In this document: positions 1 through 64,000 of the stretch, piece by piece
Layout: every line of letters starts with the position of its first letter
Numbering within the stretch: the first letter of the stretch is position 1
Source: Struthio camelus
Taxonomy: Eukaryota
DNA length: 64,000 nucleotides
Direction of reading: 5' to 3'
NCBI RefSeq assembly: GCF_040807025.1
Contig: NC_090970.1
Coordinates: 709,359 to 773,358, forward strand
The notes under the pieces: generated by a model
Database searches by the model: none
The model's input: the letters and a program-made list of their open reading frames with translations, nothing else
What the model was told of the DNA's origin: nothing
Position numbers and translations under genes: made by a program

Positions 1-565
1 TCCTGCCCCACAGTGACCCCCACAGCGACCCCTCCTGCCCCAGAGCGACCTCCTGCCCCAGAGCGACCTCCTGCCCCACAGTGACCCCTCCTGCCCCACA
101 GCGACCCCCACAGCGACCTCCTGCCCCATAGCGACCCCTCCAGCCCCACAGCGACCCCCACAGTGACCCCTCCTGCCCCACAGCGACCCCTCCTGCCCCA
201 CAGTGACCCCCACAGCGACCCCTCCTGCCCCATAGCGACCCCTCCTGCCCCACAGTGACCCCTCCTGCCCCATAGCGACCCCTCCTGCCCAACAGCGACC
301 CCCACAGCGACCCCTCCTGCCCCATAGCGACCGCTCCTGCCCCATAGCGACCCCCACAGCGACCCCTCCTGCCCCACAGCGACATCCTGCCCCACAGCGA
401 CCCCCACAGCGACCCCCCCCGCCCCACAGCGACCCCCACAGGGAACCCTCCTGCCCCACAGCGCCCCCCCCCGCCCCACAGCGACCCCCACAGCGACCCC
501 CACAGGGAACCCCCCCGCCCCACAGCGCCCCCCGCCCCACAGCGGACCCCCCCCCCGGCCGCGGC
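1..565. repeat. 11/22-bp tandem repeat (CCCCACAGCGACC / CCTCCTGCCCCA), intronic, SLC12A6-like 3' side
   Basis: The period is directly visible in the sequence. The window starts inside the array. Confidence 0.85.
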
Positions 566-577
566 CGCCAGCCCCAC

Positions 578-774
578 CTTGTGCTGCCGCAGCAGGCAGG
601 GCAGCAGGGTGAGGACGCCGCCGTCGTGCACCACCCACCACACGTCCAGGCAGCCGCCGCCCTCGCCGTCGCCGGCCGCCGCGGCCCCGCCCCCGGCCCC
701 GCCCCCCGGCCACGCCCCGCAGCCCTTGGCCACCAGCAGGGCGCGCCCGGCCGCCGCCGCCGCCCGCACCAGCC
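578..774 (-). CDS. SLC12A6: SLC12A6-like (KCC3-type K-Cl cotransporter) exon; C-terminal cytoplasmic domain ...[18 protein letters not shown]..(GA-rich insert)..[25 protein letters not shown]
   Basis: Minus-strand translation matches the KCC block R-C-TTAAHLALLVPKN...[24 protein letters not shown]. Acceptor tgtcccccccccgcag at 775-790, donor AAG|GTGGGG at 577. Starts phase 1 (gg), consistent with the preceding exon ending in +g. Length 197 = 2 + 65 codons. Further 3' exons lie left of the window. Confidence 0.75.
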
Positions 775-789
775 CTGCGGGGGGGGGAC

Positions 790-2265
790 AGGAGCGCGGC
801 GGGTGTCAGCACCGCGCATGCGCCGAGCGCGGCGGGTGTCAGCACCGCGCGTGCGCCGAGCGCGGCGGGTCTCAGCACCGCGCGTGCGCCGAGCGCGGCG
901 GGTCTCAGCACCGCGCGTGCGCCGAGCGCGGCGGGTGTCAGCACCGCGCGTGCGCCGAGCGCGGCGGGTGTCAGCACCGCGCATGCGCCGAGCGCGGCGG
1001 GTGTCAGCACCGCGCATGCGCCGAGCGCGGCAGGTCTCAGCACCGCGCGTGCGCCGAGCGCGGCGGGTCTCAGCACCGCGCGTGCGCCGAGCGCGGCGGG
1101 TCTCAGCCCCCACACGTGCGCCGAGCGCGGCGGGTCTCAGCCCACACGTGCGCCGAGCGCGGCGGGTCTCAGCCCACACGTGCGCCGAGCGCGGCGGGTC
1201 TCAGCCCCACACGTGCGCCGAGCGCGGCAGGTCTCAGCCCCACACGAGCACCGAGCGCGGCGGGTCTCAGCCCCACACGTGCGCCGAGCGCGGCAGGTCT
1301 CAGCCCACACGAGCACCGAGCGCGGCGGGTCTCAGCCCCACGCGTGCGCCGAGCGCGGCAGGTCTCAGCCCCACACGTGCACCGAGCGCGGCAGGTCTCA
1401 GCCCACACGTGCACCGAGCGCGGCAGGTCTCAGCCCCCACACGTGCACCGAGCGCGGCGGGTCTCAGCCCCACACGTGCACTGAGCGCGGCAGGTCTCAG
1501 CCCCCACACGTGCACCGAGCGCGGCGGGTCTCAGCCCACACGTGCACCGAGCGCGGCGGGTCTCAGCCCCACGCGTGCGCCGAGCGCGGCAGGTCTCAGC
1601 CCCACACGTGCACCGAGCGCGGCAGGTCTCAGCCCACACGTGCACCGAGCGCGGCAGGTCTCAGCCCCCACACGTGCGCCGAGCGCGGCGGGTCTCAGCC
1701 CCACACGAGCGCCGAGCGCGGCAGGTCTCAGCCCCACACGTGCACCGAGCGCGGCAGGTCTCAGCCCCACACGAGCACCGAGCGCGGCGGGTCTCAGCCC
1801 CACACGTGCGCCGAGCGCGGCGGGTCTCAGCCCCACACGAGCACCGAGCGCGGCGGGTCTCAGCCCCACACGAGCGCCGAGCGCGGCAGGTCTCAGCCCC
1901 ACACGAGCGCCGAGCGCGGCAGGTCTCAGCCCCACACGTGCACCGAGCGCGGCGGGTCTCAGCCCCACGCGTGCACCGAGCGCGGCAGGTCTCAGCCCCA
2001 CACGAGCACCGAGCGCGGCGGGTCTCAGCCCCACACGTGCGCCGAGCGCGGCGGGTCTCAGCCCCACACGAGCGCCGAGCGCGGCGGGTCTCAGCCCCAC
2101 GCGTGCACCGAACGTGTCCGTCCTCAGCCCCGTGCGTGCACCGAGCGCGCCCGTCCTCGACCCCCGGCCCCACGCGCGCCCCGAGCGCGCCCGTCCTCGA
2201 CCCCCGGCCCCACGCGCGCCCCGAGCGCGCCCGGCCTCGGCCCCCCGGCCCCCCCGGCGCCCCGG
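790..2265. repeat. 33-bp tandem repeat (TGTCAGCACCGCGCATGCGCCGAGCGCGGCGGG, drifting to CAGGTCTCAGCCCCACACGTG variants), about 44 copies, intron between the two 3'-most SLC12A6-like exons
   Basis: The period is directly visible. The first 9-10 units carry the NRF1 palindrome GCGCATGCGC. Confidence 0.85.
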
Positions 2266-2270
2266 CTCAC

Positions 2271-2463
2271 CGACGAAGGTGCGGGCGGGCCGCGCGTCGC
2301 CCCGCCGCCAGCCCCGGGGCCAGCCCAGCAGCAGCGTGTTGGGCCGCAGCGCCCCCAGGCCGCAGCCCTGCACCAGCTGCGCCAGCCCCTCGGCCGCCCG
2401 CGGCGCCACCACCGCCTGCGCGAAGCCCCGCAGCCCGGCCGCCGCCATCCGCCGCCGCAGCTC
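2271..2463 (-). CDS. SLC12A6: SLC12A6-like exon: ELRRRMAAAGLRGFAQAVVAPRAAEGLAQLVQGCGLGALRPNTLLLGWPRGWRRGDARPARTFV
   Basis: Aligns residue-for-residue with KCC [65 protein letters not shown]. Donor G|GTGAG at 2270. The acceptor cag at 2464-2466 has a weak, G-rich upstream tract. Phase 0 in, phase 1 out. 193 nt = 64 codons + 1. Confidence 0.8.
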
Positions 2464-2499
2464 CTGCCCCCCCGGCCCCGGGCAGCGCCGTCAGCCACG

Positions 2500-4615
2500 G
2501 CGGGCCCAGGCGTCCGGGGCACGGGCAGGGGGGCCCAGGCGTCCGGGAAGGGGCCCAGGTGTCCGGGAGGGAGGGGCCCAGGTGTCCGGGGAGAGGGGCC
2601 CCGGCGTCCGGGGAAGGGGCCCAGGCGTCCGGGGAGGGGGCCCAGGTGTCCGGGGGGGGCCCAGGTGTCCGGGGAGGGGGCCCAGGTGTCCGGGGGAGGG
2701 GCCCAGGCGTCTGGGAAGGGGCCCAGGTGTCCGGGGAAGGGGCCCAGGCGTCCAGGAAGGGTCCCAGGTGTCCGGGAGGGGCCCAGGTGTCCGGGGCAGG
2801 GGCCCAGGCATCCGGGGAAGGGGCCCAGGCGTCCGGGGAGGGGCCCAGGTGTCCGGGGCAGGGACCCAGGTGTCCGGGGAGGGGGCCCAGGTGTCCGGGG
2901 GAGGGGCCCAGGCGTCCGGGGAGGGGCCCAGGGGTCCGGGGCAGGGACCCAGGTGTCCGGGGAAGGGGCCCAGGCATCCGGGGGAGGGACCCAGGCGTCT
3001 GGGAAGGGGCCCAGGTGTCCCGGGAGGGGCCCAGGCATCCGGGAAGGGGCCCAGGTGTCTGGGGAAGGGGCCCAGGTGTCCGGGGAGGGGCCCAGGCGTC
3101 CGGGTGAGGGGCCCAGGTGTCAGGGGAGGGACCCAGGTGTCCGGGGCAGGGACCCAGGTGTCCGGGGGAGGGGCCCAGGCGTCCGGGGCAGGGGCCCAGG
3201 CGTCCGGGGAGGGACCCAGGCGTCCGGGAAAGGGGCCCAGGCGTCCGGGGCAGGGGCCCAGGTGTCCGGGGCAGGGGCCCAGGCGTCCGGGGGAGGGGCC
3301 CAGGCGTCCGGGGAGAGGGGCCCCGGCGTCCGGGGAAGGGGCCCAGGCGTCCGGGGAGGGGGCCCAGGTGTCCAGGGGGGGCCCAGGTGTCCGGGGAGGG
3401 GGCCCAGGTGTCCGGGGGAGGGACCCAGGCGTCTGGGAAGGGGCCCAGGTGTCCGGGGAAGGGGCCCAGGCGTCCAGGAAGGGTCCCAGGTGTCCAGGGA
3501 AGGGGCCCAGGTGTCCGGGGCAGGGGCCCAGGCATCCGGGGAGGGGGCCCAGGCGTCCGGGGAGGGGCCCAGGTGTCCGGGGCAGGGACCCAGGTGTCCG
3601 GGGAAGGGGCCCAGGCGTCCGGGGGAGGGGCCCAGGCGTCTGGGAAGGGGCCCAGGTGTCCGGGGAGGGGCCCAGGCGTCCGGGCAAGGGACCCAGGCGT
3701 CCGGGGGAAGGGGCCCAGGAGTCCGGGGGAGGGGCCCAGGCATCCAGGGGAGGGGCCCAGGCATCCGGGGGAGGGGCCCAGGCGTCCGGGGGAGGGGCCC
3801 AGGCATCCGGGGGAGGGGCCCAGGCGTCCGGGGGAGGGGCCCAGGTGTCCGGGGGAGGGGCCCAGGCATCCAGGGGAGGGGCCCAGGCATCCGGGGGAGG
3901 GGCCCAGGCATCCGGGGGAGGGGCCCAGGCGTCCGGGGCAGGGGCCCAGGCGTCCGGGGAGGGACCCAGGCGTCCGGGGGAGGGGCCCAGGCGTCCGGGG
4001 CAGGGGCCCAGGTGTCCGGGGCAGGGGCCCAGGCGTCAGGGGAGGGACCCAGGTGTCCGGGGGAGGGGCCCAGGCGTCCGGGGAAGGGACACAGGCGTCC
4101 AGGGAGGGGCCCAGGTGTCCGGGACAGGGACCCAGGTGTCCGGGGAAGGGGCCCAGGCATCCGGGGGAGGGACTCAGGCGTCTGGGAAGGGGCCCAGGTG
4201 TCCCGGGAGGGGCCTAGGCATCTGGGAAGGGGCCCAGGTGTCTGGGGAAGGGGCCCAGGTGTCCGGGGAGGGGCTCAGGTGTCCGGGGAAGGGGCCCAGG
4301 CGTCCGGGGGAGGGACCCAGGCGTCTGGGAAGGGGCCCAGGTGTCCGGGAAGGGGGGCCCAGGCGTCCGGGGAAGGGGCCCAGGCGTCCGGGGGAGGGGC
4401 CCAGGCGTCCAGGGAGGGGCCCAGGTGTCCGGGGCAGGGGCCCAGGCGTCCGGGGGAGGGGCCCAGGCGTCCAGGGAGGGGCCCAGGTGTCCGGGGCAGG
4501 GGCCCAGGCGTCCAGGGAAGGGGCCCAGGTGTCCGGGGCAGGGGCCCAGGCGTCCAGGGAAGGGGCCCAGGTGTCCGGGGCAGGGGCCCAGGCGTCCGGG
4601 GCAGGGTCCCAGGCG
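2500..4615. repeat. 18-bp satellite family, plus-strand orientation GGGGCCCAGGCGTCCGGG (reverse complement of the major form), intronic
   Basis: About 115 units of roughly 18 bp. It yields collagen-like artefact ORFs in several frames. Confidence 0.9.
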
Positions 4616-4632
4616 TCCGGGGGCAGACGCAC

Positions 4633-4801
4633 CTGCTCGGCGGCCCGCGCCTGCTCGTGGGCCTCCAGGAAGTCGCCGGGGATGACGGAGGCGACGACGG
4701 TGAGGCCTCCGGCCGCCTTGAGCTGGGCGGCCACCGACAGCAGCCAGGGCTGCTTCACCCGCAGCTCCTCGTCCAGCTTGAGCAGCACCAGCAGCTGCGG
4801 C
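4633..4801 (-). CDS. SLC12A6: SLC12A6-like exon: (R)[56 protein letters not shown]
   Basis: Near-identical in pattern to [62 protein letters not shown]. Acceptor cccctccgcgcag, donor CAG|GTGCGT. 169 nt = 1 + 56 codons. Confidence 0.9.
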
Positions 4802-4891
4802 CTGCGCGGAGGGGCCCAGGCGTCCGGGAAGGCCCCGCAAGTTAAGCGAGGGGCGCGCGAGCACGGGGCCCAGGCGTCCGGGCGCGCTCAC

Positions 4892-4996
4892 CTCCAGTTC
4901 TTGCTGTACTGCGGCGCCTCCTCCAGCCGCAGCAGGGCGAAGTGGGCGGCGCTCAGCGACAGCCCCCGCAGCCCGTCCCCCCACTCCTTCTCCGCC
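4892..4996 (-). CDS. SLC12A6: SLC12A6-like exon: (G)[34 protein letters not shown](R)
   Basis: Matches [38 protein letters not shown]. Acceptor ccctttcccggcag, donor AG|GTGAGC. The stop seen in the ORF track at 4888 is intronic. 105 nt = 1 + 34 codons + 2. Confidence 0.9.
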
Positions 4997-5039
4997 CTGC
5001 CGGGAAAGGGCCCAGGCGTCCGGGTGGGGCCGAGACGGC

Positions 5040-5780
5040 TGAGTCGATAGGCACCCACGCACCCGGGGCGAGAGGGACCCAGGCGTCCGGGGAGGGGCCC
5101 AGGCGTCCGGGGAGGGGCCCAGGTGTCCGGGGAAGGGCCCAGGTGTCCGGGGAGGGACCCAGGCGTCCGGGAAGGGGCCCAGGTATCCGGGGAGGGGGCC
5201 CAGGTGTCCGGGGAGGGGGCCCAGGCGTCCGGGCAAGGGGCCCAGGTGTCCGGGGAAGGGCCCAGGCGTCCGGGGAAGGGGCCCAGGCGTCTGGAGAAGG
5301 GGCCCAGGAGTTCGGGGAAGGGGCCCAGGTGTCTGGGGAGGGGCCCAGGTGTCCAGGAAACGGGGCCCAGGCATCCGGAGGAGGGGGCCCAGGTGTCCGG
5401 GGCAGGGGCCCAGGTGTCCGGGGAGGGGCCCAAGCGTCCGGGGAGGGACCCAGGTGTCCGGGGAGGGGCCCAGGTGTCCGGGGAGGGGCCCAGGCATCCG
5501 GGGAGGGGGCCCAGGTGTCCGGGAGGGGGCCAAGTGTCTGGGGAAGGGACCCAGGCATCCAGGGAGGGGCCCAGGAGTCCGGAGAAGGGCCTGGGTGTCC
5601 GGGGGGCCCAGGCATCCGGGGAGGGGCCCAGGTGTCTGGGGAAGGGACCCAGGCGTCCAGGGAGGGGCCCCAGCATCCGGGGAAGGAGACCCAGGTATGC
5701 AGGGAAGGGACTTCAGCTGTCCAGGGAAGGGGCCCAGGTGTCCGGGAGGGACCCAGGTGTCCGGGGCAGGGGCCCAGGCG
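5040..5780. repeat. 18-bp satellite family (GGGCCCAGGCGTCCGG orientation), intronic
   Basis: Same unit as 2500-4615. Confidence 0.85.
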
Positions 5781-5790
5781 TCCGGCTCAC

Positions 5791-5910
5791 CCCTGGTACT
5801 CGATGTACTTGTAGACGGTGCCGGCGATGCCCAGGGCGATGGCGGCGCACGACCACGACGCGATGAACATGAGCACCAGGCACAACCCCGCTCCCGCCAG
5901 CGACAGCCCC
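5791..5910 (-). CDS. SLC12A6: SLC12A6-like exon (TM12): (W)[39 protein letters not shown](G)
   Basis: Matches [45 protein letters not shown]. Donor GG|GTGAGC. 120 nt, phases 2 -> 2. Confidence 0.9.
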
Positions 5911-5999
5911 CTGCGGGCACCCAGGCGTCCGGGAGGGGCCCAGGCATCCGGGCAAGGGGGACCCAGGCGTCCGGGAGGGGCCCAGGCGTCCGGGCTCAC

Positions 6000-6098
6000 C
6001 AGTGGTAGTAGGGCAGCCGGGGCCGCCAGGTCGGGGTGCGCAGGAGGCTCTGCAGGGCACACGCCAAGTTCACGGCCAGGTAACACGTCAGCAGGAAC
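6000..6098 (-). CDS. SLC12A6: SLC12A6-like exon: (V)[32 protein letters not shown](W)
   Basis: Matches KCC [34 protein letters not shown]. Acceptor cctgttctccccccactgacag, donor TG|GTGAGC. 99 nt. Confidence 0.9.
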
Positions 6099-6119
6099 CT
6101 GTCAGTGGGGGGAGAACAG

Positions 6120-9100
6120 GCCCGTGTTGACCCGTGTTGACCCACGTTGACTTGTGTTGAGTCACGTTGACTCATCTTAGCCCATGTTGACCCCTACTGA
6201 CCCCGTATAGACTTATGTTGGCCCATGTTGACTCTTGTTGACCCGTGTTGGCATGTGCTGACCCACATTGACCCATGTCGACCTCCGCTGACTGACGCTG
6301 AGCCCTCTTGACTCTCGTTGCACCATGCTGACTTGCGTAGACCCGTGTTGACCCGTGTTCACCCATGTTGAGTCACGTCGACTCATCTTAGCCCATGTTG
6401 ACCCTCTATAAACTCATGTTGACCCATGTTGATGCTTGTTGACCCACATTGACTCTTGTTGACCCGTGTTGGCATGTGCTGACCCACGTTGACCCACGTT
6501 GACTGACGCTGAGCCCTCTTGACTCTCGTTGCACCATGCTGACTCGCGTAGACCCGTGTTGACCCGTGTTGACCCACGTTGAGTCATGTCGACTCATCTT
6601 AGCCCATGTTGACCCCCTACAAACTCATTGTTGACCCATGTTGATGCTCGTTGACCCACGTTGGCCCATGTTGACTCTCCTTCACCTGTGTTGGCTCGCG
6701 TTGGCACGTGCTGACCCACGTTGACCCATGTCAACCACCGCTGACTGACGCTGAGCCCTCTTGACTCTCGTTGTGCCATGCTGACTCGCATACACCCGTG
6801 TTGACATGTGTCGGCACGTGTTGACCCATGTTCACTAGCTTTGAGGCAGCTTGTTGCACGGTGACTCGCGTTGGCCTATGTTGACCTGCGTTGAGCTGCG
6901 CTGACCCACGTTGACTCTTGTTCATCCAAGTTGACCCGTGCTGACTCACGTTGACCCCTGTTGATGCGTGTTGATATGTATTGACTCGCGTTGACCCATC
7001 TTGATGTGCGCTGGCCCACGATGGCCACTGCTGACCCATGGTGATGTGTCTTGGCGCGCATTGTTCACTCACGCTGACCTGTGTTGAGCCATGTTGACTT
7101 GTGTTGGCCCCTGCTGACCTGTGTGAGCTGCGCTGACCCAAGTCCACCCATGTTGACTTGTGTTGAGTCATGTTGATCTATGTTGAGTCATGTAGTTCAC
7201 TCACGTTGATCTGTCTTGAGGTGCATTGACCCATGTTGACGCTCGTTGCCCCACGTTGGCCCACAATGACTCTCGTTCACCTGTGTTGGCTCGCGTTGGC
7301 ATGTGCTGACCCACGTTGACCCATGTCGGCCTCCGCTGACTGACGCTGAGCCCTCTTGACTCTCGTTGCACCATGCTGACTCGCGTAGACCCGTGTTGAC
7401 CCGTGTTGACCCATGTTGAGTCACGTCGACTCATCTTAGCCCATGTTGACCCTCTATAAACTCATGTTGACCCATGTTGACGCTCGTTGACCCATGTTGA
7501 CTCTTGTTGACCTGTGTTGGCATGTGCTGACCCACGTTGACCTCCGCTGACTGACGCTGAGCCCTCTTGACTCTCGTTGCACCATGATGACTCGCGTAGA
7601 CCCGTGTTGACCCGTGTTGACCCACGTTGAGTCACGCCGACTCATCTTAGCCCATGTTGACCCTCTATAAACTCATTGTTGACCCATGTTGATGCTTGTT
7701 GACCCACGTTGGCCCATGTTGACTCTCCTTCACCTGTGTTGGCTCGTGTTGGCACATGTGCTGACCCACGTTGACCCATGTCGGCCTCCGCTGACTGACG
7801 CTGAGCCCTCTTGACTCTCGTTGCACCATGATGACTCGCGTAGACCCGTGTTGACCCGTGTTGACACATGTTGAGTCATGTCGACTCATCTTAGCCCGTG
7901 TTGACCCCTTATAAACTCATGTTGAACCATGTTGACGCTTGTTGGCCCATGTTGACTCTTGTTGACCTGTGTTAGCATGTGCTGACCCACGTTGACCCAT
8001 GTCGACCTCCGCTGACTGACGCTGAGCCCTCTTGACTCTCGTTGCACCATGATGACTCGCGTAGACCCGTGTTGACCCGTGTTCACCCATGTTGAGTCAT
8101 GTCGACTCATCTTAGCCCATGTTGACCCCCTATAAACTCATGTTGAACCATGTTGACGCTCGTTGACCCATGTTGACTCTTGTTGACCCGTGTTGGCATG
8201 TGCTGACCCACATTGACCCATGTCGACCTCTGCTGACTGACACTGAGCCCTCTTGACTCTCGTTGCACCATGATGACTCGCGTAGACCCGTGTTGACCCG
8301 TGTTCACCCATGTTGAGTCATGTCGACTCATCTTAGCCCATGTTGACCCCCTATAAACTCATGTTGAACCATGTTGACGCTCGTTGACCCATGTTGACTC
8401 TTGTTGACCCGTGTTGGCATGTGCTGACCCACATTGACCCATGTCGACCTCTGCTGACTGACACTGAGCCCTCTTGACTCTCGTTGCACCATGCTGACTC
8501 GCGTAGACCCGTGTTGACCCATGTTGAGTCATGTCGACTCATCTTAGCCCATGTTGACCCCCTATAAACTCATGTTGACCCATGTTGATGCTCGTTGACC
8601 CACGTTGGCCCATGTTGACTCTCTTTCACCTGTGTTGGCTCATGTTGGCATGTGCTGACCCACGATGACCCATATCAACCTCCGTTGACTGACGCTGAGC
8701 CCTCTTGACTCTCGTTGCACCATGCTGACTCGCGTAGACCCCTGTTGACCCGTGTTGACCCATGTTGAGTCACGTCGACTCATCTTAGCCCATGTTGACC
8801 CTCTATAAACTCATGTTGACCCATGTTGACGCTCGTTGACCCATGTTGACTCTTGTTGACCCGTGTTGGAATGTGCTGACCCACGTTGACCCATGTCGAC
8901 CTCCGCTGACTGACGCTGAGCCCTATTGACTCTCGTTGTGCCATGCTGACTCGCGTAGACCTGTGTTGATGCATGTTGGCACGTGTTAACCCATGTTCAC
9001 TTGCGCCGAGCACCGTTGACCCAGCTTGTTCCATGTTGACTCATGTTGACCTGCGCCGGCCCACGTTGACTCTTGTTCATCCAAGTTGACCCACGTTGAT

Positions 9101-10040
9101 GCATGTTGGTATGTGTTGACTCAGCTTCGCGTGCGCTGGCCCACGTTGGCTGCTGCTGACCCACGTCGACATGTCTTGACGCACGTTGACCACTGTTGAG
9201 CCATGCTGGCTCCTGCTGACCTGTGTGAGCTGCGGTGACCCGAGTCCACCCGTGTTGACTCATGTTGAGCTTGCTGACCCATGTTCACTCACGTTGATCT
9301 GTCTTGAGGCACACTGTCCCATGTTGACTCTTGTTGAGTCACGTTGGGCCGTGTTGACTTGTGTTGATGTGTGTTGGCCCGTGTTGACTGGTGTTGGTCC
9401 CTGTTGACCTATGCTGACCCATACTGACTCTTGTAGACCCACGTTGACCCAGGTTGACTCACGTTGACTCATACTGACCAGCGTTGATGTGTGTTGGGCC
9501 ACGTTGACTCCTCTTGAGCACAGCTGACCCACGTTGGCTTGTGTTGACCCACGTTGAGTCGTGTTGACCCGTGTCGGCTCACGTCAATTCATGCTGACCT
9601 GTCTTCACCCACATTGACTTGTCTTGTCCCGTGTTGACTTGCGTTGACTGGTGCTGACCCTTGTTGACCCCCTATTGAGCTGAGCTCACCCGTGTTGACC
9701 CACTTTGAACCACGTTGACTCCTGTCACTCCGTGTTGGCCCGTGTTGACTCACGTTGAGCTGTACTGACCCGTGTTGGCCCATGCTCGCTCCTGTTGACC
9801 CGTGAGGGGCTGTGTCGACTCGTGTTGACGCATGTTGACGTGTGTTGGCTCACGTTGACTCATGTCGACCAGTGTTGACCCATGTTGTTCCACGCTGACC
9901 CAGGTTGACTCGCGTTGACCCACGTGTGCACGTACAGCTCCCTTTCGGCTTATGCTGACACGTGTTGAATCGTGTTAACCCGTGTTGGCGCGTGTCAGCC
10001 TGTGTTGACCCTGATAGACTCCTTTTGACTTCTGCGGACT
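6120..10040. repeat. GTTGAC decamer-based satellite (YNCGTGTTGACCCR subunits of about 10-11 bp) organised in a 211-221-bp higher-order repeat. About 3.9 kb, filling one SLC12A6-like intron.
   Basis: Small minus-strand ORFs recur with 211-221-bp spacing (6172, 6383, 6594 ... 8328). It is A/T-richer than its surroundings. Confidence 0.85.
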
Positions 10041-10128
10041 CATATTGACCCGTGTTGATCCGCGTCACCCGATCCATTGCCCTCCTCACGTACCCGCACC
10101 CCCACCAACACGCGTGCACCCCACGTAC

Positions 10129-10247
10129 ACGGAGAAGATGGGCGCCACGAGGTCAAGGGAGGCCATGAGAACGCCCAGCTCGGAGATGGTGGCCGTCAAC
10201 GCCAGGGCCCAGACGGGCTCCCGGCCGTCCTCGCCAGGCGCCAGCAC
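10129..10247 (-). CDS. SLC12A6: SLC12A6-like exon (TM11): VLAPGEDGREPVWALALTATISELGVLMASLDLVAPIFS(V)
   Basis: Matches KCC [40 protein letters not shown]. Acceptor tgtccttcctccgcag, donor GT|GTACGT. The end coordinate was verified against the stop position of ORF-track entry 10086..10586. 119 nt. Confidence 0.9.
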
Positions 10248-10259
10248 CTGCGGAGGAAG

Positions 10260-10700
10260 GACACGCCACAACACGCTAAGGAGGAGGTGGAAGCGCGCCA
10301 CCCCGTGCCCTAAGATGCCATAACGTGCAGTGAAATGCAACAACACGTGACAACACGCAAGTGGCGGGGGAGGGCGGCGGGATGGTCCCCGTGCAACTGC
10401 GTGGCCTAAAATACTGTCAAGAATCCTAAAAGGTGGTGAAAGGCCACAACACGCGATAACACGCAGTAACACGCTAAGAGCAGAAGGGGTGGGGGAGGGC
10501 GTTAGAGCGCTCCTCACGCAACGATGGGTCCTAAAAGGCCCTAAAAAGCCCTCAAAGGCCCCCAAAACCCCCAAAGGCCCCAACACGTGATAACACGTGA
10601 TAACACGCTAAGACTGGAACCGGTAGGGGAGGGCGGCGGCACGTTCCCCATGCAACGCCATGGCCTAAAACACTCCAGAACCGCCTCGAACCGCCCCAAA
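10260..10700. repeat. About 180-bp tandem repeat rich in AACACG (…CAACACGTGATAACACGCTAAG…), 2-3 copies, intronic
   Basis: Direct visual repeats at about 10290, 10470 and 10600. Confidence 0.6.
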
Positions 10701-10759
10701 ATGCCCCCCACCGAGGCCCCCGGCGGGCGGTGCCGGGGGCCGACACGCGTGTGGCTCAC

Positions 10760-10934
10760 GTGGAGGCCGGGCAGGGCGCGGAGGCGCGCCAGGGCCCGCA
10801 GCTGCCCGGGGCCGGTGGCCAGGCAGCGCAGGCCGCCCCCGATGGCGGCCAAGGCGGCCCCGATCACGGCCACCACCGGCGAGGGCCAGGTCAGCGTCCC
10901 CAGCGACGGCGTCCCCCGCAGCGCCGCCCCGAAC
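10760..10934 (-). CDS. SLC12A6: SLC12A6-like exon (TM10): (K)FGAALRGTPSLGTLTWPSPVVAVIGAALAAIGGGLRCLATGPGQLRALARLRALPGLH
   Basis: Matches KCC [59 protein letters not shown] with the same spacing. Acceptor tccccacacgtgttccccggcag, donor CAC|GTGAGC. 175 nt. Confidence 0.85.
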
Positions 10935-10989
10935 CTGCCGGGGAACACGTGTGGGGACACGCGTGTGTGGCAGGCACACGCTGCGGACG

Positions 10990-12850
10990 TGGGGGCATTG
11001 GGGACCCAGATGAAGGGAGGACAGCGGGAACACGCTGGGGGACACGCGTGGGCACATGGGGACACGTGGGCGGGGGGGGAGCGCAAGGAGACATGGGGAT
11101 GTTGGGGCCCCATTGGGGACGTTGGGAACGCGCTGGGGACATTGGGGACCTGGAGATCCATCGGGGACCCATTGGGGACCTGGGGACCCATCACGGACCT
11201 GTTGGGGACGCGCCGGGGACGTAGGAGACCCGTAGGGGACCCATTGGGGACCCGCTGGGGACCTGGGGACGTGTTGGGGATGTCGGGGACATTGGGGACC
11301 TGCTGGGGATGTGTTGGGGACGCTGTGGACCCGGGGACGCGTTGGGGACACATCGGGGACCCGCTCGGGACATGCTGGGGACATGGGGGATGTCGGGGAC
11401 ACGTTTGGGACGTCAGGAACCCATTGGGGACCCATCGGGGACATCGAGGGACCCACTGGGGACATGTTGGGGACACTGGGGACCCAGGGGCATGCTAGAG
11501 ACACACTAGGGACCTACTGGGGACAGGTGTTGGGGACATGGGGACACATCGGGAACATGTCAGGGACCCGTCAGGGACCTAGGGGACACGTTGGGGACGT
11601 CGGGCACCCATTGGGGACGTGGTGGGGACATTTGGGGACACAGGGACGCGTTGGGGACATTGGGGACCCATTGGGGACGCGTTGGGGATGTGTTGGAGAC
11701 ACTGGGGACCCGAGGACCCGTTGGGGACGTCGGGGACCCGTTGCGGATGTGCTGGGGATGTTGGGGACCCAGGGACGTGTTGGGGACGTCAGAGACCTGT
11801 TGGGGATGTCGGGGACGTGTTGAGGACCCATTGGGGACATTGGGGACCTATCGGGGGGACCCATTGGGGACCTGGGGACGTGTTGGGGACATCGGGGACC
11901 CAACGAGGACGTGGTGGGGACGTCAGAGACCCATTGGGGACATTGGGAACCCATCGGGGGGACCTGTTGGGGATGTCGGGGACCCATTGGGGACCTGGGG
12001 ACATGTTGGGGACATCGGGGACCCAACGAGGACGTGTTGGTGACATCAGGGACCCATTGGGGACATTGGGGACCTATCGGGGGGGCCTGTTGGGGATGTC
12101 GGGGACCCATTGGGGACGCTGGGGACCTGGGGACATGTTGGGGACATTGGGGACCCAACGAGGACGTGTTGGTGACATCAGGGACCCATTGGGGACATTG
12201 GGGACCTATCGGGGGGGCCTGTTGGGGATGTCGGGGACCCATTGGGGACGCTGGGGACCTGGGGACATGTTGGGGACATCAGGGACCCAACGAGGACGTG
12301 GTGGGGACGTCAGGGACCCGTTGGGGACATTGGGGACCCATCGGGGGGACCTGTTGGGGATGTCAGAGACCCGTTGGGGACCTGGGGACGTGTTGGGGAC
12401 ATCGGGGACCCAACGAGGATGTGGTGGGGACGTCGGGGACCTGCTGGGGACCTGGGGATGTGTTGGGGACATCGGGGACCCAACGAGGACGCGGTGGGGA
12501 CGTCGGGGACCCAACGAGGATGTGGTGGGGACATCGGGGACCCGTTGGGGACCTGGGGACGTGTTGGGGACATCGGGGACCCAACGAGGACGTGGTGGGG
12601 ACGTCAAGGACCTGTTGGGGACATCAGGGACCTGTTGGGGACCTGGGGACATGTTGGGGACATCGGGGACCCAACGAGGACGCGGTGGGGACGTCAAGGA
12701 CCTGTTGGGGACATCAGGGACCTGTTGGGGACCTGGGGACGTGTTGGGGACATCGGGGACCCAACGAGGACGTGGTGGGGACATCAGGGACCCAACGAGG
12801 ACGCGGTGGGGACGTTGGGGACCCGCTGGGGACGTCGGGGACGTCGGGGA
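10990..12850. repeat. GGGGAC satellite (TTGGGGACRYN subunits, about 11 bp) with a longer higher-order period, intronic
   Basis: Dense GGGGAC recurrence across about 1.9 kb. It produces GT-dipeptide-rich artefact ORFs. Confidence 0.8.
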
Positions 12851-12867
12851 CGTCGGGGGCCACTCAC

Positions 12868-12950
12868 TTGTCACGCAGGACGCCGCCGTCGACGCAGGCG
12901 CCCAGCAGGGTGGCGCTGCCCCCGTCTGCCCCGTCAAGGCCCAAAAGCCC
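12868..12950 (-). CDS. SLC12A6: SLC12A6-like exon (TM9 region): GLLGLDGADGGSATLLGACVDGGVLRD(K)
   Basis: The 3' part matches KCC VVLFGACIEGVVLRDK. Donor AA|GTGAGT, with the split K codon completed by the next exon. The 5' boundary is uncertain: acceptor ctatttcag at 12951-12953 was chosen, and an alternative cag sits 23 nt inside. Confidence 0.6.
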
Positions 12951-12954
12951 CTGA

Positions 12955-13700
12955 AATAGCCCCAAAACGGCCCCCCGAAACCGGCACCTCCCTCCGGGAC
13001 ACCCAAACCGCCCCGAAACACCCCAAAACGGGGACCCAAAAAGCCCCGAATCGCCCCAAAATGGACACCCCCCCTGAACACCCAAACCGCCCGGAAACCA
13101 CCCAAAACGTCCCAAAATCCCCCCAAATGAACCCAAAATGGGACTCCCCCCCCCCAAAGCTGGATGCCCAGAACTCCTCAAAACGCCCCAAAACAAGTAC
13201 CCAAAACCGCCAGATATAGCCCCAAAATTTGAAGCCCCCCCCCCCGGAGGAAACCCAAAATGAGGATCCCCAAAACCTCACAAAATCACCCCAAAAAAGG
13301 ATCCCCCACCCCAAACCCCCGGAATAGCCCCAAAAAGGGATGCCAAAACCCCCCCCAAAATGCCCCAAAACTCAGCCCCTCCCAAGGACCCCAAAACAGC
13401 CAAAAACGTCCCCAAAAACCAGGCCCGGCCCCAAAATCCCATGAAACAGCCCCAAAAAGGGGATCGAGAAAAAAACCCCGAAACGCCTCAAAAACGGCTC
13501 CCAGCCCCCAAAACGGGACCACTCCAACCCCCCCCCAAACGCCCCCAAACGCTGCCTTTTTTGGGTCTGATTCTCCCGTTTTTGGCTCAAACCTCCCATT
13601 TCGGGGCCCGAATGCCCATTTTTGGGCATTTTTTGCCCATTTTTAGGGCCACCCCCCCGTTTTTGGGGCTCCTTCCCCCCCCCCCATTTCCAAGGTTTCT
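12955..13700. repeat. CCCCAAAA-type A/C-rich low-complexity tract, intronic
   Basis: Runs of CCCAAAAC / CCCCAAAA with degenerate periodicity. Confidence 0.6.
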
Positions 13701-13789
13701 GCCCCGTTTCCGGGCTGCCGCCGCTCCCGTTTCGGGGCGAATCGGGCCGGTTTTGGGGGCCGGATGCAGATGAGGGCGGCGACGACGAC

Positions 13790-13866
13790 GGCGAGGAAGG
13801 TGCCGGCCGGGACGGAGCGGGGGGCGTCGGCCAGGGGGGCCGGGCTGCCCACCCCCGCCAGCAGGC
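13790..13866 (-). CDS. SLC12A6: SLC12A6-like exon (TM8 region): (G)LLAGVGSPAPLADAPRSVPAGTFLA[VVVAALICI]
   Basis: Matches KCC [35 protein letters not shown], with 17/17 spacing between the G and T anchors. Acceptor cag|gc fits the phase-1 end of the upstream exon. The 3' end is unresolved. There is no canonical GT after the hydrophobic ...AALICI stretch, which would extend the exon to about 13763. The only in-phase donor is a weak GCC|GTCGTC at 13790. Confidence 0.5.
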
Positions 13867-13899
13867 CTGCCGGACGCCGGGGCCCGCTCGGACGCCGGG

Positions 13900-16390
13900 G
13901 CCCCCCGCCGGACGCCGGGGCCCCCTGTACCTGGACACCTGGGCCCCTCCCCGGACGCCTGGGCCCCTCCCCGGACACCTGGGACCCTCCCCCGGACGCC
14001 TGGGCCCCTCCCCGGACGCCTGGTCCCCCTCCCCGGACGCCTGGGCCCCTCCCCGGACGCCTGGTCCCCCTCCCCGGACGCCTGGGACCCTCGCCGGACA
14101 CCTGGGCCCCTCCCCGGACACCTGGGTCCCTTCCCCGGACACCTGGGTCCCTCCCCGGACGCCTGGGCCCCTTCCCGGACACCTGGGCCCCTCCCCGGAC
14201 ACCTGGGCCCCTTCCCCGGACACCTGGGCTCCCCCCGGACGCCTGGGCCCCTCCCCGGACGCCTGGGCCCCTTCCCCGGACGCCTGGGTCCCTCCCCGGA
14301 CACCTGGGCCCCTTCCCCGGACACCTGGGCTCCCCCCGGACGCCTGGGCCCCTCCCCGGACGCCTGGGCCCCTTCCCCGGACGCCTGGGCCCCTTCCCAG
14401 ATGCCTGGGCCCCTTCCCGGACTCCTGGGTCCCTCCCCGGACACCTGGGTCCCTCCCCCGGACGCCTGGGCCCCTCCCCGGACACCTGGGCCCCTCCCCC
14501 GGACACCTGGGCCCCTCCCCGGACACCTGGGCCCCTTCCCCGGACACCTGGGCTCCCCCCGGACGCCTGGGCCCCTCCCCGGACGCCTGGGCCCCTCCCC
14601 GGACACCTGGGCCCCTCCCCGGACACCTGGGCCCCTTCCCCGGACACCTGGGCTCCCCCCGGACGCCTGGGCCCCTCCCCGGACGCCTGGGCCCCTTCCC
14701 CGGACGCCTGGGCCCCTCCCCGGACACCTGGGCCCCTTCCCCGGACACCTGGGCTCCCCCCGGACGCCTGGGCCCCTCCCCGGACGCCTGGGCCCCTTCC
14801 CCGGACGCCTGGGCCCCTTCCCGGATGCCTGGGCCCCTTCCCGGACTCCTGGGTCCCTCCCCGGACACCTGGGTCCCTCCCCCGGACGCCTGGGCCCCTC
14901 CCCGGACACCTGGGCCCCTCCCCGGACACCTGGGCCCCTTCCCCGGACACCTGGGCTCCCCCCGGACGCCTGGGCCCCTCCCCGGACGCCTGGGCCCCTC
15001 CCCGGACGCCTGGTCCCCCTCCCCGGACGCCTGGGCCCCTCCCCGGACGCCTGGTCCCCCTCCCCGGACGCCTGGGACCCTCGCCGGACACCTGGGCCCC
15101 TCCCCGGACACCTGGGTCCCTTCCCCGGACACCTGGGTCCCTCCCCGGACGCCTGGGCCCCTTCCCGGACACCTGGGCCCCTCCCCGGACACCTGGGCCC
15201 CTTCCCCGGACACCTGGGCTCCCCCCGGACGCCTGGGCCCCTCCCCGGACGCCTGGGCCCCTTCCCGGACGCCTGGGCCCCTTCCCCGGACGCCTGGGCC
15301 CCTCCCCGGACACCTGGGCCCCTTCCCCGGACACCTGGGCTCCCCCCGGACGCCTGGGCCCCTCCCCGGACGCCTGGGCCCCTTCCCCGGACGCCTGGGC
15401 CCCTTCCCAGATGCCTGGGCCCCTTCCCGGACTCCTGGGTCCCTCCCCGGACTCCTGGGTCCCTCCCCGGACACCTGGGTCCCTCCCCCGGACGCCTGGG
15501 CCCCTCCCCGGACACCTGGGCTCCCCCCGGACGCCTGGGCCCCTCCCCGGACGCCTGGGCCCCTCCCCGGACACCTGGGCCCCTCCCCGGACACCTGGGC
15601 CCCTTCCCGGACACCTGGGCTCCCCCCGGACGCCTGGGCCCCTCCCCGGACGCCTGGGCCCCTTCCCGGACGCCTGGGCCCCTTCCCCGGACGCCTGGGC
15701 CCCTCCCCGGACACCTGGGCCCCTTCCCCGGACACCTGGGCTCCCCCCGGACGCCTGGGCCCCTCCCCGGACGCCTGGGCCCCTTCCCCGGACGCCTGGG
15801 CCCCTTCCCGGATGCCTGGGCCCCTTCCCGGACTCCTGGGTCCCTCCCCGGACACCTGGGTCCCTCCCCCGGACGCCTGGGCCCCTCCCCGGACACCTGG
15901 GCCCCTCCCCCGGACACCTGGGCCCCTCCCCGGACACCTGGGCCCCTTCCCCGGACACCTGGGCTCCCCCCGGACGCCTGGGCCCCTCCCCGGACGCCTG
16001 GGCCCCTTCCCGGATGCCTGGGCCCCTTCCCCGGACGCCTGGGCCCCTCCCCGGACACCTGGGCCCCTTCCCCGGACACCTGGGCTCCCCCCGGACGCCT
16101 GGGCCCCTCCCCGGACGCCTGGGCCCCTTCCCGGACGCCTGGGCCCCTTCCCCGGACGCCTGGGCCCCTTCCCGGATGCCTGGGCCCCTTCCCGGACTCC
16201 TGGGTCCCTCCCCGGACACCTGGGTCCCTCCCCCGGACGCCTGGGCCCCTCCCCGGACACCTGGGCCCCTCCCCGGACACCTGGGTCCCTCCCAGACACC
16301 TGGGTCCCTCCCCTGGACACCTTGGTCCCTCCCCGGACGCCTGGGCCCCTCTCCCCGGACGCCTGGGCCCCCCCCGCGCCCGGACGCCTG
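13900..16390. repeat. 18-bp satellite family, orientation GGACGCCTGGGCCCCTCC, about 2.5 kb, intronic
   Basis: Same family as 28275-39135. Internal duplications are visible (e.g. 14400 vs 14810 vs 15415). Confidence 0.9.
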
Positions 16391-16409
16391 GGCCCCGCCG
16401 GCGGCTCAC

Positions 16410-16535
16410 CGGGGCCGAGGGGCAGGACGAGGCCGAGGCCGAGGCCGAAGGAGCCGCCGGGCGCCAGGACGTAGCCGGGAGCCGCCGCCGCCGTCGGGTG
16501 CCGCCCGGGCGCCGCCTCCCCGGGCCACAGGTTGG
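16410..16535 (-). CDS. SLC12A6: SLC12A6-like exon: (A)NLWPGEAAPGRHPTAAAAPGYVLAPGGSFGLGLGLVLPLGP(G)
   Basis: Matches KCC ENLWSAYLEKG...PLYVVADIATSFTVLVGIFFPSVTG. Acceptor ctccacccccgcag, donor G|GTGAGC. 126 nt, phases 1 -> 1, consistent with neighbours. Confidence 0.8.
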
Positions 16536-16589
16536 CTGCGGGGGGTGGAGCCTCAGGCCCCGCCCCCGGCCCCGCCCCCGGCCCCGCCC

Positions 16590-17460
16590 CCCGGCCATCT
16601 TGATGCAGGTCAAGGGGTGGCGGGGGTGACATGGAGACACCTCGCCGCGGCGGCCATCTTGGCACACGCCAAGGCGCCCAACAGCGCACCCACAACTGAG
16701 CGCGGCGGCCATCTTGGCATATGTCAAGGCGCCTAACGAGCAGTGGGCCCACCCCTCGCCGCGGCGGCCATCTTGGCACACGCCAAGGCGCCCAACAGAG
16801 CACCCACCCCTCGTCGCGGCAGCCATCTTGACGTACACCAAGGCGCCTAACGAGCAGTGGGCCCACCCCTGGCCGCGGCGGCCATCTTGGCACACGCCAA
16901 GGCGCCCAACAGCGCACCCACAACTCGCCGCGGCAGCCATCTTGACGTACACCAAGGCGCCTAATGAGCAGTGGGCCCACCCCTCGCCGCGGCAGCCATC
17001 TTGACATACGCCAAGGTGCCTAACAGCGCACTCACAACTGAGCGCGGCGGCCATCTTGACGTACGCCAAGGCGCCTAACGAGCAGTGGGCCCACCCCTGG
17101 CCGCAGCGGCCATCTTGGCACGCGTCAAGGCGCCCAACAGCGCACCCACAACTCGCCGCGGCGGCCATCTTGGCATATGTCAAGGCGCCTAATGAGCAGT
17201 GGGCCCACCCCTGGCCGCGGCGGCCATCTTGGCACACGTCAAGGCGCCTAACAGCGCACCCACAACTCGCCGCGGCGGCCATCTTGGCAGACGTCAAGGC
17301 GCCTAACGAGCAGTGGGCCCACCCCTGGCCGCGGCGGCCATCTTGGCACACGCCAAGGCGCCTAACGAGCAGTGGGCCCACCCCTGGCCGCGGCGGCCAT
17401 CTTGGCACAGGCCGAGGCGCCCCCCCCCGCCCCTCCCCGGGCGGCGGCGGCCATGTCGGG
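16590..17460. repeat. 57/114-bp tandem repeat, each subunit containing the YY1 consensus GCCGCCATCTTGGC, about 15 motif copies, intronic
   Basis: GCGGCGGCCATCTTGGCA recurs every 57-60 bp. Two alternating subunit types form a dimer of about 114 bp. Confidence 0.85.
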
Positions 17461-17473
17461 CGGGGGCGCTCAC

Positions 17474-17652
17474 CAGCCAGGACGCCGCTGGCCAGGCCGG
17501 GCACAGCGGGCAGGGCGGTGGCGTTGTCGGGGCTGCGCGAGGGCTCGCAGCGGGGGCCGCGGCAGAAGGGGCCGCGCAGGGGCGAGGGGCCCTCCTCCGG
17601 CTTGGCGCACGCCTCCACCGCCGCCAGCGTCCGGTTGCCCAGGAGACACACG
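17474..17652 (-). CDS. SLC12A6: SLC12A6-like exon (large extracellular loop TM5-TM6): (R)VCLLGNRTLAAVEACAKPEEGPSPLRGPFCRGPRCEPSRSPDNATALPAVPGLASGVLA
   Basis: Matches KCC PVCMLGNRTL...C.K...N.T...IPGIPGAAAGVLQ with conserved Cys and N-glycosylation motifs (NRT, NAT). Acceptor tgtctgttccctcccttcag, donor G|GTGAGC. 179 nt. Confidence 0.85.
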
Positions 17653-17689
17653 CTGAAGGGAGGGAACAGACAAGCGACACGCGTGTTAG

Positions 17690-18425
17690 AGCGTGTTGGG
17701 GCACGTCGCGTGGTGTTTTGGCGGGTTTCGGGGTGTTTCTCAGCAGGGTTTTGGGCCCTGAGACGTCTCCACCGCCACCAGCGCCCGGTCGCCCTGGACA
17801 CACACGCTATAGAGAACAAAAAGAAAACCAACACGCGTGTTAGAGCGTGTTGCGGCACGTCGCGTGGTGTTTTGGCGGGTTTCGGGGTGTTTCTCAGCAG
17901 GGTTTTGCGCCCTGAGACGTCTCCACCGCCACCAGCGCCCGGTCGCCCTGGACACACACGCTATAGAGAACAAAAAGAAAACCAACACGCGTGTTAGAGC
18001 GTGTTGTGGCATGTTGCGTGGTGTTTTTGCGGGTTTTGGGGTGTTTCTCAGCAGGGTTTTGGGCCCTGAGACGTCTCCACCGCCACCAGCGCCCGGTCGC
18101 CCCGGACACACACGCTATAGAGAACAGAAAGAAAGCCAACACGCGTGTTAGAGCGTGTAGCGGCATGTCGCATGGTGTTTTTGCGGGTTTTGGGGTGTTT
18201 CTCAGCAGGGTTTTGGGCCCTGAGACGTCTCCACCGCCACCAGCGCCCGGTCGCCCTGGACACACACGCTATAGAGAACAAAAAGAAAACCAACACGCGT
18301 GTTAGAGCGTGTTGCGGCATGTCGCGTGGTGTTTTGGCGGGTTTCGGGGTGTTTCTCAGCAGGGTTTTGGGCCCTGAGACGTCTCCACCGCCACCAGCGC
18401 CCGGTCGCCCTGGACACACACGCTA
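17690..18425. repeat. 154-bp tandem repeat x about 5, intronic
   Basis: ORF-track entries recur at 17740, 17894, 18048, 18202 and 18356, exactly 154 bp apart, with near-identical peptides. Confidence 0.9.
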
Positions 18426-18910
18426 AGAGAGAGCAGGGAACAACACGCGTGTGCGCTGCTCGCGTTGTAGCGTGTTAGAGCCTCCGTTTGTCCCCCGACG
18501 CCTCTCCGCAGCCGCCAGCGCCCAGTTGTCCAGCAAAAACACACTAGGAGAGAAAACAGCCTCACGTGTGTTTACGTGTTGTTGCGTGTGGCGGCGTGTG
18601 GCTGCGTGTTGTTGCGTGTGGAGGCGTGTGGAGGCGTGTCTCTGCCCCCCGACGCCTCTCCACGGCCTCCAGCATCCCGATACCCAGGAAAAACCCACTC
18701 GGAAGGAAAAAAACCCTTGCGTGTGCTTACGTGTTGTCACATGTTGTCGCGTGTCAGTGCACGGTTCAGCACGGTTTGGTCCCCCGACGCGCTTCCGTAC
18801 CCCCCCATCTAGATACCTCCAAAGAACACGCCAAGAAGGAAACAACCCCCCCCCCCGGCGTGCTTCCGTGTCGTTGCGTGTTAGGGCGTGTCGCGCCCGA
18901 GGGAACTCAC

Positions 18911-19140
18911 CGCAGGCCCGGGGGGGCGAAGGCGGACTTGACGGCGCCGACGAGCAGGGCGAGGAGGCCGAGGAGGAGGGCGGCGAGGCCGAGGGGCGCC
19001 AGGCGCCGGACGGGCCGGGGGGCCAGGCCGGCGGCGAGGACGAGGAGGGCGAGGAAGGCCGAGCCGTAGAGGCGCCCGTTGTTGAGGAGCGCCGAGGCGC
19101 CCGGCCCGGCGAACACGGCAGCCTGCGGCGCCACGTACAC
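18911..19140 (-). CDS. SLC12A6: SLC12A6-like exon (TM3-TM5): VYVAPQAAVFAGPGASALLNNGRLYGSAFLALLVLAAGLAPRPVRRLAPLGLAALLLGLLALLVGAVKSAFAPPGL
   Basis: Matches KCC TYIAPPAAIFYPS...[59 protein letters not shown] with identical spacing (47/47 residues from Y to F). Acceptor ctcgcccccgccag, donor CG|GTGAGT. 230 nt. Confidence 0.85.
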
Positions 19141-19189
19141 CTGGCGGGGGCGAGGCGTGGGGGCGCTGGGAGGCGCGAGGCTGGCGTGT

Positions 19190-22075
19190 GCTGGGCGGGG
19201 GGGGCGGGGACGTGGGGCACCCACCAGGCGCTGAGCCACACGGGTGGACGTGGGACCCCCCCCCCCAACGCCGCAGAAGGCAACACGGGTGGACGCGGGT
19301 CAACACGGGTGGACACGGGATGTCCCACCACCACCTCACAGGGCAACACGGGTGGACGCGGGTCAACACGGGTGGACACGGGATGTCCCACCACCATCAC
19401 ATAGGGCAACACGGGTGGACGCGGGTCAACACGGGCGGACACGGGATGCCCCACCACCACCTCACAGGGCAACACGGGTGAACACGGGTCAACACGGGTG
19501 GACACGGGATGCCCCACCACCTCACAGGGCAACACGGGTGAACACAGGTCAACACGGGTGGACACGGGTGGACGCAGGTCAACACGGGTGGACACGGGAT
19601 GTCCCACCACCATCTCATAGGGCAACACGGGTGAACACGGGTGGACGCAGGTCAACACGGGTGGACACGGGTCAACACGGGATGCCCCACCACCACCTCA
19701 CAGGTCAACATGGCTGAACACGGGTGGACGCAGGTCAACACGGGTGGACACAGGATGCCCCACCACCACCTCACTGGGCAACACGGGTGAACACGGGTGG
19801 ACGCGGGTCAACACGGGCGGACACGGGATGCCCCACCACCACCTCACAGGGCAACACGGGTGGACACGGGTGGACGCGGGTCAACACGAGTGGACACGGG
19901 ATGCCCCACCACCACCTCACAGGGCAACACGGGTGAACACGGGATGTCCCACCACCACCTCACAGGGCAACACAGGTGAACACGGGTGGACGCAGGTCAA
20001 CACGGGCGGACACGGGATGCCCCACCACCACCTCACAGGGCAACACGGGTGGACACGGGTGGACGCAGGTCAACACGGGCGGACACGGGATGCCCCACCA
20101 CCACCTCACAGGGCAACACAGGTGAACACGGGTGGATGCAGGTCAACACGGGTGGACACGAGTGGACGTGGGACGCCCCCTCAACCACCTCATAGAGCAA
20201 CACGGGTGAACACGGATAGATGCAGACCAACACGAGTGGACGGGGCACCCCACCAGCACCACCTCAAAGAGCAACACGGGTCAACCTAGACGGACGTGGG
20301 ATGTTCCTCCACCCTCTCACAGGACAATATGGATGAACATGGATGTGACTCAACACGGGTGGACACGGGACACCCCACCACCACCTCATAGGGCTACACG
20401 GGTCAACGCGGTCAACGTGGGTCAACACGGTCAACGTGGGTGGACACAGAAGACCTCGCTACCACCTCAAAGGGCAACGTGGGTCAACACGGGTGGACAC
20501 AGGTCAACACGGGTGGACACAGGACCCCCCTCAACCACCTCATAGAGCAACATGGGTGAACACGGAAGGATGCAGATCAACACGGGTGGACGGGGCGTCC
20601 TCCCACCACCTCATAAAGCAACACGTGTCAAGATGGATGGACATGGGATGCCCCCACCACCTCACAGGGCAACGTGGCTGAACACGGATGGACGCAGCTC
20701 AACACGGGTGGACGTGGGACACCCTACCACCACCCCATAGCACAACACGGGTCAACAGAGGTCAACATGGGTGGATGCAGGACATCCCTCATCCTCTCAT
20801 AGGGCAACACGGGTCAACACGGGTCAACATGGGTGGACACAGGACACCCCTCACAAGGCAACACGGGTCAACATAGGTGGACACAGGACGCCCCTCACTC
20901 CCTCATAGGGCAATACGGGTCAACATAGGTCAACACGGATGGACACAGGACGCCCCCCACCACCTCATAGGACAACATGGCTCAACATATGTCAACACGG
21001 GTGGACACAGGACGCCCCCCACCACCTCATAGGGCAACACGGCTCAACATAGGCCAACATGGGTGGACACGGGACACCCTACCAGCACCCCATAGGGCAA
21101 CACGGCTCAACACGGATGGACGTAGGACGCCCCTCACCTCCTCATAGGGCAACACAGCTCAACATAGGTCAACACGGGTGGATGCAGGACGCCCTTCACC
21201 ACCCCATAGGACAACACGGGTCAACATAGGTCAACAGGTGGACACGGGACACCCTACCACCACCCCATAGGACAACACGGGTCAACATAGGTCAACAGGT
21301 GGACACGGGACACCCTACCACCACCCCATAGGACAACACGGGTCAACATAGGTCAACACGGGTGGACGCAGGACGTCCCTCATCCTCTCATAGCGCAACA
21401 TGGCTCAACACAGGTCAACATGGGTGGACACAGGACGCCCCCCACCACCTCATAGGACAACATGGCTCAACATATGTCAACACAGGTGGACACAGGACGC
21501 CCCCCACCACCTCATAGGGCAACACGGCTCAACATAGGCCAACACGGGTGGACATGGGACACCCTACCAGCACCCCATAGGGCAACACGGCTCAACACGG
21601 ATGGACGTAGGACGCCCCTCACCTCCTCATAGGGCAACACAGCTCAACATAGGTCAACACGGGTGGATGCAGGACGCCCTTCACCCCCTCATAGGACAAC
21701 ACGGGTCAACATAGGTCAACAGGTGGACACGGGACACCCTACCACCACCCCATAGGACAACACGGGTCAACATAGGTCAACACGGGTGGACGCAGGACGT
21801 CCCTCATCCTCTCATAGCGCAACATGGCTCAACACAGGTCAACATGGGTGGACACAGGACACCCTACCACCACCTCATAGGGCAACACGGGTGAACATAG
21901 GTCAACACGGGTGGACACAGGACGCCCCCCACCACTTCATAGGACAACACGGGTCAACATAGGTCAACACGGGTGGACACAGGACGCCCCCCACCACCTC
22001 ATAGGGCAACACGGGTGAACACGGGCGGACACGGGACACCCCCAACACCACGCAGGGGCCCCGGGGACGTCCCCC
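19190..22075. repeat. CACGGGTGGAC-based satellite (about 60-bp units, about 480-bp higher-order repeat), 2.9 kb, intronic
   Basis: Recurrent CAACACGGGTGGACACGGGA...CACCACCTCATAGGGCAACACGGGT blocks. Long near-identical stretches lie about 480 bp apart between 20930 and 21900. Confidence 0.85.
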
Positions 22076-22142
22076 CCACCCCGGGCCCGGGCCGGCGCGT
22101 GCGGGAACACGGGCCGACGCGCGGCGCGGGGGCGGCGCTCAC

Positions 22143-22273
22143 CAGCAGGGTCTCGGCGGCGCCCAGGGCGGCCATGGCGGCGGCGAAGGCGGTGCCCAGG
22201 TAGCAGCAGAGTCCGGCGGCGCCGCCCACCTCGGGGCCCAGCGCCCGCGAGAGCAGGGCCAGCGCGCCTCCCC
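22143..22273 (-). CDS. SLC12A6: SLC12A6-like exon (TM2): (G)[43 protein letters not shown]
   Basis: Matches KCC [43 protein letters not shown]. Donor CTG|GTGAGC. Acceptor gcgcag|gg, in phase 1. 131 nt. Confidence 0.85.
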
Positions 22274-23020
22274 CTGCGCCCGGACGCCTGGGTCCGCACC
22301 CGGACGCCTGGGTCCCTCCCGGACGCCTGGGCCCCTCCTCTCCCGGACACCCGGGTCCCTCCCAGACGCCTGGGCCCCTCCTCTCCCGGACACACGGGTC
22401 CCTCCCAGACGCCTGGGCCCCTCCCGGACGCCTGGGCCCCTCCTCTCCCGGACACCCGGGTCCCTCCCAGACGCCTGGGCCCTCCCGGACGCCTGGGCCC
22501 CTCCCCTCCTCCCAGACAGCCCGGTCCCCCCCGGATGCCTGGGCCCCTCATCTCCCAGACACCTGGGCCCCTGCCCGGGACACCTGGGCCCCTCCTCTCC
22601 CAGACACACGGGTCCCTCCCGGACGCCTGGGCCCCACCCAGACATCCGGGCCCCTCCTCTCCTCCCAGACAGCCCGGTCCCCCCCGGACGCCTGGGCCCC
22701 TCATCTCCCAGACACCTGGGCCCCTGCCCGGGACACCTGGGCCCCTCCCGTCCCAGACAGTCCGGTCCCCCCCGGACGCCTGGGCCCCTCCTCTCCCAGA
22801 CACCCACGTCCCTCCCAGACACCTGGGCCCCTCCCGGACACCTGGGCCCTTCACCTGGCTGCCTGGGCCCCTTCCCCACAGGCCTAGATTCCCACCCAGC
22901 TTCCTGGACTCCTCCCGGACGCCTGGGCCCCTTCCAGAGACACCCGGGTCCCTTCCGCGGACGCCTGGGCCCCTCACCCAGCTGCCTGGGCTCCTCCCGG
23001 ACGCCTGGGTCCTCCGCGGG
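22270..23020. repeat. 18-bp satellite family (GGACGCCTGGGYCC orientation), intronic
   Basis: Same family. Confidence 0.85.
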
Positions 23021-23071
23021 GAGGCCGCCGTTGCTGACGATGGCGCTGAGCGACACGGCCGTGAGCAGCAT
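22978..23071 (-). CDS. SLC12A6: SLC12A6-like exon (TM1b): MLLTAVSLSAIVSNGGLPA[EDPGVREEPRQL](G)
   Basis: Matches KCC TLLTAISMSAIATNGVVPA. Acceptor cccgttctcctcccgcag at 23072 is strong. There is no GT directly after ...GGLPA. The first strong, phase-compatible donor is CTG G|GTGAGG at 22977. Using it adds 12 residues derived from the 18-bp satellite (EDPGVREEPRQL) to the TM1-TM2 loop. The alternative is a non-canonical donor near 23014. Confidence 0.55.
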
Positions 23072-23229
23072 CTGCGGGAGGAGAACGGGAGGGGGGGGGG
23101 AGGGCCGGACGCCTGGGTCCCCCAGCGCACGCGCGGCACCCCCCCGACACGCCAACGACACGCGACTCCGCCGCCCCCCCCGCCGCAGCCCCACACACCA
23201 CCGCGCGCCCCCTCCCCACGCCAGCCGCC

Positions 23230-25110
23230 AGCCCGCCCCATATCTGGGTCCCTCCCCGGACGCCTGGGCCCCTTCGCTCCCGAACACCTGGGCCCCCGAA
23301 CCCCCTCACCCGGACGCCTGGGCCCCCCGATCAGACACCTGGGTCCCTTTCCCGGACGCCTGGGCCCCTTCCCTCCCGGACACCTGGGCCCCCTGCTGCC
23401 CTGGGCACCTGAACCCCCTCACCCAGACGCCTGGGCCCCCCGATCGGACACCTGGGCCCCTTCCCTTTCCCGGACACCTGGGCCCCTTCCCTCCCGGACG
23501 CCTGGGCCCTTCTGTCCCCCAACGCCTGAACCCCCTCACCCGGACGCCTGGGCCCCTTCCCGGACGCCTGGGCCCCTTCTGTCCCCCAACGCCTGAACCC
23601 CCTCACCCGGACGCCTGGGCCCCTTCCCCGGACGCCTGGGCCCCCGGATCAGATACCCGAGTCCCTTTCCCGGACGCCTGGGCCCCTCCCCCAGATGCCT
23701 GGACCCCCCAATCAGATACCTGAACCCCCTCACCCGGACACCTGGGCCCCCTGCCGCCCCGGACACCTGGGCCCCCCCCCCCCAAACACACACGAGGGTC
23801 CCTCTCCCGGACGCCGGGGCCCCTCCCCGTGCCGCCCGGACGCCGGGGCCCCCCGCTCTCACCCTCGGCGGCAGGACTCCCGGCCGCTCGTTACGCCCCG
23901 CGCGCGCTAACGACGGGCCGGGCTTACGCGGGCTCCCCCCCCCCCCCCGCCGGACCCATGATTCGGGCGTGACCTGAGCATGACCTTAGCGTGTCACCCC
24001 ACCCCGCGGCGTGACCTTAGCGTGTGGCCCCGCCCCGCGCCCCGCCCCGCTCACGCAGGCGCAGCACAGCAGCCCGGCGCCCAGGGCCTGCAGCAGCCCG
24101 GCCGTGCCGACCACCCAGGCCAGGCGGAGGAAGAGGACGAGGCCGAAGACGTCCTGCAGGCAGGGCAGGAAGACGCCCCGCAGCGGGCCCCGGCCCCCGG
24201 CCTGCCGCCCGGACGCCGGGGTCCGCACCCGCACGGCCTGGGCCCCCCTCTGCCTCCTCCCTCCCGCGCGCGCGCCGCGAGCCCGGACGCCTGGGCCCCT
24301 TCTCGGGCGCTCGGGTCCCTCTCCCGGACGCCTGGGCCCTTTCTCCAAAGGACTGGGTCTCTTCTCCCCGGACGCCTGGGCCCCTCCTGTCTCGTACATC
24401 GGGGCCCCATCCCCGGACACCTGGGCCCCTTCCCCCCCAGACACCTGGACCTCCTCACCCGGACGCCTGGGCCCCTTCACTCCCGGACGCCTGGGCCCCC
24501 CGATCAGACACCTGAGTCCCTTTCCCGGACACCTGGGCCCCTTCCCTCCCGGACGCCTGGGTCCCTTCACTCCCGGACTTCTGGGCCCCTTCCCCCCCCG
24601 GACGCCTGGGCCACTTCCCCCCCCCAGACGCCTGGGCCCCCCAAATAGACACCTGAGTCCCTTTCCCGGACGCCTGGGCCCCTCACCCGGACACCTGGGC
24701 CCCTTCCCTCCCGGACACCTGGGCCCCCTGCCGCCCTGGGCACCTGGATCCACACCCGGACGCCTGGGCCCCTTCGCTCCCGGATGCCTGGGAGCTTCTG
24801 TCCCCCAACGCCTGAACCCCCTCACCCGGACGCCTGGGCCCCTTCCCTCCCGGACGCCTGGGCCCCCCGATCAGATACCTGAGTCCCTTTCCCGGACGCC
24901 TGGGCCCCTCACCCGGACGCCTGGGCCCCCCGATCAGATACCTGAGTCCCTTTCCCGGACGCCTGGGCCCCTCCCCCGGACGCCTGGGCCCCTCCCCCGG
25001 ACGCCTGGGCCCCCCAATCAGATACCTGAACCCCCTCACCCGGACGCCTGGGCCCCTTCCCTCCCGGACACCTGAGTCCCCCTCCCCCACAAACACGAGG
25101 GTCCCTCCCC
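23230..25110. repeat. 18-bp satellite family with degenerate variants, spanning two introns of the SLC12A6-like gene
   Basis: Same family. It is interrupted by the exons at 24055-24201. Confidence 0.8.
24055..24201 (-). CDS. SLC12A6: SLC12A6-like exon (TM1a): [49 protein letters not shown]
   Basis: Matches KCC [46 protein letters not shown]. Donor TGC|GTGAGC. The 5' acceptor cag at 24202-24204 is phase-compatible but has a poor pyrimidine tract. The linker to the previous exon is 11 aa shorter than in KCC1/KCC3, so this boundary is uncertain. Confidence 0.6.
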
Positions 25111-25164
25111 CGGACGCCGGGGCCCCTCCCCGTGCCGCCCGGACGCCGGGGCCCCCCGCTCTCA

Positions 25165-25254
25165 CCTGGCCCTCGGCGGCGGGCGGGGGCAGGGTGCTGT
25201 AGGCGGCGACGCGGCGCAGCAGCGCCGACACCTTGGGGCGAGTGGCCAGCTCCT
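25165..25254 (-). CDS. SLC12A6: SLC12A6-like exon: EELATRPKVSALLRRVAAYSTLPPPAAEGQ
   Basis: Matches KCC [30 protein letters not shown]. Acceptor tctccgccccccccag, donor CAG|GTGAGA. 90 nt = 30 codons. Confidence 0.8.
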
Positions 25255-25347
25255 CCTGGGGGGGGGCGGAGAACACGCGTGTGGGGGGCGGAGAACACGC
25301 GTGCAGGGGGCGGAGAACACGCCAAGCGCACGCGTGACGGGCGGCAC

Positions 25348-25412
25348 CTCGAAGAGCGCCAGGTTCCTGTCGCACGACACCGCGTCGCCGTCCGCGTCGG
25401 GCCGGGTCGGAT
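25348..25412 (-). CDS. SLC12A6: SLC12A6-like exon: (D)PTRPDADGDAVSCDRNLALFE
   Basis: Matches the KCC motif YYDRNLALFEEE. Acceptor cccgccctgccgtgacag, donor GAG|GTGCCG. 65 nt, phases 1 -> 0. Confidence 0.7.
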
Positions 25413-25504
25413 CTGTCACGGCAGGGCGGGGGGGAGGGAGCGGTGAGGTCGAGGGGCCCAGGCGTCCGGGGGCTCGGCGGGGCCCAGGCGTCCGGCTCAC
25501 CCAC

Positions 25505-25664
25505 CGGCGGCCTCGGAGGCGTCGTCGCTGCGGGTGCTCTCGGGGCCGCTGTCGCGCGAGCTGCCGGGGGGGCGGGAGCTGGAGCGCGAGCTGGGCTCCG
25601 GGCTGGACGAGGCCGAGGCCGGCGCCATCTTGGCCGGCGTCACCACGAACCGCACCGCCGCCAT
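25505..25664 (-). CDS. SLC12A6: SLC12A6-like first coding exon (KCC3a-type N-terminus): MAAVRFVVTPAKMAPASASSSPEPSSRSSSRPPGSSRDSGPESTRSDDASEAA(D)
   Basis: ATG at 25664-25662. The N-terminus resembles KCC3a, MASVRFMVTPTK...SDTSPDLSSRSSSR...RESVPETSRSE. Donor G|GTGGGT is in phase with the next exon. The exon may extend 5' to an acceptor at 25736 (tctctcctccggccgcag), with the (CAG)n/(GAG)n 5'UTR lying in the presumed intron just upstream. Confidence 0.75.
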
Positions 25665-25680
25665 GACGGACGCCGGGGAA

Positions 25681-25730
25681 GAGCAGCAGCAGCAGCAGGA
25701 GGAGGAGGAGGAAGAGGGCGGCGGCGGCGA
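25681..25730. repeat. (CAG)n(GAG)n(GGC)n microsatellite upstream of the SLC12A6-like ATG
   Basis: CAGCAGCAGCAGCAGGAGGAGGAGGAGGAAGAGGGCGGCGGCGGCG read directly. Confidence 0.9.
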
Positions 25731-25789
25731 AGGCTCCTGCGGCCGGAGGAGAGAAGCGTTAGAGGGTCGCGCCAACGTGGAGTCGCGCC

Positions 25790-27960
25790 AACGTGGCCGT
25801 CGACCCCGACCTCCATCTTGGCTCCCCGAGCCTCCATTTTAGCGCTCCTGGACCCCAATTGGGGAGCCCCGAACCTCCATTTCGCGGCCCCGAACCCCCA
25901 TTTCGCGGCCCCGAACCCCCATTTTGAACCCCCATTTCATGGTCCCGAACCTCCATTTTGGAGCCCCGAACCCCCATTTCGCGGCCCCGAACCCCCATTT
26001 TGGCGCTCCTGAACCCCCATTTCGCGGTCCCGAACCCCCATTTTGGAGCCCCAAAACCCCATTTCGCGGTCCCGACCCTCCATTTTGGCTCCCAGAGCCT
26101 CCATTTTGGCGCTCCTGAACCCCCATTTTGAACCCCCATTTCGCGGTCCCAAACCCCCATTTTGGAGCCCCAAACCCCCATTTTGGAGCCCCATTTCGCG
26201 GTCCCAAACCTCCATTTTGGCTCCCAGAGCCTCCATTTTAGCACTCCTGAACCCCCATTTCGCGGTCCCAAACCCCCATTTTGGAGCCCCAAAACCCCAT
26301 TTCGCGGTCCCGAACCTCCATTTTGGCTCCCAGAGCCTCCATTTTAGCACTCCTGAACCCCCATTTTGAACCCCCATTTCACAGTCCCAAACCCCCATTT
26401 TGGAGCCCCGAACCCCCATTTCGCGGTCCCAAACCCCCATTTTGGAGCCCCGAAACCCCATTTCGCGGTCCTGAACCTCCATTTTGGCTCCCAGAGCCTC
26501 CATTTTGGTGCTCCTGAACCCCCATTTTGAACCCCCATTTCATGGTCCTGAACCTCCATTTTAGAGCCCCAAACCCCCATTTCGCGGCCCCGAACCCCCA
26601 TTTTGGCGCTCCTGAACCCCCATTTTGAACCCCCATTTCGCGGTCCCGAACCCCCATTTTGGCGCTCCTGAACCCCCATTTTGAACCCCCATTTCGCGGT
26701 CCCGAACCCCCATTTCACGGCCCCGAACCCCACGTTGGGGCTGCCCACCCCCCTCTTTTACAGCTAACAGGCTCCGGCCCCGTTTCGGGTGGGAAAAGCC
26801 CCGTTTTGGGGGCCGACAGACTGCCGTCGGGCTCCGGCGACGCCCTCGCAGCCGCTTTGGGGGAGAAAGCGGCGTTTCGAGCGTTCGCGGAGCCCCGTTT
26901 CGGGGAGGGGGGGGGGGTTGACGCCTCGGAAGCGCCCGGGAGGGGGGCGACGCTCGTTTTGGGGAGAAACGACCCCGTTTTGGGAGCCTCGCGCTCCCCT
27001 CCTGCGACTGACAAGACGCCAACGCCCTTCCCGGGAACACCCCGCAAGGGCTGACACCCTTTTTGGGGCCCAAACGCCCCTTTTTGGGGCCCCGGCTCCC
27101 CCCCTTAGAGCTCCCATCCCACCCTGTGGCCCTCCCCACCCCCAACTTTGGGTCCAAACCCCCCCATTTTGGCTCTCAAACCCCCTTTTTGGGGACCGAC
27201 CCCCCCCAAGACCCCCATTTTAAGGTCCTACATCCTTTTCTTGAGGTCCCACCCCCCATTTTAGGGTCCCAAACCCCCATTTTGAGACCCCAAGTGCCTA
27301 TTTTGAGGCCCAAACCCCCATTTTGGGGTCCCATCCCCCCCTCTAGGCTACCGAAACCCCCCACTTTCCACCCCAAAGGCCAAATTAAGGGTCCCAACCC
27401 CTCTTTTTGGGTCCCAACTCCCCGTTTTAGGGTCCAACCCCCCATTTCAGGGGTCCCAGCCCCCCTTTAAACCACTAAAACCCCCAACGAGGAGCCCCCA
27501 GGCCCCAAATTAAGGACCCCCAACCCCCAAGTGCAGCTCCCACCCCCCCTTTTGGGGTCCCAACCCCCCATTTTAGGGTCCAACATCCCATTTTAAGGGT
27601 CCCAGCCCCCCTTTAAACCACCAAACCCCCCCAAATTAAAGACCCCAACCCCCATTTCAAGGTCCCATACCCCCATTTTGGGCCCCAAATCGCCCCTCAG
27701 AGCTCCCACCCCACCCCGGGGCGCCCCCTAACCCCCAATTTCAGCTCCCAACCCCCCATTTCGGGTCCCAAAGCCCCATTTTGGGGACTAAACCCCCCTT
27801 TCGGGGGTCCCACGCCCCCCCCCAGCACCCAAACCCCTTTAAACCACCAAACCCCCCCATTTTGGGACCCCCAACCCCTAAATAACGACCCCCAGCCCTA
27901 TTTCAAGGGGCCCAAACCCCGGTTTTGGGGTCTAAAGTTCCAATTTTGGCCCCCAAAGCC
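25790..27960. repeat. CCCCCATTTYG 12-bp-subunit satellite with a 119-bp higher-order repeat, about 2.2 kb
   Basis: ORF-track entries at 26043, 26162 and 26281 are 119 bp apart. The unit is GAACCCCCATTTCGCGGYCCC / GAACCCCCATTTTGGAGCCCC. Confidence 0.85.
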
Positions 27961-28031
27961 CCCACTCGGGACCCCCCAGGCGGGTCCCCCCCCCCCCGGT
28001 AAAGGCGGCAGCGGCCGTCGCCGACCGTTAC

Positions 28032-28090
28032 CTCAGCGCGCTGGGGGAGGGGCGGCCGCCGCCGCCGACGTCACCGCGCGCTGCGTCACC
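28032..28090 (-). other. Candidate non-coding first exon (5'UTR) of a minus-strand transcript, possibly an upstream SLC12A6 exon 1, defined by a TATA box and a GTAACG splice donor
   Basis: On the minus strand, TATAAG lies at 28121-28116, about 30 bp upstream of the exon. The exon ends ...CAGCGCGCTGAG|GTAACGGTCGG. A partial CRE (CGACGTCA) sits in the exon. A phase-free acceptor is available at 25736, just upstream of the SLC12A6-like ATG exon. Confidence 0.4.
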
Positions 28091-28200
28091 GCCCCGGCCC
28101 CGGCCGCCCCGGCCCCTTATAGCGGCGCGGCCGCGGCAGGCCCCGCCCCCCGCCCTCCCCGCGGCGTGACGTCAGGGCGGCGGCCACGCCCTCTGCGCGG
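28040..28200 (-). promoter_or_regulatory. TATA + CRE promoter in a CpG island: palindromic CRE TGACGTCA (28167-28174), TATAAG (28121-28116 on minus), CRE half-sites and GC boxes
   Basis: Motifs read directly from the sequence. The CRE lies about 50 bp upstream of the TATA box on the minus strand, with GC boxes (GGGGCGGGG) flanking. Confidence 0.5.
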
Positions 28201-28274
28201 CTGCCGCAGCGGGAGGGGCGGGGCCAGCGGGAGGGGGGCTCCGCCCACCGCGGACCACCCGGCCTCAAACTAGT

Positions 28275-31200
28275 ATGAGGGGAAGGGGGCTCCCGGACGC
28301 CTGGGCCCCTTCCCCGGACACCTGGGCCCCTTCCCCGGGCGCCTGGGCCCCTCCCCGGACGCCTGGGCCCCTTCCCCGGACACCTGGGTCCCTTCCCCGG
28401 ACACCTGGGCCCCTTCCCGGACGCCTGGGCCACTTCCCCGGACACCTGGGCCCCTCCCCCGGACACCTGGGCCCCCTCCCCGGACACCTGGGTCCCTGCC
28501 CCGGACACCTGGGCCCCTTCCCTGGACGCCTGGGCCCCTCCCCCGGACACCTGGGCCCCTCCCCGGACGCCTGGGCCCCTCCCAGACGCTTGGCCCCCTC
28601 TCCTCTGGATGCCTGGGTCCCTCCCCGGACACCTGGGTCCCTTCCCCGGACACATGCTCCCCCTTCCCGGGTGCCTGGGCTCCTCCCCCGGACTCCTGGG
28701 CCCCTCCCCGGACACCTGGGCCCCTTCCCCGGACGCCTGGGCCCCTCCCCGGACGCCTGCGTCCCTTCCCCGGACACCTGGGCCCCTCCCCGGACACCTG
28801 GGCCCCCTCCCCGGACAGCTGAGTCCCTCCCCCGGATGCTTGGGCCTCCTCCCCCGGACGCCTGGGCCCCTTCCCCGGACACCTGGGCCCCTGACCCGGA
28901 CGCCTGGGCCCTTCGCTGGACGCCTGGGCCCCTCTCAGGACGCCTGGGCCCCTCCCCGGAAGCTTGGGCCCCTTCCCGGACACCTGGGCCCCTTCCCCGG
29001 ACGCCTGGGCCCTTCCCCGGACACCTGGGCCCCTCACCCGGACACCTGGGCCCCTTCTCGGACGCCTGGGCCCCTCCCCGGACGCCTGGGCCCCTCCCCG
29101 GACGCTTGGGCCCCTTCCCCAGACATCTGGGCCCCCTTCCCCGGACACCTGGGCCCTTTCCCTGGACACCTGGGCCCCTTCCCTGGACACCTGGGCCCCT
29201 CCCCAGACACCTGGGTCCCCGCCCCGGACGCCTGGGTCCCTTCTCCTGGACGCCTGGGCCCCTCCCCCGGACGCCTGGTCCCGTTCCCCGGACACCTGGG
29301 CCCCTTCCTGGACACCTGGGTCCCTTCCCCGGACGCCTGGGCCCCTGCCCCGGACGCCTGGGCCCCCTACCCAGACACCTGGGCCCCTCCCCAGACACCA
29401 GGACCCCTCCCTGGACGCCTGGGCCCCTTTCCCGGACGCCTGGGCCCCTTCCCCGGACACCTGGGCCCCTTCCCCCGGACGCCTGGGCCCCTCCCCGGAC
29501 GCCTGGGCCCCTTCCCGGACACCTGGGCCCCTCCCCCGGACGCCTGGGCCCCTCCCCGGACGCCTGGGCCCCTTCCCGGACACCTGGGCCCCTTCCCCGG
29601 ACACCTGGGCCCCTTCCCCCGGACACCTGGGCCCCTCCCCGGACGCCTGGGCCCCTTCCCGGACACCTGGGCCCCTGCCCCGGACACCTGGGCCCCTCCC
29701 CGGACGCCTGGGCCCCTCCCCGGACGCCTGGGTCCCTTCTCCCGGACGCCTGGGCCCCTTCCCCGGACACCTGGGCCCCTTCCTGGACGCCTGGGTCCCT
29801 CCCCCGGACACCTGGGTCCCTTCCCCGGACGCCTGGGCCCCTTCCCCGGACACCTGGGCCCCTTCCGGGACACCTGGGCCCCTTCCCCGGACGCCTGGGC
29901 CCCTGCCCTGGACGCCTGGGCCCCTCCCCCGGACACCTGGGCCCCTTCCCCGGACGCCTGGGCCCCTCCCCCGGACACCTGGGCCCCTTCCCCGGACGCC
30001 TGGGCCCCTTCCCCGGACGCCTGGGCCCCTTCCCCCGGACGCCTGGGCCCCTCTCCGGACGCCTGGGCCCCTTCCCGGACACCTGGGCCCCTGCCCCGGA
30101 CACCTGGGCCCCTCCCCGGACGCCTGGGCCCCTCCCCGGACACCTGGGTCCCTTCTCCCAGACGCCTGGGTCCCTTCTCTTGGACGCCTGGGCCCCTTCC
30201 CCGGACGCCTGGTCCCCTTCCCCGGACACCTGGGCCCCTTCCTGGACACCTGGGTCCCTTCCCCGGACGCCTGGGCCCCTGCCCTGGACGCCTGGGCCCC
30301 TCCCCCGGACACCTGGGCCCCCTCCCCGGACGCCTGGGCCCCTTCCCGGACACCTGGGCCCCTGCCCCGGACACCTGGGCCCCTCCCCCGGACGCCTGGG
30401 TCCCTCCCCCGGACACCTGGGCCCCTCCCCGGACGCCTGGGTCCCTCCCCCGGACACCTGAGTCCCTCCCCGGACGCCTGGGCCCCTCCCCCGGACGCCT
30501 GGGTCCCTCCCCGGACGCCTGGGCCCCTCCCCGGACGCCTGGGCCCCTTCCCCGGACCCCTGGGCCCCTTCCCCGGACGCCTGGGCCCCTCCCCGGACGC
30601 CTGGGCCCCTTCCCCGGACCCCTGGGCCCCTTCCCCGGACGCCTGGGCCCCTCCCTGGACGCCTGGGCCCCCTCCCCGGACGCCTGGGTCCCTCCCCGGA
30701 CGCCTGGGCCCCCTCCCTGGACGCCTGGGCCCCTCCCCGGACGCCTGGGTCCCTTCCCCGGACACCTGGGCCCCTTCCCCGGATGCCTGGGCCCCTCCCC
30801 GGACGCCTGGGCCCCTTCCCGGACACCTGGGCCCCTGCCCCGGACACCTGGGCCCTTCCCCGGACGCCTGGGCCCCTCCCCCGGACGCCTGGGTCCCTCC
30901 CCGGACACCTGGGCTCCTCCCCTCCCCACCCACCCGGACACCTGGGCCCCTTTCCCTGGATGCCTGGGCCCCTTCCCCAGACGCCTGGGCCCCCTCCCCG
31001 GACACCTGGGCCCCCTTCCCCGGACGCCTGGGCCCCTCCCCGGACACCTGGGTCCCTCCCGCGGACACCTGAGTCCCTCCCTGGACGCCTGGGCCCCTCC
31101 CCGGACGCCTGGGCCCTTGCCCGGACGCCTGGGCCCCTCCCCGGACGCCTGGGCCCCTCCCCGGACACCTGGGTCCCTCCCCCGGACACCTGGGCCCCTT

Positions 31201-34200
31201 CCCCGGACGCCTGGACCCCTCCCCCGGACACCTGGGCCCCTCCCCGGACGCCTGGGCCCCTCCCCGGACGCCTGGGTCCCCTCCCTGGACACCTGGGTCC
31301 CTCCCCGGACGCCTGGGACCCTTCCCCGGACACCTGGGCCCCTTCCCAGACACCTGGGCCCCTCCCCGGACGCCTGGGCCCCTTCCCGGACACCTGGACC
31401 CCTCCCCCAGACACCTGGGCCCCCTCCCTGGACACCTGGGCCCCTCCCCGGACACCCGGGCCCCTTCCCCAGACGCCTGGGCCCCTTCCCCGGACGCCTG
31501 GGCCCCTCCCGGACGCCTGGGCCCCTCTCCCCGCACACCTGGGTCCCTCTCCCAGACGCCTGGGCCCCTTCCCGGACACCTGGGCCCCTCCCCGGACACC
31601 TGGGCCCCTCCCAGACGCTTGGGCCCCTTCCCCGGACACGTGAGTCCCTCCCCGGACGCCTGGGTCCCCTGTCCCCAGACGCCTGGGCCCCTCCCCCGGA
31701 CGCCTGGGCCCCCTCCCCGGACACCTGGGCCCCTTCCCCGGACGCCTGGGCCCCTCCTCTGGATGCCTGGGCCCCATCTCCCGGACGCCTGGGCCCCTGC
31801 CCCGGACGCCTGGGTCCCTCCCCGGACACCTGGGCCCCTCCCCGGACACCTGGGCCCCTTCCCCGGACGCCTGGGCCCCCTCCCCGGACGCCAGGGACCC
31901 TTCCCCGGACGCCAGGGACCCTTTCCCGGACACTTGGGCCCCTCCCCGGACACCTGGGCCCCTCCCCCGGACGCCTGGGCCCCTCTCCCTGCACACCTGG
32001 GCCCCTCCCCGGACGCCTGGGCCCCTTCCCGGACACCTGGACCCCTCCCCCGGACACCTGGGCCCCTCCCCGGACGCCTGGGCCCCTCCCCGGACGCCTG
32101 GGTCCCCTCCCTGGACACCTGGGTCCCTCCCCGGACGCCTGGGCCCCTTCCCCGGACACCTGGGCCCCTTCCCAGACACCTGGGCCCCTCCCCGGACGCC
32201 TGGGCCCCTTCCCGGACACCTGGACCCCTCCCCCAGACACCTGGGCCCCCTCCCTGGACACCTGGGCCCCTGCCCGGACACCCGGGCCCCTTCCCCAGAC
32301 GCCTGGGCCCCTTCCCCGGACGCCTGGGCCCCTCCCGGACGCCTGGGCCCCTCTCCCCGCACACCTGGGTCCCTCTCCCAGACGCCTGGGCCCCTTCCCG
32401 GACACCTGGGCCCCTCCCCGGACACCTGGGCCCCTCCCAGACGCTTGGGCCCCTTCCCCGGACACCTGGGCCCCCTCCCCGGACACCTGGGCCCCTTCCC
32501 CGGACGCCTGGGCCCCTCCTCTGGATGCCTGGGCCCCATCTCCCGGACGCCTGGGCCCCTGCCCCGGACGCCTGGGTCCCTCCCCGGACACCTGGGCCCC
32601 TTCCCCGGACGCCTGGGCCCCTTCCCCGGACGCCTGGGCCCCTCCCCGGACGCCAGGGACCCTTCCCCGGACGCCAGGGACCCTTTCCCGGACACTTGGG
32701 CCCCTCCCCGGACACCTGGGCCCCTCCCCCGGACGCCTGGGCCCCTCTCCCTGCACACCTGGGTCCCTTCCCCGGACACCTGGGCCCCTTCCCCGGACAC
32801 CTAGGCCCCCTCCCCAGACAGCTGAGTCCCTCCCCCAGATGCTTGGGCCTCCTCCCCCGCACGCCTGGGCCCCTGCCCCGGACACCTGGGCCCCTCCCCG
32901 GACGCCTGGCCCCCTCCCCGGACGCCTGGGCCCCTCCCCCAGACATCTGGGCCCTTTCCCTGGACACCTGGGCCCCTTCCCTGGACACCTGGGCCCCTCC
33001 CCAGACACCTGGGTCCCCGCCCCGGACGCCTGGGTCCCTTCTCCTGGACGCCTGGGCCCCTCCCCCGGACGCCTGGTCCCGTTCCCCGGACACCTGGGCC
33101 CCTTCCTGGACACCTGGGTCCCTTCCCCGGACGCCTGGGCCCCTGCCCCGGACGCCTGGGCCCCCTCCCCAGACACCTGGGCCCCTCCCCAGACACCAGG
33201 ACCCCTCCCTGGACGCCTGGGCCCCTTTCCCGGACGCCTGGGCCCCTTCCCCGGACACCTGGGCCCCTTCCCCCGGACGCCTGGGCCCCTCCCCGGACGC
33301 CTGGGCCCCTTCCCGGACACCTGGGCCCCTCCCCCGGACGCCTGGGCCCCTCCCCGGACGCCTGGGCCCCTTCCCGGACACCTGGGCCCCTTCCCCGGAC
33401 ACCTGGGCCCCTCCCCGGACGCCTGGGCCCCTCCCCGGACGCCTGGGTCCCTTCTCCCGGACGCCTGGGCCCCTTCCCCGGACACCTGGGCCCCTTCCTG
33501 GACGCCTGGGTCCCTCCCCCGGACACCTGGGTCCCTTCCCCGGACGCCTGGGCCCCTTCCCCGGACACCTGGGCCCCTTCCGGGACACCTGGGCCCCTTC
33601 CCCGGACGCCTGGGCCCCTGCCCTGGACGCCTGGGCCCCTCCCCCGGACACCTGGGCCCCTTCCCCGGACGCCTGGGCCCCTCCCCCGGACACCTGGGCC
33701 CCTTCCCCGGACGCCTGGGCCCCTTCCCCCGGACGCCTGGGCCCCTCTCCGGACGCCTGGGCCCCTTCCCGGACACCTGGGCCCCTGCCCCGGACACCTG
33801 GGCCCCTCCCCGGACGCCTGGGCCCCTCCCCGGACACCTGGGTCCCTTCTCCCAGACGCCTGGGTCCCTTCTCTTGGACGCCTGGGCCCCTTCCCCGGAC
33901 GCCTGGTCCCCTTCCCCGGACACCTGGGCCCCTTCCTGGACACCTGGGTCCCTTCCCCGGACGCCTGGGCCCCTGCCCTGGACGCCTGGGCCCCTCCCCC
34001 GGACACCTGGGCCCCCTCCCCGGACGCCTGGGCCCCTTCCCGGACACCTGGGCCCCTCCCCCGGACACCTGGGCCCCTCCCCCGGACGCCTGGGTCCCTC
34101 CCCCGGACACCTGGGCCCCTCCCCGGACGCCTGGGTCCCTCCCCCGGACACCTGAGTCCCTCCCCGGACGCCTGGGCCCCTCCCCCGGACGCCTGGGTCC

Positions 34201-37200
34201 CTCCCCGGACGCCTGGGCCCCTCCCCGGACGCCTGGGCCCCTTCCCCGGACCCCTGGGCCCCTTCCCCGGACGCCTGGGCCCCTCCCCGGACGCCTGGGC
34301 CCCTTCCCCGGACCCCTGGGCCCCTTCCCCGGACGCCTGGGCCCCTCCCTGGACGCCTGGGCCCCCTCCCCGGACGCCTGGGTCCCTCCCCGGACGCCTG
34401 GGCCCCCTCCCTGGACGCCTGGGCCCCTCCCCGGACGCCTGGGTCCCTTCCCCGGACACCTGGGCCCCTTCCCCGGATGCCTGGGCCCCTCCCCGGACGC
34501 CTGGGCCCCTTCCCGGACACCTGGGCCCCTGCCCCGGACACCTGGGCCCTTCCCCGGACGCCTGGGCCCCTCCCCCGGACGCCTGGGTCCCTCCCCGGAC
34601 ACCTGGGCTCCTCCCCTCCCCACCCACCCGGACACCTGGGCCCCTTTCCCTGGATGCCTGGGCCCCTTCCCCAGACGCCTGGGCCCCCTCCCCGGACACC
34701 TGGGCCCCCTTCCCCGGACGCCTGGGCCCCTCCCCGGACACCTGGGTCCCTCCCCCGGACACCTGAGTCCCTCCCTGGACGCCTGGGCCCCTCCCCGGAC
34801 GCCTGGGCCCTTGCCCGGACGCCTGGGCCCCTCCCCGGACGCCTGGGCCCCTCCCCGGACACCTGGGTCCCTCCCCCGGACACCTGGGCCCCTTCCCCGG
34901 ACACCTGGGCCCCTTCCCAGACACCTGGGCCCCTCCCCGGACGCCTGGGCCCCTTCCCGGACGCCTGGACCCCTCCCCCGGACACCTGGGCCCCTCCCCG
35001 GACGCCTGGGCCCCTCCCCGGACGCCTGGGTCCCCTCCCTGGACACCTGGGTCCCTCCCCGGACGCCTGGGCCCCTTCCCCGGACACCTGGGCCCCTTCC
35101 CAGACACCTGGGCCCCTCCCCGGACGCCTGGGCCCCTTCCCGGACACCTGGACCCCTCCCCCAGACACCTGGGCCCCCTCCCTGGACACCTGGGCCCCTG
35201 CCCTGACACCCGGGCCCCTTCCCCAGACGCCTGGGCCCCTTCCCCGGACGCCTGGGCCCCTCCCGGACGCCTGGGCCCCTCTCCCCGCACACCTGGGTCC
35301 CTCTCCCAGACGCCTGGGCCCCTTCCCGGACACCTGGGCCCCTCCCCGGACACCTGGGCCCCTCCCAGACGCTTGGGCCCCTTCCCCGGACACGTGAGTC
35401 CCTCCCCGGACGCCTGGGTCCCCTGTCCCCAGACGCCTGGGCCCCTCCCCCGGACGCCTGGGCCCCCTCCCCGGACACCTGGGCCCCTTCCCCGGACGCC
35501 TGGGCCCCTCCTCTGGATGCCTGGGCCCCATCTCCCGGACGCCTGGGCCCCTGCCCCGGACGCCTGGGTCCCTCCCCGGACACCTGGGCCCCTCCCCGGA
35601 CACCTGGGCCCCCTTCCCCGGACGCCTGGGCCCCCTCCCCGGACGCCAGGGACCCTTCCCCGGACGCCAGGGACCCTTTCCCGGACACTTGGGCCCCTCC
35701 CCGGACACCTGGGCCCCTCCCCCGGACGCCTGGGCCCCTCTCCCTGCACACCTGGGCCCCTCCCCGGACGCCTGGGCCCCTTCCCGGACACCTGGACCCC
35801 TCCCCCGGACACCTGGGCCCCTCCCCGGACGCCTGGGCCCCTCCCCGGACGCCTGGGTCCCCTCCCTGGACACCTGGGTCCCTCCCCGGACGCCTGGGCC
35901 CCTTCCCCGGACGCCTGGGCCCCTTCCCGGACACCTGGGCCCCTCCCCGGACACCTGGGCCCCTCCCAGACGCTTGGGCCCCTTCCCCGGACACGTGAGT
36001 CCCTCCCCAGACGCCTGGGTCCCCTGCCCCGGACGCCTGGGCCCCTCCCCCGGACGCCTGGGCCCCCTCCCCGGACACCTGGGCCCCTTCCCCGGACGCC
36101 TGGGCCCCTCCTCTGGATGCCTGGGCCCCATCTCCCGGACGCCTGGGCCCCTGCCCCGGACGCCTGGGTCCCTCCCCGGACACCTGGGCCCCTCCCCGGA
36201 CGCCTGGGCCCCTCCCCGGACGCCAGGGACCCTTCCCCGGACGCCAGGGACCCTTTCCCGGACACTTGGGCCCCTCCCCGGACACCTGGGTCCCTTCCCC
36301 GGACACCTGGGCCCCTTCCCCGGACACCTAGGCCCCCTCCCCAGACAGCTGAGTCCCTCCCCCAGATGCTTGGGCCTCCTCCCCCGCACGCCTGGGCCCC
36401 TCCCCGGACGCCTGGGCCCCTTCCCCGGACGCCTGGTCCCCTTCCCCGGACACCTGGGCCCCTTCCTGGACACCTGGGTCCCTTCCCCGGACGCCTGGGC
36501 CCCTGCCCTGGACGCCTGGGCCCCTCCCCCGGACACCTGGGCCCCCTCCCCGGACGCCTGGGCCCCTTCCCGGACACCTGGGCCCCTCCCCCGGACACCT
36601 GGGCCCCTCCCCCGGACGCCTGGGTCCCTCCCCCGGACACCTGGGCCCCTCCCCGGACGCCTGGGTCCCTCCCCCGGACACCTGAGTCCCTCCCCGGACG
36701 CCTGGGCCCCTCCCCCGGACGCCTGGGTCCCTCCCCGGACGCCTGGGCCCCTCCCCGGACGCCTGGGCCCCTTCCCCGGACCCCTGGGCCCCTTCCCCGG
36801 ACGCCTGGGCCCCTCCCCGGACGCCTGGGCCCCTTCCCCGGACCCCTGGGCCCCTTCCCCGGACGCCTGGGCCCCTCCCTGGACGCCTGGGCCCCCTCCC
36901 CGGACGCCTGGGTCCCTCCCCGGACGCCTGGGCCCCCTCCCTGGACGCCTGGGCCCCTCCCCGGACGCCTGGGTCCCTTCCCCGGACACCTGGGCCCCTT
37001 CCCCGGATGCCTGGGCCCCTCCCCGGACGCCTGGGCCCCTTCCCGGACACCTGGGCCCCTGCCCCGGACACCTGGGCCCTTCCCCGGACGCCTGGGCCCC
37101 TCCCCCGGACGCCTGGGTCCCTCCCCGGACACCTGGGCTCCTCCCCTCCCCACCCACCCGGACACCTGGGCCCCTTTCCCTGGATGCCTGGGCCCCTTCC

Positions 37201-39135
37201 CCAGACGCCTGGGCCCCCTCCCCGGACACCTGGGCCCCCTTCCCCGGACGCCTGGGCCCCTCCCCGGACACCTGGGTCCCTCCCCCGGACACCTGAGTCC
37301 CTCCCTGGACGCCTGGGCCCCTCCCCGGACGCCTGGGCCCTTGCCCGGACGCCTGGGCCCCTCCCCGGACGCCTGGGCCCCTCCCCGGACACCTGGGTCC
37401 CTCCCCCGGACACCTGGGCCCCTTCCCCGGACACCTGGGCCCCTTCCCAGACACCTGGGCCCCTCCCCGGACGCCTGGGCCCCTTCCCGGACGCCTGGAC
37501 CCCTCCCCCGGACACCTGGGCCCCTCCCCGGACGCCTGGGCCCCTCCCCGGACGCCTGGGTCCCCTCCCTGGACACCTGGGTCCCTCCCCGGACGCCTGG
37601 GACCCTTCCCCGGACACCTGGGCCCCTTCCCAGACACCTGGGCCCCTCCCCGGACGCCTGGGCCCCTTCCCGGACACCTGGACCCCTCCCCCAGACACCT
37701 GGGCCCCCTCCCTGGACACCTGGGCCCCTGCCCGGACACCCGGGCCCCTTCCCCAGACGCCTGGGCCCCTTCCCCGGACGCCTGGGCCCCTCCCGGACGC
37801 CTGGGCCCCTCTCCCCGCACACCTGGGTCCCTCTCCCAGACGCCTGGGCCCCTTCCCGGACACCTGGGCCCCTCCCCGGACACCTGGGCCCCTCCCAGAC
37901 GCTTGGGCCCCTTCCCCGGACACGTGAGTCCCTCCCCGGACGCCTGGGTCCCCTGTCCCCAGACGCCTGGGCCCCTCCCCCGGACGCCTGGGCCCCCTCC
38001 CCGGACACCTGGGCCCCTTCCCCGGACGCCTGGGCCCCATCTCCCGGACGCCTGGGCCCCTGCCCCGGACGCCTGGGTCCCTCCCCGGACACCTGGGCCC
38101 CTCCCCGGACACCTGGGCCCCTTCCCCGGACGCCTGGGCCCCCTCCCCGGACGCCAGGGACCCTTCCCCGGACGCCAGGGACCCTTTCCCGGACACTTGG
38201 GCCCCTCCCCGGACACCTGGGCCCCTCCCCCGGACGCCTGGGCCCCTCTCCCTGCACACCTGGGCCCCTCCCCGGACGCCTGGGCCCCTTCCCGGACACC
38301 TGGACCCCTCCCCCGGACACCTGGGCCCCTCCCCGGACGCCTGGGCCCCTCCCCGGACGCCTGGGTCCCCTCCCTGGACACCTGGGTCCCTCCCCGGACG
38401 CCTGGGCCCCTTCCCCGGACGCCTGGGCCCCTTCCCGGACACCTGGGCCCCTCCCCGGACACCTGGGCCCCTCCCAGACGCTTGGGCCCCTTCCCCGGAC
38501 ACGTGAGTCCCTCCCCAGACGCCTGGGTCCCCTGCCCCGGACGCCTGGGCCCCTCCCCCGGACGCCTGGGCCCCCTCCCCGGACACCTGGGCCCCTTCCC
38601 CGGACGCCTGGGCCCCTTCCCGGACACCTGGGCCCCTCCCCGGACACCTGGGCCCCTCCCAGACGCTTGGGCCCCTTCCCCGGACACGTGAGTCCCTCCC
38701 CAGACGCCTGGGTCCCCTGCCCCGGACGCCTGGGCCCCTCCCCCGGACGCCTGGGCCCCCTCCCCGGACACCTGGGCCCCTTCCCCGGACGCCTGGGCCC
38801 CTCCTCTGGATGCCTGGGCCCCATCTCCCGGACGCCTGGGCCCCTGCCCCGGACGCCTGGGTCCCTCCCCGGACACCTGGGCCCCTCCCCGGACGCCTGG
38901 GCCCCTCCCCGGACGCCAGGGACCCTTCCCCGGACGCCAGGGACCCTTTCCCGGACACTTGGGCCCCTCCCCGGACACCTGGGTCCCTTCCCCGGACACC
39001 TGGGCCCCTTCCCCGGACACCTAGGCCCCCTCCCCAGACAGCTGAGTCCCTCCCCCAGATGCTTGGGCCTCCTCCCCCGCACGCCTGGGCCCCTCCCCGG
39101 ACGCCTGGGCCCCTCCCCGGACGCCTGGGCCCCTC
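28275..39135. repeat. Major 18-bp satellite array (GGACGCCTGGGCCCCTYCCC), about 10.9 kb, about 600 units, with nested higher-order periodicities of about 2.53 kb and about 3.7 kb
   Basis: Identical long peptides recur in the ORF track at 34477 and 37007 and at 35373 and 37903 (both pairs 2530 bp apart), and at 30783 and 34477 (3694 bp apart). The array fills the interval between the CRE/TATA promoter and the NOP10 polyA site. Confidence 0.95.
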
Positions 39136-39171
39136 CCCCAGGCGCAGCCACGTGCTCTCTCTGCATCATCC

Positions 39172-39177
39172 TTTATT
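39172..39177 (-). terminator. NOP10: NOP10 polyadenylation signal AATAAA (minus strand), about 180 nt after the stop
   Basis: TTTATT on the plus strand at 39172-39177, immediately adjacent to the end of the 18-bp satellite array. Confidence 0.7.
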
Positions 39178-39353
39178 CCCGCCGCCGCCGCGCGCCGCAG
39201 GGGGCGGAGCCCGGCCCCGCCCCCCCGCCATCGCCCCGCCCTGCCGCGCGGCGCCCGGGTGCGCGCGGCAGAGGCGTCCGGGCGGGCAGGGCGCGGCGGC
39301 GGCCGCGTTCCGGGCGCGCGCTGGTTCCGGCCGGGCCGGGGTCGGGGCCGGGC

Positions 39354-39494
39354 TCAGAGGAGCGGGCGCGGGCGCTGCGTGAGCAGGACGCCGAAGCGGC
39401 GCTTGAGGGCCAGGCGGTGCCGCGAGAACTTGTCGTCGGGCGAGAAGCGGGCCGGGTGCGCCGAGGCCGTCTGCCGCCCGTCCGGGGCCGCCTT
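39354..39494 (-). CDS. NOP10: NOP10 (H/ACA snoRNP subunit 3) exon 2: [46 protein letters not shown]
   Basis: Matches human NOP10 [41 protein letters not shown]. Stop TGA at 39356-39354 agrees with the ORF track. Exons 1+2 give 64 aa, the same as human. The acceptor cag at 39495-39497 is phase 0. Confidence 0.9.
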
Positions 39495-39529
39495 CTGCCG
39501 CGGGCCAGCGCGCTCCACCCGCCGCCCGC

Positions 39530-40380
39530 CCCGCCGCCCCGCTACCGGGACCCCCCGGACCCGGTTCCCCCCAGACCCCGATCTGCCCCGGTCCCGTTCC
39601 CCCCCGGTCCCGGTCCCCCCCGTTCCCGGTTCCCCCCTTTTCCGGTTCCCCCCTTTTCCGGTTCCCCCCGCTCCCGGTTCCCCCCTTTTCCACTTCCCCC
39701 CGTTCCCGTTCCCCCCCCGTTCCCGTTCCCCCCTGATCCCGGTCCCCCTGGTCCCGCTCCCCCCCCGGTCCCGCTCCCCCCGGTCCCGGTTCCCCCCCGG
39801 TCCCGCTCCCCCCGGTCCCGCTCCCCCCCGGTCCCGCTCCCCCCCGGTCCCGCTCCCCCCGCTCCCGCTCCCCCCCGGTCCCGCTCCCCCCCGCTCCCGG
39901 TTCCCCCCCGCTCCCGCTCCCCCCCCCGGTCCCGCTCCCCCCCGGTCCCGGTTCCCCCCCGCTCCCGCTCCCCCCCCCGGTCCCGCTCCCCCCCCGCTCC
40001 CGGTCCCCCCGGTCCCGCTCCCCCCCGGTCCCCCCCGCTCCCGGTCCCCCCCGCTCCCCCCCCCGGTCCCGCTCCCCCCCGCTCCCGGTTCCCCCCCGGT
40101 CCCGCTCCCCCCCCGCTCCCGTTCTCCCCCCGCTCCCGTTCCCCCCCGGTCCCGTTCCCCCCCCGCTCCCGCTCCCCCCCCGCTCCCGTTCCCCCCCGCT
40201 CCCGCTCCCCCCCCGCTTCCGGTCCCCCCCGCTTCCGGTCCCCCCCCGCTCCCGCTCCCCCCCGGTCCCGCTCCCCCCCGGTCCCGCTCCCCCCCCCGGT
40301 CCCGCTCCCCCCCCCGGTCCCGCTCCCCCCCCCGCTCCCGCTCCCCCCCCGGTCCCGCTCCCCCCCCGGTCCCGCTCCGG
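39530..40380. repeat. 12-bp C-rich tandem repeat (CCCGGTCCCGCTCCCC variants) making up essentially all of NOP10 intron 1
   Basis: About 70 units. It generates a long proline-rich artefact ORF on the plus strand. Confidence 0.9.
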
Positions 40381-40383
40381 TAC

Positions 40384-40437
40384 CTGCAGCGTGTACACCC
40401 GCTCCCCCCGCTCGTTCTCGTAGAACTGCAGGAACAT
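40384..40437 (-). CDS. NOP10: NOP10 exon 1: [18 protein letters not shown]
   Basis: Matches the NOP10 N-terminus MHLMYTLGPDGKRIYTLKK. ATG at 40437-40435. Donor CAG|GTACCG. The 889-bp intron is almost pure 12-bp repeat. Confidence 0.85.
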
Positions 40438-40531
40438 GATGTCGCCGCTGCCGCCGCCGCCGCAAGGTTCGCCGGGAAGGGGGGGGCGGGGCCGCACGGC
40501 ACCCTGGGACGGCGGCGGGGCGCGGGGCACG

Positions 40532-40547
40532 CTGGGAAGTGTAGTCC
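40532..40547. promoter_or_regulatory. ZNF143/THAP11 (SBS/M8-type) motif CTGGGAAGTGTAGTCC in the NOP10 / NUT-like bidirectional CpG-island promoter
   Basis: Matches the CTGGGARNTGTAGTY consensus, i.e. ACTACAnTTCCC on the other strand. It lies about 95 bp upstream of the NOP10 ATG on the minus strand. Confidence 0.55.
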
Positions 40548-40559
40548 TGGGGAGGGGCA

Positions 40560-41050
40560 CACCGGGCAGGGGCCCAGGCGTCCGGGGAGGGGCCCAGGTG
40601 TCCGGGGAAGGGGCCCAGGTGTCCGGGGAGGGGGCCCAGGCGTCCGGGTAAGGGGCCCAGGTGTCCGGGAGGGGCCCAGGTGTCCGGGGAAGGGGCCCAG
40701 GTGTCCGGGGAGGGGGCCCAGGCGTCCGGGAAGGGGCCCAGGCGTCCGGGGAGGGGGCCCAGGCGTCCGGGGAAGGGGCCCAGGCGTCCGGGGAGGGGGC
40801 CCAGGCGTCCGGGGAGGGGCCCAGGAGTCCGGGGAGGGGCCCAGGTGTCTGGGGAAGGGGCCCAGGAGTCCGGGGAGGGGCCCAGGTGTCTGGGGAAGGG
40901 GCCCAGGCGTCCGGGGAGGGGCCCAGGTGTCTGGGGAAGGGAACCAGGTGTCTGGCAAGGGGCCCAGGCGTCCGGGGAGGGGCCCAGGCATCCTGGGAAG
41001 GGGCCCAGGTGTCAGCAGAGGGGCCCAGGCGTCCGGGGAGGGGCCCAGGC
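40560..41050. repeat. 18-bp satellite family (GGGCCCAGGCGTCCGGGG orientation) inside the NOP10 / NUT-like divergent promoter interval
   Basis: Same family as the major array, about 27 units. Confidence 0.85.
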
Positions 41051-41316
41051 GTCCAGGCCCCGCCCAGAAGCCGTTGGGACGGTCGGGGCGGGGGCCGTTT
41101 CCATGGTGCCCCCCCGCTTGCTTGAGGCCAGGACACCTGGGTCCCTCTCCCAGCCCCACCACCCCGGTCGCCCGGGTCCCCTTGAGGGGTGTCGGGGGGC
41201 AACAAGGGCACCCGGACGCCTGGGTCCCTGCTTGGGGGAGGGGCGCGGACCCCCCCCTTCTTCCTGCCCCCCAGCTCCTCCCCCAGCAGAGGGAAGGGGG
41301 GGGGTCCTGCCCCATC

Positions 41317-41388
41317 ATGGCCGCCCCAGAGCCGGGTCTCCTGCCCTACTTGGAGCAGCTCTGCGCCCACCACGACTTCCTCTGCCAG
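41317..41388 (+). CDS. NUTM1: NUTM1-like gene, first recognisable coding exon: [24 protein letters not shown]
   Basis: Matches the NUT-family block MYPDPGLLSYINELCSQKVF. Donor CAG|GTGGGT. An in-frame acceptor, ttcttcctgccccccag at 41258-41274, would extend the exon 5' to 41275, so the true start is uncertain. Confidence 0.6.
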
Positions 41389-41478
41389 GTGGGTGGCAGG
41401 GGCCCAGGCGTCCGGGGGAAGGGGCCCAGGCGGGCCGGGGAAGGGGGCCCAGGCGTCCGGCTTCGCTCTCTCCCGCAG

Positions 41479-41595
41479 GCCGAGGCCGTGCTCTACCCGC
41501 CCTTCGTGGCCGCCCTGCTGTCCCCGGAGCCGCACCGCGACCCCCTGGCCCTGGCGGCGGAGCTGGAGGAGGAGCACGGGCTGAGCCCCGGCCAG
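41479..41595 (+). CDS. NUTM1: NUTM1-like exon: AEAVLYPPFVAALLSPEPHRDPLALAAELEEEHGLSPGQ
   Basis: Matches NUTM1 [39 protein letters not shown]. Acceptor cttcgctctctcccgcag, donor CAG|GTGCCC. 117 nt = 39 codons. Confidence 0.8.
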
Positions 41596-41684
41596 GTGCC
41601 CCGGACGCCTGGGTCCCCGCGGGGCGGGGGGAGGGGCCCCGAGGCCGCCTCGGGGGTGACGCCCGCCTCCCCTTGTCCCCGCAG

Positions 41685-42737
41685 CTGGTGGAGCGACGTC
41701 TGCGGGAGCTCGGCCCCCCGGCTTCCTCCGACGTGGCCGCCGCTGCGGAGGGTCCCGAGGCCACCAAGATGGCCGCCAGGCCCAGGAGTGAGGGCCCAGC
41801 CAACGTGGCTGCTCCCAAAGAGCACCTCGTGGCTGCCAAGATGGCCGCCAGCCCCAGGAGTGAGGGCCCAGCCAACATGGCTGCTCCCATAGAGCACCTC
41901 GTGGCTGCCAAGATGGCCACCAGCCCCAGGAGTGAGGGCCCAGCCAACATGGCTGCTCCCATAGAGCACCTCGTGGCTGCCAAGATGGCCGCCAGCCCCA
42001 GGAGTGAGGGCCCAGCCAACATGGCTGCCCCCACGGAGCGCCCCATGGCCTTCAAGATGGCTGCTAGCCCCACAAGTGGTAGTATAGCCAACGTGGCTGC
42101 CCCCACGGAGTGCCGCACGCCCGCCAAGATGGCCGACAGCACGGTGAGGGATGGCGCCCCCATCCTGGCTGCCACCGTGACCTGCCCCGCACCTCCCAAG
42201 ATGGCCGCCAGCCCCGTGAGCGTTGACACGCCCAATATGGCTGCCCCCGCGGAGCAGCCTGTGGCCTCCAAGATGGCCGACGGCGCCGTGAGAGATGCTG
42301 CGTCCAGCATGGCCGCTGCCGTAGAGCATCTCGCGGCCTCCAAGATGGCCGACAGCAGTGGGAGTGACGGCGCCCCCAAGATGGCCGCCCCCACGGAGCG
42401 CCCTGTGCCTTCCAAGATGGCTGCTGGCCCCATGAGTGACGACGCCCCCAAGATGGCCGCCCCCACGGAGCGCCCTGCATCCCCCAAGATGGCCGCCAGC
42501 CCCGTGACCCGCAGCGCCGCCAAGATGGCCGCCGCCCACGCCAGCCCCGCCCCCAAGATGGCCGCCCGCCGCGCGACTCGCGCCTCCCCCAAGGTGGCCG
42601 CCGCCCCTCCGGTGACCCGCGGCGCCGCCAAGATGGCCGCCGAGCTCCGCCCGCCGGGCCCCGCCCCCAAGATGGCCGCCACCGCTCCGCGGGGGCGGGG
42701 CCGCCCCGCCCGCCGGGCCCCGCCCCCCACCCCGTAG
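41685..42737 (+). CDS. NUTM1: NUTM1-like terminal exon: LVERRLREL... followed by about 15 tandem 20-aa units (AAKMAASPRSEGPANMAAPIEHLV variants), ending ...RRAPPPTP*
   Basis: Begins with the NUT block LVQKRLMALEEE. Acceptor ccttgtccccgcag. It is an uninterrupted 1053-nt ORF to a TAG at 42735. The 60-bp coding repeats carry AAGATGGCCGCC, a one-mismatch version of the YY1 consensus. No AATAAA is seen downstream, so the 3' end is unknown. Confidence 0.65.
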   Translation: MVERRLRELGPPASSDVAAAAEGPEATKMAARPRSEGPANVAAPKEHLVAAKMAASPRSEGPANMAAPIEHLVAAKMATSPRSEGPANMAAPIEHLVAAKMAASPRSEGPANMAAPTERPMAFKMAASPTSGSIANVAAPTECRTPAKMADSTVRDGAPILAATVTCPAPPKMAASPVSVDTPNMAAPAEQPVASKMADGAVRDAASSMAAAVEHLAASKMADSSGSDGAPKMAAPTERPVPSKMAAGPMSDDAPKMAAPTERPASPKMAASPVTRSAAKMAAAHASPAPKMAARRATRASPKVAAAPPVTRGAAKMAAELRPPGPAPKMAATAPRGRGRPARRAPPPTP

Positions 42738-42779
42738 CCCCGCCCCCATGTCCCCCCCCCCGGTGTCCCACACGTGACC

Positions 42780-44460
42780 TCATACATGTGTCCTCCAACG
42801 CGTCCCGCGTCCTCGCACACGTGTCCCCCCTCCCCCACACGTGTCCCCACCCGTGTCCATCCCGGGTCCCGTCACGCCGGGTGCCACCTACTCGGCGGCC
42901 CGTGTTTGTCCCGTGTCCCCACGTCCATGTCTACGTCCCCACGTCCATGTCCACGTCCCCACGTCCCTCATGTCCACGCCCCCATGTCCCCGTGGCCGTG
43001 ATGTCCCTCACGTCCATGTCCCCATGTCCCGTGTCCCCACGTCCATGTCCCCCATGTCCGGGTCCACGTTCTTCATGTCCCTCACGTCCATGTCCACGTC
43101 CCCACGTCCATGTCACCACACCCACGTCCCTCATGTCCACGCCCCCATGTCCCCGTGGCCGTGATGTCCCTCACGTCCATGTCCCCATGTCCCGTGTCCC
43201 CACGTCCATGTCCCCCATGTCCGGGTCCACGTTCTTCATGTCCCTCACGTCCATGTCTACGTCCCCACGTCCACGTCACCACACCCACGTCCCTCATGTC
43301 CACGCCCCCATGTCCCCGTGGCCGTGATGTCCCTCACGTCCATGTCCCATGTCCCCACGTCCATGTCCCCCATGTCCGGGTCCACGTTCTTCATGTCCCT
43401 CACGTCCATGTCTACGTCCCCACGTCCACGTCACCACACCCACGTCCCTCATGTCCACGTCCCCCATGTCCCCGTGGCCGTGATGTCCCTCACGTCCATG
43501 TCCCCATGTCCCGTGTCCCCACGTCCACGTCCCCCATGTCCGGGTCCACGTTCTTCATGTCCCTCACGTCCATGTCTACGTCCCCACGTCCACGTCACCA
43601 CACCCACGTCCCTCATGTCCACGCCCCCCATGTCCCCGTGGCCGTGATGTCCCTCGTGTCCATGTCCCCATGTCCCGTGTCCCCACGTCCACGTCCCCCA
43701 TGTCCGGGTCCACGTTCTTCATGTCCCTCACGTCCATGTCTACGTCCCCACGTCCATGTCCCCACACCCACGTCCCTCATGTCCACGCCCCCAATGTCCC
43801 CGTGGCCGTGATGTCCCTCACGTCCATGTCCCCATGTCCCGTGTCCCCACGTCCACGTCCCCCATGTCCGGGTCCACGTTCTTCATGTCCCTCACGTCCA
43901 TGTCTACGTCCCCACGTCCATGTCCCCACACCCACGTCCCTCACGTCCACGTCCCCAATGTCCCCACGTCCATGATGTCCCTCACGTCCACGTCCCCACC
44001 TCCACGTCCCTCGCGTCCACGTCCCCAATGTCCCCACGTCCATGATGTCCCTCACGTCCATGTCCCCAATGTCCCCACGTCCATGATGTCCCTCACGTCC
44101 ACGCCACCACCTCCACGTCCCTCACGTCCACGTCCCCGATGTCCCCACGTCCATGATGTCCCTCACGTCCACGTCCCCACCTCCACGTCCCTCACGTCCA
44201 CGTCCCCGATGTCCCCACGTCCATGATGTCCCTCACGTCCATGTCCCCAATGTCCCCACGTCCATGATGTCCCTCACGTCCACGCCACCACCTCCACGTC
44301 CCTCACGTCCACGTCCCCGATGTCCCCACGTCCATGATGTCCCTCATGCCCACGTCCCCACCTCCACGTCCCTCACGTCCACGTCCCCGATGTCCCCACG
44401 TCCATGTCCGTGTCCACGTCCCCGACGTCCCCCCCCACCCCACCTCCACCTCCCCGACGC
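42780..44460. repeat. CACGTCCATGTCCCC satellite (about 15-bp subunits, about 150-210-bp higher-order repeat) between the NUT-like 3' end and the TTC5 3' end
   Basis: Recurrent ...CACGTCCATGTCCCCATGTCCCGTGTCCCC... ORF-track peptides recur (MSPRP..., TSMSPMSGSTFFMSLTSMSTSPRP). Confidence 0.85.
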
Positions 44461-44502
44461 CCCCCAACCCCTCACTGGCTCGCCGGCGGCCGCTGGGGCA
44501 CC

Positions 44503-44508
44503 TTTATT
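44503..44508 (-). terminator. TTC5: TTC5 polyadenylation signal AATAAA overlapping the TAA stop codon (ggcCAATAAAgg)
   Basis: TTTATT on the plus strand at 44503-44508. The stop TAA is bases 3-5 of the hexamer. Confidence 0.65.
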
Positions 44509-44668
44509 GGCCGGGGGGCGGTGACGCGGGCGGGGGGCCGGGGGGCGGTGACGGCGGCGGGGGGCGGCAGGCCAGGCCGGCGGGGGCCTGGGCGCGGGGC
44601 CGGGCCGGGCGCCCGTTCACCACCAGCCCCAGCGGCGTGCCCACCCGGATGGCGGCGAAGGAGAAGGT
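44504..44668 (-). CDS. TTC5: TTC5 exon 10 (OB-fold C-terminus): TFSFAAIRVGTPLGLVVNGRPARPRAQAPAGLACRPPPPSPPPGPPPASPPPGQ*
   Basis: Matches human TTC5 [22 protein letters not shown]. Acceptor ccccccccgcag. The TAA stop at 44506-44504 matches the ORF track and is embedded in the polyA signal. Confidence 0.85.
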   Translation of the reverse strand, partial: TFSFAAIRVGTPLGLVVNGRPARPRAQAPAGLACRPPPPSPPPGPPPASPPPGQ

Positions 44669-44759
44669 CTGCGGGGGGGGGGGGGGGACACAACGGGTGA
44701 CAACGGGTGACGCCGGGTGACGCCGCCGCGTCCCCCTCCCCCCCCCCCACCCCGGAGCA

Positions 44760-46150
44760 GCGCTAGGTGCCGACCAGGGCTTCCCAGCTGCTCCCAGTAA
44801 GACCCCCCCCCCCCCGGGAGCCCCAGTGTCTCCCGCTACCCCTCCCAGGGTCCCCAGTGCCCCTCCCAGTGCCTCCCAGTGCCCCCATCCCACTCCCAGT
44901 GCCCCCATCCCCCTCCCACTGCCCCCAATCCCCCTCCCACTGCCTCCCAGTGCCCCCAATCCCCCTCCCAGTGCCCCCAATCCCCCTCCCAGCCCCCCCA
45001 ACCCCCTCCCCGTCCCTCCCAGTGCCCCCAATCCCCCTGCCAGTCCCTCCCAGTGCCCCCAATCCCCCTCCCACTGCCTCCCAGTGCCCCCAATCCTCCT
45101 CCCAGTGCCCCCAATCCCCCTCCCAGGCCCTCCCAGTCCCTCCCAGTGCCCCCAATCCCCCTCCCAGTCCCTCCCAGTGCCCCCAATCCCCCTCCCAGGC
45201 CCTCCCAGTGCCCCCAATCCCCCTCCCACTGCCTCCCAGTGCCCCCAATCCCCCTCCCAGTGCCCCCAATCCCCCTCCCAGACCCTCCCAGCACTTCCCA
45301 GTGCCCCTCCCAGGCCCTCCCAGTGCCCCAATCCCCCTCCCAGGCCCTCCCAGTGCCCCCAATCCCCCTCCCAGCACCCCCAATCCCCCTCTCAGGCCCT
45401 CCCAGCACCCCCAATCCCCCTCCCAGGCCCTCCCAGTGCCCCCAATCCTCCTCCCAGTGTCCCCAATCCCCCTCCCAGTACCCCCAATCCCCCTCCCAGT
45501 CCCTCCCAGTGCCCCCAATCCTCCTCCCAGTGTCCCCAATCCCCCTCCCAGTGGCCCCAATCCCCCTCCCAGGCCCTCCTAGCACTTCCCAGTGCCCCTC
45601 CCAGGCCCTCCCAGTACCCCAATCCCCCTCCCAGGCCCTCCCAGTGCCCCCAATCCCCCTCCCAGCACCCCCAATCCCCCTGCCAGGCCCTCCCAGTGCC
45701 CCCAATCCTCCTCCCAGTGCCCCCAATCCCCCTCCCAGGCCCTCCCAGCACTTCCCAGTGCCCCTCCCAGGCCCTCCCAGTACCCAATCCCCCTCCCAGG
45801 CCCTCCCAGTGCCCCCAATCCCCCTCCCAGTCCCTCCCAGTGCCCCCAATCCTCCTCCCAGTCCCTCCCAGTGCCCCCAATCCCCCTCCCAGGCCCTCCC
45901 AGTGCCCCCAATCCCCCTCCCAGGCCCTCCCAGTGCCCCCAATCCCCCTCCCAGTGCCCCCAATCCCCCTCCCAGGCCCTCCCAGCACTTCCCAGTGCCC
46001 CTCCCAGGCCCTCCCAGTACCCCCAATCCCCCTCCCAGTCCCTCCCAGTTCGTCCCAGCACCCCCAATCCCCCTCCCAGTCCCTCCCAGTTCGTCCCAGC
46101 ACCCCCAAACCCCCTCCCAGTCCCTCCCAGTTCGTCCCAGCGCCCCCAAC
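44760..46150. repeat. About 22-bp tandem repeat CCCTCCCAGTGCCCCCAATCC (TTC5 intron 9)
   Basis: About 60 units, giving PSAPNPP-type artefact ORFs on both strands. Confidence 0.85.
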
Positions 46151-46188
46151 CCCCCTCCCAGTCCCTCCCAGCGCCTCCCAGCGCTCAC

Positions 46189-46333
46189 GTGGCCCTGGTG
46201 CTGGACGTGGTGGTGGCAGAGGTGGGGCTCGGGCACGGCCACGGCGTCGCCCACCAGGACGCCCCAGCCGGGCTCGGCGTTGTACACGCTGACGGCCACC
46301 GCCGCCCCGGCCCCGTCGGCCAGCCCCAGCGTG
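46189..46333 (-). CDS. TTC5: TTC5 exon 9: (F)TLGLADGAGAAVAVSVYNAEPGWGVLVGDAVAVPEPHLCHHHVQHQGH
   Basis: Matches TTC5 [49 protein letters not shown]. Donor CAC|GTGAGC. 145 nt. Confidence 0.85.
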
Positions 46334-46843
46334 CTGCCGGCGGCCGCACACGCGTGTCGGTCTCCCCGCACACGCGTGTCGGCCCGGGTCGCCCCCCCCC
46401 CCCCCCCAGCCCCGTTCACGCGATACGGGGCCGGAAACGCCGCGACGGCGCCAGGACGGGACACGGTGACGTGTGTGGGGACGTGACCGCGCGCCGGGGC
46501 CCCCCCCCGCGCCGCACACGCCTCCCCGCACACGCGTGTTGGCCCGTGTCGCCCCCCCAAACAGCCCCACTGATGTAATACGGGGCTGAAAACACCGTGA
46601 CGGAGCCAGGACAGGACAAGGGGACACACGTGGGGACCTGACCACGCGCCGGGGATCCCCCGTGCCACACCCAACTGCCGGCACACGCGTGTTGGCCCGT
46701 GTCGCCTACCCAAACAGCCCCGTTCACGCGATACGGGGCCGGAAACACCGCGACGGAGCCGGGTCGGGACACGGTGACGCCGGTGGGGACGTGACCGCGC
46801 GCCGGGTGCCCCCCGCGGTCGCCGCACACGCGTGTGTACTCAC

Positions 46844-47031
46844 AAGGGCACGCGCTCGTGGGGCGTGAGGCTGAAGAGGACGCGGCCCAGCAGGGCCCGG
46901 CCGGGGTTGGGGCCGGGGCGGAGGCCGGCCAGCGGGGTGGGTGCCGGCCCCCCCGGGCGGCCCAGGGGGCCCAGGAGGGCGGGGGGCAGCGCCGCCAGCA
47001 GCCCCCGCAGCCGTCGCGCCCCCACTTTGCC
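46844..47031 (-). CDS. TTC5: TTC5 exon 8: GKVGARRLRGLLAALPPALLGPLGRPGGPAPTPLAGLRPGPNPGRALLGRVLFSLTPHERVP(F)
   Basis: Matches TTC5 GKVKTKKLQSMLGSLRP...GAVILGKVVFSLTTEEKVPF. Acceptor ttctttccccgacgcag, donor TT|GTGAGT. 188 nt = 62 codons + 2. Confidence 0.85.
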
Positions 47032-47049
47032 CTGCGTCGGGGAAAGAAG

Positions 47050-47735
47050 CCGGGGGGGGGGGGACACACACACACGGGGACGGGTCCTCAGCCGCGTGTC
47101 CCCACCCCGTGTCACATGTCCCCCCCCCCGCAACGCCCTGGGTGCCCCCCACGTCCCCACCCCCATGTCCCTGTGTCCCCCCCTGCCCCCCCGTCTCCCT
47201 TGCGCCTCTTCTTGCGTCCCCCCCGCGTCCCGTGTTCCTGTCCCCATCGTGTCCCCCTGTCCTGTAGCCTCGTGTCCCACGTCCCCCTCGCGTCCCGTCC
47301 CCGCCGATGTGCCGCGGCGCCCCAATGTCCTGTGTCCCCCTGCTGTCCCGCGTCCCCCCCCCACCAGTGTCCTGTGGCCCCCCCCCGCAGTGTCCCGTGT
47401 CCCCTCTGGCATCCCGTGTCCCCCCCGGTGTCCCATGTCCCCCCATCTGCCATGTACTGCCCTAGTGTCCCCCCCCCCCCGCGGGTGTCCTGTGTCACCC
47501 CAGCATCTGACATCCCCCCCCAGCGCCCCACGTCCCCCCTGGTGTCCCACGACCCCCCATAAGCCACGTACTCCCCCAGCGTCCCCTGTCCCATATCCTG
47601 TGCCCCCCCGGCGCCCCATGTCTCCCCCAGCGTCCCGTGTCCCCCCGTATCCCATGAACCCCCCATATCCCGTGTCCCACCCGTGTCCCCCCCGTGTCCC
47701 GTGTCCCCCCCCCGGTGTCCCCCGTCCCCCCCGGC
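47050..47735. repeat. GTGTCCCC-type degenerate C-rich short repeats (TTC5 intron 7)
   Basis: The CGTGTCCCCC / ATGTCCCCCC motif recurs irregularly. Confidence 0.6.
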
Positions 47736-47740
47736 GGTAC

Positions 47741-47887
47741 CCGGTTGGCCAGCAGGGCGCACAGGCGGCTCAGGTAGTCGAGGAGGCGGCCGTGCCGCAG
47801 CCGCGGTTCGGCCCAGCCGGGCTCCAGGGCGGCCGCCCGGGCGAAGCCCTCCAGCGCCGGCCCGTAGCGCTCCTCGTACTGCAGCAG
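47741..47887 (-). CDS. TTC5: TTC5 exon 7 (TPR): LLQYEERYGPALEGFARAAALEPGWAEPRLRHGRLLDYLSRLCALLANR
   Basis: Matches TTC5 [49 protein letters not shown]. Acceptor ctgtctgctgcag, donor CGG|GTACCG. 147 nt. Confidence 0.85.
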
Positions 47888-47889
47888 CT

Positions 47890-48640
47890 GCAGCAGACAG
47901 GGCTTAGGGGGCGGGGCCAGGCCGGGGACACGCCCCCGGCCCCGCCCACACGGCCCCGGACCCGCCCACACGCCCCAAGCCCCGCCCACACTGCAGCCCC
48001 CCCCTCCAGCGCCGGCCCGTAGCGCTCCTCGTACTGCAGCAGCTGCAGCAGACGCGGCTCGGGGGGCGGGGCCAGGCCGGGGACACGCCCCCGGCCCCGC
48101 CCACACGGCCCCGGACCCGCCCACACGCCCCCGGCCCCGCCCACACGCCCCAAGCCCCGCCCACACTGCAGCCCCCCCCTCCAGCGCTGGCCCGTAGCGC
48201 TCCTCGTACTGCAGCAGCAGCTGCAGCAGATGCGGCTCGGGGGGCGGGGCCAGGCCGGGGACACGCCCACGGCCCCACCCACACGCCCCCGGCCCCGCCC
48301 ACACGCCCCAGGCCCCGCCCACGCTGCAGCCCCCCCCATCCCCGCCCATAGCGCTGCTCCTACTGCAGCAGCTGCACTACAGAGCACGTTGGGGGCGGGG
48401 CCAGGGCAAGACACGCCCCCTGTCCCAAAGCCCCGCCCCTCCACCCCCTGGCCCCGCCCACAAGGCTCTGGCCCGCCCACATGGCAAACCCCGCCCCCCC
48501 CCAAAGCTCTTCCCAAACGGCAGCAGCTGCACTGGCCCACGTGCCTGGGGGCGGGGCCAGGCAAGGACACGCCCCCGCCCTGCCCCCGAGCACTTGGCCC
48601 CGCCCCTAGCCCCGCCCAGAGTGCACCCAGGGCCTGCAAA
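47890..48640. repeat. About 180-bp segmental triplication including decayed copies of the 5' part of TTC5 exon 7 (TTC5 intron 6)
   Basis: ...CTCCAGCGCCGGCCCGTAGCGCTCCTCGTACTGCAGCAGCTGCAGCAGAC... occurs at 47840-47900, 48005-48065 and 48185-48245. Confidence 0.8.
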
Positions 48641-48789
48641 GCCGCTGGCTCCGCCCCCCCGGGTGCCCTGGCCCCGCCCCCAGCACAGCCCCAGGTCCGG
48701 GCCCCGCCCCCAACGCTCGGCCCCGCCCCCTCCGGGCTGGCCAAGGGGAGGAAGGAGCTGGCAATGGGGCACCCCGGGGTGCCCCCAGC

Positions 48790-51290
48790 CCCACGGTGTC
48801 ACCCAGCCCCACGGCGTCACCCTGTCCCACGGCGTCACCCCCAGCCCCACGGCGTCACCCCCAGCCTCACAGTGTCACCCAGCCCCACAGCGCCACCCAG
48901 CCCCACAGCGTCACCCCCAGCCTCACAGTGTCACCCAGCCCCACGGTGTCACCCTCAACCCCACGGCGTCACCCAGCCCCACGGCGTCACCCCCAGCCTC
49001 ACAGTGTCACCCAGCCCCACGGTGTCACCCTCAACCCCACGGTGTCCCCCCCAGCCCCACGGCGTCACCCCCAGCCCCCCGGTGTCCCCCCCCGGCCCCC
49101 CGGCGCCCGCTGACCGTGGCGCGGTTGAGGTGCAGGTCGGGGTTCTTGGCCGCTTCGGGGTCCACCTTCTCCTGGGGGGCAGCGCGGGGCAGCGGCGTCA
49201 CCCCCGGCCCCCGGCCCCACGGCACCCAGCCCCACGGCACCCACAACATCCAGCCCCACAACACCCACAACACCCAACACCCACAACACCCAGCCCCACA
49301 GCACCCACAACACCCAACCCAACAACACCCAACACCCACAACACCCAACCCCCACAGCACCCAACCCCACAACACCCAACACCCACAACACCCAACACCC
49401 ACAACACCCAGCCCCACAGCACCCACAACACCCAACACCCACAACACCCAACCCCCCAGCACCCACAACCCCCAACCCCACAACACCCAGCCCCCACAAC
49501 ACCCAGCCCCACAACACCCAACACCCACAACACCCACAACACCCAACCCCCCAACACCCACAACCCCCAGCCCCACAACACCCAGCCCCACAACACCCAC
49601 AACACCCAACACCCACAACACCCAGCCGCACAACAACCAGCCCCACAACACCCACAACACCCAACACCCACAACACCCAACCCCCCAGCACCCACAACCC
49701 CCAGCCCCACAACACCCAGCCCCACAACACCCACAACACCCAACACCCACAACACCCAGCCGCACAACAACCAGCCCCACAACACCCACAACACCCAACA
49801 CCCACAACACCCAACCCCCCAACACCCACAACCCCCAGCCCCACAACACCCAGCCCCACAACACCCACAACACCCAACACCCACAACACCCAGCCGCACA
49901 ACAACCAGCCCCACAACACCCACAACACCCAACACCCACAACACCCAGCCCCACAACAACCAGCCCCACAGCACCCACAACACCCAACCCCACAGCACCC
50001 ACAACACCCAACCCCACAACACCCAGCCCCACAACACCCAACACCCACAACACCCACAACACCCAACACCCACAACACCCAGCCCCACAACACCCAACAC
50101 CCACAACACCCACAACACCCAGCCCCCACAACACCCAGCCCCACAACACCCAACACCCACAACACCCACAACACCCAACCCCCCAACACCCACAACCCCC
50201 AGCCCCACAACACCCAGCCCCACAACACCCACAACACCCAACACCCACAACACCCAGCCCCACAACAACCAGCCCCACAGCACCCACAACACCCAACCCC
50301 ACAGCACCCACAACACCCAACCCCACAACACCCAGCCCCACAACACCCAACACCCACAACACCCACAACACCCAACACCCACAACACCCAGCCCCACAAC
50401 ACCCAGCCCCACAACACCCAGCCCCACAGCACCCACAACACCCAACCCCACAGCACCCACAACCCCCAACCCCACAACACCCAGCCCCACAACACCCAAC
50501 ACCCACAACACCCAGCCCCACAACACCCAACCCCCACAGCACCCAACCCCACAGCACCCACAACACCCAACCCCACAACACCCAACCCCACAACACCCAA
50601 CACCCACAACACCCAACCCCACAACACCCAACACCCACAACACCCAACACCCACAACACCCAACCCCACAACACCCAGCCCCACAACACCCAACACCCAC
50701 AACACCCAGCCCCACAACACCCAACCCCACAGCACCCACAACACCCAACCCCACAACACCCAACCCCACAACACCCAACCCCACAACACCCAACACCCAC
50801 AACACCCAACCCCACAACACCCAACACCCACAACACCCAACACCCACAACACCCAACCCCACAACACCCAGCCCCACAACACCCAACACCCACAACACCC
50901 AGCCCCACAACACCCAGCCCCACAGCACCCACAACACCCAACCCCATAGCACCCACAACCCCCAACCCCACAACACCCAGCCCCACAACACCCAACACCC
51001 ACAACACCCAGCCCCACAGCACCCACAACCTCCAACCCCATAGCACCCACAACCCCCAACCCCACAACACCCAGCCCCACAACACCCAACACCCAACCCC
51101 ACAGCACCCACAACCCCCAACCCCACAGCACCCACAGCACCCACAACACCCAACACCCACAACACCCAGCCCCACAGCACCCACAACACCTAACCCCACA
51201 ACACCCAACACCCCCAACCTCCAACCCCCCAGCACCCCCAACCGCCAGCCCCCCCCGCACCCGTAGCCCCCCCCAGCACCCACAACCCCC
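48790..51290. repeat. CACAACACCCARC satellite (about 12-bp subunits), 2.5 kb (TTC5 intron 5)
   Basis: About 200 subunits. The antisense translates to GCCG/VGCC-rich artefact ORFs. Confidence 0.9.
49115..49171 (-). CDS. TTC5: TTC5 exon 6: EKVDPEAAKNPDLHLNRAT
   Basis: Matches TTC5 EKVDRKASSNPDLHLNRAT. Acceptor gccccccag. The donor ACG|GTCAGC is weak. 57 nt. Confidence 0.8.
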
Positions 51291-51320
51291 GGCGGCTGGG
51301 GGGGGGGGGGCCGCGCTCAC

Positions 51321-51412
51321 CGCCTGGCCGTAGGCGCCCAGGGCCCGGCGCGCCGCCTCGGGGCTCTGGCCGCAGGCGAAGAACAGCGACACGTAGGCGT
51401 TGCCCAGCACGT
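51321..51412 (-). CDS. TTC5: TTC5 exon 5: (Y)VLGNAYVSLFFACGQSPEAARRALGAYGQA
   Basis: Matches TTC5 [31 protein letters not shown] with 30/30 spacing. Donor GCG|GTGAGC. 92 nt. Confidence 0.85.
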
Positions 51413-51429
51413 CTGCCGGCACACGCGAC

Positions 51430-54400
51430 CCCCCGTCGGCCCCCGGCCACGCACACGCCAAGGGGGGGGGCTGGCGGGTGCGCGAACACGCCAAGGGGGG
51501 GCTGGTGGGTGTGTGAACACGCCAAGGGGGGCTCGCGGGTGTGCGAACACGCCAACGGGGGGCTCATGGGTGTGCGAACACGCCAAGGGGAGCTCGCGGG
51601 TGTGCGAACACGCCAAGGGGGGTTCGCGGGTGTGCGAACACGCCAAGGGGGGTTCGCGGGTGTGCGAACACGCCAAGGGGGGCTCACGGGTGTGCGAACA
51701 CGCCAAGGGGGGCTGGCGGGTGTGTGAACACGCCAACGGGGGGCTGGCGGGTGTGCGAACACGCCAAGGGGGGCTGGCGGGTGTGCGAACACGCCAACGG
51801 GGGGCTGGCGGGTGTGCGAACACGCCAAGGGGGGCTGGCGGGTGCGCGAACACGCCAAGGGGGGCTGGCGGGTGTGTGAACACGCCAACGGGGGGCTGGC
51901 GGGTGTGCGAACACGCTAAGGGGGGCTCGCGGGTGTGCGAACACGCCAAGGGGGGCTCACGGGTGTGCGAACACGCCAAGGGGGGCTGGCGGGTGTGTGA
52001 ACACGCCAACGGGGGGCTGGCGGGTGTGCGAACACGCCAAGGGGGGCTGGCGCGTGTGCGAACACGCCAAGGGGGGGCTGGTGGGTGTGTGAACACGCCA
52101 AGGGGGGCTGGCGTGTGTGTGAACACGCCAACGGGGGCTGGCGTGTGCGCAAACACGCCAACGGGGGGCTGGCGGCTGTGCGAACACGCAAAGGGGGGTT
52201 CGCGGGTGTGCGAACACGCCAAGGGGGGGCTCACGGGTGTGTGAACACGCCAAGGGGGGGCTCACGGGTGTGCAAACACGCCAAGGGGGGCTGGCGGGTG
52301 TGCGAACACGCCAAGGGGAGCCCGCGTGTGTGCGAACACGCCAACGGGGGCTGGCGGGTGTGTGAACACGCCAACGGGGGCTCGCGTGTGTGTGAACACG
52401 CCAACGGGGGGCTCGCGTGTGTGCGAACACGCCAAGGGGGGCTCGCGGGTGTGTGAACACGCCAACGGGGGGCTCACGGGTGTGCGAACACGCCAACGGG
52501 GGTTGGCGGGTGTGCGAACATGCCAACGGGGGGCTGGCGGGTGTGCGAACACGCCAAGGGGGGCTGGTGGGTGCGCGAACACGCCAAGGGGGGGCTCACG
52601 GGTGTGCGAACACGCCAAGGGGGGCTCGCGGGTGTGCGAACACGCCAAGGGGGGCTGGCGGGTGTGCGAACACGCCAAGGGGGGGCTCACGGGTGTGCGA
52701 ACACGCCAAGGGGGGCTGGCGGGTGTGCGAACACGCCAAGGGGGGGCTCACGGGTGTGCGAACACGCCAAGGGGGGCTCGCGGGTGCGCGAACACGCCAA
52801 GGGGGGCTGGTGGGTGTGCGAACACGCCAAGGGGGGCTGGTGGGTGCGCGAACACGCCAAGGGGGGGCTGGCGGGTGTGCGAACACGCCAACGGGGGGGG
52901 CTGGCGGGTGCGCGAACACGCCAAGGGGGGCTGGCGGGTGCGCGAACACGCCAAGGGGGGCTCGCAGGTGTGCGAACACGCCAAGGGGGGCTGGCGGGTG
53001 TGCGAACACGCCAAGGGGGGGCTCACGGGTGTACGAACACGCCAAGGGGGGGCTGGCGGGTGTGCGAACACGCTAAGGGGGCCTCACGTGTGCGCAAACA
53101 CGCCAACGGGGGGCTCGCGTGCGTGCGAACACGCCAAGGGGGACTCGCGGGTGTGCGAACACGCCAAGGGGGGGCTGGCGGGTGTGTGAACACGCCAACG
53201 GGGGGCTGGCGGGTGTGTGAACACGCCAAGGGGGGCTCGCGGGTGTGCGAACACGCCAAGGGGGGGCTCACGGGTGTGTGAACACGCCAACGGGGGGTTC
53301 ACGGGTGTGCAAACACGCCAAGGGGGGCTGGCGGGTGTGCGAACACGCCAAGGGGAGCCCGCGTGTGTGCGAACACGCCAACGGGGGGCTGGCGGGTGTG
53401 TGAACACGCCAACGGGGGCTCGCGTGTGTGTGAACACGCCAACGGGGGGCTCGCGTGTGCGCAAACACGCCAAGGGGGGCTCGCGGGTGTGTGAACACGC
53501 CAACGGGGGGCTCACGGGTGTGCGAACACGCCAACGGGGGTTGGCGGGTGTGCGAACATGCCAACGGGGGGCTGGCGGGTGTGCGAACACGCCAAGGGGG
53601 GCTGGTGGGTGCGCGAACACGCCAAGGGGGGGCTCACGGGTGTGCGAACACGCCAAGGGGGGCTCGCGGGTGTGCGAACACGCCAAGGGGGGCTGGCGGG
53701 TGTGCGAACACGCCAAGGGGGGGCTCACGGGTGTGCGAACACGCCAAGGGGGGCTGGCGGGTGTGCGAACACGCCAAGGGGGGGCTCACGGGTGTGCGAA
53801 CACGCCAAGGGGGGCTCGCGGGTGCGCGAACACGCCAAGGGGGGCTGGTGGGTGTGCGAACACGCCAAGGGGGGCTGGTGGGTGCGCGAACACGCCAAGG
53901 GGGGGCTCACGGGTGTGCGAACACGCCAACGGGGGGGGCTGGCGGGTGCGCGAACACGCCAAGGGGGGCTGGCGGGTGCGCGAACACGCCAAGGGGGGCT
54001 CGCAGGTGTGCGAACACGCCAAGGGGGGGCTCACGGGTGTACGAACACGCCAAGGGGGGGCTGGCGGGTGTGCGAACACGCTAAGGGGGGCTCACGTGTG
54101 CGCAAACACGCCAACGGGGGGCTCGCGTGTGTGCGAACACGCCAAGGGGGACTCGCGGGTGTGCGAACACGCCAAGGGGGGGCTGGCGGGTGTGTGAACA
54201 CGCCAACGGGGGGCTGGCGGGTGTGTGAACACGCCAAGGGGGGCTCGCGGGTGTGCGAACACGCCAAGGGGGGGCTCACGGGTGTACGAACACGCCAAGG
54301 GGGGGCTGGCGGGTGTGCGAACACGCCAAGGGGGGCTCACGGGTGTGCGAACACGCCAAGGGGGGGCTGGCGGGTGTGCGAACACGCTAAGGGGGGCTCA

Positions 54401-54790
54401 CGGGTGTGCAAACACGCCAACGGGGGGCTCGCGTGTGTGCGAACACGCCAAGGGGGACTCGCGGGTGTGCGAACACGCCAAGGGGGGGCTGGTGGGTGTG
54501 CGAACACGCCAACGGGGGGCTGGCGGGTGTGCGAACACGCCAACGGGGGGCTGGCGGGTGTGCGAACACGCCAAGGGGGGCTGGCGGGTGTGTGAACACG
54601 CCAATGGGGGGCTGGCGGGTGTGCGAACACGCCAAGGGGGGGCTGGTGTGTGTGCGAACACGCCAACGGGGGGCTGGCGGGTGTGCGAACACGCCAAGGG
54701 GGGCTGGCGGGTGTGTGAACACGCCAACGGGGGCTCACGGGTGCGCGAACACGCCAAGGGGGGCTCGCGTGTGCGCGCACACGCTAAGGG
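51430..54790. repeat. 30-bp satellite CGAACACGCCAAGGGGGGCTSGCGGGTGTG, about 110 copies, 3.3 kb (TTC5 intron 4)
   Basis: A very regular period is directly visible. Confidence 0.95.
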
Positions 54791-55222
54791 GTGCTCGCAC
54801 GTGCGCGTACGCGCGCCATGGCTGCACACGCCAACGGCCACTCCCCACGCGTGCACACGCCAGTGCCGCGCTGAACACGCGTGTGCGCGTCCCCGGATGC
54901 GGCTCCGGACGCACACGCGTGGCAAGGCAGTGCTTAACGCGCGCGCGCGTCCCGAGGCACCGCTAAGCGCACGCTAAGGCTTCCTTACATACGTGCAGCC
55001 GCCAACACGCCGAGCAGCACGTGCACGCGGTAACGACACGCTTAGCACACGCCAAGGGTCCCCTTCGCCCGTGCACGCAGCCAGCGCTCCCTCAACACGC
55101 GTGTGCGCACGCCAAAGCACCGCCAGACGCACGCGTGCCCCAACCGGGACCCCCCCCCCCCGCCGGGTGCACACGCGTGTCCGTCCCCCCCCAACACGCG
55201 TGTCCGGGCCGGGCGGACTCAC

Positions 55223-55358
55223 ACCAGGAGCGGCCGTCGGCGGGGTCGAGGCGCACGGCGGCCTTGGCGTGTTCGACGCTCTCGCGCACGGCCCCGGGGC
55301 CCCGGCCCGCCTGGCGCAGCGCCATCGACAGGCACCGCAGCGCCTCCTTGTCCGGGCC
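55223..55358 (-). CDS. TTC5: TTC5 exon 4: GPDKEALRCLSMALRQAGRGPGAVRESVEHAKAAVRLDPADGRSW
   Basis: Matches TTC5 [50 protein letters not shown]. Donor T|GTGAGT. The GTG-start of ORF-track entry 55092..55376 confirms the coordinates. 136 nt. Confidence 0.85.
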
Positions 55359-55439
55359 CTGCCCCACGCCAAGCACACGCTAAGCACACGCCAAGCACAC
55401 GCTTAGCGCACGCTTAGCGCACGCTTAGCGCACACGCCT

Positions 55440-58200
55440 AGCGCACGCGCTAAGCACGTGTGACCCCCCCCGAACACCCTGCCGCGACCCACGCGTGTCC
55501 CCCAGCCCCGCATCGTGACCCACACGTGTCCCCCAGACCCGCACGTGTCCCCCAGCCCCGCACTGGGACCCACATGTGTCCCCCAGTCCCGCACTGGGAC
55601 CCACGCGTGTCTCCCAGACCCACATCGCAACCCACACGTGTCCCCCAGACCCACACGTGTCCCCCAGTCCCGCACTGGGACCCACGCGTGTCCCCCAGAC
55701 CCACATCACAACCCACACGTGTCCCCCAGACCCACACCGGGACCCACACATGTCCCCCAGCCCCACATCATGACCCACACGTGTCCCCCAGACCTGTACG
55801 TGTCCCCCAGCCCCGCACTGGGACCCACACGTGTCCCCCAGCCCCACATCATGACCCACACATGTCCCCCAGACCCACACGTGTCCCCCAGCCCCGCACC
55901 GGGGCCCACACGTGTCCCGCAGCCCCTCTCCGTGACCCACACGTGTCCCCCAGCCCCACATCGCGACCCACACGTGTCCCCCAGCCCCACACGTGTCCCC
56001 CAGCCCCACATCGCGACCCACACGTGTCCCCCAGCCCCTCTCCGTGACCCACATGTGTCCCCCAGCCCCGCATCGTGACCCACACGTGTCCCCCAGCCCC
56101 GCATCGCGACCCACACGTGTCCCCCAGACCCGCACGTGTCCCCCAGCCCGACACCAGGACCCACACGTGTCCCGCAGCCCCTCTCTGGGACCCACACGTG
56201 TCCCCCAGCCCCGCATCGCGGCCCACACGTGTCCCCCAGACCCACACGTGTCCCCCAGCCCCGCATCGCGACCCACACGTGTCCCCCAGACCCGCACGTG
56301 TCCCCCAGACCCACACCGGGACCCACACGTGTCCCGCAGCCCCTCTCCATGACCCACACGTGTCCCCCAGCCCCGCACTGGGACCCACACGTGTCCCCCA
56401 GACCCGCACCGGGACCCACACGTGTCCCACAGCCCCTCTCTGTGACACACACGTGTCCCCCAGACCCACATCGTGACCCACCCGTGTCCCCCAGACCCTC
56501 TCTGTGACACACACGCGTCCCCCAGCCCCCCGCCGTGCCCCACACGTGTCCCCCAACCCCTCGCCGTGCCCCACCCGTGTCCCCCAGCCCCCGCCGTGCC
56601 CCACACGTGTCCCCCAGCCCCCCGCCGTGCCCCACACGTGTCCCCCAGCCCCCCGCCCTGCCCCACCCGTGCCCCCCAGCCCCCCGCCGTGCCCCACACG
56701 TGTCCCCCAACCCCTCGCCGTGCCCCACACGTGTCCCCCAACCCCCGCCGTGCCCCACACGTGTCCCCCAACCCCTCGCCGTGCCCCACACGTGTCCCCC
56801 AGCCCCCCGCCGTGCCCCACCCGTGTCCCCCAGCCCCCGCCGTGCCCCACACGTGTCCCCCAGCCCCCCGCCCTGCCCCACCCGTGTCCCCCAGCCCCCG
56901 CCGTGCCCCACACGTGTCCCCCAGCCCCCCGCCCTGCCCCACCCGTGCCCCCCAGCCCCCCGCCGTGCCCCACACGTGTCCCCCAGCCCCCCGCCCTGCC
57001 CCACGTGTCCCCCAACCCCCTGCCGTGACCCACACGTGTCCCCCAGCCCCCTGCCGTGCCCCACACGTGTCCCCCAGCCCCCCGCCGTGACCCACACGTG
57101 TCCCCCAGCCCCCCGCCGTGACCCACACGTCTCCCCCAGCCCCCCGCCGTGCCCCACACGTGTCCCCCAGCCCCCTGCCGTGACCCACACGTGTCCCCCA
57201 GCCCCCCGCCGTGCCCCACACGTCTCCCCCAGCCCCCCGCCGCGACCCACACGTGTCCCCCAGCCCCCTGCCGTGACCCACACGTGTCCCCCAGCCCCCC
57301 GCCGTGCCCCACACGTGTCCCCCAACCCCCGCCGCGACCCACACGTGTCCCCCAGCCCCCTGCCGCGACCCACACGTGTCCCCCAGCCCCCCACCGTGCC
57401 CCACACGTCTCCCCCAGCCCCCCGCCACGACCCACACGTCTCCCCCAGCCCCCCGCCGCGACCCACACGTCTCCCCCAGCCCCCCGCCGTGCCCCACACG
57501 TCTCCCCCAGCCCCCCGCCGCGACCCACACGTGTCCCCCAGCCCCCCGCCGCGACCCACACGTGTCCCCCAGCCCCCTGCCGTGACCCACACGTGTCCCC
57601 CAGCCCCCCGCCGCGACCCACACGTGTCCCCCAGCCCCCTGCCGTGACCCACACGTGTCCCCCAGCCTCCCGCCGTGCCCCACACGTGTCCCCCAACCCC
57701 CGCCGCGACCCACACGTGTCCCCCAGCCCCCGCCCTGCCCCACACGTGTCCCCCAGCCCCCCGCCGTGCCCCACCCGTGTCCCCCAGCCCCCCGCCGTGC
57801 CCCACACGTCTCCCCCAGCCCCCCGCCGTGCCCCACACGTCTCCCCCAGCCCCCCGCCGCGACCCACACGTGTCCCCCAGCCCCCTGCCGTGACCCACAC
57901 GTGTCCCCCAGCCTCCCGCCGTGCCCCACACGTGTCCCCCAACCCCCGCCGCGACCCACACGTGTCCCCCAGCCCCCGCCCTGCCCCACACGTGTCCCCC
58001 AGCCCCCCGCCGTGCCCCACCCGTGTCCCCCAGCCCCCCACCGTGCCCCACCCGTGTCCCCCAACCCCCCGCCCTGCCCCACACGTGTCCCCCAGCCCCC
58101 CACCCTGCCCCACACGTGTCCCCCAGCCCCCGCCCTGCCCCACCCGTGTCCCCCAACCCCCCGCCCTGCCCCACCCGTGCCCCCCAGCCCCCCGGGGCGG
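55440..58200. repeat. About 30-bp satellite CACACGTGTCCCCCAGCCCCGC(RYCGTGMC), each unit carrying a canonical E-box CACGTG. About 90 copies, 2.7 kb (TTC5 intron 3).
   Basis: CCCACACGTGTCCCCCAGCCCC recurs throughout. Confidence 0.9.
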
Positions 58201-58207
58201 CTCTCAC

Positions 58208-58419
58208 GTGGCCGAGGGCGCCGGCGAAGCAGGCCCGGGCGGCCTCGAGGTCTCCGCGACGCCATCGGGCTTCGCCCAGGCGGGTCCAGGCCTCGGCCAG
58301 ACCCGGCGCCAACTTGACGGCCCGGCCCAGGGCGGCTTCGGCCCGGGGGGCGCCGGCGGGGGTGGCGCTCAGCGCCCGCGCCCGCAGCACCAGCGCCCGG
58401 CCCCGGCTGCGGCCCGACA
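58208..58419 (-). CDS. TTC5: TTC5 exon 3 (TPR): (V)SGRSRGRALVLRARALSATPAGAPRAEAALGRAVKLAPGLAEAWTRLGEARWRRGDLEAARACFAGALGH
   Basis: Matches TTC5 [69 protein letters not shown]. Acceptor ccccccggcccccacccgcag, donor CAC|GTGAGA. 212 nt. Confidence 0.85.
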
Positions 58420-58429
58420 CTGCGGGTGG

Positions 58430-59470
58430 GGGCCGGGGGGGGGGTCATTCGGGCCCCACGGCGTCGCCTCTGCCCCACGGCGCCGGGGCGGGAGGGGGGG
58501 GGTGCTGAGCGGGCAGGGGGCCCCGGGGCATTGTGGGATACGCTGGGGGAGCTATCGGCAGGGTGGATTGTGGGACGGAGAGCGAACGGCTGCCCCAGGG
58601 CATCGTGGGGTAGAAGGGGGAGGTGCTGCCCCACAGCATCGTGGGGTAGAAGGGGGAGGCGCTGCCCCACGGCATCGTGGGGTAGAAGGGGGAGGCGCTG
58701 CCCCAAGGCATCGTGGGATAGAAGGGGGAGGTGCTGCCCCACGGCATCGTGGGGTAGAAGGGGGAGGTGCTGCCCCACGGCATCGTGGGGGAGGGGAGCC
58801 GCCACCCCAGGGCATCATGGGACGCAACAGAGCACCTACTGCCCCACGGCATTGTGGGATACAGGAGGGGAGCTGCTGCCCCAGGGCATCATGGGATAGA
58901 GCGGGGGAGCTACTGCCCTGGGGCGTTATGGGCTGTGTGCCGTGGGGCAGGACCCCTGCCCCAGAGCATTATGGGTTGTGGGGCAGGACCTCCACCCCAG
59001 AGCATTATGGGTTGTGGGACAGGACCCCTGCCCCAGAGCATTATGGGTTGTGGGGGCAGGACCTCCACCCCAGGGCATTATGGGCCTCGTGCTGTGGGGC
59101 AGGACCCCTACCCCAGGGCATTGTGGGTCATGGGGCAGGACCTCTGCTCTGAGGCATTATGGGCCACGTGCCGTGGGGCAGGACCCCCGCCCCAGAGCAT
59201 TATGGGCCATGGGGCAGGACCTCCACCCCAGGGCATTATGGGCCACGTGCTGTGGGGCAGGACCCCCACCCCAAGGCGTTATGGGGATGCCCTGGGGACC
59301 TCTGCCCCAGGGCATTATGGGTCACGTGCCATGGAGCAGAACCCCCACCTTGGGGCACTACGGGCCGCGGGCCGTGGGGCGGGACCCCCACCCCACGGTA
59401 TGACGGGCCATGGGGCAGGACCCCCGCCCCGGGGCATCGTGGGCCGCGCGCCGTGGGGCAGGACCCCCGC
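58430..59470. repeat. Two adjacent ~30-45-bp tandem families (CATCGTGGGGTAGAAGGGGGAGGYGCTGCCCCAYGG and GCATTATGGGYYGTGGGGCAGGACCYCYGCCCCAGR) (TTC5 intron 2)
   Basis: Direct repeats visible at 58600-58800 and 58930-59300. Confidence 0.75.
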
Positions 59471-59498
59471 CCCGGGGCATCGTGGGCCGCCGCCGCAC

Positions 59499-59679
59499 CT
59501 TGCACCTCCTCCATGCGCCGCAGCGTCCTCTCCATCTCCTCCTCGAGGGCGGCGGCGGCCGCCGCGTCCCCGCTGCCGTCCCCGCCGGTGTCACCGCCGG
59601 TGTCACCGCCGCCGTCACCGCCGCCCCCCGGCGCCCGCCGCAGCCCGTCCCGGAACCGGTACAGCTCCGCCACCAGCTC
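59499..59679 (-). CDS. TTC5: TTC5 exon 2: ELVAELYRFRDGLRRAPGGGGDGGGDTGGDTGGDGSGDAAAAAALEEEMERTLRRMEEVQ(V)
   Basis: Matches TTC5 ELVDQLYSFRDCYF...QKEMEKTLQQMEEVVG. It contains a Gly/Asp low-complexity insertion encoded by GGTGACACCGCC repeats. Acceptor tggtgttccag, donor G|GTGCGG. 181 nt. Confidence 0.8.
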
Positions 59680-59699
59680 CTGGAACACCAGTGTCAGCA

Positions 59700-60540
59700 G
59701 GGCCCAGGCGTCCGGGGATGCCCCCGAGGGGCCCAGGCGTCCGGGGATGCCCCCAGGGACCCAGGCGTCCGGGGATGCTCCCGGGGGGCCCAGGCGTCCG
59801 GGGATGCTCCCGCGGGGCCCAGGCGTCCGGGGATCCTCCCGCGGGGCCCAGGAGTCCGGGGATCCTCCCGGGGGACCCAGGCGTCCGGGGACGCTCCCGC
59901 GGGAACCCAGGAGTCCGGGGATGCTCCCGGGGGGCCCAGGCGTCCGGGGATGCTCCCGCGGGAACCCAGGAGTCCGGGGATGCTCCTGGGGGACCCAGGC
60001 GTCCGGGGACGCTCCCGAGGGGCCCAGGCGTCCGGGGATGCTCCCAGGGAACCCAGGCGTCCGGGGATGCCCCCAGGGACCCAGGAGTCCGGGGATGCTC
60101 CCGGGGGGCCCAGGCGTCCGGGGACGCTCCCGCGGGACCCAGGCGTCCGGGGATGCTCCCGGGGGGCCCAGGCGTCCAGGGACGCTCCCAGGGACCCAGG
60201 CGTCCGGGGATGCTCCCAGGGACCCAGGCGTCCGGGGATGCTCCCGCGGGGCCCAGGCGTCCGGGGATGCTCCCGCGGGGCCCAGGCGTCCAGGGACGCT
60301 CCCAGGGACCCAGGCGTCCGGGGACGCTCCCAGGGACCCAGGCGTCCGGGGATGCTCCCGGGGGGCCCAGGCGTCCGGGGATGCTCCCGCGGGGCCCAGG
60401 CGTCCGGGGATGCTCCCGCGGGGCCCAGGCGTCCGGGGATGCTCCCGGGGGGCCCAGGCGTCCGGGGATGCTCCCGGGGGGCCCAGGCGTCCGGGGATGC
60501 TCCCGCGGGCCCAGGTGTCCGGGGATGCCCCCGAGGGGCC
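59700..60540. repeat. About 29-bp variant of the 18-bp family (GGCCCAGGCGTCCGGGGATGCTCCCGSGG), TTC5 intron 1
   Basis: About 28 units. It shares the GGCCCAGGCGTCCGGGGA core. Confidence 0.85.
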
Positions 60541-60603
60541 CAGGCGTCCTGGTCTGCCCCTCCCCCCCCCGCCAGGGGCCCAGGCGTCCGGGGCCGCCCC
60601 CAC

Positions 60604-60705
60604 CTCCAGGGTCCGCAGCGCCTCCGCGTCGCCGTCGCCTTCCTCCTCCTCCTCCTCCTCCTCCTCCTTCGCCACCGCCGGCTCCGCCGGCTCCGCCGCC
60701 GCCAT
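60604..60705 (-). CDS. TTC5: TTC5 exon 1: MAAAEPAEPAVAKEEEEEEEEEGDGDAEALRTLE
   Basis: ATG at 60705-60703 in good Kozak context (gccATGg). It has an acidic N-terminus like human MMADEEEEVKPILQKLQ. Donor GAG|GTGGGG. The (GAG)9 is a coding microsatellite. Confidence 0.75.
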
Positions 60706-61080
60706 GGCCGCGCCGGGCCCCGCCCCCGCCGCCGGCTGCGCGCGCAGCACGGCCCCGCCCCCTCCTCCCCGCCCCTTCCCCAGGCCCCGCCCCCTCCCCC
60801 GCAGCGGCGTCTCCGAGCCGGAGACACCCCCCCTCCCGCCACGTGACCCACAACCCCCCACGTGACCCTCCCCCCTTCCTTCCCGTGGCCCCGCCCCTAG
60901 CGGCGGCGCGGGGCGGGGCCTCCGGGGGGCGGGGCCGGCTCGCCCGCTCCCCCCCCCGGGGAGCCGAAGGGGAAGAAGCTGCCGCCCGCCGCGGGGGGAG
61001 GGGAGGCCCCGAAGAGGGGCCCGAAGGCGCCCGGCGGCGTCGCCACGGCAACCGCACCTGCGGGGGGGGGGGGAAGGGGA
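60706..61080 (-). promoter_or_regulatory. TTC5: TTC5 CpG-island promoter/5'UTR with multiple Sp1 GC boxes and two E-boxes CACGTGAC (60840-60847, 60859-60866)
   Basis: Contains GGGGCGGGG/CCCCGCCCC boxes and CACGTGAC twice, 19 bp apart. It lies directly upstream of the TTC5 ATG on the minus strand. Confidence 0.5.
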
Positions 61081-62390
61081 CGTCACCGGCCGCCGTCTTG
61101 CTCACCGCCATGGCGGCCGCCATAGCGCCCCAGCCCCACGGAGGCCGCCATCTTGCCCACCGCCATGGCGGCCGCCATCTTGCCCACCGCCATGGCGGCC
61201 GCCATAGCGCCCCTTCCCTGTAGTCGCCATCTTGCCCATCCCCATGGCGGCCGCCATCGTACCCCCTCCCAATGGTGGCCGCCATTTTGCCCACTGCAGC
61301 CATCTTTCCCATTGTGGCCATCTTGCCCACCCTCATGGAGACCACCATCTTGCCCACTGCCATGGCAGCCACCATTGTACCCCCTCTCAATGGTGGCTGC
61401 CATCTTGCCCACCGCCGGAGCAGCTGCCATCTTAACCCCCCACAGCAGTGATCATCTTACCCACCATTGCCATCCTGCCTACAGCCCATGGCGGCCACCA
61501 TCTTACCCCTCCCTCATGGCGGCCGCCATCTTGCCCACTGCCATGGCAGCCGCCATCTTACCTAGCGTGGCCATCTAACCCCCCCCCCACCATGGTGGCC
61601 ACTGTCTTACCCACGGCAGCCATCTTACCCACCACCATGGCAGCCGCCATCGCCCCCACCACAACCAGATTGCACCGTGCCCCATGGCAGCCACCATCTT
61701 CCCCACCACCATGGGGGCCGCCATCTTACCCAGCGCCATGGCAGCTGCCATCTTACCTACTATGCCCATCTAAGCCTCTCCCCCATGGGGGCCACCATCT
61801 TACTCGCCACCATGGGGGCCGCCATCTTACCCACCACCACGGTGGCTGCCATCTTGCCTACCACGCCCATATAACACCCCTCCATGGCAGCCACCATCTT
61901 ACCCAACACCATGGCAGCCACCATCTTACCACCATAGCGGTCGCCATCTTACCCACCACCACGGTGGCCGCCATCTTGCCTACCACGCCCATAAAACACC
62001 CCTCCATGGCAGCCACCATCTTACCCAACACCATGGCGGCCACCATCTTACTCACCACCATAGCGGTCGCCATCTTACCCACCACCATGGTGGCTGCCAT
62101 CTTGCCTACCACGCCCATATAACACCCCTCCATGGCAGCCACCATCTTACCCACCGCCACGGCGGCCGCCGCCTCCCCCACCACAACCATATCGCGCCGT
62201 TCCCCACGGCGGCAGCCATCTTGCCCCTTCCCCACAGCGGCGGCCATCTTGTCCCTTCCCCGTGGCGCCGATCACCTTCCCCGCCACAGCCGCCTCCCCC
62301 TCCCCGTGGCGGCCATGTCGCCCTCCCCACGGCAGCCATCTTCCCCCGCCGCCGCGGCCATCCTTCCGCCTTGCCCGCAGCAGCGGCGGC
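61080..62390. repeat. GCCGCCATCTTGCC (YY1-consensus) satellite, about 30-60-bp units, about 1.3 kb, between the TTC5 promoter and the last mapped CCNB1IP1 exon
   Basis: CCATGGCGGCCGCCATCTTGCCCACCG recurs. The antisense reads GKMAAAMAV repeats, which are artefacts. Confidence 0.85.
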
Positions 62391-62397
62391 GCCTTAC

Positions 62398-62701
62398 CCG
62401 TCAGCGAGGCCGAGGCGGGCAAGTCGCGGCCGGCGGCGGCCATGTTGCGCAGGCGCAGCCCGTCGTAGAGGCCCTGCAGCTTCTGGTACTGGCGGTTGCG
62501 CTCCATGAGGCGCTCGGAGAGCGCCGTGAACTTGCCCTTGTACTCCTCCAGCACCCGCTTCAGCGAGGCCACCTCGCTCTTGACGGCCGCCACCTCCGCC
62601 TCCTTGCCCTGCAGGCGCTGGGCGCAGGCCCGCTCCGCCTGCCGCAGCCGGCCCTCGGCCTGGCTGAAGGCGTACTCCTGGTAGAGGCGCTCCTGGTGCA
62701 C
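62398..62701 (-). CDS. CCNB1IP1: CCNB1IP1 (HEI10) exon, coiled-coil: VHQERLYQEYAFSQAEGRLRQAERACAQRLQGKEAEVAAVKSEVASLKRVLEEYKGKFTALSERLMERNRQYQKLQGLYDGLRLRNMAAAGRDLPASASLT(G)
   Basis: Matches human CCNB1IP1 VHQERLYQEYNFSKAEGHLKQMEKIYTQQIQSKDVELTSMKGEVTSMKKVLEEYKKKFSDISEKLMERNRQYQKLQGLYDSLRLRN. Acceptor ccctctggctccag, donor G|GTAAGG. 304 nt. The downstream C-terminal exons were not found. Confidence 0.85.
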
Positions 62702-62781
62702 CTGGAGCCAGAGGGCGGCGGGCAGCGGAGGCGGGCGAGGGGGCGGCCGCCGCCGCGGGCAGGGGGGAGGCGGCCGCTCAC

Positions 62782-63078
62782 CTGGTAGGTCCAGAAGGCC
62801 AACGCGCGCGAGCTGATGTCCAGCACCACCTCGGGCCGGAGGCCGGCCAACACCATGGCTTTGTACTCCTCGGAGGGGCTCAGCTCGGTGCGCACGATGT
62901 CCAGCTTGCCCGAGAGGGCGCTGCCGCAAGCCGGGCACACGGCCGGCGAGCGGCTGAACTCCCCGCTGCCGTGCGGGTCGCAGAAGATGTGCGAGCAGGC
63001 CGTCACCCAGGCGTAACCCGCCAGCTTCGCCCGGCACTTGCGGTAGTTGCACAGCAGCAGGTCCTCGCACACCGCCAT
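62782..63078 (-). CDS. CCNB1IP1: CCNB1IP1 (HEI10) first coding exon, RING finger: MAVCEDLLLCNYRKCRAKLAGYAWVTACSHIFCDPHGSGEFSRSPAVCPACGSALSGKLDIVRTELSPSEEYKAMVLAGLRPEVVLDISSRALAFWTYQ
   Basis: Near-identical to human MSLCEDMLLCNYRKCRIKLSGYAWVTACSHIFCDQHGSGEFSRSPAICPACNSTLSGKLDIVRTELSPSEEYKAMVLAGLRPEIVLDISSRALAFWTYQ. ATG at 63078-63076. Donor CAG|GTGAGC. A possible 5'UTR intron acceptor (ccgcgccgcctttgcag) sits about 20 nt upstream of the ATG. 297 nt = 99 codons. Confidence 0.9.
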
Positions 63079-63279
63079 GGGCCGGGCGGCGGGCTGCAAA
63101 GGCGGCGCGGGGTGCTGCCGGCCGCCGCCGGACTTACGCCAAGCGGGGAAGCCCGGCGCCACGCGGGTTTTCCCGCCGTCCCCCCTACCCCGCCACTGCT
63201 TGACCGACGCGCCGGGCGAGCGGATCTCCCCTCCGCCCCGAGGCGGCCGCGCTACGGGGGAAGAGGGACCGATGGAGAG

Positions 63280-63760
63280 GGGCTCGAGGCGGCTGCTGTG
63301 GGGAGAGATGGGCAGGGAAAGTGCAACCAATGAGGGGCTCAAAGCAGCTGCCGAGGGGTGGGACGGGCAGGGGAGGTGCGAGCGATGGGGGGCTACAGGC
63401 GGCCGCCGTGGGGCGAGACAGGCAGGGAAAGCCTGAGCAATGGGGGGGCTCAAGGCGGCCGCCGTGGGCAAGACAGGCAAGGAAACTGTGAGTGATGGGG
63501 GGTTCAAGGTGGCTGCCGTGGGGCTCAAAGGAGTTGCCATGGGGCAAGACGGGAAGGGAAAGCGTGAGGGTGGCTCATGATGGGGTGGCTACAGGTGGTC
63601 ACCATGGGGTGGGACGGACAGGGAAAGCGTGAGCGATGGGGAGGCTCAAGGTGGCCGCCGTGGGGCTCCGAACAGCTACCCCGGGCTGACACGGGCAGGG
63701 AAAGCGCGACCGCCATGGGGCTCCCCACAGCCACCGCGGGGCTCGAGGCGGCCACCCTAC
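63280..63760. repeat. About 60-bp tandem repeat (GGCAGGGAAAGYGYGAGCRATGGGGRGCTCAAGGCGGCCGCCGTGGGGC) x about 8, upstream of the CCNB1IP1 ATG exon
   Basis: Direct repeats read from the sequence. Confidence 0.8.
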
Positions 63761-63894
63761 CTGGGCGCAGAGGGAGAAGCACCCAAGGCGGCGGGAGGGA
63801 CGGCGGAGGCGCTGCCGCCTCCTCGCCGCCCTTCGCGGGAGGGAAGGGAGGCGCGCTTCTCCCCTCACGGCAAAAAGGGCGGGAAAGCGAGGGC

Positions 63895-63990
63895 CGCTAC
63901 TGCGCATGCGCCGCCCGCGCCGCTTCCCGCCCTCAGGGCGCGCCCCGCCCCTAGAGACCGCTGCCGGCCACCGCGCATGCGCCGCTTCCC
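63895..63990. promoter_or_regulatory. Direct repeat carrying two NRF1 palindromes GCGCATGCGC (63902-63911, 63973-63982). A candidate promoter element for CCNB1IP1 or for a gene beyond the window end.
   Basis: The unit GCGCATGCGCCGC...TTCCCGCCCTCAGGG occurs twice about 70 bp apart at the window edge. Confidence 0.4.
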
Positions 63991-64000
63991 GCCCTCAGGG

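Follow-up and report, generated by a model that had tools for sequence, protein, structure and literature searches.

A gene-dense ostrich microchromosome locus whose array-filled introns resemble the sequence stuttering of avian dot chromosomes

Results

The window analysed here, a 64-kb stretch of Struthio camelus DNA that is gene-dense and has a G+C content of 72%, carries four intact minus-strand genes: SLC12A6-like, NOP10, TTC5 and CCNB1IP1 (Table 1). The SLC12A6-like model was built by tblastn and Smith-Waterman searches with a human KCC3 query, followed by refinement of the GT-AG junctions, and contains a KCC3a-type N-terminus (MAAVRFVVTPAK). A protein search with its concatenated exon peptides returned a bacterial SLC12-domain fragment as the sole match, which was discarded, its contig being irrelevant. 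The TTC5 model is identical to the NCBI Struthio camelus TTC5 apart from the exon 2/3 junction, a match that identifies the DNA as ostrich. The closest database relatives of NOP10 are bird NOP10 proteins (tinamou, 88%), and its exon-2 peptide is 100% identical to that of emu. The fourth gene we take to be CCNB1IP1 from open reading frame translations that include CEDLLLCNYRKCRAKLAGYAWVTACSHIFCD and ERLMERNRQYQKLQGLYDGLRLRN, and a zf-RING_5 gene lies at the matching position of the turtle locus. The exons follow one another in the expected order, with GT-AG splice sites and open reading frames. No RNA families were found in the window (Rfam).

Paralogon 10A, among whose genes SLC12A6 is listed, corresponds to chicken chr34, a dot chromosome (PMC12954441), and the NCBI Struthio camelus TTC5 record sits on a 6.96-Mb contig. 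The locus is probably a stretch of a small ostrich microchromosome homologous to the SLC12A6-bearing chicken dot chromosome, its dot class being read from synteny and contig size and not from a karyotype.

Tandem Repeats Finder (TRF) assigned 80% of the window to tandem arrays, as against 0.1-0.4% in five dinucleotide-preserving shuffles of it, and thus the heavy repeat load is real. The introns and spacers of the four genes are ~80% short tandem repeats, at least half of the length being covered by TRF in 25 of the 28 complete introns, and much of the remaining 20% of the window is exons and promoters. Array units are 10-485 bp long with 57-94% matches, and the periods concentrate at 10, 20-21, 31, 41 and 62 bp. 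Individual arrays span 0.3 to ~11 kb, are minisatellites by size and are interleaved with expressed-type genes roughly every 1-4 kb. At most splice donors the array edge is 0-15 nt away (5 nt past the donor in NOP10). In introns, 193 G4 motifs lie on the sense strand and 41 on the antisense strand.

Table 1. Genes and tandem arrays in the window. F21 is the 20/21-bp family described in the text; K numbers denote SLC12A6-like introns.
Feature	Position	Strand	Location and remarks
12/20/32-bp CCCCACAGCGAC array	1-577		Truncated by window start; in the intron 3′ of SLC12A6 exon 19
SLC12A6 (KCC3)-like gene	575-25664	-	Exons 1-19 of model; gene runs past window start
SLC12A6-like exons 1-7	25664-25505, 25412-25348, 25255-25166, 24249-24055, 23071-23005, 22273-22143, 19140-18911	-	Approximate
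SLC12A6-like exons 8-13	17652-17474, 16535-16410, 13866-13768, 12925-12868, 10934-10745, 10229-10129	-	Approximate
SLC12A6-like exons 14-19	6098-6000, 5910-5791, 4996-4892, 4801-4633, 2463-2271, 774-575	-	Approximate
33-bp array (41 copies) and 40-bp array	792-2264		K19/K18; private at 10-mer level
F21 (core GGACGCCTGGGCCCC)	2530-5995	-	K18/K17, K17/K16, K16/K15, K15/K14; broken by exons at 4633-4801, 4892-4996, 5791-5910
GTTGAC 10-bp/221-bp higher-order array	6121-9922	-	K14/K13; core GTCAACAYGG, 51 copies (strand is that of the core)
~134-bp decayed repeat, AACACG sub-repeats	10261-10706		K13/K12; 3 copies
GGGGAC 11/20/31/132-bp array	11121-12858		K12/K11
Decayed CCCCAAAA(T) array	12940-13757		K11/K10; period ~10-11 bp
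F21 array	13870-16396	+	K10/K9; 123 core copies
57/114-bp array with GCGGCCATCTTGG	16640-17421		K9/K8; YY1-like core
154-bp array	17609-18430		K8/K7; 5.3 copies; start lies inside exon 8
CAACACGGGTGGAC 10/62/485-bp array	19279-22043		K7/K6
Degenerate F21 arrays	22279-23013, 23244-23791, 24282-25158	+	K6/K5, K5/K4, K4/K3
21-bp GAACCCCCATTTCGCGGTCCC arrays	25825-27712		Intergenic, upstream of SLC12A6 exon 1
F21 array, 41-bp dimer	28292-39139	+	SLC12A6-NOP10 spacer; 10.8 kb, 263 copies
NOP10	39354-40437	-	Exons 40437-40384 and 39497-39354; 64 aa
16-17-bp array, unit GAGCGGGACCGGGGGGG	39551-40378	-	NOP10 intron; sense strand G-rich
F21 array	40562-41054	-	Upstream of NOP10
72-bp array with CCAAGATGGCCGCC	41764-42680		NOP10-TTC5 spacer; YY1-like core
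164-bp array	42914-44406		Downstream of TTC5; GTCCCCACGTCC, reverse complement of GGGGAC core
TTC5	44504-60705	-	10 exons, all GT-AG; ATG at 60705, stop at 44504
TTC5 exons 1-5	60705-60604, 59679-~59486, ~58420-58208, 55358-55223, 51412-51321	-	
TTC5 exons 6-10	49171-49115, 47887-47741, 47031-46844, 46333-46189, 44668-44504	-	
31-bp array	44839-46184		TTC5 intron 9; sense strand ACTGGGAGGGGGATTGGGGGCACTGGGAGGG
153-bp array	46362-46831		TTC5 intron 8
175-bp segmental array	47847-48420		TTC5 intron 6; 3 copies of exon 7 5′ end
76-bp array	48782-49092		TTC5 intron 6
CACAACACCC array	49216-51290		TTC5 intron 5
30/61-bp array	51465-54795		TTC5 intron 4
31/62-bp array with CACGTG (E-box)	55486-58194		TTC5 intron 3
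~158-bp arrays	58589-59494		TTC5 intron 2; sense-strand core CCCATRATGCCCTGGGG common to emu intron 2
29/86-bp array	59700-60549	-	TTC5 intron 1; F21 core at its heart
GCCGCCATCTTGCCCACC (YY1-like) arrays	61087-62167		Between CCNB1IP1 and TTC5 start
CCNB1IP1 (HEI10)-like coding exons	62530-63230	-	Approximate; upstream of TTC5

One family, F21, has a 20/21-bp unit and a 41-bp dimer. The assembly has 874 copies of its core, together ~20 kb or 31% of the window, which are spread in both orientations over 9 of the 18 SLC12A6 introns, TTC5 intron 1 and three spacers, filling most of the 13.7-kb spacer between SLC12A6 and NOP10. Four SLC12A6 introns are just ~90 nt long, three of which hold 2-4 F21 units and no family of their own. 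F21 is also abundant at the emu locus and is present in emu TTC5 intron 1. Its core was found neither in the zebra finch loci examined nor in the other neognath loci examined, and a literature string search for the unit sequence gave no match. An earlier note on this DNA had described an 18-bp family shared between introns; the sharing stands, whilst the unit length is corrected to 20/21 bp with a 41-bp dimer.

Most of the other families share no abundant 10-mers with sequence elsewhere in the window, F21 being the exception. The earlier note's proposal that almost every intron holds a private family is upheld as regards the filling of introns by arrays (25/28), but privacy was overstated, with F21 in 10 introns and three other cores recurring. 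Nor is the 18-bp family the only shared one, as had been claimed: alongside F21, which accounts for roughly a third of the window, the core GTCAACAYGG occurs in introns K14/K13 and K7/K6, mutually inverted, GGGGAC[AG]T recurs from intron K12/K11 in inverted form at 42914-44406 in the NOP10-TTC5 spacer, and CCATCTTG is found in three arrays. Blastn similarities of 64-69% among several C-rich arrays were treated as compositional because these arrays share no abundant 10-mers.

Most of the previously named families are present, among them the C-rich 31-bp, 175-bp segmental, CACAACA, 30/61-bp, E-box 31/62-bp and 29/86-bp families of TTC5 and the 33-bp, GTTGAC/221-bp, GGGGAC, CCCCAAAA, 57/114-bp CCATCTTG, 154-bp and CACGGGTGGAC/485-bp families of SLC12A6. 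A supposed 180-bp AACACG family proved to be a ~134-bp repeat in three copies, and an 11/22-bp SLC12A6 family was not identified with certainty in the window. Autocorrelation gave a period of 16-17 bp for the NOP10 intron 1 array, which had been taken for a 12-bp array.

Two introns pass the published threshold for exon stuttering, a BLASTn bit score above 42.1 in a proximal intron. In the 154-bp array at 17609-18430, 42 nt from SLC12A6 exon 8 (its 5′ end) are present in five copies, and the closest copy of TTC5 exon 7 is 100% identical over 51 nt, splice acceptor included. Exon stuttering is present at the emu locus too.

Orthologous introns of TTC5 and NOP10 were compared between ostrich and emu. 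Intron-diagnostic motifs reappear specifically in the orthologous emu intron with their orientation kept, and blastn matches follow a diagonal pattern. Matching of 60-nt windows peaks at the orthologue in 10 of 11 rows, and 173 of the 254 repeated 11-mers common to both species fall on the diagonal, a value reached by 0 of 100,000 permutations. The sense-strand core TTGGCGTGT has 104 copies in ostrich TTC5 intron 4 and 32 in emu intron 4, whilst GGGACCGGGGGG is confined to NOP10 introns (22 copies in ostrich, 34 in emu). The 31-bp family of TTC5 intron 9 occurs in emu intron 9 and also in zebra finch introns 7-8. Similarity among the copies of one ostrich intron (42-59 of 60 nt in 8 of 11 segments) far exceeds that between the species. 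The NOP10 loci of tinamou and Penelope were uninformative as array comparisons, being short-read assemblies with a 1.4-kb tinamou contig and a gap-filled Penelope locus, and the NOP10-like copies of zebra finch adjoin FXYD genes and were rejected as not syntenic.

The ostrich and emu lineages separated tens of millions of years ago. The presence of intron-specific motifs in orthologous emu introns argues that the array loci are old and predate this split, whilst the homogenisation of copies points to rapid array turnover within a lineage. The intron-specific arrays have perhaps an even chance of being long-lived loci of pre-split age, homogenised in each lineage, alongside a palaeognath-wide 20/21-bp family that colonises introns either way round. 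The motifs common to emu and ostrich could instead have arisen by independent expansion of conserved seed sequences.

A rather unlikely general account is that dispersed satellites, through mobile elements or ectopic recombination, landed in the introns with no in-place amplification of local sequence. It is true of F21, whose 874 copies are spread in two orientations over ten introns and three spacers and which is abundant at the emu locus too. The cores GGGGACAT, ACTGGGAGG, CCCCAAAATGG and CCATCTTG were likewise seen at further loci and in other birds. However, most families have no abundant 10-mers in common with other window segments, two arrays were made from the adjacent exon, and intron-specific motifs return solely in the orthologous emu intron. 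The view that arrays were amplified in place, put forward in the earlier note, is thus retained for the intron-specific families on the strength of the copied exon ends and the emu motifs, and given up for the dispersed F21.

It is highly improbable that the arrays arose during assembly, by collapse, expansion or chimeric joining of repeats where sequencing is difficult. Although dot-chromosome minisatellites give coverage dropouts in PacBio HiFi data, the exons are ordered with canonical splice sites, the TTC5 and NOP10 reading frames are complete, and the independent emu assembly has a like architecture with matching motifs at orthologous positions. Moreover, introns in the T2T assembly of zebra finch are of a like array-filled kind, and chicken arrays of this sort were confirmed by Nanopore reads (PMC12954441).

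Between ostrich and emu, orthologous introns show two- to tenfold differences in length; TTC5 intron 8, for example, measures 510 bp in ostrich and 5,100 bp in emu. The ostrich intron-specific motifs were not found in orthologous zebra finch introns, and TTC5 is compact, with little repeat content, in Cariama (3.3 kb) and turtle (7.3 kb). These data bear on whether selection keeps repeat-filled introns, be it as spacers for small exons, as G4/R-loop elements of transcription or splicing, or as recombination hotspots. Such selection would fit the persistence of array loci and motifs at orthologous ostrich and emu positions, the strong sense-strand bias of G4 motifs, and the arrays of YY1-like sites near the TTC5 and NOP10 promoters of both species. 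Yet the divergent intron lengths, the replacement of motifs in zebra finch, the compact TTC5 of Cariama and turtle, and the several SLC12A6 introns of merely ~90 nt all count against it, and mutational bias alone can account for persistence; we consider it quite improbable. In particular, the idea that long repeat introns are selected as spacers is unsupported, because orthologous lengths vary up to tenfold.

Discussion

Taken together, these data point to the window being a case of the sequence stuttering of avian dot chromosomes, with fast-turnover arrays at old loci and F21 as the dispersed exception, a reading to which we assign a probability of roughly 85%. Under such a model, short GC-rich motifs, mostly of ~10-11 bp multiples, would be tandemly duplicated within introns and spacers. 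Replication slippage, unequal exchange or gene conversion may then cause constant growth and shrinkage of the arrays in a highly recombining, G4-rich setting, and purifying selection on exons and splice sites would hold each array in its own intron, which may account for the private look of most families. When six repeat units were folded as single-strand DNA, they did no better than shuffled sequences (z -1.7 to +1.0); simple hairpins therefore fail to explain the expansions.

Dot-chromosome stuttering, known from chicken and zebra finch, now also appears in extreme form in a palaeognath. The emu comparison adds time depth, as intron motifs survive while copy number and intron length shift two- to tenfold. 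The locus bears on the evolution of GC-rich, highly recombining microchromosomes, on why the genes of microchromosomes were 'missing' from assemblies for so long, and on the tolerance of splicing for arrays a few bases from splice sites and even for duplicated splice sites. If the array loci are indeed long-lived, the published inference of independent expansion in each species (PMC12954441) would need revision, and rates of array birth, persistence and replacement would become measurable across palaeognaths.

Classical satellite DNA, which forms homogeneous blocks, from tens of kb up to Mb long, in heterochromatin poor in genes, was rejected as a match for arrays of 0.3-10.8 kb lying among genes. 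For bird dot chromosomes, the departure from the usual picture of satellites that the earlier note stressed has already been published. Y-linked fertility genes of Drosophila, in the account cited in PMC12954441 (Fingerhut & Yamashita), likewise have tandem repeats in the introns of functional genes that must be transcribed through. There, as described in that account, the arrays are megabases of simple satellite in heterochromatin and affect a few testis-specific genes, whereas in ostrich nearly all introns of these housekeeping-type genes, which lie in GC-rich euchromatin, carry minisatellites of 0.3-11 kb.

Among chicken repeats, PO41/CNM has a 41-bp period equal to the F21 dimer, and G-rich/C-rich strands, the likeness to F21 being one of period only. 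PO41 is reported to be concentrated where a chicken dot chromosome is gene-rich and non-heterochromatic (PMC9974502). It is described as subtelomeric and CNM as centromeric, whilst F21 lies in introns and spacers and was not found in the neognath loci examined. We regard the connection between F21 and PO41 as a lead.

Zebra finch dot-chromosome introns consist of more than 70% tandem repeats (bioRxiv 10.1101/2025.10.14.682431; Smeds et al., bioRxiv 10.1101/2025.10.17.683159). As in ostrich, the repeat units measure multiples of 10-11 bp (Smeds et al., bioRxiv 10.1101/2025.10.17.683159), the coding strand of introns is enriched in G4 motifs, and one minisatellite is abundant in introns and intergenic euchromatin (both bioRxiv 10.1101/2025.10.14.682431; 10.1101/2025.10.17.683159). 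The motifs themselves are unlike, the F21 core being absent from the zebra finch loci fetched and the ACTGGGAGG family alone being common to them and ostrich.

The closest parallel is the sequence stuttering described on chicken dot chromosomes by Hron et al. (2026, Genome Biol Evol; PMC12954441). In both birds, each intron contains one or a few imperfect tandem motifs, tens to hundreds of bases long and expanded locally, the blocks stay inside single introns and leave the exons intact, parts of adjacent exons and splice sites are copied into arrays, the coding sequence has an extremely high GC content, and the repeats extend to intergenic DNA as well. That the arrays were fixed after amplification, as the earlier note has it, is a conjecture; in chicken, stuttering introns are mostly length-polymorphic, which is one of three hallmarks (PMC12954441). 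The ostrich case differs in its palaeognath host and in a dispersed 20/21-bp family that occupies about a third of the sequence, a feature not emphasised in the chicken description. Moreover, Hron et al. inferred independent, species-specific expansions from the different repeats in orthologous introns of related species (PMC12954441), whereas intron-specific motifs are common to ostrich and emu. The intron arrays of ostrich are a real phenomenon and not a new kind of element, since sequence stuttering has already been described for bird dot chromosomes.

Repeat content and gene models

Tandem Repeats Finder (TRF) covered 80% of the 64-kb window (G+C 72%) but only 0.1–0.4% of five dinucleotide-preserving shuffles of it, so the repetitiveness is far above chance. 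Among complete introns, 25 of 28 had at least 50% TRF coverage. Two of the three exceptions are decayed repeats with poor TRF scores, one with a ~134-bp unit and AACACG sub-repeats, the other a CCCCAAAA array. The third is a 92-nt intron built from two units of F21, the most widely dispersed repeat family of the window. Array periods were mostly near 10, 20–21, 31, 41 and 62 bp. Arrays approach most splice donors to 0–15 nt, that of NOP10 starting 5 nt past the donor. G4 motifs in introns were far more frequent on the sense strand (193) than on the antisense strand (41). Most repeat families named in an earlier note on this DNA were found where it had placed them. However, autocorrelation and direct-repeat analysis revised several units: the shared '18-bp' family (F21) has a 20/21-bp unit with a 41-bp dimer, the '12-bp' NOP10 array has a period of 16–17 bp and the '180-bp' repeat is built of ~134-bp units.

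Four genes were recognised, every one on the minus strand. The SLC12A6-like exons (K1–K19) were aligned using a human KCC3 sequence, and the alignment takes in a KCC3a-type N-terminus. Apart from the placement of one splice junction, the TTC5 model does not differ from the Struthio camelus TTC5 protein at NCBI (6.96-Mb contig); after ostrich, its nearest relatives are emu (85%) and kiwi (81%). The repeat-rich span described earlier, ending at 60705, stops exactly at the TTC5 ATG. The best relative of NOP10 was from tinamou (88%). Translated ORFs upstream of TTC5 were recognised as CCNB1IP1 (HEI10)-like, a placement that is the same in human and turtle. The order SLC12A6-NOP10-TTC5-CCNB1IP1 fits paralogon 10A, which contains SLC12A6 and corresponds, according to Hron et al. 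(PMC12954441), to dot chromosome 34 of chicken. Within coding sequence, SLC12A6 exon 19 carries three copies of a 12/13-bp CGGCCCCGCCCC repeat, which code for a Gly/Ala-rich insertion when compared with human KCC3, and TTC5 exons 1–2 contain an E-run and GD repeats. Thus, short repeats expand in exons too, reading frame permitting.

Coordinates of genes and repeat features (ostrich window unless a locus is named; L008, emu TTC5/NOP10 locus; L003 and L011, zebra finch loci)
Feature	Position	Remarks
SLC12A6/KCC3-like	25664 down to 575	19 exons in order; continues past window start
NOP10	exons 40437-40384, 39497-39354	
TTC5	ATG 60705, stop 44504	10 exons, introns all GT-AG
CCNB1IP1 (HEI10)-like coding exons	~62530-63230	
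CGGCCCCGCCCC repeat	682-718	SLC12A6 exon 19
F21, single orientation	2530-5995	SLC12A6 introns 14-18
F21, reversed relative to 2530-5995	13870-16396, 22279-25158, 28292-39139	introns 3-5, intron 9, upstream spacer
~90-nt introns	25413-25504, 4802-4891, 5911-5999	splice signals plus 2-4 F21 units, little else
154-bp array	17609-18430	begins within SLC12A6 exon 8; five repeats of 42 nt of exon 8
175-bp array	47847-48420	three repeats of TTC5 exon 7 5' end
GAGCGGGGGGAGCGGG	40393-40408	NOP10 exon 1
GAGCGGGACCGGGGGGG array	39551-40378	NOP10 intron
YY1-like core arrays (GCCATCTTG or GCCATGTTG)	16640-17421, 41764-42680, 61087-62167; L008 9969-10335, 44601-45443; L011 18742-19637, 22631-24146	
CCCCAAAATGG / CCCCATTTT-type motifs	12940-13757, 25825-27712; L008 3773-4733; L003 13851-15638	
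GCCGCCATGTTGG tandem array	L008 10001-12384	encodes opening peptide of NCBI emu TTC5 model

Family sharing within the window

Inter-exon segments were compared all-vs-all by blastn and by shared abundant 10-mers. The proposal that nearly every intron has its own family held for roughly half of the introns, as about 15 arrays had no abundant 10-mers in common with the rest of the window. It failed for the others, and the accompanying statement that just one family is shared proved too low, since F21 is joined by three recurrent cores. F21 (consensus CCGGACGCCTGGGCCCCTCC) is present as 874 copies of its 15-nt core (≤2 mismatches), totalling ~20 kb or 31% of the window. It was found in 9 of 18 SLC12A6 introns and TTC5 intron 1, and makes up 79% of the SLC12A6-NOP10 spacer (13.7 kb) and part of the NOP10-TTC5 spacer. 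Both orientations occur, even inside one gene. Given these opposite orientations across the SLC12A6 region, no single expansion can account for the spread of F21, which must have involved inversions or seeding more than once. Three ~90-nt introns consisting of little besides splice signals and F21 could be either the seeds or the remnants of arrays.

The core GTCAACAYGG was found 51 times in the intron between exons K14 and K13 and 30 times, inverted, between K7 and K6. Likewise, GGGGAC[AG]T had 52 copies between K12 and K11 and 50, inverted, in an array downstream of TTC5. The third core, the YY1-like CCATCTTG, lies between K9 and K8 and in two promoter-proximal arrays. In ostrich as in emu, the starts of TTC5 and NOP10 have YY1-like arrays immediately upstream, and such arrays are also present in a zebra finch locus; amplification seems to reach promoter-proximal motifs as well. 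Motifs of the CCCCAAAATGG / CCCCATTTT type, seen in several arrays of ostrich, emu and zebra finch, may represent an old dispersed avian microchromosome family.

In-place amplification, also proposed earlier, is supported by two arrays (154-bp and 175-bp) containing copies of the adjacent exon under the published exon-stuttering criterion (BLASTn bit score ≥42.1, proximal intron). The nearest copy of TTC5 exon 7 extends over 51 nt at 100% identity, splice acceptor included. Duplicated acceptors lie at 17767-18424 for SLC12A6 and at 48002-48052 for TTC5. Exon stuttering was seen in the emu and zebra finch loci too. In NOP10, exon 1 GAGCGGGGGGAGCGGG is closely similar to the GAGCGGGACCGGGGGGG unit of the intron array, at a score under the threshold.

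Comparison with emu and other species

TTC5 and NOP10 have the same order in emu (GCA_036370855.1) as in ostrich, and TRF coverage of the 52-kb emu locus was 88%. The TTC5 span is 32 kb in emu versus 16.2 kb in ostrich, and the NOP10 intron 3.6 kb versus 886 bp. In four analyses, the closest emu match of each ostrich intron was its ortholog. In the blastn matrix, coverage of ostrich by emu along the diagonal was 0.58–0.98 in 8 of 9 TTC5 introns as well as in the spacer downstream; few cells elsewhere were filled. When random 60-nt ostrich windows were matched to the orthologous segment in emu, 13–46 bases were identical, compared with 7–13 in most non-orthologous segments, and the ortholog was the peak in 10 of 11 rows; against their own ostrich intron, 8 of 11 segments reached 42–59 identical bases out of 60. 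The diagnostic motifs, picked with both species' sequences in view, were limited to orthologous introns with orientation kept: GGGACCGGGGGG occurred 22 times in the ostrich NOP10 intron, 34 times in that of emu and nowhere else, and TTGGCGTGT 104 and 32 times, respectively, in TTC5 intron 4. Free of hand-picking, 173 of 254 shared repeated 11-mers lay on the diagonal, a value reached in 0 of 100,000 permutations. F21 is abundant in emu as well (202 cores in the 52-kb locus). The first exon of the NCBI emu TTC5 model, which lies in a tandem array, is probably mis-annotated.

The same tests on the zebra finch T2T locus gave no diagonal, thereby controlling for a compositional artefact. The only family common to the ostrich and zebra finch loci was ACTGGGAGG, in non-orthologous introns. 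No F21 cores were found in the zebra finch, turtle or Penelope loci, and the Cariama locus had one near-match. TTC5 spans 12.6 kb in zebra finch T2T (TRF 76%), 3.3 kb in Cariama (23%) and 7.3 kb in turtle (10%). In zebra finch (GCA_048771995.1), two NOP10-like genes whose introns are short lie on different small chromosomes (CM109824.1 and CM109828.1), each adjoining an FXYD-family gene, a synteny unlike that of ostrich and emu.

Copy numbers are as assembled. Nevertheless, gene models are intact across the arrays and the independent emu assembly has matching motifs, making it unlikely that the arrays as a class are an assembly artefact. Array loci and motifs are common to the two palaeognaths, with copies homogenised per species; set against the neognath zebra finch, the motifs have been replaced. 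The sharing between ostrich and emu could mean that arrays were inherited and have evolved in concert, or that conserved seeds expanded anew.

The suggestion that long introns are selected as spacers found no support. Lengths of orthologous introns vary by as much as tenfold (in TTC5 intron 8, 510 bp in ostrich and 5,100 bp in emu), several SLC12A6 introns are just ~90 nt, and other species have a working TTC5 whose introns are compact. On the proposed fixation of the arrays, length variation has been reported for 86% of chicken dot-chromosome introns (PMC12954441).

Relation to known systems

The most likely mechanism would be local, recurrent tandem duplication and contraction of short GC-rich motifs, with arrays growing and shrinking by slippage, unequal exchange or gene conversion, and their limits presumably set by selection on exons and splice sites. 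Folding analysis gave no support to simple hairpin formation as the cause of expansion.

The pattern is the 'sequence stuttering' described for chicken dot-chromosome genes by Hron et al. 2026 (PMC12954441). The phenomenon is therefore already published and ostrich is a further case. What is added is a dominant dispersed 20/21-bp family common to ostrich and emu, together with evidence that array loci are long-lived and keep their positions, which modestly refines the published account. On zebra finch dot chromosomes, minisatellites make up more than 70% of intron sequence, with units in multiples of 10–11 bp and coding-strand G4 enrichment (bioRxiv 10.1101/2025.10.14.682431; 10.1101/2025.10.17.683159). 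Those introns are likewise repeat-filled, and the sense-strand G4 bias in ostrich agrees with them.

Follow-up and report, generated by a model that had tools for sequence, protein, structure and literature searches.

A GC-rich minisatellite family in introns and spacers of an ostrich microchromosome, shared with emu and kiwi

Minisatellites of small bird chromosomes and the ostrich locus

In zebra finch, more than 70% of the intronic sequence on dot chromosomes consists of tandem repeats. Most of these are minisatellites whose unit lengths are multiples of 10-11 bp, and they are enriched in G-quadruplex (G4) motifs (bioRxiv 10.1101/2025.10.17.683159). Degenerate minisatellites of 10-30 bp account for 51% of dot-chromosome euchromatin, where they cause dropouts in HiFi coverage (bioRxiv 10.1101/2025.10.14.682431). 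Here, we describe a non-coding minisatellite family (~78-80% GC) from a 64-kb stretch of ostrich (Struthio camelus) microchromosome, referred to as the window. The family belongs to this known class of intronic minisatellites, although the ostrich chromosome record (6.96 Mb; syntenic emu record CM072425.1, 0.99 Mb) may not count as a "dot". Its units of 20, 21 and 41 bp are likewise multiples of 10-11 bp with G- and C-run-rich strands, and degenerate arrays form most of the intronic DNA of a gene-dense, extremely GC-rich and transposon-poor region. Tandem repeats fill 49.7 of the 64 kb (78%) and 80% of the corresponding emu locus. The ostrich family differs from the zebra finch class in its palaeognath lineage and in the near absence of canonical G4 motifs, and its repeat sequence was found in no paper of the searchable literature.

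The chicken CNM and PO41 repeats resemble the ostrich family in their 41-bp periodicity built from two halves of ~20/21 bp, their C-rich and G-rich strands, their location on small chromosomes in both orientations and, for CNM, their higher-order repeats. The family differs from both in other features. The CNMpos 27-mer (bioRxiv 10.64898/2026.03.19.712899) gave 0 matches on either strand of the window with up to 8 mismatches allowed, and CNM is centromeric, whereas the ostrich arrays are found within and between genes of expressed type, in their introns and spacers. PO41 of chicken and quail fits in period, but its G+C content is 63% against 74-80% for the nine ostrich arrays and, by its description, it is mainly subtelomeric rather than intronic or intergenic (PMC3091757). 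Another repeat of the window, GAACCCCCATTTCGCGGTCCC (25.8-27.9 kb, 21/42 bp, ~64% GC by hand count), is more similar to CNM and PO41 than the focal family is.

Jeffreys-type minisatellites of the human genome (e.g., CEB1 and MS32) have GC-rich units of 10-60 bp with strand asymmetry and are found in recombination-active, gene-rich regions. They turn over by unequal exchange and conversion, which leaves array-specific interspersion of variant repeats, and most hypervariable loci are single arrays with locus-specific units. The ostrich family is similar in its GC-rich units, strand asymmetry, gene-rich setting and array-specific variant patterns, and probably in its mode of turnover. Unlike at the human loci, however, one unit family populates many neighboring introns and is common to species separated for tens of millions of years.

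Repeat unit, arrays and host genes

The 18-mer GGACGCCTGGGCCCCTCC, which an earlier sequence-only reading had taken as the repeat unit, occurs 130 times in the window as exact matches, compared to 0 in 100 dinucleotide-preserving shuffles, and 851 times when up to three mismatches are allowed. The dispersed tandem-repeat family proposed by that reading, with at least nine arrays in both orientations, was recovered, and its coverage (put at ~19 kb or ~30% of the window) was measured as 19,853 bp or 31% for the nine arrays combined. The unit length had to be revised. Units are spaced by 20 or 21 bp and TRF periods are 20, 21, 41, 62, 83 and 101, never 18; the 18-mer corresponds to the conserved core of a 20/21-bp unit that usually alternates as a 41-bp dimer. 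This spacing and dimer period characterize all main arrays and fit the class with 10-30-bp units in multiples of 10-11 bp. Each unit combines a near-invariant core, CC(C)GGACGCCTGGGCCC(C), with a short variable pyrimidine spacer, T(T)CCCC. A 29-bp derivative reported at 59700-60540 was also confirmed (A9), while the single array placed at 23230-25110 proved to be two (A5 and A6), separated by an SLC12A6 exon.

Table 1 Arrays, match clusters, block copies and genes in the 64-kb window.
Feature	Position	Strand	Description
A1	2498-4615	-	~100 units, modal 21 bp (GGACGCCTGGGCCCCTTCCCC on - strand); whole SLC12A6 intron
A2	5040-5785	-	~30 units, 20/21 bp; fills next SLC12A6 intron after that of A1
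A2 remnant	5915-5995		Short repeat remnant
A3	13870-16399	+	~124 units, modal 20 bp; fills SLC12A6 intron
A4	22279-23013	+	Degenerate units (19-24, 43 bp); SLC12A6 intron
A5	23244-23855	+	Degenerate units; SLC12A6 intron downstream (gene order) of exon ~24046-24240
A6	24282-25158	+	Units 21/24/42 bp; SLC12A6 intron between exons ~25.2 kb and ~24.1 kb
A7	28292-39139	+	10.85 kb with ~500-526 units of 20/21 bp; between NOP10 3' end and SLC12A6 5' end
A7 block copy A	~29149-32946	+	
A7 block copy B	32947-36405	+	
A7 block copy C	36406-39139	+	First ~1.0-1.2 kb gone (5'-truncated)
A8	40562-41054	-	22-24 units, 20/21 bp; in spacer from NOP10 exon 1 to first NUTM1-like exon seen
A9	59696-60589	-	30 units of 28/29 bp (GGACGCCTGGGCCCC+CCGGGAGCATCCCC); entire TTC5 intron 1
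Small remnants	25450-25493, 41131-41231		
Three-unit remnant	41396-41458	-	Small remnant within short NUTM1-like intron
18-mer clusters, up to three mismatches	13890-16399, 22302-23855, 24285-25158, 28295-39136	+	
18-mer clusters, up to three mismatches	2498-5991, 40566-41054, 59696-60589	-	Last cluster spaced 28/29 bp
SLC12A6 (KCC3)	1-25840	-	Extends beyond left window end
SLC12A6 exon-bearing pieces, left	~509-805, 2221-2490, 4516-4887, 4891-5124, 5790-6101, 5999-6193	-	
SLC12A6 exon-bearing pieces, middle	10089-10607, 10544-11164, 12867-13277, 13646-13912, 17379-17651, 18910-19299	-	
SLC12A6 exon-bearing pieces, right	22002-22322, 22970-23287, 23989-24324, 25115-25838	-	
NOP10	39250-40535	-	Exon 1 ~40.5 kb, exon 2 ~39.3 kb (translations)
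NOP10 intron array	39551-40378		Different 16/33-bp array (TRF)
NUTM1-like exons	41270-41610	+	Pfam NUT PF12881 E=1.5e-19; PDB NUT family member 1 E=5e-9
TTC5	46141-60705	-	PDB TTC5 E=1e-12
TTC5 exons	exon 1 ~60605-60705; exon 2 from ~59667; TPR 47776-47895; OB-domain 46141-46320	-	
CCNB1IP1 (HEI10) exons	62386-63075	-	100% identity to NCBI Struthio camelus CCNB1IP1 protein

The exons of SLC12A6 were located by third-codon-position GC periodicity together with open reading frame pieces, and once joined they matched human SLC12A6 (E=4e-210, phmmer vs PDB). The neighboring two-exon gene was identified as NOP10 from the likeness of its exon translations to the human protein. Annotation of the emu locus carries Pfam TTC5_OB. 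GC content of the window ranges from 53 to 82% per kb and exceeds 70% over most of its length; the tandem repeats belong to many unrelated families, whose periods are in most cases close to a multiple of 10-11 bp. The window showed neither telomeric nor centromere-type sequence.

As the sequence-only reading had proposed, some arrays are intronic and others intergenic. In SLC12A6, NOP10 and TTC5, tandem repeats occupy introns up to their splice signals, the single NOP10 intron being taken up by a different array. Arrays begin 6-13 nt past donors and end 0-35 nt ahead of acceptors. In A1, the donor GAGCAG|GTGCGT lies 12 nt ahead of the first unit and the last unit stops ~35 nt before the acceptor; in A2, the donor GTGAGCC continues directly into the first unit and the last unit ends 10 nt short of CAG|GG. 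The edge of A3 itself makes the acceptor (...GGCGTCCGGCAG|GCC), and the A6 donor CCAG|GTGAGAGC is 12 nt from the first unit. The right edge of the intergenic A7 lies within ~40 nt of the complement of the NOP10 AATAAA signal. Orientation relative to the host gene flips, as also claimed: on the SLC12A6 sense strand A1 is C-rich and A3 is G-rich. Two orientations in one gene make an RNA role tied to one strand less likely.

Conservation of the core and age of the family

The G-run-rich strand had been credited with G-quadruplex potential, which prediction indicates to be weak. Motifs with standard loops (≤7 nt) number 0-13 per array and only those with loops of up to 12 nt are common (~20 per kb of array), while G4Hunter averages ~1.0 and reaches 1.5 or more in ~10% of 25-nt windows. 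By these models, the 20/21-bp family has almost no canonical G4 motifs, and ViennaRNA with quadruplex energies, run on the real sequence, instead predicts inter-unit hairpins through the GGGCCC palindrome in both the DNA and the RNA form. Direct-repeat motifs are trivially present. Repeats at 44.9-46.2 kb and 49.2-51.2 kb of the window are much stronger G4/i-motif candidates than the focal family.

Variation within the core centers on its two CpGs. One shows G>A in 39% of units and the other C>T and G>A in 8% each, and CpG observed/expected ratios in the arrays are 0.41-0.64. Outside the CpGs, core positions are 97-99.8% invariant within arrays, the exception being one C>T site (16%).

The sequence-only reading would have been refuted if the family were absent elsewhere. 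On the syntenic emu chromosome, however, it was found at two loci separated by ~180 kb, and it was also found on one kiwi contig. The 15 further arrays in these species share the modal core, the 20/21-bp spacing and the occurrence in both orientations, giving 24 arrays from ostrich, emu and kiwi that have one and the same modal core, GGACGCCTGGGCCC, but spacers of 5 to 29 nt. Because arrays were detected by searching with the core, this apparent uniformity is partly one of ascertainment; the TTC5 intron was ascertained otherwise. Intron 1 of TTC5 is an array in both ostrich (A9) and emu, flanked by alignable exons, and both arrays carry the private spacer variant GGGAGCA(T/G)CCCC. The orthologous position and shared variant imply that the family is older than the ostrich-emu split, and its presence in emu and also in kiwi indicates that arrays keep their places over tens of millions of years. 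At the one neognath locus examined (wheatear, KCC-like; 65% tandem repeat) no copies were found, so the family either does not extend to all birds or was replaced there.

Overall, we favor (with a probability of roughly 0.78) an old, neutral family of the ordinary kind found on bird dot chromosomes that turns over locally. Such arrays would settle wherever sequence is unconstrained, taking up whole introns to the splice signals and whole spacers to the poly(A) signal, and would gain and lose units locally through replication slippage and through unequal exchange or gene conversion, which we infer to be the engine of the family without any sequence-specific function of the unit. Decay of the two CpGs by transition would fit germline methylation as its probable cause, and GC-biased gene conversion may keep the GC-rich core intact.

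Neutral drift alone does not obviously account for an identical core of 14-18 nt in 24 arrays while the spacers change. The core could instead be a functional or self-promoting cis-motif, with arrays kept by selection or molecular drive acting on it; candidates are a protein-binding site, an initiator of recombination or gene conversion in birds, which lack PRDM9, and an intronic splicing or RNA-binding element. The near-invariance of non-CpG core sites and the private variant in the orthologous TTC5 array are consistent with this explanation. In chicken, 41-bp PO41 arrays coincide with an obligate chiasma site of chromosome 16, there too in inverted orientation (PMC3091757), and hnRNP K accumulates on C-rich transcripts of 41-bp repeats (bioRxiv 10.64898/2026.03.19.712899). 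However, no binding factor or motif match is established for the core, its apparent invariance is inflated by core-based detection, a sequence almost entirely of G and C would be protected by GC-biased gene conversion alone, and the family is missing from the wheatear locus. We therefore regard a functional or self-promoting core as unlikely. The narrower proposition that the 14-18-nt core CCCCGGACGCCTGGGCCC acts sequence-specifically, as a functional or driving element on the small chromosomes of palaeognaths, appears more doubtful still; under it, arrays may have been maintained in place within introns from before ostrich and emu diverged, as their spacers evolved freely.

The family is otherwise ordinary for its class: only the presence of its core in emu and kiwi, and of one private variant in emu TTC5 intron 1, is notable, and no new mechanism is opened. 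What the family adds is reach and age. The minisatellite-filled-intron architecture of zebra finch and chicken dot chromosomes extends to the deepest-branching living bird lineage, and one family, even one array-specific variant, has been in place since the palaeognath radiation, making minisatellite turnover slower here than usually assumed.

Probable local turnover and higher-order structure

Sharing between arrays is low, with exact sequence of at most 74 bp and at most 14% of 41-mers in common. Local turnover would produce such array-specific variant patterns and, in A7, a recent ~3.7-kb block present three times. Alternatively, arrays could be internal tandem repeats of a mobile element, in the manner of the SVA VNTR or satellite-carrying Helitrons and DNA transposons, with transposition explaining dispersal and orientation. 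The occurrence at 10 or more sites in both orientations inside 60 kb is compatible with this, and nothing else speaks for it directly. When 250-bp flanks were oriented by the unit, the nine arrays had no non-repeat sequence in common, and flank likeness was limited to residual repeat units, overlapping flanks of neighboring arrays and GC-rich low complexity; a longer common element with shared flanks was thus not seen around the nine arrays. Arrays also directly adjoin exons and splice signals, one is orthologously placed in emu, and published zebra finch and chicken work describes the compartment as transposon-poor, which together make a mobile origin very unlikely.

Internal repetition within an array is evident in A3, which contains a 101-bp pentamer and repeats of ~1 kb and longer (exact repeats at lags of ~990-1411 bp), and is most pronounced in A7. 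Nested periodicities of ~2.53 and ~3.7 kb had been claimed for the latter, and autocorrelation recovered real peaks at lags of 3694, 2530 and 6224, the last being the sum of the first two. Both claimed lags exist, but they arise from a single block: A7 is one higher-order unit of ~3.7 kb in three copies, the third of which is truncated. A block comprises ~180 diverged monomers, and the ~2.7 copies are of unequal length; array length and copy number come from one assembly and from a sequence class prone to HiFi coverage dropouts. Copies A and B are 98.9% identical, A and C 98.9%, and B and C 99.5%, compared to ~84% for neighboring monomers, which places A7 among satellites with higher-order structure. 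The copies differ by 13-40 substitutions and many indels, mostly whole-unit multiples (19-22, 41-43, 60-63, 83-84 and 185 bp) with few of 1-11 bp. For the A7 block, in which high identity is combined with mostly whole-unit indels, these figures support the recent duplication suggested by the sequence-only reading, of a kind that unequal crossover produces; the family itself is old. Duplication of multi-monomer blocks as a unit is also seen in centromeric satellites (alpha satellite; chicken CNM, PMC9974502), from which A7 differs in its low copy number, unequal copy lengths and non-centromeric position.

That the size and higher-order structure of A7, or parts of other arrays, are an artefact of mis-joined or duplicated reads is highly improbable: the window comes from a single assembly and, on dot chromosomes, HiFi coverage drops out strongly at such minisatellites (bioRxiv 10.1101/2025.10.14.682431), but the three block copies are non-identical, as real paralogous copies would be, and the family was found in three independently assembled species.

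Arrays of this kind explain the difficulty of assembling and annotating bird genes such as SLC12A6, NOP10, TTC5 and CCNB1IP1. Array sequence has been taken as coding in predicted OSGEP and importin-4-like proteins of kiwi and emu.

Unit, counts and setting of the minisatellite family

The 18-mer GGACGCCTGGGCCCCTCC matched the window exactly 130 times (both strands summed), compared with 0 exact matches in 100 dinucleotide-preserving shuffles, and 851 times at ≤3 mismatches. The near-matches formed clusters, each on one strand only, with three small remnants beside the main clusters, and the blocks called by Tandem Repeats Finder (TRF) agreed with them, which confirmed the dispersed repeat described by the sequence-only reading. 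Division at exons and non-repeat gaps produced nine arrays (A1-A9) totaling 19,853 bp, or 31% of the window, close to the ~19 kb and ~30 percent estimated earlier. The period, array count and higher-order description required correction, and the interpretation was upheld in part only. Successive units were spaced 20 or 21 bp apart in every main array and TRF returned periods of 20, 21, 41, 62, 83 and 101 but never 18, ruling against the proposed 18-bp unit. Instead, a conserved 18-mer part is followed by a short T(T)CCCC spacer, and 20-mers and 21-mers usually alternate to form a 41-bp dimer (family core, CCCCGGACGCCTGGGCCC; tandem unit, (GGGGAGGGGCCCAGGCGTCC)n). The 29-bp derivative, which constitutes A9, was verified as GGACGCCTGGGCCCC then CCGGGAGCATCCCC. 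The originally listed blocks are real, although the one at 23230-25110 comprises two arrays with an exon between them.

Coordinates of repeat clusters, A7 blocks and genes in the window
Feature	Position	Strand	Array	Basis
18-mer cluster	2498-5991	-		≤3 mismatches
18-mer cluster	13890-16399	+		≤3 mismatches
18-mer cluster	22302-23855	+		≤3 mismatches
18-mer cluster	24285-25158	+		≤3 mismatches
18-mer cluster	28295-39136	+		≤3 mismatches
18-mer cluster	40566-41054	-		≤3 mismatches
18-mer cluster	59696-60589	-		≤3 mismatches
Block A	~29149-32946		A7	run-length + alignment
Block B	32947-36405		A7	run-length + alignment
Block C	36406-39139		A7	run-length + alignment
SLC12A6 (KCC3)	25.8 kb -> left end	-		joined exons vs human SLC12A6, E=4e-210
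NOP10	39.25-40.5 kb	-		translation
NUTM1-like exons	from 41.27 kb	+		Pfam NUT, E=1.5e-19
TTC5	60.7 to ~46.1 kb	-		exon matches
CCNB1IP1	62.4-63.1 kb	-		protein identity

Exons were detected through GC periodicity at the third codon position. The CCNB1IP1 product was 100% identical to the NCBI Struthio camelus protein (located on a 6.96-Mb record), with kiwi (92%) and emu (90%) as the next-best matches, which identifies the DNA as ostrich; NOP10 was recognized by the resemblance of its translation to the human protein. Tandem repeats of many unrelated families occupy 78% of the window, and GC content is mostly 70-82%. Arrays A1 and A2 are entire SLC12A6 introns with a C-rich sense strand, whereas A3-A6 lie within SLC12A6 introns with a G-rich sense strand, so the orientation flip previously proposed does occur inside one host gene. 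The gap from the GT donor to the array is 6-13 nt, and that from the array to the AG acceptor 0-35 nt. The largest array, A7 (10.85 kb), is intergenic, stretching from the NOP10 3' end to the SLC12A6 5' end with the NOP10 AATAAA at most ~40 nt from its right edge; A8 is placed between NOP10 and NUTM1, three extra units sit inside a small NUTM1 intron, and A9 is the entire TTC5 intron 1. Essentially only exons, splice signals and poly(A) signals are left free of the repeat. Long open reading frames run across the arrays, but solely owing to the scarcity of stop codons at 80% GC; a coding repeat was rejected, as alternating 20- and 21-mers break the reading frame and splice signals bound the arrays.

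Two exon borders stood out. A 38-nt string of donor and array start, GGTGAGAGCGGGGGGCCCCGGCGTCCGGGCGGCACGGG, occurs twice (23826-23945 vs 25129-25248); the copy near 25.16 kb is a real exon end and no exon was found at the copy near 23.87 kb, which apparently arose when a piece spanning the end of an exon and the start of an intron was duplicated locally. At 22984-23103, no canonical GT donor was found between the SLC12A6 exon encoding ...AIVSNGGLPA and the first unit, and the closest GT lies within the repeat unit (GGC|GTCCGG); the repeat may itself provide this splice site, or the site may be non-canonical.

Higher-order structure, variation and folding potential

Autocorrelation of A7 peaked at lags of 3694, 2530 and 6224, the last being the sum of the other two. 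The periodicities of about 2.53 and 3.7 kb reported before are therefore real, but they are not nested: diagonal run-length analysis and pairwise alignment resolved A7 into three copies of one ~180-monomer block, and the B-C offset is only 2530 bp because copy C begins ~1.0-1.2 kb inside the block. Block identity reached 98.9% (A/B and A/C) and 99.5% (B/C), compared with only ~84% between neighboring monomers (TRF), which makes this a genuine, single higher-order repeat. Length differences between blocks were mostly whole-unit indels (19-22, 41-43, 60-63, 83-84 and 185 bp). Degenerate dot-chromosome minisatellites cause HiFi coverage dropouts (bioRxiv 10.1101/2025.10.14.682431). An assembly artefact would concern, at most, A7's length and copy number, as its three block copies are non-identical and the family was found in three independent assemblies.

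Across 881 units, non-CpG core positions, apart from a single C>T site (16%), were 97-99.8% invariant. Variation falls on the two CpGs of the core, with G>A in 39% at ACG and both C>T and G>A in 8% at CCGG, and CpG observed/expected ratios in the arrays were 0.41-0.64. We infer that this CpG-centered variation is the signature of methylated-CpG decay. Different arrays had identical stretches of at most 74 bp and at most 14% of 41-mers in common; this low sharing indicates that array-specific variant patterns evolved without recent transfer between arrays.

The G-quadruplex (G4) potential attributed to the family proved weak. Motifs allowing 12-nt loops occurred ~20 times per kb on the G-rich strand, with a layout of GGGG-A-GGGG followed by an 11-nt loop, but the standard motif (four G runs, each ≥3, with loops of 1-7 nt) matched just 0-13 times per array. 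Mean G4Hunter scores were ~1.0, with ~10% of 25-nt windows at ≥1.5 and 35% at ≥1.2. When real array sequence was folded using ViennaRNA with quadruplex energies, inter-unit hairpins formed via the GGGCCC palindrome as both DNA and RNA, and a quadruplex was predicted solely for the idealized DNA consensus. With few standard motifs, modest G4Hunter scores and predicted hairpins, the G4 potential is marginal, and hairpin or slipped-strand structures are at least as likely; neither motif counts nor predicted folds support a strong G4 former.

Two other arrays, both C-rich and sited in the 3' TTC5 span and just past its last identified exon, have mean G4Hunter scores of -1.9 (44859-46184; 31-bp CCCTCCCAGTGCCCCCAATCCCCCTCCCAGT) and -1.6 (49216-51253; 15-bp CAACCCCACAACACC) on the + strand. 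As quadruplex/i-motif candidates they far surpass the A1-A9 family.

Occurrence in other birds and origin of the family

In emu, CCNB1IP1 lies on the 0.99-Mb chromosome record CM072425.1 (locus L001; gene order TEP1-CCNB1IP1-TTC5). Tandem repeats make up 80% of this locus, and the 18-mer matches it exactly 25 times, within arrays that occur on both strands and have 20/21-bp spacing. When a translated array was used as protein query, it matched only palaeognath gene models with the array annotated into them. The public models of kiwi OSGEP (P0121) and emu importin-4-like (P0122) include translated minisatellite, a mis-annotation that treats the arrays as coding exons. Eleven further arrays were found at a kiwi locus (L003) and a second emu locus (L004); L001 and L004 share one emu chromosome and are ~180 kb apart. 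The modal core GGACGCCTGGGCCC was present in 24/24 arrays of ostrich, emu and kiwi, which vary by CpG transitions and one C>T alone and have spacers of 5-29 nt. In ostrich and emu alike, TTC5 intron 1 is an array flanked by alignable exons 1 and 2, with a private spacer GGGAGCA(T/G)CCCC common to both (emu adds TTTGGGGGGGGA). Array and variant are therefore both older than the ostrich-emu split, which dates back tens of millions of years.

Because 64% of it is N, the kiwi CCNB1IP1 contig (L002) gave no information. Among neognaths, an SLC12A6-exon homologue search, swamped by low complexity, returned 3 matches that led to one locus; this wheatear KCC-like locus (L005), the sole neognath locus examined, is 65% tandem repeat with 0 copies of the family. 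A metagenome scan for the dimer pattern gave 0 matches.

These arrays are best explained as one family of GC-rich, non-coding minisatellites, of a type recently described from bird dot chromosomes. In zebra finch, >70% of dot-chromosome introns are tandem repeat, mostly minisatellites with units that are a multiple of 10-11 bp (bioRxiv 10.1101/2025.10.17.683159); 51% of dot-chromosome euchromatin lies under degenerate 10-30-bp minisatellites (bioRxiv 10.1101/2025.10.14.682431), and chicken dot chromosomes are also rich in satellite DNA (PMC9974502). The higher-order block and whole-unit indels suggest that the arrays would grow via slippage and unequal exchange, and GC-biased gene conversion could plausibly cause the near-all-G/C core to resist decay. 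A core motif that is itself functional or driving seems improbable; core uniformity is in part an ascertainment effect, although the TTC5 intron 1 case is free of it. A transposon-borne origin has no support and was rejected as far as testable, as unit-oriented array flanks had nothing in common beyond residual units and GC-rich low complexity.

The family also differs from CNM and PO41, with 0 matches to the CNM probe at 8 mismatches in 27 nt and a GC content of 74-80%, compared with 63% for PO41 (PMC3091757), whose identity was rejected by composition. A structured RNA was likewise rejected (0 Rfam matches in the window at gathering thresholds). No paper in the searchable literature contained the unit sequence, and the emu satellitome, with satellites of 31-5881 bp (PMC11036779), does not cover the family.

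Two TTC5-like genes lie ~180 kb apart on emu CM072425.1 (L001 14967-24485 and L004 31645-41403), and close to the 5' end of each is a version of the family with long units (39-43 bp; 34 bp), pointing to a segmental duplication in which the array was included. The top 120 CCNB1IP1 homologues were from palaeognaths, reptiles, mammals, amphibians and fishes, with 0 from neognath birds, where the gene is either missing or unannotated in assemblies, or lost.

Other minisatellites in the window

Three distinct minisatellites at 16640-17421 (SLC12A6), 41764-42680 (NUTM1) and 61615-62167 (CCNB1IP1), with units of 114, 72/105 and 101/126 bp, respectively, have one motif in common, GCCGCCATCTT / AAGATGGC(GGC), which we take to resemble the YY1 consensus. 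The 54 AAGATGGC sites in the window are concentrated in these blocks, and similar repeats (GGCCATTTTG / GCCGCCATGGTGG) occur at the emu and kiwi CCNB1IP1 loci.

Directly upstream of SLC12A6 exon 1, a 21/42-bp repeat (GAACCCCCATTTCGCGGTCCC / GAACCCCCATTTTGGAGCCCC; 25825-26731, 27392-27900) has ~64% GC by hand count and thereby the reported period and GC content of PO41, to which it may be related. It has the 9-mer CCCCCATTT in common with the chicken CNM probe, and the entire probe gave 0 matches to it at 8 mismatches. The sole NOP10 intron (39551-40378) is entirely a 16/33-bp array of ~50 copies (CCCCCCGGTCCCGCTC), unlike the A1-A9 family. An SLC12A6 intron holds a 3.8-kb array (6121-9922) with a degenerate 10-bp period (CCCATGTTGA), a 221-bp higher-order unit and 53-56% GC, well below its surroundings. 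Another contains a GGGGAC-type minisatellite (TGGGGACGTCGGGGACCCGT; 11163-12858) with 10/11/20/31-bp periods; the wheatear KCC-like locus carries arrays GGGGACATT and GTGTCCCC (26871-28031, 18503-19413), and the likeness may reflect an older shared family or convergence.

What the first reader, a model, noticed from the sequence alone, without database searches (positions are those of the whole stretch)
25505..28200. TATA + CRE promoter with a GTAACG-terminated leader exon 2.3 kb upstream of the SLC12A6-like ATG exon, across a satellite
On the minus strand there is a palindromic CRE (TGACGTCA, 28167-28174). About 50 bp downstream is TATAAG, then about 60 nt ending in GAG|GTAACG at 28032. The next recognisable minus-strand acceptor in register with a gene is tctctcctccggccgcag at 25737, just 70 nt upstream of the KCC3a-type ATG. 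This suggests a non-coding exon 1 spliced over the CCCCCATTT satellite. Human SLC12A6 has alternative first exons, so an upstream cAMP-responsive promoter would be biologically sensible. The promoter could also drive an unrelated non-coding RNA.
Basis: inference. Interest (0 to 1): 0.5.

Follow-up and report, generated by a model that had tools for sequence, protein, structure and literature searches.

The report
Bird KCC3 promoter and leader exon
A 260-base unique island between two satellite arrays is most likely the promoter and non-coding first exon of a bird potassium-chloride transporter gene (SLC12A6/KCC3), spliced over a 2.3 kb repeat-filled intron to the start-codon exon. This is ordinary gene anatomy that earlier bird assemblies mostly missed.

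Summary

The gene is a KCC3a-type SLC12A6. Its exon-1 peptide is 55% identical to human exon 1a, and NOP10 lies upstream as in human.

Orthologous NOP10-SLC12A6 intervals from other birds show the same layout. GC/KLF boxes come first, then an exact CTGCGGCAGC, then a KLF box, then a C-rich stretch ending in CAG|GTA(A/C)CG. A CCCCAAAATG-type repeat follows, and then a pyrimidine tract plus AG 5-75 nt before the ATG. I read this in parrot, manakin, sparrow and woodpecker, and as variants in cuckoo.

So the leader exon and intron are supported by conservation, although I could find no transcript.

The CRE is shared only with the parrot (ACGTCACGC at the same offset). The TATA box is unique to this genome. 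The woodpecker donor lies 14 nt after CTGCGGCAGC, so the ancestral start site is probably upstream of the CRE and TATA.

cAMP responsiveness remains conjecture. I found no alternative exon 1b.

Verdict: a real but ordinary promoter and 5' leader; modest interest.

The parts
39357..40437 (-). NOP10 (two coding exons, 40437-40384 and 39497-39357), the upstream neighbour on the same strand. Poly(A) signal AATAAA at 39176-39171.
   Evidence: Sequence read.
28292..39138 (.). 10.8 kb satellite of 20-21 bp units (CCCGGACGCCTGGGCCCCTC) separating the NOP10 3' end from the island.
   Evidence: TRF, 526 copies.
28210..28291 (-). Unique upstream part of the island with two GC boxes (GGGCGG 28246-28241; CCCCGCCCC 28223-28215). 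No CCAAT box.
   Evidence: Sequence. Unique in the window.
28200..28209 (-). CTGCGGCAGC, the most conserved motif of the bird SLC12A6 upstream island. Probable start-site region of the ancestral TATA-less promoter.
   Evidence: Exact 10-mer on the gene strand of the NOP10-SLC12A6 interval in L003, L012, L013 and L014 (once per island copy; L014 has two). CTGCGGCA before a gap in L001 and variant CTGCGGCG in L002. 0.23 copies expected per 64 kb.
28182..28191 (-). GGGCGTGGCC, a KLF/Sp-type box (reverse of CCACGCCC).
   Evidence: Present at the same offset in L013, L003 and L014. Part of the local alignment with the parrot: score 31 against shuffle mean 17.1, sd 2.5, 0 of 200 shuffles reaching it.
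28167..28174 (-). Palindromic CRE TGACGTCA (ACGTCACGC 28172-28164 is shared with the parrot).
   Evidence: Parrot L013 has ggcACGTCACGCggcgg at the same offset after the KLF box.
28116..28121 (-). TATAAG, a candidate TATA box that is specific to this lineage.
   Evidence: No counterpart in L002, L003, L012, L013 or L014.
28066..28088 (-). Two further CRE-like sites: TGACGCAG 28088-28081 and TGACGTCG 28073-28066.
28032..28209 (-). Non-coding leader exon (exon 1), maximal extent. The 3' end is fixed at 28032. The 5' end (start site) lies either near 28086-28091 (TATA-directed, about 58 nt) or near 28190-28215 (GC-box-directed, about 160-180 nt). It contains no ATG.
   Evidence: Conserved donor. 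No ATG. The start site is inferred, not observed.
28026..28034 (-). 5' splice site GAG|GTAACG, with six contiguous matches to the consensus (AG|GTAA).
   Evidence: The same CAG|GTAACG occurs in L013 and L002, CAG|GTACCG in L003 and L014, and CAG|GTAAAG in L012. NOP10 intron 1 in this window uses CAG|GTACCG.
25737..28031 (-). Intron 1 (2295 nt): GT...AG, 61% GC, 65 ATGs on the gene strand.
25810..27990 (.). CAAAATGGGGGTT-type tandem repeats (gene-strand reading), interrupted by a less repetitive stretch at about 26760-27070.
   Evidence: TRF 25825-26731 and 27392-27712. Strand asymmetry: CAAAA[TC]G occurs 31 times forward and 0 times reverse.
25766..25795 (-). Two tandem CACGTTGGCGCGAC units (E2F-like TTGGCGCG) just upstream of the branch point. 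Candidate element of a proximal alternative promoter.
   Evidence: Numida has four TTTTTCGCGC at the same position (L011 12064-12166).
25737..25763 (-). 3' splice site: branch-point consensus CTAAC (branch A at 25759, 22 nt before the AG), pyrimidine tract cttctctcctcc, and CAG|G.
   Evidence: It is the only acceptor with a pyrimidine fraction of 0.8 or more between the repeats and the ATG.
25505..25736 (-). Exon 2: 72-nt 5'UTR plus the ATG (25664-25662) and 53 codons plus 1 nt of KCC3a-type N-terminus (MAAVRFVVTPAK...). Donor CCG|GTGGGT follows.
   Evidence: BLASTP against human exon-1a peptide: 55% identity over 53 aa, E=1e-6. Exon frames worked out. tblastn map of downstream exons.

Best explanation
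The 260-bp unique island at about 28032-28290 (minus strand) is the core promoter and non-coding first exon of the bird SLC12A6 (KCC3a-type) gene.

RNA polymerase II starts within the island. The leader ends at the GAG|GTAACG donor (28032). A 2295-nt intron filled with CAAAATGGGGG-type tandem repeats is removed using the branch point, pyrimidine tract and CAG at 25763-25737. The leader is thereby joined to the exon that carries 72 nt of 5'UTR and the ATG at 25664. Splicing out the intron removes 65 upstream ATGs that would otherwise block translation.

The conserved part of the promoter is of the GC-box/KLF type: GC boxes, CTGCGGCAGC, GGGCGTGGCC, and a CRE-like ACGTCACGC. This genome also has about 100 extra bases carrying a GGGGCGGGG box, a TATAAG and two more CRE-like sites. 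These may give a TATA-directed start near 28090 that responds to CREB/ATF.

Shown here: the motifs, their rarity in the window, gene identity and synteny, and conservation of the core motifs and the donor across bird orders.

Inferred: that transcription starts here, the exact start site, use of the 28032^25736 junction, and any cAMP response.
For: 1. Gene identity and position.
- KCC exons map on the minus strand from 25664 down to about 575.
- The exon-1 peptide is 55% identical to human KCC3a exon 1a.
- The N-terminal model hits KCC3a-type and bird S12A6 fragments.
- NOP10 lies directly upstream on the same strand here. It does so in penguin, cuckoo, parrot and hawk-eagle too.

2. Conservation of the island.
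- CTGCGGCAGC occurs on the gene strand of the NOP10-SLC12A6 interval in L003, L012, L013 and L014 (once per island copy; L014 has two). The only other hit in 15 loci is in the duck locus L005 (position 740), outside any NOP10-SLC12A6 interval.
- It is followed by GGGGCGTGGCC and, 14-178 nt on, by CAG|GTA(A/C)(C/A)G.
- Local alignment of the island with the parrot interval scores 31 against 17.1 +/- 2.5 for shuffles (0 of 200 reach it). With the manakin it scores 26 against 18.7 +/- 2.8 (5 of 200).

3. The donor pattern AGGTA[AC]CG is found nowhere else in these loci except at NOP10 exon-1 donors.

4. The acceptor has a canonical CTAAC branch point, pyrimidine tract and CAG|G. It is the only strong candidate after the G-rich repeat. 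A pyrimidine tract plus AG lies 5-75 nt before the ATG in penguin, manakin, parrot, woodpecker, sparrow, hawk-eagle and guineafowl.

5. There are no ATGs in the leader or the exon-2 5'UTR, against 65 in the intron.

6. An NCBI model for Numida (P0150) uses the acceptor 20 nt before the SLC12A6 ATG.

7. The CRE and TATA meet the sequence definition of a CRE/TATA site, that is a TATA within 300 bp downstream of a full CRE (PMC5740062).
Against: - No transcript, CAGE or junction evidence was obtainable. The only Logan transcript contigs found with these queries were not from birds; those with a KCC3a N-terminus look mammalian, and one was read.
- The donor is only moderate: +5 C and +6 G, 6 of 9 consensus positions.
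- In Neoaves the intron repeat is itself pyrimidine-rich with many AGs, so acceptor 'conservation' there is weak evidence.
- The TATA is not conserved. The CRE is conserved only with the parrot.
- Alignment scores with cuckoo, woodpecker and penguin are not above shuffles.
- Three assemblies (penguin, guineafowl, hawk-eagle) have gaps exactly over the island.
- E2F-like repeats next to the acceptor, here and in Numida, leave room for a second, proximal promoter.
Confidence: 0.65

Rival explanations
1. Same promoter and leader exon, but transcription starts at or near CTGCGGCAGC (about 28190-28215), driven by the GC/KLF boxes as in a TATA-less CpG-island promoter. The CRE, TATAAG and the two CRE-like sites would then lie inside a 160-180-nt leader and would not form the core promoter, so the 'TATA + CRE cAMP promoter' reading would be wrong. 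This is a sub-model of the best explanation that differs in where transcription starts, so its probability lies largely inside the 0.65 given there.
For: - The woodpecker donor lies 14 nt after the start of CTGCGGCAGC, so at least there the start site must be upstream of the motif.
- Neoaves have CCAAT/ATTGG and multiple CCACGCCCC boxes 20-150 nt upstream of the motif and no TATA.
- In passerines only about 70 nt separate the motif from the donor.
- The whole 259-nt island is free of ATGs.
Against: - In this genome only about 80 nt of unique sequence lie upstream of the motif before the 21-bp satellite starts, and there is no CCAAT box.
- The about 100 extra bases with a full CRE, a GC box and the only TATAA[AG] on this strand for tens of kb have the textbook spacing: CRE at about -80 and TATA at about -30 of a start near 28090.
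- A woodpecker alternative donor, AAG|GTGAAT about 60 nt further on, cannot be excluded.
Confidence: 0.35
2. The ATG exon is itself a first exon, transcribed from a proximal TATA-less promoter at about 25740-25810 (the E2F-like CACGTTGGCGCGAC repeats). The island would then be a separate conserved element, such as an enhancer, an insulator between NOP10 and SLC12A6, or a promoter whose short transcript is not joined to SLC12A6.
For: - Mammalian exon 1a is described as the first exon and carries the ATG (PMC9301082).
- Two E2F-like sites lie 30-60 nt upstream of the putative acceptor, with four TTTTTCGCGC at the same place in Numida.
- There is no junction evidence for the leader.
Against: - The island carries a donor oriented towards SLC12A6. 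That donor is conserved across bird orders and occurs nowhere else in the loci apart from NOP10 exon-1 donors.
- A canonical branch point, pyrimidine tract and CAG|G sit right after the repeat.
- Only about 70 nt of non-repeat sequence are available for a proximal promoter.
- Nothing in that stretch aligns between species.
Confidence: 0.15
3. The acceptor at 25737 is used mainly by read-through transcripts from NOP10, or the island drives an unrelated non-coding RNA.
For: The Numida NCBI model P0150 joins the NOP10 exon-1 donor to the acceptor before the SLC12A6 ATG. NOP10 and SLC12A6 are tandem on one strand.
Against: - That Numida model reads SLC12A6 exon 2 out of frame, retains an intron and spans an assembly gap, so it looks like a prediction artefact.
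- NOP10 has its own AATAAA at 39176-39171, and 10.8 kb of satellite follows.
- No Rfam family matches anywhere in the window.
Confidence: 0.05

Closest known systems
Mammalian SLC12A6 exon-1a (KCC3a) promoter and first exon
   Same: Same gene by N-terminal peptide: 55% identity to human exon 1a, including the VRFxVTP motif (RFxV, recalled from memory as a SPAK-binding site) and the SSRSSSR stretch. Same upstream neighbour, NOP10, as I recall for human 15q14; found here. Sits in a GC-rich upstream island.
   Different: In mammals exon 1a is described as the first exon and encodes 90 aa, with an alternative exon 1b and its promoter downstream (PMC9301082). Here the ATG exon appears to be exon 2, preceded by a separate non-coding leader and a repeat-filled intron. 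The coding part is shorter (53 codons), and no exon-1b-like sequence was found at 20-42 kb of the window (low sensitivity).
CRE/TATA class of CREB target promoters (c-fos, Nr4a1 and others)
   Same: A full palindromic CRE with a TATA box 46 nt downstream. This meets the sequence definition used by the CREB Target Gene database, as quoted in PMC5740062. Two more CRE-like sites lie within 110 nt.
   Different: There is no evidence of CREB binding or inducibility. The TATA is absent from orthologous bird promoters, and the CRE is shared only with a parrot. The setting is an 83% GC CpG-rich island, and the start site is unknown.
TATA-less CpG-island promoters with Sp/KLF and NF-Y boxes, followed by a 5'UTR intron
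   Same: The conserved core (GC boxes, CCACGCCCC/GGGGCGTGG boxes, and CCAAT/ATTGG in Neoaves) followed by a short non-coding exon and a first intron in the 5'UTR.
   Different: This genome lacks the CCAAT boxes and most of the upstream KLF-box array. The 21-bp satellite starts only 80 nt upstream of the core, and the genome has a TATAAG instead.

Membership tests
SLC12A6 / KCC3a 5' end | N-terminal peptide homologous to exon 1a (MASVRFMVTPTK...SSRSSSR...) | tested here: met
   BLASTP gives 55% identity over 53 aa, E=1e-6. The N-terminal model hits KCC3a-type fragments P0001/P0005 and bird 'S12A6' fragments.
SLC12A6 / KCC3a 5' end | Synteny: NOP10 immediately upstream on the same strand | tested here: met
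   NOP10 exons at 40437-40384 and 39497-39357. The same order occurs in L001, L002, L013 and L016. The human arrangement is from my own knowledge.
SLC12A6 / KCC3a 5' end | Rest of a K-Cl cotransporter gene downstream on the same strand | tested here: met
SLC12A6 / KCC3a 5' end | Alternative exon 1b (MPHFTVTK...) with its own promoter | tested here: not met
   No credible tblastn match at 20-42 kb of the window. Intron 2 here is only about 95 nt. The test has low sensitivity because this bird gene is very divergent.
U2-type GT-AG intron in the 5'UTR (non-coding exon 1) | 5' splice site resembling MAG|GTRAGT | tested here: met
   GAG|GTAACG matches 6 of 9 positions, contiguous over AG|GTAA. NOP10 intron 1 in the same window uses CAG|GTACCG.
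U2-type GT-AG intron in the 5'UTR (non-coding exon 1) | Branch point, pyrimidine tract and YAG at the 3' end | tested here: met
   CTAAC with the branch A 22 nt before the AG, cttctctcctcc, and CAG|G.
U2-type GT-AG intron in the 5'UTR (non-coding exon 1) | Both splice sites conserved at orthologous positions | tested here: met
   Donor conserved in L002, L003, L012, L013 and L014. Acceptors precede the ATG in L001, L003, L011, L012, L013, L014 and L016. Caveat: the Neoaves repeats are pyrimidine-rich, so those acceptors are weak evidence.
U2-type GT-AG intron in the 5'UTR (non-coding exon 1) | Spliced junction observed in RNA | not testable with these tools
   No bird SLC12A6 transcript contigs were returned. 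There is no RNA-seq access.
CRE/TATA (cAMP-responsive) Pol II promoter | [quoted passage not shown] | tested here: met
   CRE 28174-28167 and TATAAG 28121-28116. Definition quoted in PMC5740062.
CRE/TATA (cAMP-responsive) Pol II promoter | CRE conserved between species | tested here: inconclusive
   ACGTCACGC sits at the same offset in the parrot. It is absent at that position in sparrow, manakin, cuckoo and woodpecker. The manakin has a full CRE about 80 nt upstream of the core.
CRE/TATA (cAMP-responsive) Pol II promoter | TATA box conserved and about 30 nt upstream of the start site | tested here: not met
   There is no TATAA[AG] in the islands of L002, L003, L012, L013 or L014. The start site in this genome is unknown.
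CRE/TATA (cAMP-responsive) Pol II promoter | CREB/CRTC occupancy and induction by cAMP | not testable with these tools
   Needs ChIP and reporter assays.

The most novel reading that the evidence does not exclude
In birds the KCC3a 5'UTR is split by an intron that in every lineage examined is filled with a strand-asymmetric CCCCAAAA(T)G / TTTTCCCC-type tandem repeat. That arrangement would have been kept since the deep splits among modern birds, which would make the repeat a functional part of SLC12A6 regulation, for example a factor-binding array or a transcription-pausing element. In this genome's lineage, satellite invasion upstream would have removed most of the ancestral CCAAT/KLF TATA-less promoter, and a newly arisen CRE + GC-box + TATA module would have taken over start-site selection. 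That would be promoter turnover from a housekeeping type to an inducible type.
Probability: 0.15. Interest if true: 0.5.

Novelty: new member of a known kind. Interest (0 to 1): 0.3.

Why it matters
Bird SLC12A6 lies in a very GC-rich, satellite-laden region. Most assemblies break exactly at its promoter: penguin, guineafowl and hawk-eagle all have gaps there. The few gene models found are fragments or chimeras.

Defining the leader exon, donor, acceptor and conserved core motifs gives annotators a template for the true 5' end of the gene in birds. It also shows a promoter architecture that differs from the mammalian description of exon 1a as the first exon.

Beyond annotation, the finding is routine promoter and 5'UTR anatomy. 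The cAMP-inducibility idea is testable but has no support yet.

Tried and rejected
- **Rfam:** a scan of the whole window found no family, so the island is not a known small-RNA gene.
- **Self-BLAST of the island:** only low-complexity GC matches, so it is not a repeat or LTR copy.
- **Exact look-up of the window's NOP10 protein:** not in the collection, so the species was not identified. The best NOP10 relative is a tinamou at 88%.
- **NOP10-anchored loci from duck, zebra finch and Penelope:** no KCC exon within 10 kb downstream, or the contig ends. These were not usable. This agrees with a preprint that lists SLC12A6 as not found in the finch.
- **Global MAFFT alignments** of the islands and of the ATG-exon flanks were uninformative in this low-complexity sequence. 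I replaced them with motif-anchored comparison and Smith-Waterman alignment with shuffles.
- **A mammal-like KCC3a transcript contig from Logan (L015):** it has about 800 nt upstream of the ATG, but I saw no resemblance to the bird leader and had no genome to place its exons.
- **Exon 1b search:** negative.
- **Second copies** of CTGCGGCAGC and GGGCGTGGCC near 590-720 of the window are coding or intronic chance matches inside a distal KCC exon region.
- **A CTCF-like reading** of GCGCAGAGGGCGTGG was considered but not tested, because no matrix is available here.
Full report
**Observation**

- TGACGTCA at 28174-28167.
- TATAAG at 28121-28116.
- GAG|GTAACG with the exon ending at 28032.
- Acceptor ...ctctaacgcttctctcctccggccgcag|GAGCC with the exon starting at 25736.
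- ATG at 25664-25662, 72 nt further on.
- CCCCCATTT-type tandem repeats in between (TRF 25825-26731 and 27392-27712).

The CRE alone is not significant: 0.48 copies are expected per window, and 37 of 100 shuffles have at least one. The ensemble is unusual.
- Four CRE half-sites fall in 160 bp, which 0.3% of windows reach.
- This is the only TATAA[AG] on this strand outside an AT-richer satellite at 6-9 kb.
- The pattern AGGTA[AC]CG occurs only twice on this strand. The other copy is the NOP10 exon-1 donor, which protein homology confirms.
- The island at 27990-28300 is unique in the window, and no Rfam family matches.

**What the gene is**

The window is 60-80% GC and mostly tandem repeats, which looks like a bird microchromosome.

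I worked out the first four exons from the sequence.

Exon 1 (coding) gives MAAVRFVVTPAKMAPASASSSPEPSSRSSSRPPGSSRDSGPESTRSDDASEAA. It is 55% identical to the human KCC3a exon-1a peptide.

NOP10 lies upstream on the same strand (40437-40384 and 39497-39357), with AATAAA at 39176-39171. A 10.8 kb satellite of 21-bp units (28292-39138) separates it from the island.

Database searches with the N-terminus returned partial 'S12A6' fragments from several birds. Their contigs show the same NOP9-NOP10-SLC12A6 order.

**Comparative test of the island**

I read the NOP10-to-ATG interval in:
- Eudyptes (L001),
- Piaya (L002),
- Lepidothrix (L003),
- Numida (L011),
- Melanerpes (L012),
- Probosciger (L013),
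- Passer (L014),
- Spizaetus (L016)

.

Wherever the assembly is not gapped, the same layout appears on the gene strand:
- several CCACGCCCC/GC boxes, plus CCAAT/ATTGG in Neoaves;
- the exact 10-mer CTGCGGCAGC;
- GGGGCGTGGCC;
- a C-rich stretch ending in CAG|GTA(A/C)(C/A)G;
- then, within a few tens of bases, a CCCCAAAA(T)G-type repeat.

The 10-mer occurs on the gene strand of this interval in L003, L012, L013 and L014 (once per island copy; L014 has two). The only other hit in 15 loci is in the duck locus L005, outside any NOP10-SLC12A6 interval. It is CTGCGGCA followed by a gap in the penguin and CTGCGGCG in the cuckoo. In the window it sits at 28209-28200, where 0.23 copies are expected by chance.

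The distance from the motif to the exon end is 178 nt here, 104 in parrot, 98 in cuckoo, 72 and 71 in manakin and sparrow, and 14 in woodpecker.

Local alignment of the island against the parrot interval scores 31, against 17.1 +/- 2.5 for dinucleotide shuffles (0 of 200 reach it). Against the manakin it scores 26, against 18.7 +/- 2.8 (5 of 200). The other three species are not above shuffles.

The donor pattern is absent from the rest of these loci except at NOP10 exon-1 donors. I take this as good evidence that the island is a constrained promoter-plus-leader unit with a real 5' splice site facing SLC12A6.

**The acceptor and the intron**

In the window the repeat is G-rich on the gene strand, so pyrimidine tracts are rare. 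After the repeat, the only strong candidate is the site at 25737. It has a textbook CTAAC branch point (branch A 22 nt upstream), the tract cttctctcctcc, and CAG|G.

Three weaker candidates lie in the less repetitive middle of the intron (26953, 26925, 26855). None has an obvious matching donor.

All other birds have a pyrimidine tract plus AG 5-75 nt before the ATG. In Neoaves, however, the repeat is itself TTTTCCCC-rich, so this counts for little there.

The spliced 5'UTR (leader plus 72 nt) has no ATG, whereas the intron has 65.

An NCBI model for Numida (P0150) uses the acceptor 20 nt before the ATG. It joins that acceptor to NOP10 exon 1 across an assembly gap, reads the exon out of frame, and retains an intron. 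It is at best a hint that an intron ends there.

**CRE, TATA and the start site**

The parrot has ggcACGTCACGCggcgg at the same offset after the KLF box as the window's ctgACGTCACGCcgcgg. The CRE core may therefore be old.
- Passerines, cuckoo and woodpecker lack it there.
- The manakin has a full CRE about 80 nt upstream instead.
- No other bird has a TATA box in the island.

Relative to passerines, the window has about 100 extra bases between the KLF box and the C-rich pre-donor stretch. These bases hold the CRE, a GGGGCGGGG box, TATAAG, TGACGCAG and TGACGTCG.

In the woodpecker the donor follows CTGCGGCAGC by 14 nt, so its start site must be upstream of the motif. The Neoaves CCAAT and KLF boxes upstream fit a TATA-less start near the motif.

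In this genome only 80 nt of unique sequence remain upstream of the motif before the satellite, with no CCAAT box. Two models therefore stand:
- a GC-box-directed start near 28190-28215 (leader about 160-180 nt), with the CRE and TATA inside the exon.

The sequence meets the CRE/TATA definition used for CREB targets (PMC5740062). That is a sequence criterion only.

**Rivals**

A proximal promoter at the ATG exon cannot be excluded.
- Two E2F-like CACGTTGGCGCGAC units lie just upstream of the branch point, and Numida has four TTTTTCGCGC at the same place.
- Mammalian exon 1a is described as a first exon (PMC9301082).
- Against it are the conserved, correctly oriented donor and the canonical acceptor.

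NOP10 read-through, or an unrelated RNA, is unlikely given NOP10's own poly(A) signal and 10.8 kb of satellite.

**Comparison with what is known, and novelty**

This is the 5' end of a known gene, and the mechanism (promoter, non-coding exon 1, 5'UTR intron) is standard.
- It differs from the mammalian description in that the ATG exon is not first.
- I found no exon 1b.
- It is not an additional alternative promoter in the 1a/1b sense.

A preprint places SLC12A6 in a bird microchromosomal block and notes it was not found in the finch. That matches my zebra-finch loci, which lack it.

I file this as a new member of a known kind, of modest interest.

**Limits**

There is no RNA evidence. The species is unidentified. 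Three of the eight comparison assemblies are gapped at the island.

Noticed in passing
window 25810-27990; L001 7700-9900, L002 9060-9760, L012 8900-9960, L013 6060-7660, L014 6000-9930, L016 7850-9680, L011 11519-12180: Intron 1 of SLC12A6 carries a strand-asymmetric CCCCAAAA(T)G / TTTTCCCC-type tandem repeat in every bird examined. For example, CAAAA[TC]G occurs 31 times forward and 0 reverse in the window, 15/4 in woodpecker and 9/0 in penguin. The repeat units differ between lineages, but the position and orientation are kept.
   Followed up: partly
L014 8290-8340 and 9950-10003; L003 9960-10003; L016 9700-9758; L001 9920-9995: In Neoaves the 5'UTR just before the SLC12A6 ATG holds TGAC(G/C)TCA repeats. 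The sparrow has three perfect CREs 20 nt apart, the last overlapping the ATG. They look like remnants of the GTG-GTG-ACG-CC codons (VVTP) of the MAAVRFVVTP N-terminus. That N-terminus is intact in this window and in Numida but not in Neoaves, so the RFxV motif (recalled from memory as a SPAK-binding site) may have been lost in Neoaves.
   Followed up: partly
window 25766-25795 (minus); L011 12064-12166: E2F-like repeats lie immediately upstream of the exon-2 acceptor: two CACGTTGGCGCGAC here and four TTTTTCGCGC in the guineafowl. This is a possible proximal promoter or intronic regulatory element.
   Followed up: partly
L014 4160-4380 and 5780-5995; 8280-8560 and 9940-10230: In the tree sparrow contig the promoter island and the ATG exon each occur twice in near-identical copies. 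This is either a tandem duplication or an assembly artefact.
   Followed up: no
window 16640-17421, 41764-42680, 61087-62167: Tandem arrays whose units contain GGCGGCCATCTTGGC / CCAAGATGGCCGCC, which resembles the YY1 consensus as I recall it. They occur in three separate places, one of them inside an SLC12A6 intron.
   Followed up: no
window 2530-5785 (+ orientation GGGGCCCAGGCGTCCGGGGAA) versus 13870-16376, 22279-25131, 28292-39138 (CCGGACGCCTGGGCCCCTCC): The same 20-21 bp satellite fills several SLC12A6 introns and the NOP10-SLC12A6 spacer. One block (2530-5785) is inverted relative to the others.
   Followed up: no
window 40520-40550 (minus): The NOP10 upstream region contains GGACTACACTTCCCAGCGTGC, which resembles the ZNF143/SBS motif as I recall it. 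Numida has GGACTACGACTCCCAGCAGCC at the equivalent place.
   Followed up: no
window 62560-63540 (minus); 55706-58420 and 47495-48349 (minus): Other genes upstream. One is a RING-finger ORF (MAVCEDLLLCNYRKCRAKLAGYAWVTACSHIFC...; Pfam zf-RING_5, E=8e-8) that resembles CCNB1IP1/HEI10 from memory. Another is a set of TPR-containing exons (Pfam TPR, E about 5e-5), possibly TTC5. Both are embedded in 31-bp and 155-175-bp tandem repeats.
   Followed up: partly
L011 10001-12858 (Numida meleagris LOC110391520, P0150): This public gene model is a chimera. It joins NOP10 exon 1 across an assembly gap to SLC12A6 exon 2 read in the wrong frame, and it has a retained intron.
   Followed up: yes
L015 1-802: A mammal-like KCC3a transcript contig from Logan has about 800 nt upstream of the ATG. 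Its 5' end is GC-rich, and a pyrimidine tract plus CAG lies about 105 nt before the ATG. Some mammalian KCC3a transcripts may therefore also have upstream non-coding exons or retained intron.
   Followed up: no

What the first reader, a model, noticed from the sequence alone, without database searches (positions are those of the whole stretch)
55440..58200. About 90 canonical E-boxes (CACGTG) at about 30-bp spacing inside TTC5 intron 3
Every unit of this satellite contains CCCACACGTGTCCCC. Regularly spaced E-boxes over 2.7 kb could act as a sink for bHLH-ZIP factors such as MYC/MAX, USF and TFE/MITF, or could simply be a neutral satellite whose unit happens to contain the palindrome. Two further E-boxes lie in the TTC5 promoter (60840-60866). 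The same kind of coincidence appears in the 33-bp intronic repeat at 800-1100, whose early units carry the NRF1 palindrome GCGCATGCGC, and in the NRF1 pair at 63895-63990.
Basis: seen in the sequence. Interest (0 to 1): 0.5.

Follow-up and report, generated by a model that had tools for sequence, protein, structure and literature searches.

The report
E-box minisatellite in ostrich TTC5 intron
A 2.7-kb tandem repeat that fills intron 3 of the ostrich TTC5 gene carries 64 (not about 90) CACGTG motifs; these are most likely passenger copies of local sequence next to the exon 3 splice site, multiplied by the repeat instability typical of GC-rich bird microchromosomes, and not a purpose-built transcription-factor sink.

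Summary
The repeat is real, but the count is too high. There are 91 units (mostly 31 bp) at 55488-58200. Of these, 63 keep CACGTG, and one more lies in a degenerate unit at 55455, giving 64 against about 1.1 expected by chance. The window is ostrich, and the array fills about 95% of TTC5 intron 3 (minus strand), so the gene call is right.

The E-box is not specially preserved. It is the least conserved 6-mer inside the 18-bp core, and two E-box-destroying variants have themselves been amplified.

The exon 3/intron 3 junction reads CAC|GTGAG in ostrich, emu, kiwi, vulture, crane and turtle. In ostrich this junction E-box lies exactly one 31-bp period from the last unit. In kiwi the junction equals the unit apart from a 2-nt gap. 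In emu the exon 3 end plus its donor site is tandemly copied six times.

Crane and turtle have short introns with no E-box array. Vulture has a different G-rich repeat with no CACGTG.

This matches "sequence stuttering", described in chicken dot chromosomes in 2026. The E-boxes are best read as passengers. A transcription-factor sink is neither supported nor excluded, because binding and methylation cannot be tested here. Verdict: new member of a known kind, low to moderate interest.

The parts
55488..58200 (-). Minisatellite of 91 units (72 of 31 bp, 10 of 30 bp, 8 of 19 bp, 1 of 29 bp). On the + strand each unit is the core CCCACACGTGTCCCCCAG plus a 13-bp variable tail. On the TTC5 sense (minus) strand it reads GACACGTGTGGG[G/T]CACGGCGGGGGGCTGGGG and is 57% G.
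56508..58200 (-). Donor-proximal, more homogeneous sub-array (+ strand consensus CCCACACGTGTCCCCCAGCCCCCCGCCGTGC). It holds the amplified E-box-broken variants CCCGTG and CACGTC, and multi-unit block duplications (for example 57490-57855 repeated at +246 bp).
55488..56507 (-). Acceptor-proximal, more diverged sub-array that mixes 31-bp and 19-bp units. Its sense-strand unit GACACGTGTGGGTCACGATGCGGGGCTGGGG matches the kiwi intron 3 unit at 28 of 31 positions (compared by eye).
55451..55487 (-). Degenerate terminal unit with a CACGTG at 55455.
58205..58210 (-). Junction E-box: the last codon of exon 3 (His, CAC, 58210-58208) plus the first three intron bases GTG (58207-58205) of the donor GTGAGA. 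It lies exactly 31 bp from the hexamer of the last array unit (58174).
58208..58420 (-). TTC5 coding exon 3 (ostrich protein residues 95-165, exact match).
55224..55358 (-). TTC5 coding exon 4 (residues 166-210, exact match). Intron 3 is therefore 55359-58207 (2849 bp).
55365..55457 (-). 11-bp micro-repeat CACGCTAAGCA (sense strand TGCTTAGCGTG) at the acceptor end of intron 3. It is homologous to the TTAGCRTGT repeats that accompany the exon 4 acceptor copies in emu and kiwi.
60840..60864 (-). Two promoter E-boxes (GGTCACGTGGGG and GGTCACGTGGCG) set among GC boxes, 140-160 bp upstream of the TTC5 ATG (60703-60705).
48001..48374 (-). Copies of the first 31-44 nt of exon 7 inside intron 6: 48002-48045 (100%, 87.7 bits), 48177-48218 (75.8 bits) and 48344-48374. 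This is exon stuttering in the same gene.

Best explanation
The array is a locally generated intronic minisatellite. It is an instance of the "sequence stuttering" that fills introns of genes on GC-rich avian dot or microchromosomes.

The seed was the first roughly 20 nt of TTC5 intron 3, probably together with the last 3-5 nt of exon 3: ...(G)ACAC|GTGAGTGGGGCTGGGGG. Loss of AG gives the unit core GACACGTGTGGGGCTGGGGG. On this reading the CACGTG in each unit echoes the His codon CAC plus the GTG of the 5' splice site.

The array then grew and turned over by slippage and/or unequal exchange. Its sense strand is G-rich and prone to G-quadruplex (G4) formation, and neighbouring units can pair through the 8-bp palindrome ACACGTGT.

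The E-boxes are passengers. The array's likely effects are structural (intron length, G4 or R-loop potential, pseudo-5' splice sites), not recruitment of bHLH-ZIP factors.

Shown: the anatomy, the gene context, the lack of preferential E-box conservation, the in-phase junction, the homologous units in kiwi and emu, exon stuttering in emu and kiwi, and absence of the array in vulture, crane and turtle.
Inferred: the direction of derivation (junction to unit), the expansion mechanism, and neutrality.
For: 1. Context.
- The window encodes ostrich TTC5 exactly: 472 of 474 residues in exact blocks.
- The array fills about 95% of intron 3.
- 80% of the whole window is tandem arrays, and 4 of 33 major arrays have CACGTG in their consensus.

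2. No sign of selection on the E-box.
- CACGTG is intact in 63 of 91 units, against 64-86 of 91 for every other 6-mer window inside the 18-bp core.
- Mean per-position conservation is 0.949 in the hexamer against 0.975 in both flanks.
- CCCGTG (11 units) and CACGTC (8 units) spread with block duplications.

3. Junction link.
- CAC|GTGAG is the exon 3 junction in ostrich, emu, kiwi, king vulture, crane and softshell turtle.
- In ostrich it is exactly 31 bp in phase with the array. The background CACGTG density is 5.9e-4 per bp.
- The kiwi junction GACACGTGAGTGGGGCTGGGGGA aligns to the unit GACACGT--GTGGGGCTGGGGGA at 21 of 21 positions with one 2-nt gap; 0 of 300 shuffles reach that score.
- Kiwi also shows what look like transitional units between junction and unit, GTGAGTGGGG, then ATGAGTGGG, then GGGTGGG, then GTGTGGG (my reading of the sequence).

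4. Exon stuttering in relatives.
- Emu intron 3 holds 6 copies of the last 58-74 nt of exon 3, each followed by a donor-site copy (94-107 bits), and 7 copies of the exon 4 start (52-83 bits).
- Kiwi holds 1 and 7 such copies.
- The published chicken screen used a 42.1-bit threshold (PMC12954441).
- The ostrich core CTGGGGGACACGTGTGGG occurs unchanged 4 times in emu intron 3.

5. Relatives without the array.
- Crane intron 3 is about 85 bp and turtle 348 bp, neither with an array.
- Vulture intron 3 is about 1 kb of a different repeat that is 59% G on the sense strand and has no CACGTG.

6. Literature.
- Dot-chromosome introns are more than 70% tandem repeats, with units that are multiples of 10-11 bp and G4 motifs enriched on the coding strand (bioRxiv 10.1101/2025.10.17.683159).
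- Here the unit is 31 bp, the sense strand has 286 G-runs of 3 or more, and the mean G4Hunter score is 1.60.
Against: - In ostrich itself no exon 3 or exon 4 fragment of 30 bits or more is found in intron 3.
- Beyond the hexamer, the in-phase "unit" at the junction matches the core at only 11 of 18 positions, no better than other places in exon 3. The junction origin therefore rests on phase plus the kiwi and emu loci.
- In kiwi the intron side of the junction could have been converted by the array, rather than the array deriving from the junction.
- The unexpanded outgroup (crane) matches the unit only weakly (p = 0.007-0.3).
- The other E-box array, at 792-2149, has no CACGTG at its flanking donor site and gained its E-box by drift within the array. 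A junction origin is therefore not the general route to E-box arrays.
- The central CpG is retained in about 98% of units and array CpG observed/expected is 0.81. This fits recent amplification or biased gene conversion, but also a hypomethylated state that would permit binding.
- A 31-bp unit shared by ostrich and kiwi implies long persistence, which could reflect constraint.
- Neutrality is inferred from sequence only.
Confidence: 0.78

Rival explanations
1. Functional bHLH-ZIP platform or sink. The 64 regularly spaced CACGTG sites, 2.5-5 kb downstream of the TTC5 start, bind MYC/MAX, USF or related dimers. They would act as an intragenic enhancer or hub, or titrate these factors.
For: - 63 of 91 units carry the canonical core, with uniform A-CACGTG-T flanks in 59 of 64 sites. 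These flanks fall within the in-vivo MYC consensus VCACGTGB (PMC3324106).
- The central CpG is retained in about 98% of units, and CpG observed/expected is 0.81.
- The 31-bp spacing is about 3 helical turns.
- The same core is present in kiwi and emu.
- The TTC5 promoter also has two E-boxes.
Against: - The hexamer is the least conserved 6-mer of the core, and E-box-destroying variants were amplified.
- The array is absent from the orthologous intron of vulture, crane and turtle; vulture has a G-rich repeat without CACGTG.
- The flanks lack the 5' T / 3' A needed by MiT/TFE factors (PMC10539308).
- By my rough estimate, not a computed result, 64 sites are a very small fraction of the roughly 10^4-10^5 CACGTG expected in a 1.2-Gb genome, so global titration is implausible.
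- CpG methylation is known to block MYC/MAX and USF binding (established knowledge), and the methylation state here is unknown.
Confidence: 0.06
2. The selected property is G-richness on the sense strand, not the E-box. G-runs or RNA/DNA G-quadruplexes in intron 3 would aid definition of a GC-rich intron (G-run splicing enhancers bound by hnRNP H/F) or modulate elongation. The E-box would be incidental.
For: - Sense-strand G content of intron 3 is high in every species looked at: ostrich 57%, vulture 59%, turtle 48%, emu 39%, kiwi 38%. This holds although the repeat units differ.
- The ostrich intron has 286 G-runs of 3 or more against 11 C-runs, 55-70 G4 motifs with loops of up to 8-12 nt against 0 on the antisense strand, and a mean G4Hunter score of 1.60.
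Against: - Other TTC5 introns carry arrays that are C-rich on the sense strand. For example, intron 4 (51465-54795) is G-rich on the + strand. Sense-strand G-richness is therefore not a rule for this gene.
- 2.7 kb is far more than a splicing enhancer needs.
- No functional data exist.
Confidence: 0.12
3. Assembly artefact: the array length or uniformity is an artefact of assembling a repetitive GC-rich region.
For: - These regions are hard to sequence.
- The kiwi ortholog has a 1087-bp gap inside the same array.
Against: - Independent assemblies of emu and kiwi show homologous repeats in the same intron.
- The ostrich array has structured sub-families and imperfect block duplications, not collapsed identical copies.
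- The flanking exons are intact.
Confidence: 0.03

Closest known systems
Sequence stuttering (intron and exon stuttering) on chicken dot chromosomes (Hron et al. 2026, Genome Biol Evol, PMC12954441)
   Same: - Imperfect tandem expansion of units tens of bp long, confined to one intron between intact exons.
- GC-rich, repeat-dense region.
- Source sequence at the exon border, including the splice site.
- Exon-border copies above the published 42.1-bit threshold in emu and kiwi intron 3, and in ostrich intron 6.
   Different: - The phenomenon was described in chicken only; this case is in palaeognaths (ostrich, emu, kiwi).
- In ostrich intron 3 the exon-derived part is at most 3-5 nt, too short for the published BLAST screen.
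- Length polymorphism within the species, a defining feature, could not be tested.
- A recognisable unit is shared by ostrich and kiwi, so this array family is old, whereas the chicken events were described as evolutionarily recent.
Intronic G4-rich minisatellites of bird dot chromosomes (bioRxiv 10.1101/2025.10.17.683159)
   Same: - Minisatellite with a unit of about 3 x 10.3 bp.
- Fills most of an intron.
- G-runs and G4 motifs on the coding strand.
   Different: - That study covers zebra finch and seven other birds, and the text search found no mention of ostrich.
- It does not, as far as I read it, address transcription-factor motifs or splice-junction origin.
Human IGH minisatellite with USF / myc-HLH binding sites (Trepicchio & Krontiris 1993, Nucleic Acids Res 21:977)
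   Same: A tandem minisatellite whose unit holds a bHLH-type binding site and which was reported to influence transcription. It is a precedent for "E-box minisatellite as transcription-factor binder".
   Different: - The paper was not held in the library. Only its title was seen, in a reference list; the rest is from memory.
- That repeat was tested for protein binding. No binding data exist for the ostrich array.
- The two have no sequence relationship.
Promoter E-box pairs bound by USF or MiT/TFE factors (TCACGTGA-type sites)
   Same: The two TTC5 promoter sites (GGTCACGTGG) have the 5' T on one half-site and sit in a GC-box promoter.
   Different: The intronic array has A...T flanks, not T...A. 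It lies in the gene body and is repeated 64 times.

Membership tests
Sequence stuttering (Hron et al. 2026) | Imperfect tandem repeats of tens to hundreds of bp that fill an intron and stop at the flanking exons | tested here: met
   91 units cover about 95% of intron 3 (55359-58207), with 84-89% matches between copies. Exons 3 and 4 are intact and identical to the ostrich protein.
Sequence stuttering (Hron et al. 2026) | Repeated block includes part of the adjacent exon and its splice site (exon stuttering; BLASTn above 42.1 bits) | tested here: inconclusive
   - Ostrich intron 3: no exon hit of 30 bits or more; only the in-phase junction CAC|GTG.
- Met in emu intron 3 (6 copies at 94-107 bits; 7 copies at 52-83 bits) and in kiwi (76 bits; 35-64 bits).
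- Met in ostrich intron 6 (87.7 and 75.8 bits).
Sequence stuttering (Hron et al. 2026) | Location on a dot chromosome, or dot-like GC-rich repeat-dense euchromatin | tested here: inconclusive
   - The window is 54-81% GC and 80% tandem repeats.
- Orthologs sit on records of 0.99 Mb (emu), 0.37 Mb (vulture) and 0.54 Mb (crane).
- The ostrich protein's record is 6.96 Mb. The chromosome class of the window itself is not known.
Sequence stuttering (Hron et al. 2026) | Extensive intron-length variation between individuals | not testable with these tools
   Only one ostrich sequence is available. Between species the intron ranges from about 85 bp (crane) to about 3.6 kb (kiwi).
Selected bHLH-ZIP binding-site array | Canonical CACGTG intact in most units | tested here: met
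   63 of 91 units (69%).
Selected bHLH-ZIP binding-site array | Motif positions conserved better than neighbouring non-motif positions | tested here: not met
   The hexamer window is intact in 63 of 91 units, against 64-86 of 91 for all other windows within the core. Mean conservation is 0.949 against 0.975.
Selected bHLH-ZIP binding-site array | Flanks that fit a specific factor class | tested here: inconclusive
   A-CACGTG-T flanks in 59 of 64 sites. These are compatible with MYC VCACGTGB and not with the MiT/TFE site TCACGTGA. No position-weight-matrix scoring was done for USF or CLOCK.
Selected bHLH-ZIP binding-site array | Presence in the orthologous intron of relatives | tested here: inconclusive
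   Present in kiwi (21 CACGTG) and emu (10). Absent in vulture, crane and turtle (0 each).
Selected bHLH-ZIP binding-site array | Factor occupancy, open chromatin, unmethylated central CpG | not testable with these tools
   No ChIP, ATAC or 5mC data. Array CpG observed/expected of 0.81 is only indirect.
Coding-strand G4 minisatellites of dot-chromosome introns | G-runs or G4 motifs on the coding strand; unit a multiple of 10-11 bp | tested here: met
   - Sense strand is 57% G, with 286 G-runs of 3 or more.
- 20, 55 and 70 G4 motifs with loops of up to 7, 8 and 12 nt, against 0 on the antisense strand.
- Mean G4Hunter score 1.60; unit 31 bp.
Coding-strand G4 minisatellites of dot-chromosome introns | Actual G4 folding | not testable with these tools
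   ViennaRNA does not model G4 structures here. Only hairpins between ACACGUGU palindromes were predicted (z = -3.65).
Dispersed satellite family | The same unit at other loci | tested here: not met
   - The core with up to 2 mismatches occurs only in this array, plus two isolated sites at 10938 and 11035.
- One chance hit in the metagenome collection.
- A whole-genome ostrich search was not possible.

The most novel reading that the evidence does not exclude
The 31-bp unit, with its E-box / pseudo-5'-splice-site core GACAC|GTGTGGGG, has been kept in TTC5 intron 3 since before ostrich and kiwi diverged because it does something. Two candidate functions: an unmethylated intragenic platform with MYC/MAX-compatible E-boxes on one helical face, or an array of about 58 CAC|GUGUGG pseudo-donor sites that load U1 snRNP on the pre-mRNA. 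On this reading, splice-junction stuttering would be a route by which new cis-regulatory arrays are born.
Probability: 0.06. Interest if true: 0.55.

Novelty: new member of a known kind. Interest (0 to 1): 0.3.

Why it matters
- It explains an eye-catching motif array without invoking regulation. A canonical transcription-factor palindrome can be mass-produced when a splice junction that happens to read CAC|GTG is caught up in tandem expansion. This is a caution for motif-based scans of repeat-dense bird microchromosomes, where 80% of this window is tandem repeat and other arrays carry NRF1-like or YY1-like motifs.
- It shows that the intron and exon stuttering recently described in chicken also occurs in palaeognaths (ostrich, emu, kiwi). 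One stuttering intron can keep a recognisable unit across deep avian divergence while its architecture is rebuilt in each lineage.
- The set of species offers a natural series for studying how stuttering starts and grows: crane at about 85 bp, turtle at 348 bp, vulture at 1 kb, and palaeognaths at 2.3-3.6 kb.

Tried and rejected
- A 117-aa exon 3-4 query found no homologs because it is too diverged and compositionally biased. A 400-aa TTC5 concatenate worked.
- CCNB1IP1 homologs led only to AT-rich loci from distant species (31-36% GC), which were of no use for the intron comparison.
- A metagenome scan for the 20-mer unit gave one unrelated single-copy hit.
- Encoding-contig look-ups for ostrich, Apteryx mantelli and duck TTC5 proteins were not on record.
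- Idea: the junction resembles a whole unit beyond the hexamer. Only 11 of 18 core positions match, no better than elsewhere in exon 3. I had over-counted by eye, so the claim was reduced to phase plus comparative evidence.
- Idea: palindromes in units drive expansion and explain why transcription-factor palindromes recur in satellites. Across 33 arrays the longest palindromes are no longer than in shuffled units (9 of 33 reach 8 bp; ACACGTGT has p = 0.21). Rejected as a general rule, although neighbouring units can pair.
- Rfam found no known RNA family anywhere in the window.
- The long ORFs through the array (for example 1126 aa, 55425-58805) are stop-free artefacts of the repeat.
- The Trepicchio & Krontiris 1993 paper could not be read.
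- Megablast self-comparison of the array returned nothing usable. It was replaced by a lag scan.
Full report
**What is there.** Positions 55488-58200 hold a tandem array (TRF period 31/62, 84-89% matches).
- Anchoring on the conserved core gives 91 units: 72 of 31 bp, 10 of 30 bp, 8 of 19 bp and 1 of 29 bp.
- Each unit is an 18-bp core, CCCACACGTGTCCCCCAG, plus a variable 13-bp tail. The 19-bp units are the core alone.
- CACGTG occurs 118 times in the window against 25.6 +/- 5 in shuffles. Of these, 64 lie in 55440-58200, where about 1.1 are expected.
"About 90 E-boxes, every unit" is therefore an overcount.
- The broken units read CCCGTG (11), CACGTC (8), CGCGTG (3), CATGTG (2), CACATG (2), TACGTG (1) and CACGCG (1).

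**Gene context.** The flanking minus-strand ORFs match TTC5 structures (4abn and 6t59, E about 1e-25). A CCNB1IP1 RING exon lies at about 62.8-63.1 kb (9ges, 2e-60).
- A 400-aa concatenate of the exons retrieved bird TTC5 proteins, with ostrich as the best hit.
- 472 of the 474 ostrich residues are found as exact blocks in the window. The window is therefore Struthio camelus.
- Exon 3 is 58208-58420, exon 4 is 55224-55358, and intron 3 is 55359-58207.
- The array fills about 95% of the intron. On the transcribed sense strand it is 57% G.
So are the two promoter E-boxes (GGTCACGTGG at 60840 and 60859) and the NRF1 palindromes.

**Is the E-box preserved?** No.
- Within the core, CACGTG is the 6-mer window least often intact: 63 of 91 units, against 64-86 of 91 for the other windows.
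- Mean per-position conservation is 0.949 in the hexamer against 0.975 in both flanks.
- The two commonest E-box-destroying variants are clustered and were carried along by multi-unit block duplications, for example 57490-57855 repeated at +246 bp.
- The flanks are uniformly A-CACGTG-T. They are compatible with the in-vivo MYC consensus VCACGTGB (PMC3324106). They lack the T...A flanks needed by MiT/TFE factors (PMC10539308).

**Where the E-box comes from.** Exon 3 ends in a His codon, and the intron starts with GTGAG. The junction itself therefore reads CAC|GTG (58205-58210).
- It lies exactly 31 bp from the hexamer of the last unit. Background CACGTG density is 5.9e-4 per bp.
- Similarity beyond the hexamer is weak in ostrich (11 of 18 core positions), so I turned to relatives.
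- The same CAC|GTGAG junction is present in emu, kiwi, king vulture, crane and softshell turtle.
- In kiwi the junction GACAC|GTGAGTGGGGCTGGGGGA equals the repeat unit GACACGTGTGGGGCTGGGGGA apart from a 2-nt (AG) gap: 21 of 21 positions, and 0 of 300 shuffles score as well. What look like transitional units (my reading of the sequence) follow it.
- Kiwi also has 31-bp units that match the ostrich acceptor-proximal unit at 28 of 31 positions (compared by eye).
- In emu, a 146-bp unit repeated 6.9 times consists of the last roughly 57 nt of exon 3, the donor site and about 89 nt of intron. This gives six extra junction copies (94-107 bits). The emu unit also holds the ostrich core CTGGGGGACACGTGTGGG unchanged, four times in intron 3.
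- Exon 4 acceptor copies are repeated 7 times in emu and 7 times in kiwi.
- Crane (about 85 bp) and turtle (348 bp) have no array. Vulture has about 1 kb of a different sense-strand G-rich repeat with no CACGTG.

**Fit to what is known.** This is the pattern published in 2026 as "sequence stuttering" on chicken dot chromosomes.
- That pattern is local, imperfect tandem expansion confined to single introns. It is sometimes seeded from the exon border including the splice site, and it was linked speculatively to G4 structures and replication stress (PMC12954441).
- A preprint reports that dot-chromosome introns are more than 70% tandem repeat, with units that are multiples of 10-11 bp and G4 motifs on the coding strand.
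- The ostrich array matches all of this. The same gene shows clear exon stuttering in intron 6, where exon 7 copies score 87.7 and 75.8 bits.
- 80% of the window is tandem arrays, and 4 of 33 major arrays have CACGTG in their consensus.
- The 33-bp array at 792-2149 drifts from GCGCATGCGC through GCGCGTGCGC to CACACGTGCGC along its length. Transcription-factor-like palindromes therefore come and go inside these arrays.

**Verdict.**
- The array is a new member of a known kind, a stuttering minisatellite. Its E-boxes are most likely fossils of local splice-site-proximal sequence.
- Confidence is about 0.78 for passenger status. It is lower, roughly 0.6, for the specific step from junction to unit.
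- A sink or platform role for bHLH-ZIP factors is unsupported but cannot be excluded without methylation and occupancy data.
- A role for sense-strand G-richness is a modest rival.

Noticed in passing
window 48001-48374: The first 31-44 nt of TTC5 exon 7 (encoding LLQYEERYGPALEG) are copied three times in intron 6: 100% identity at 87.7 bits, 97.6% at 75.8 bits, and 90% at 38 bits. This is clear exon stuttering in ostrich, a phenomenon so far described in chicken.
   Followed up: partly
window 61087-62167; also 16640-17421 and 41764-42680: Tandem units carry GCCGCCATCTT / AAGATGGCGGC, which resembles the YY1 consensus. One such array fills the TTC5-CCNB1IP1 intergenic region. This is another "transcription-factor motif in every unit" case.
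   Followed up: no
window 2530-5785, 13870-16376, 22279-25158, 28292-39139, 40564-41054, 59703-60549: A 20/41-bp repeat family, GGGGCCCAGGCGTCCGGGG, recurs at six or more loci in both orientations. It includes a 10.8-kb block and TTC5 intron 1. Unlike the E-box unit, this family is dispersed.
   Followed up: no
window 792-2149: A 33-bp array lies in an intron of a minus-strand SLC12-like (cation-chloride cotransporter C-terminal) gene. Its palindrome changes along the array: GCGCATGCGC, then GCGCGTGCGC, then CACACGTGCGC, then CACACGAGC. On the sense strand it shares the 12-mer CACGTGTGGGGC with the TTC5 unit, which I cannot explain.
   Followed up: partly
window 1-64000: 80% of the window lies in TRF arrays (73% in arrays scoring 300 or more), and GC is 54-81% per 2 kb. 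No Rfam family reaches its gathering score anywhere in the window.
   Followed up: yes
window 58921-59346 (TTC5 intron 2): A 79-bp unit contains GGCCACGTGCC, giving CACGTG at 59165, 59244 and 59323. This is a second small E-box array in the same gene.
   Followed up: no
window 10938-11070: Isolated near-copies of the core (GGGGAACACGTGTGGGG and CTGGGGGACACGCGTGGG) sit at the edge of an 11-bp GGGGACNCGTT repeat field (11.1-12.9 kb).
   Followed up: no
L010 1335-2335 (king vulture TTC5 intron 3): The same intron is filled with a different repeat that is 59% G on the sense strand (GGGGGGGTTTGGGGGGGTCAGGGTGCTGGTGGGAGGGG...) and has no CACGTG. G-richness, not the E-box, is what recurs between lineages.
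   Followed up: partly
L009 8516-10915 (emu) and L013 12359-15949 (kiwi): Emu intron 3 contains six full copies of the exon 3 end, each with an intact CAC|GTGAGTGA donor site. Emu and kiwi each carry seven copies of the exon 4 acceptor region. These are potential cryptic splice sites. The kiwi assembly has a 1087-bp gap inside the array.
   Followed up: partly
window 63902-63982: Two NRF1-type palindromes (GCGCATGCGC), 71 bp apart, lie upstream of the CCNB1IP1 RING exon. This is probably ordinary promoter architecture.
   Followed up: no
window 57524-57647: When four units are folded as RNA, the ACACGUGU palindromes of neighbouring units pair into 8-bp stems (MFE -51.8 kcal/mol, z = -3.65). 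The C-rich DNA strand does the same more weakly (z = -2.15).
   Followed up: partly
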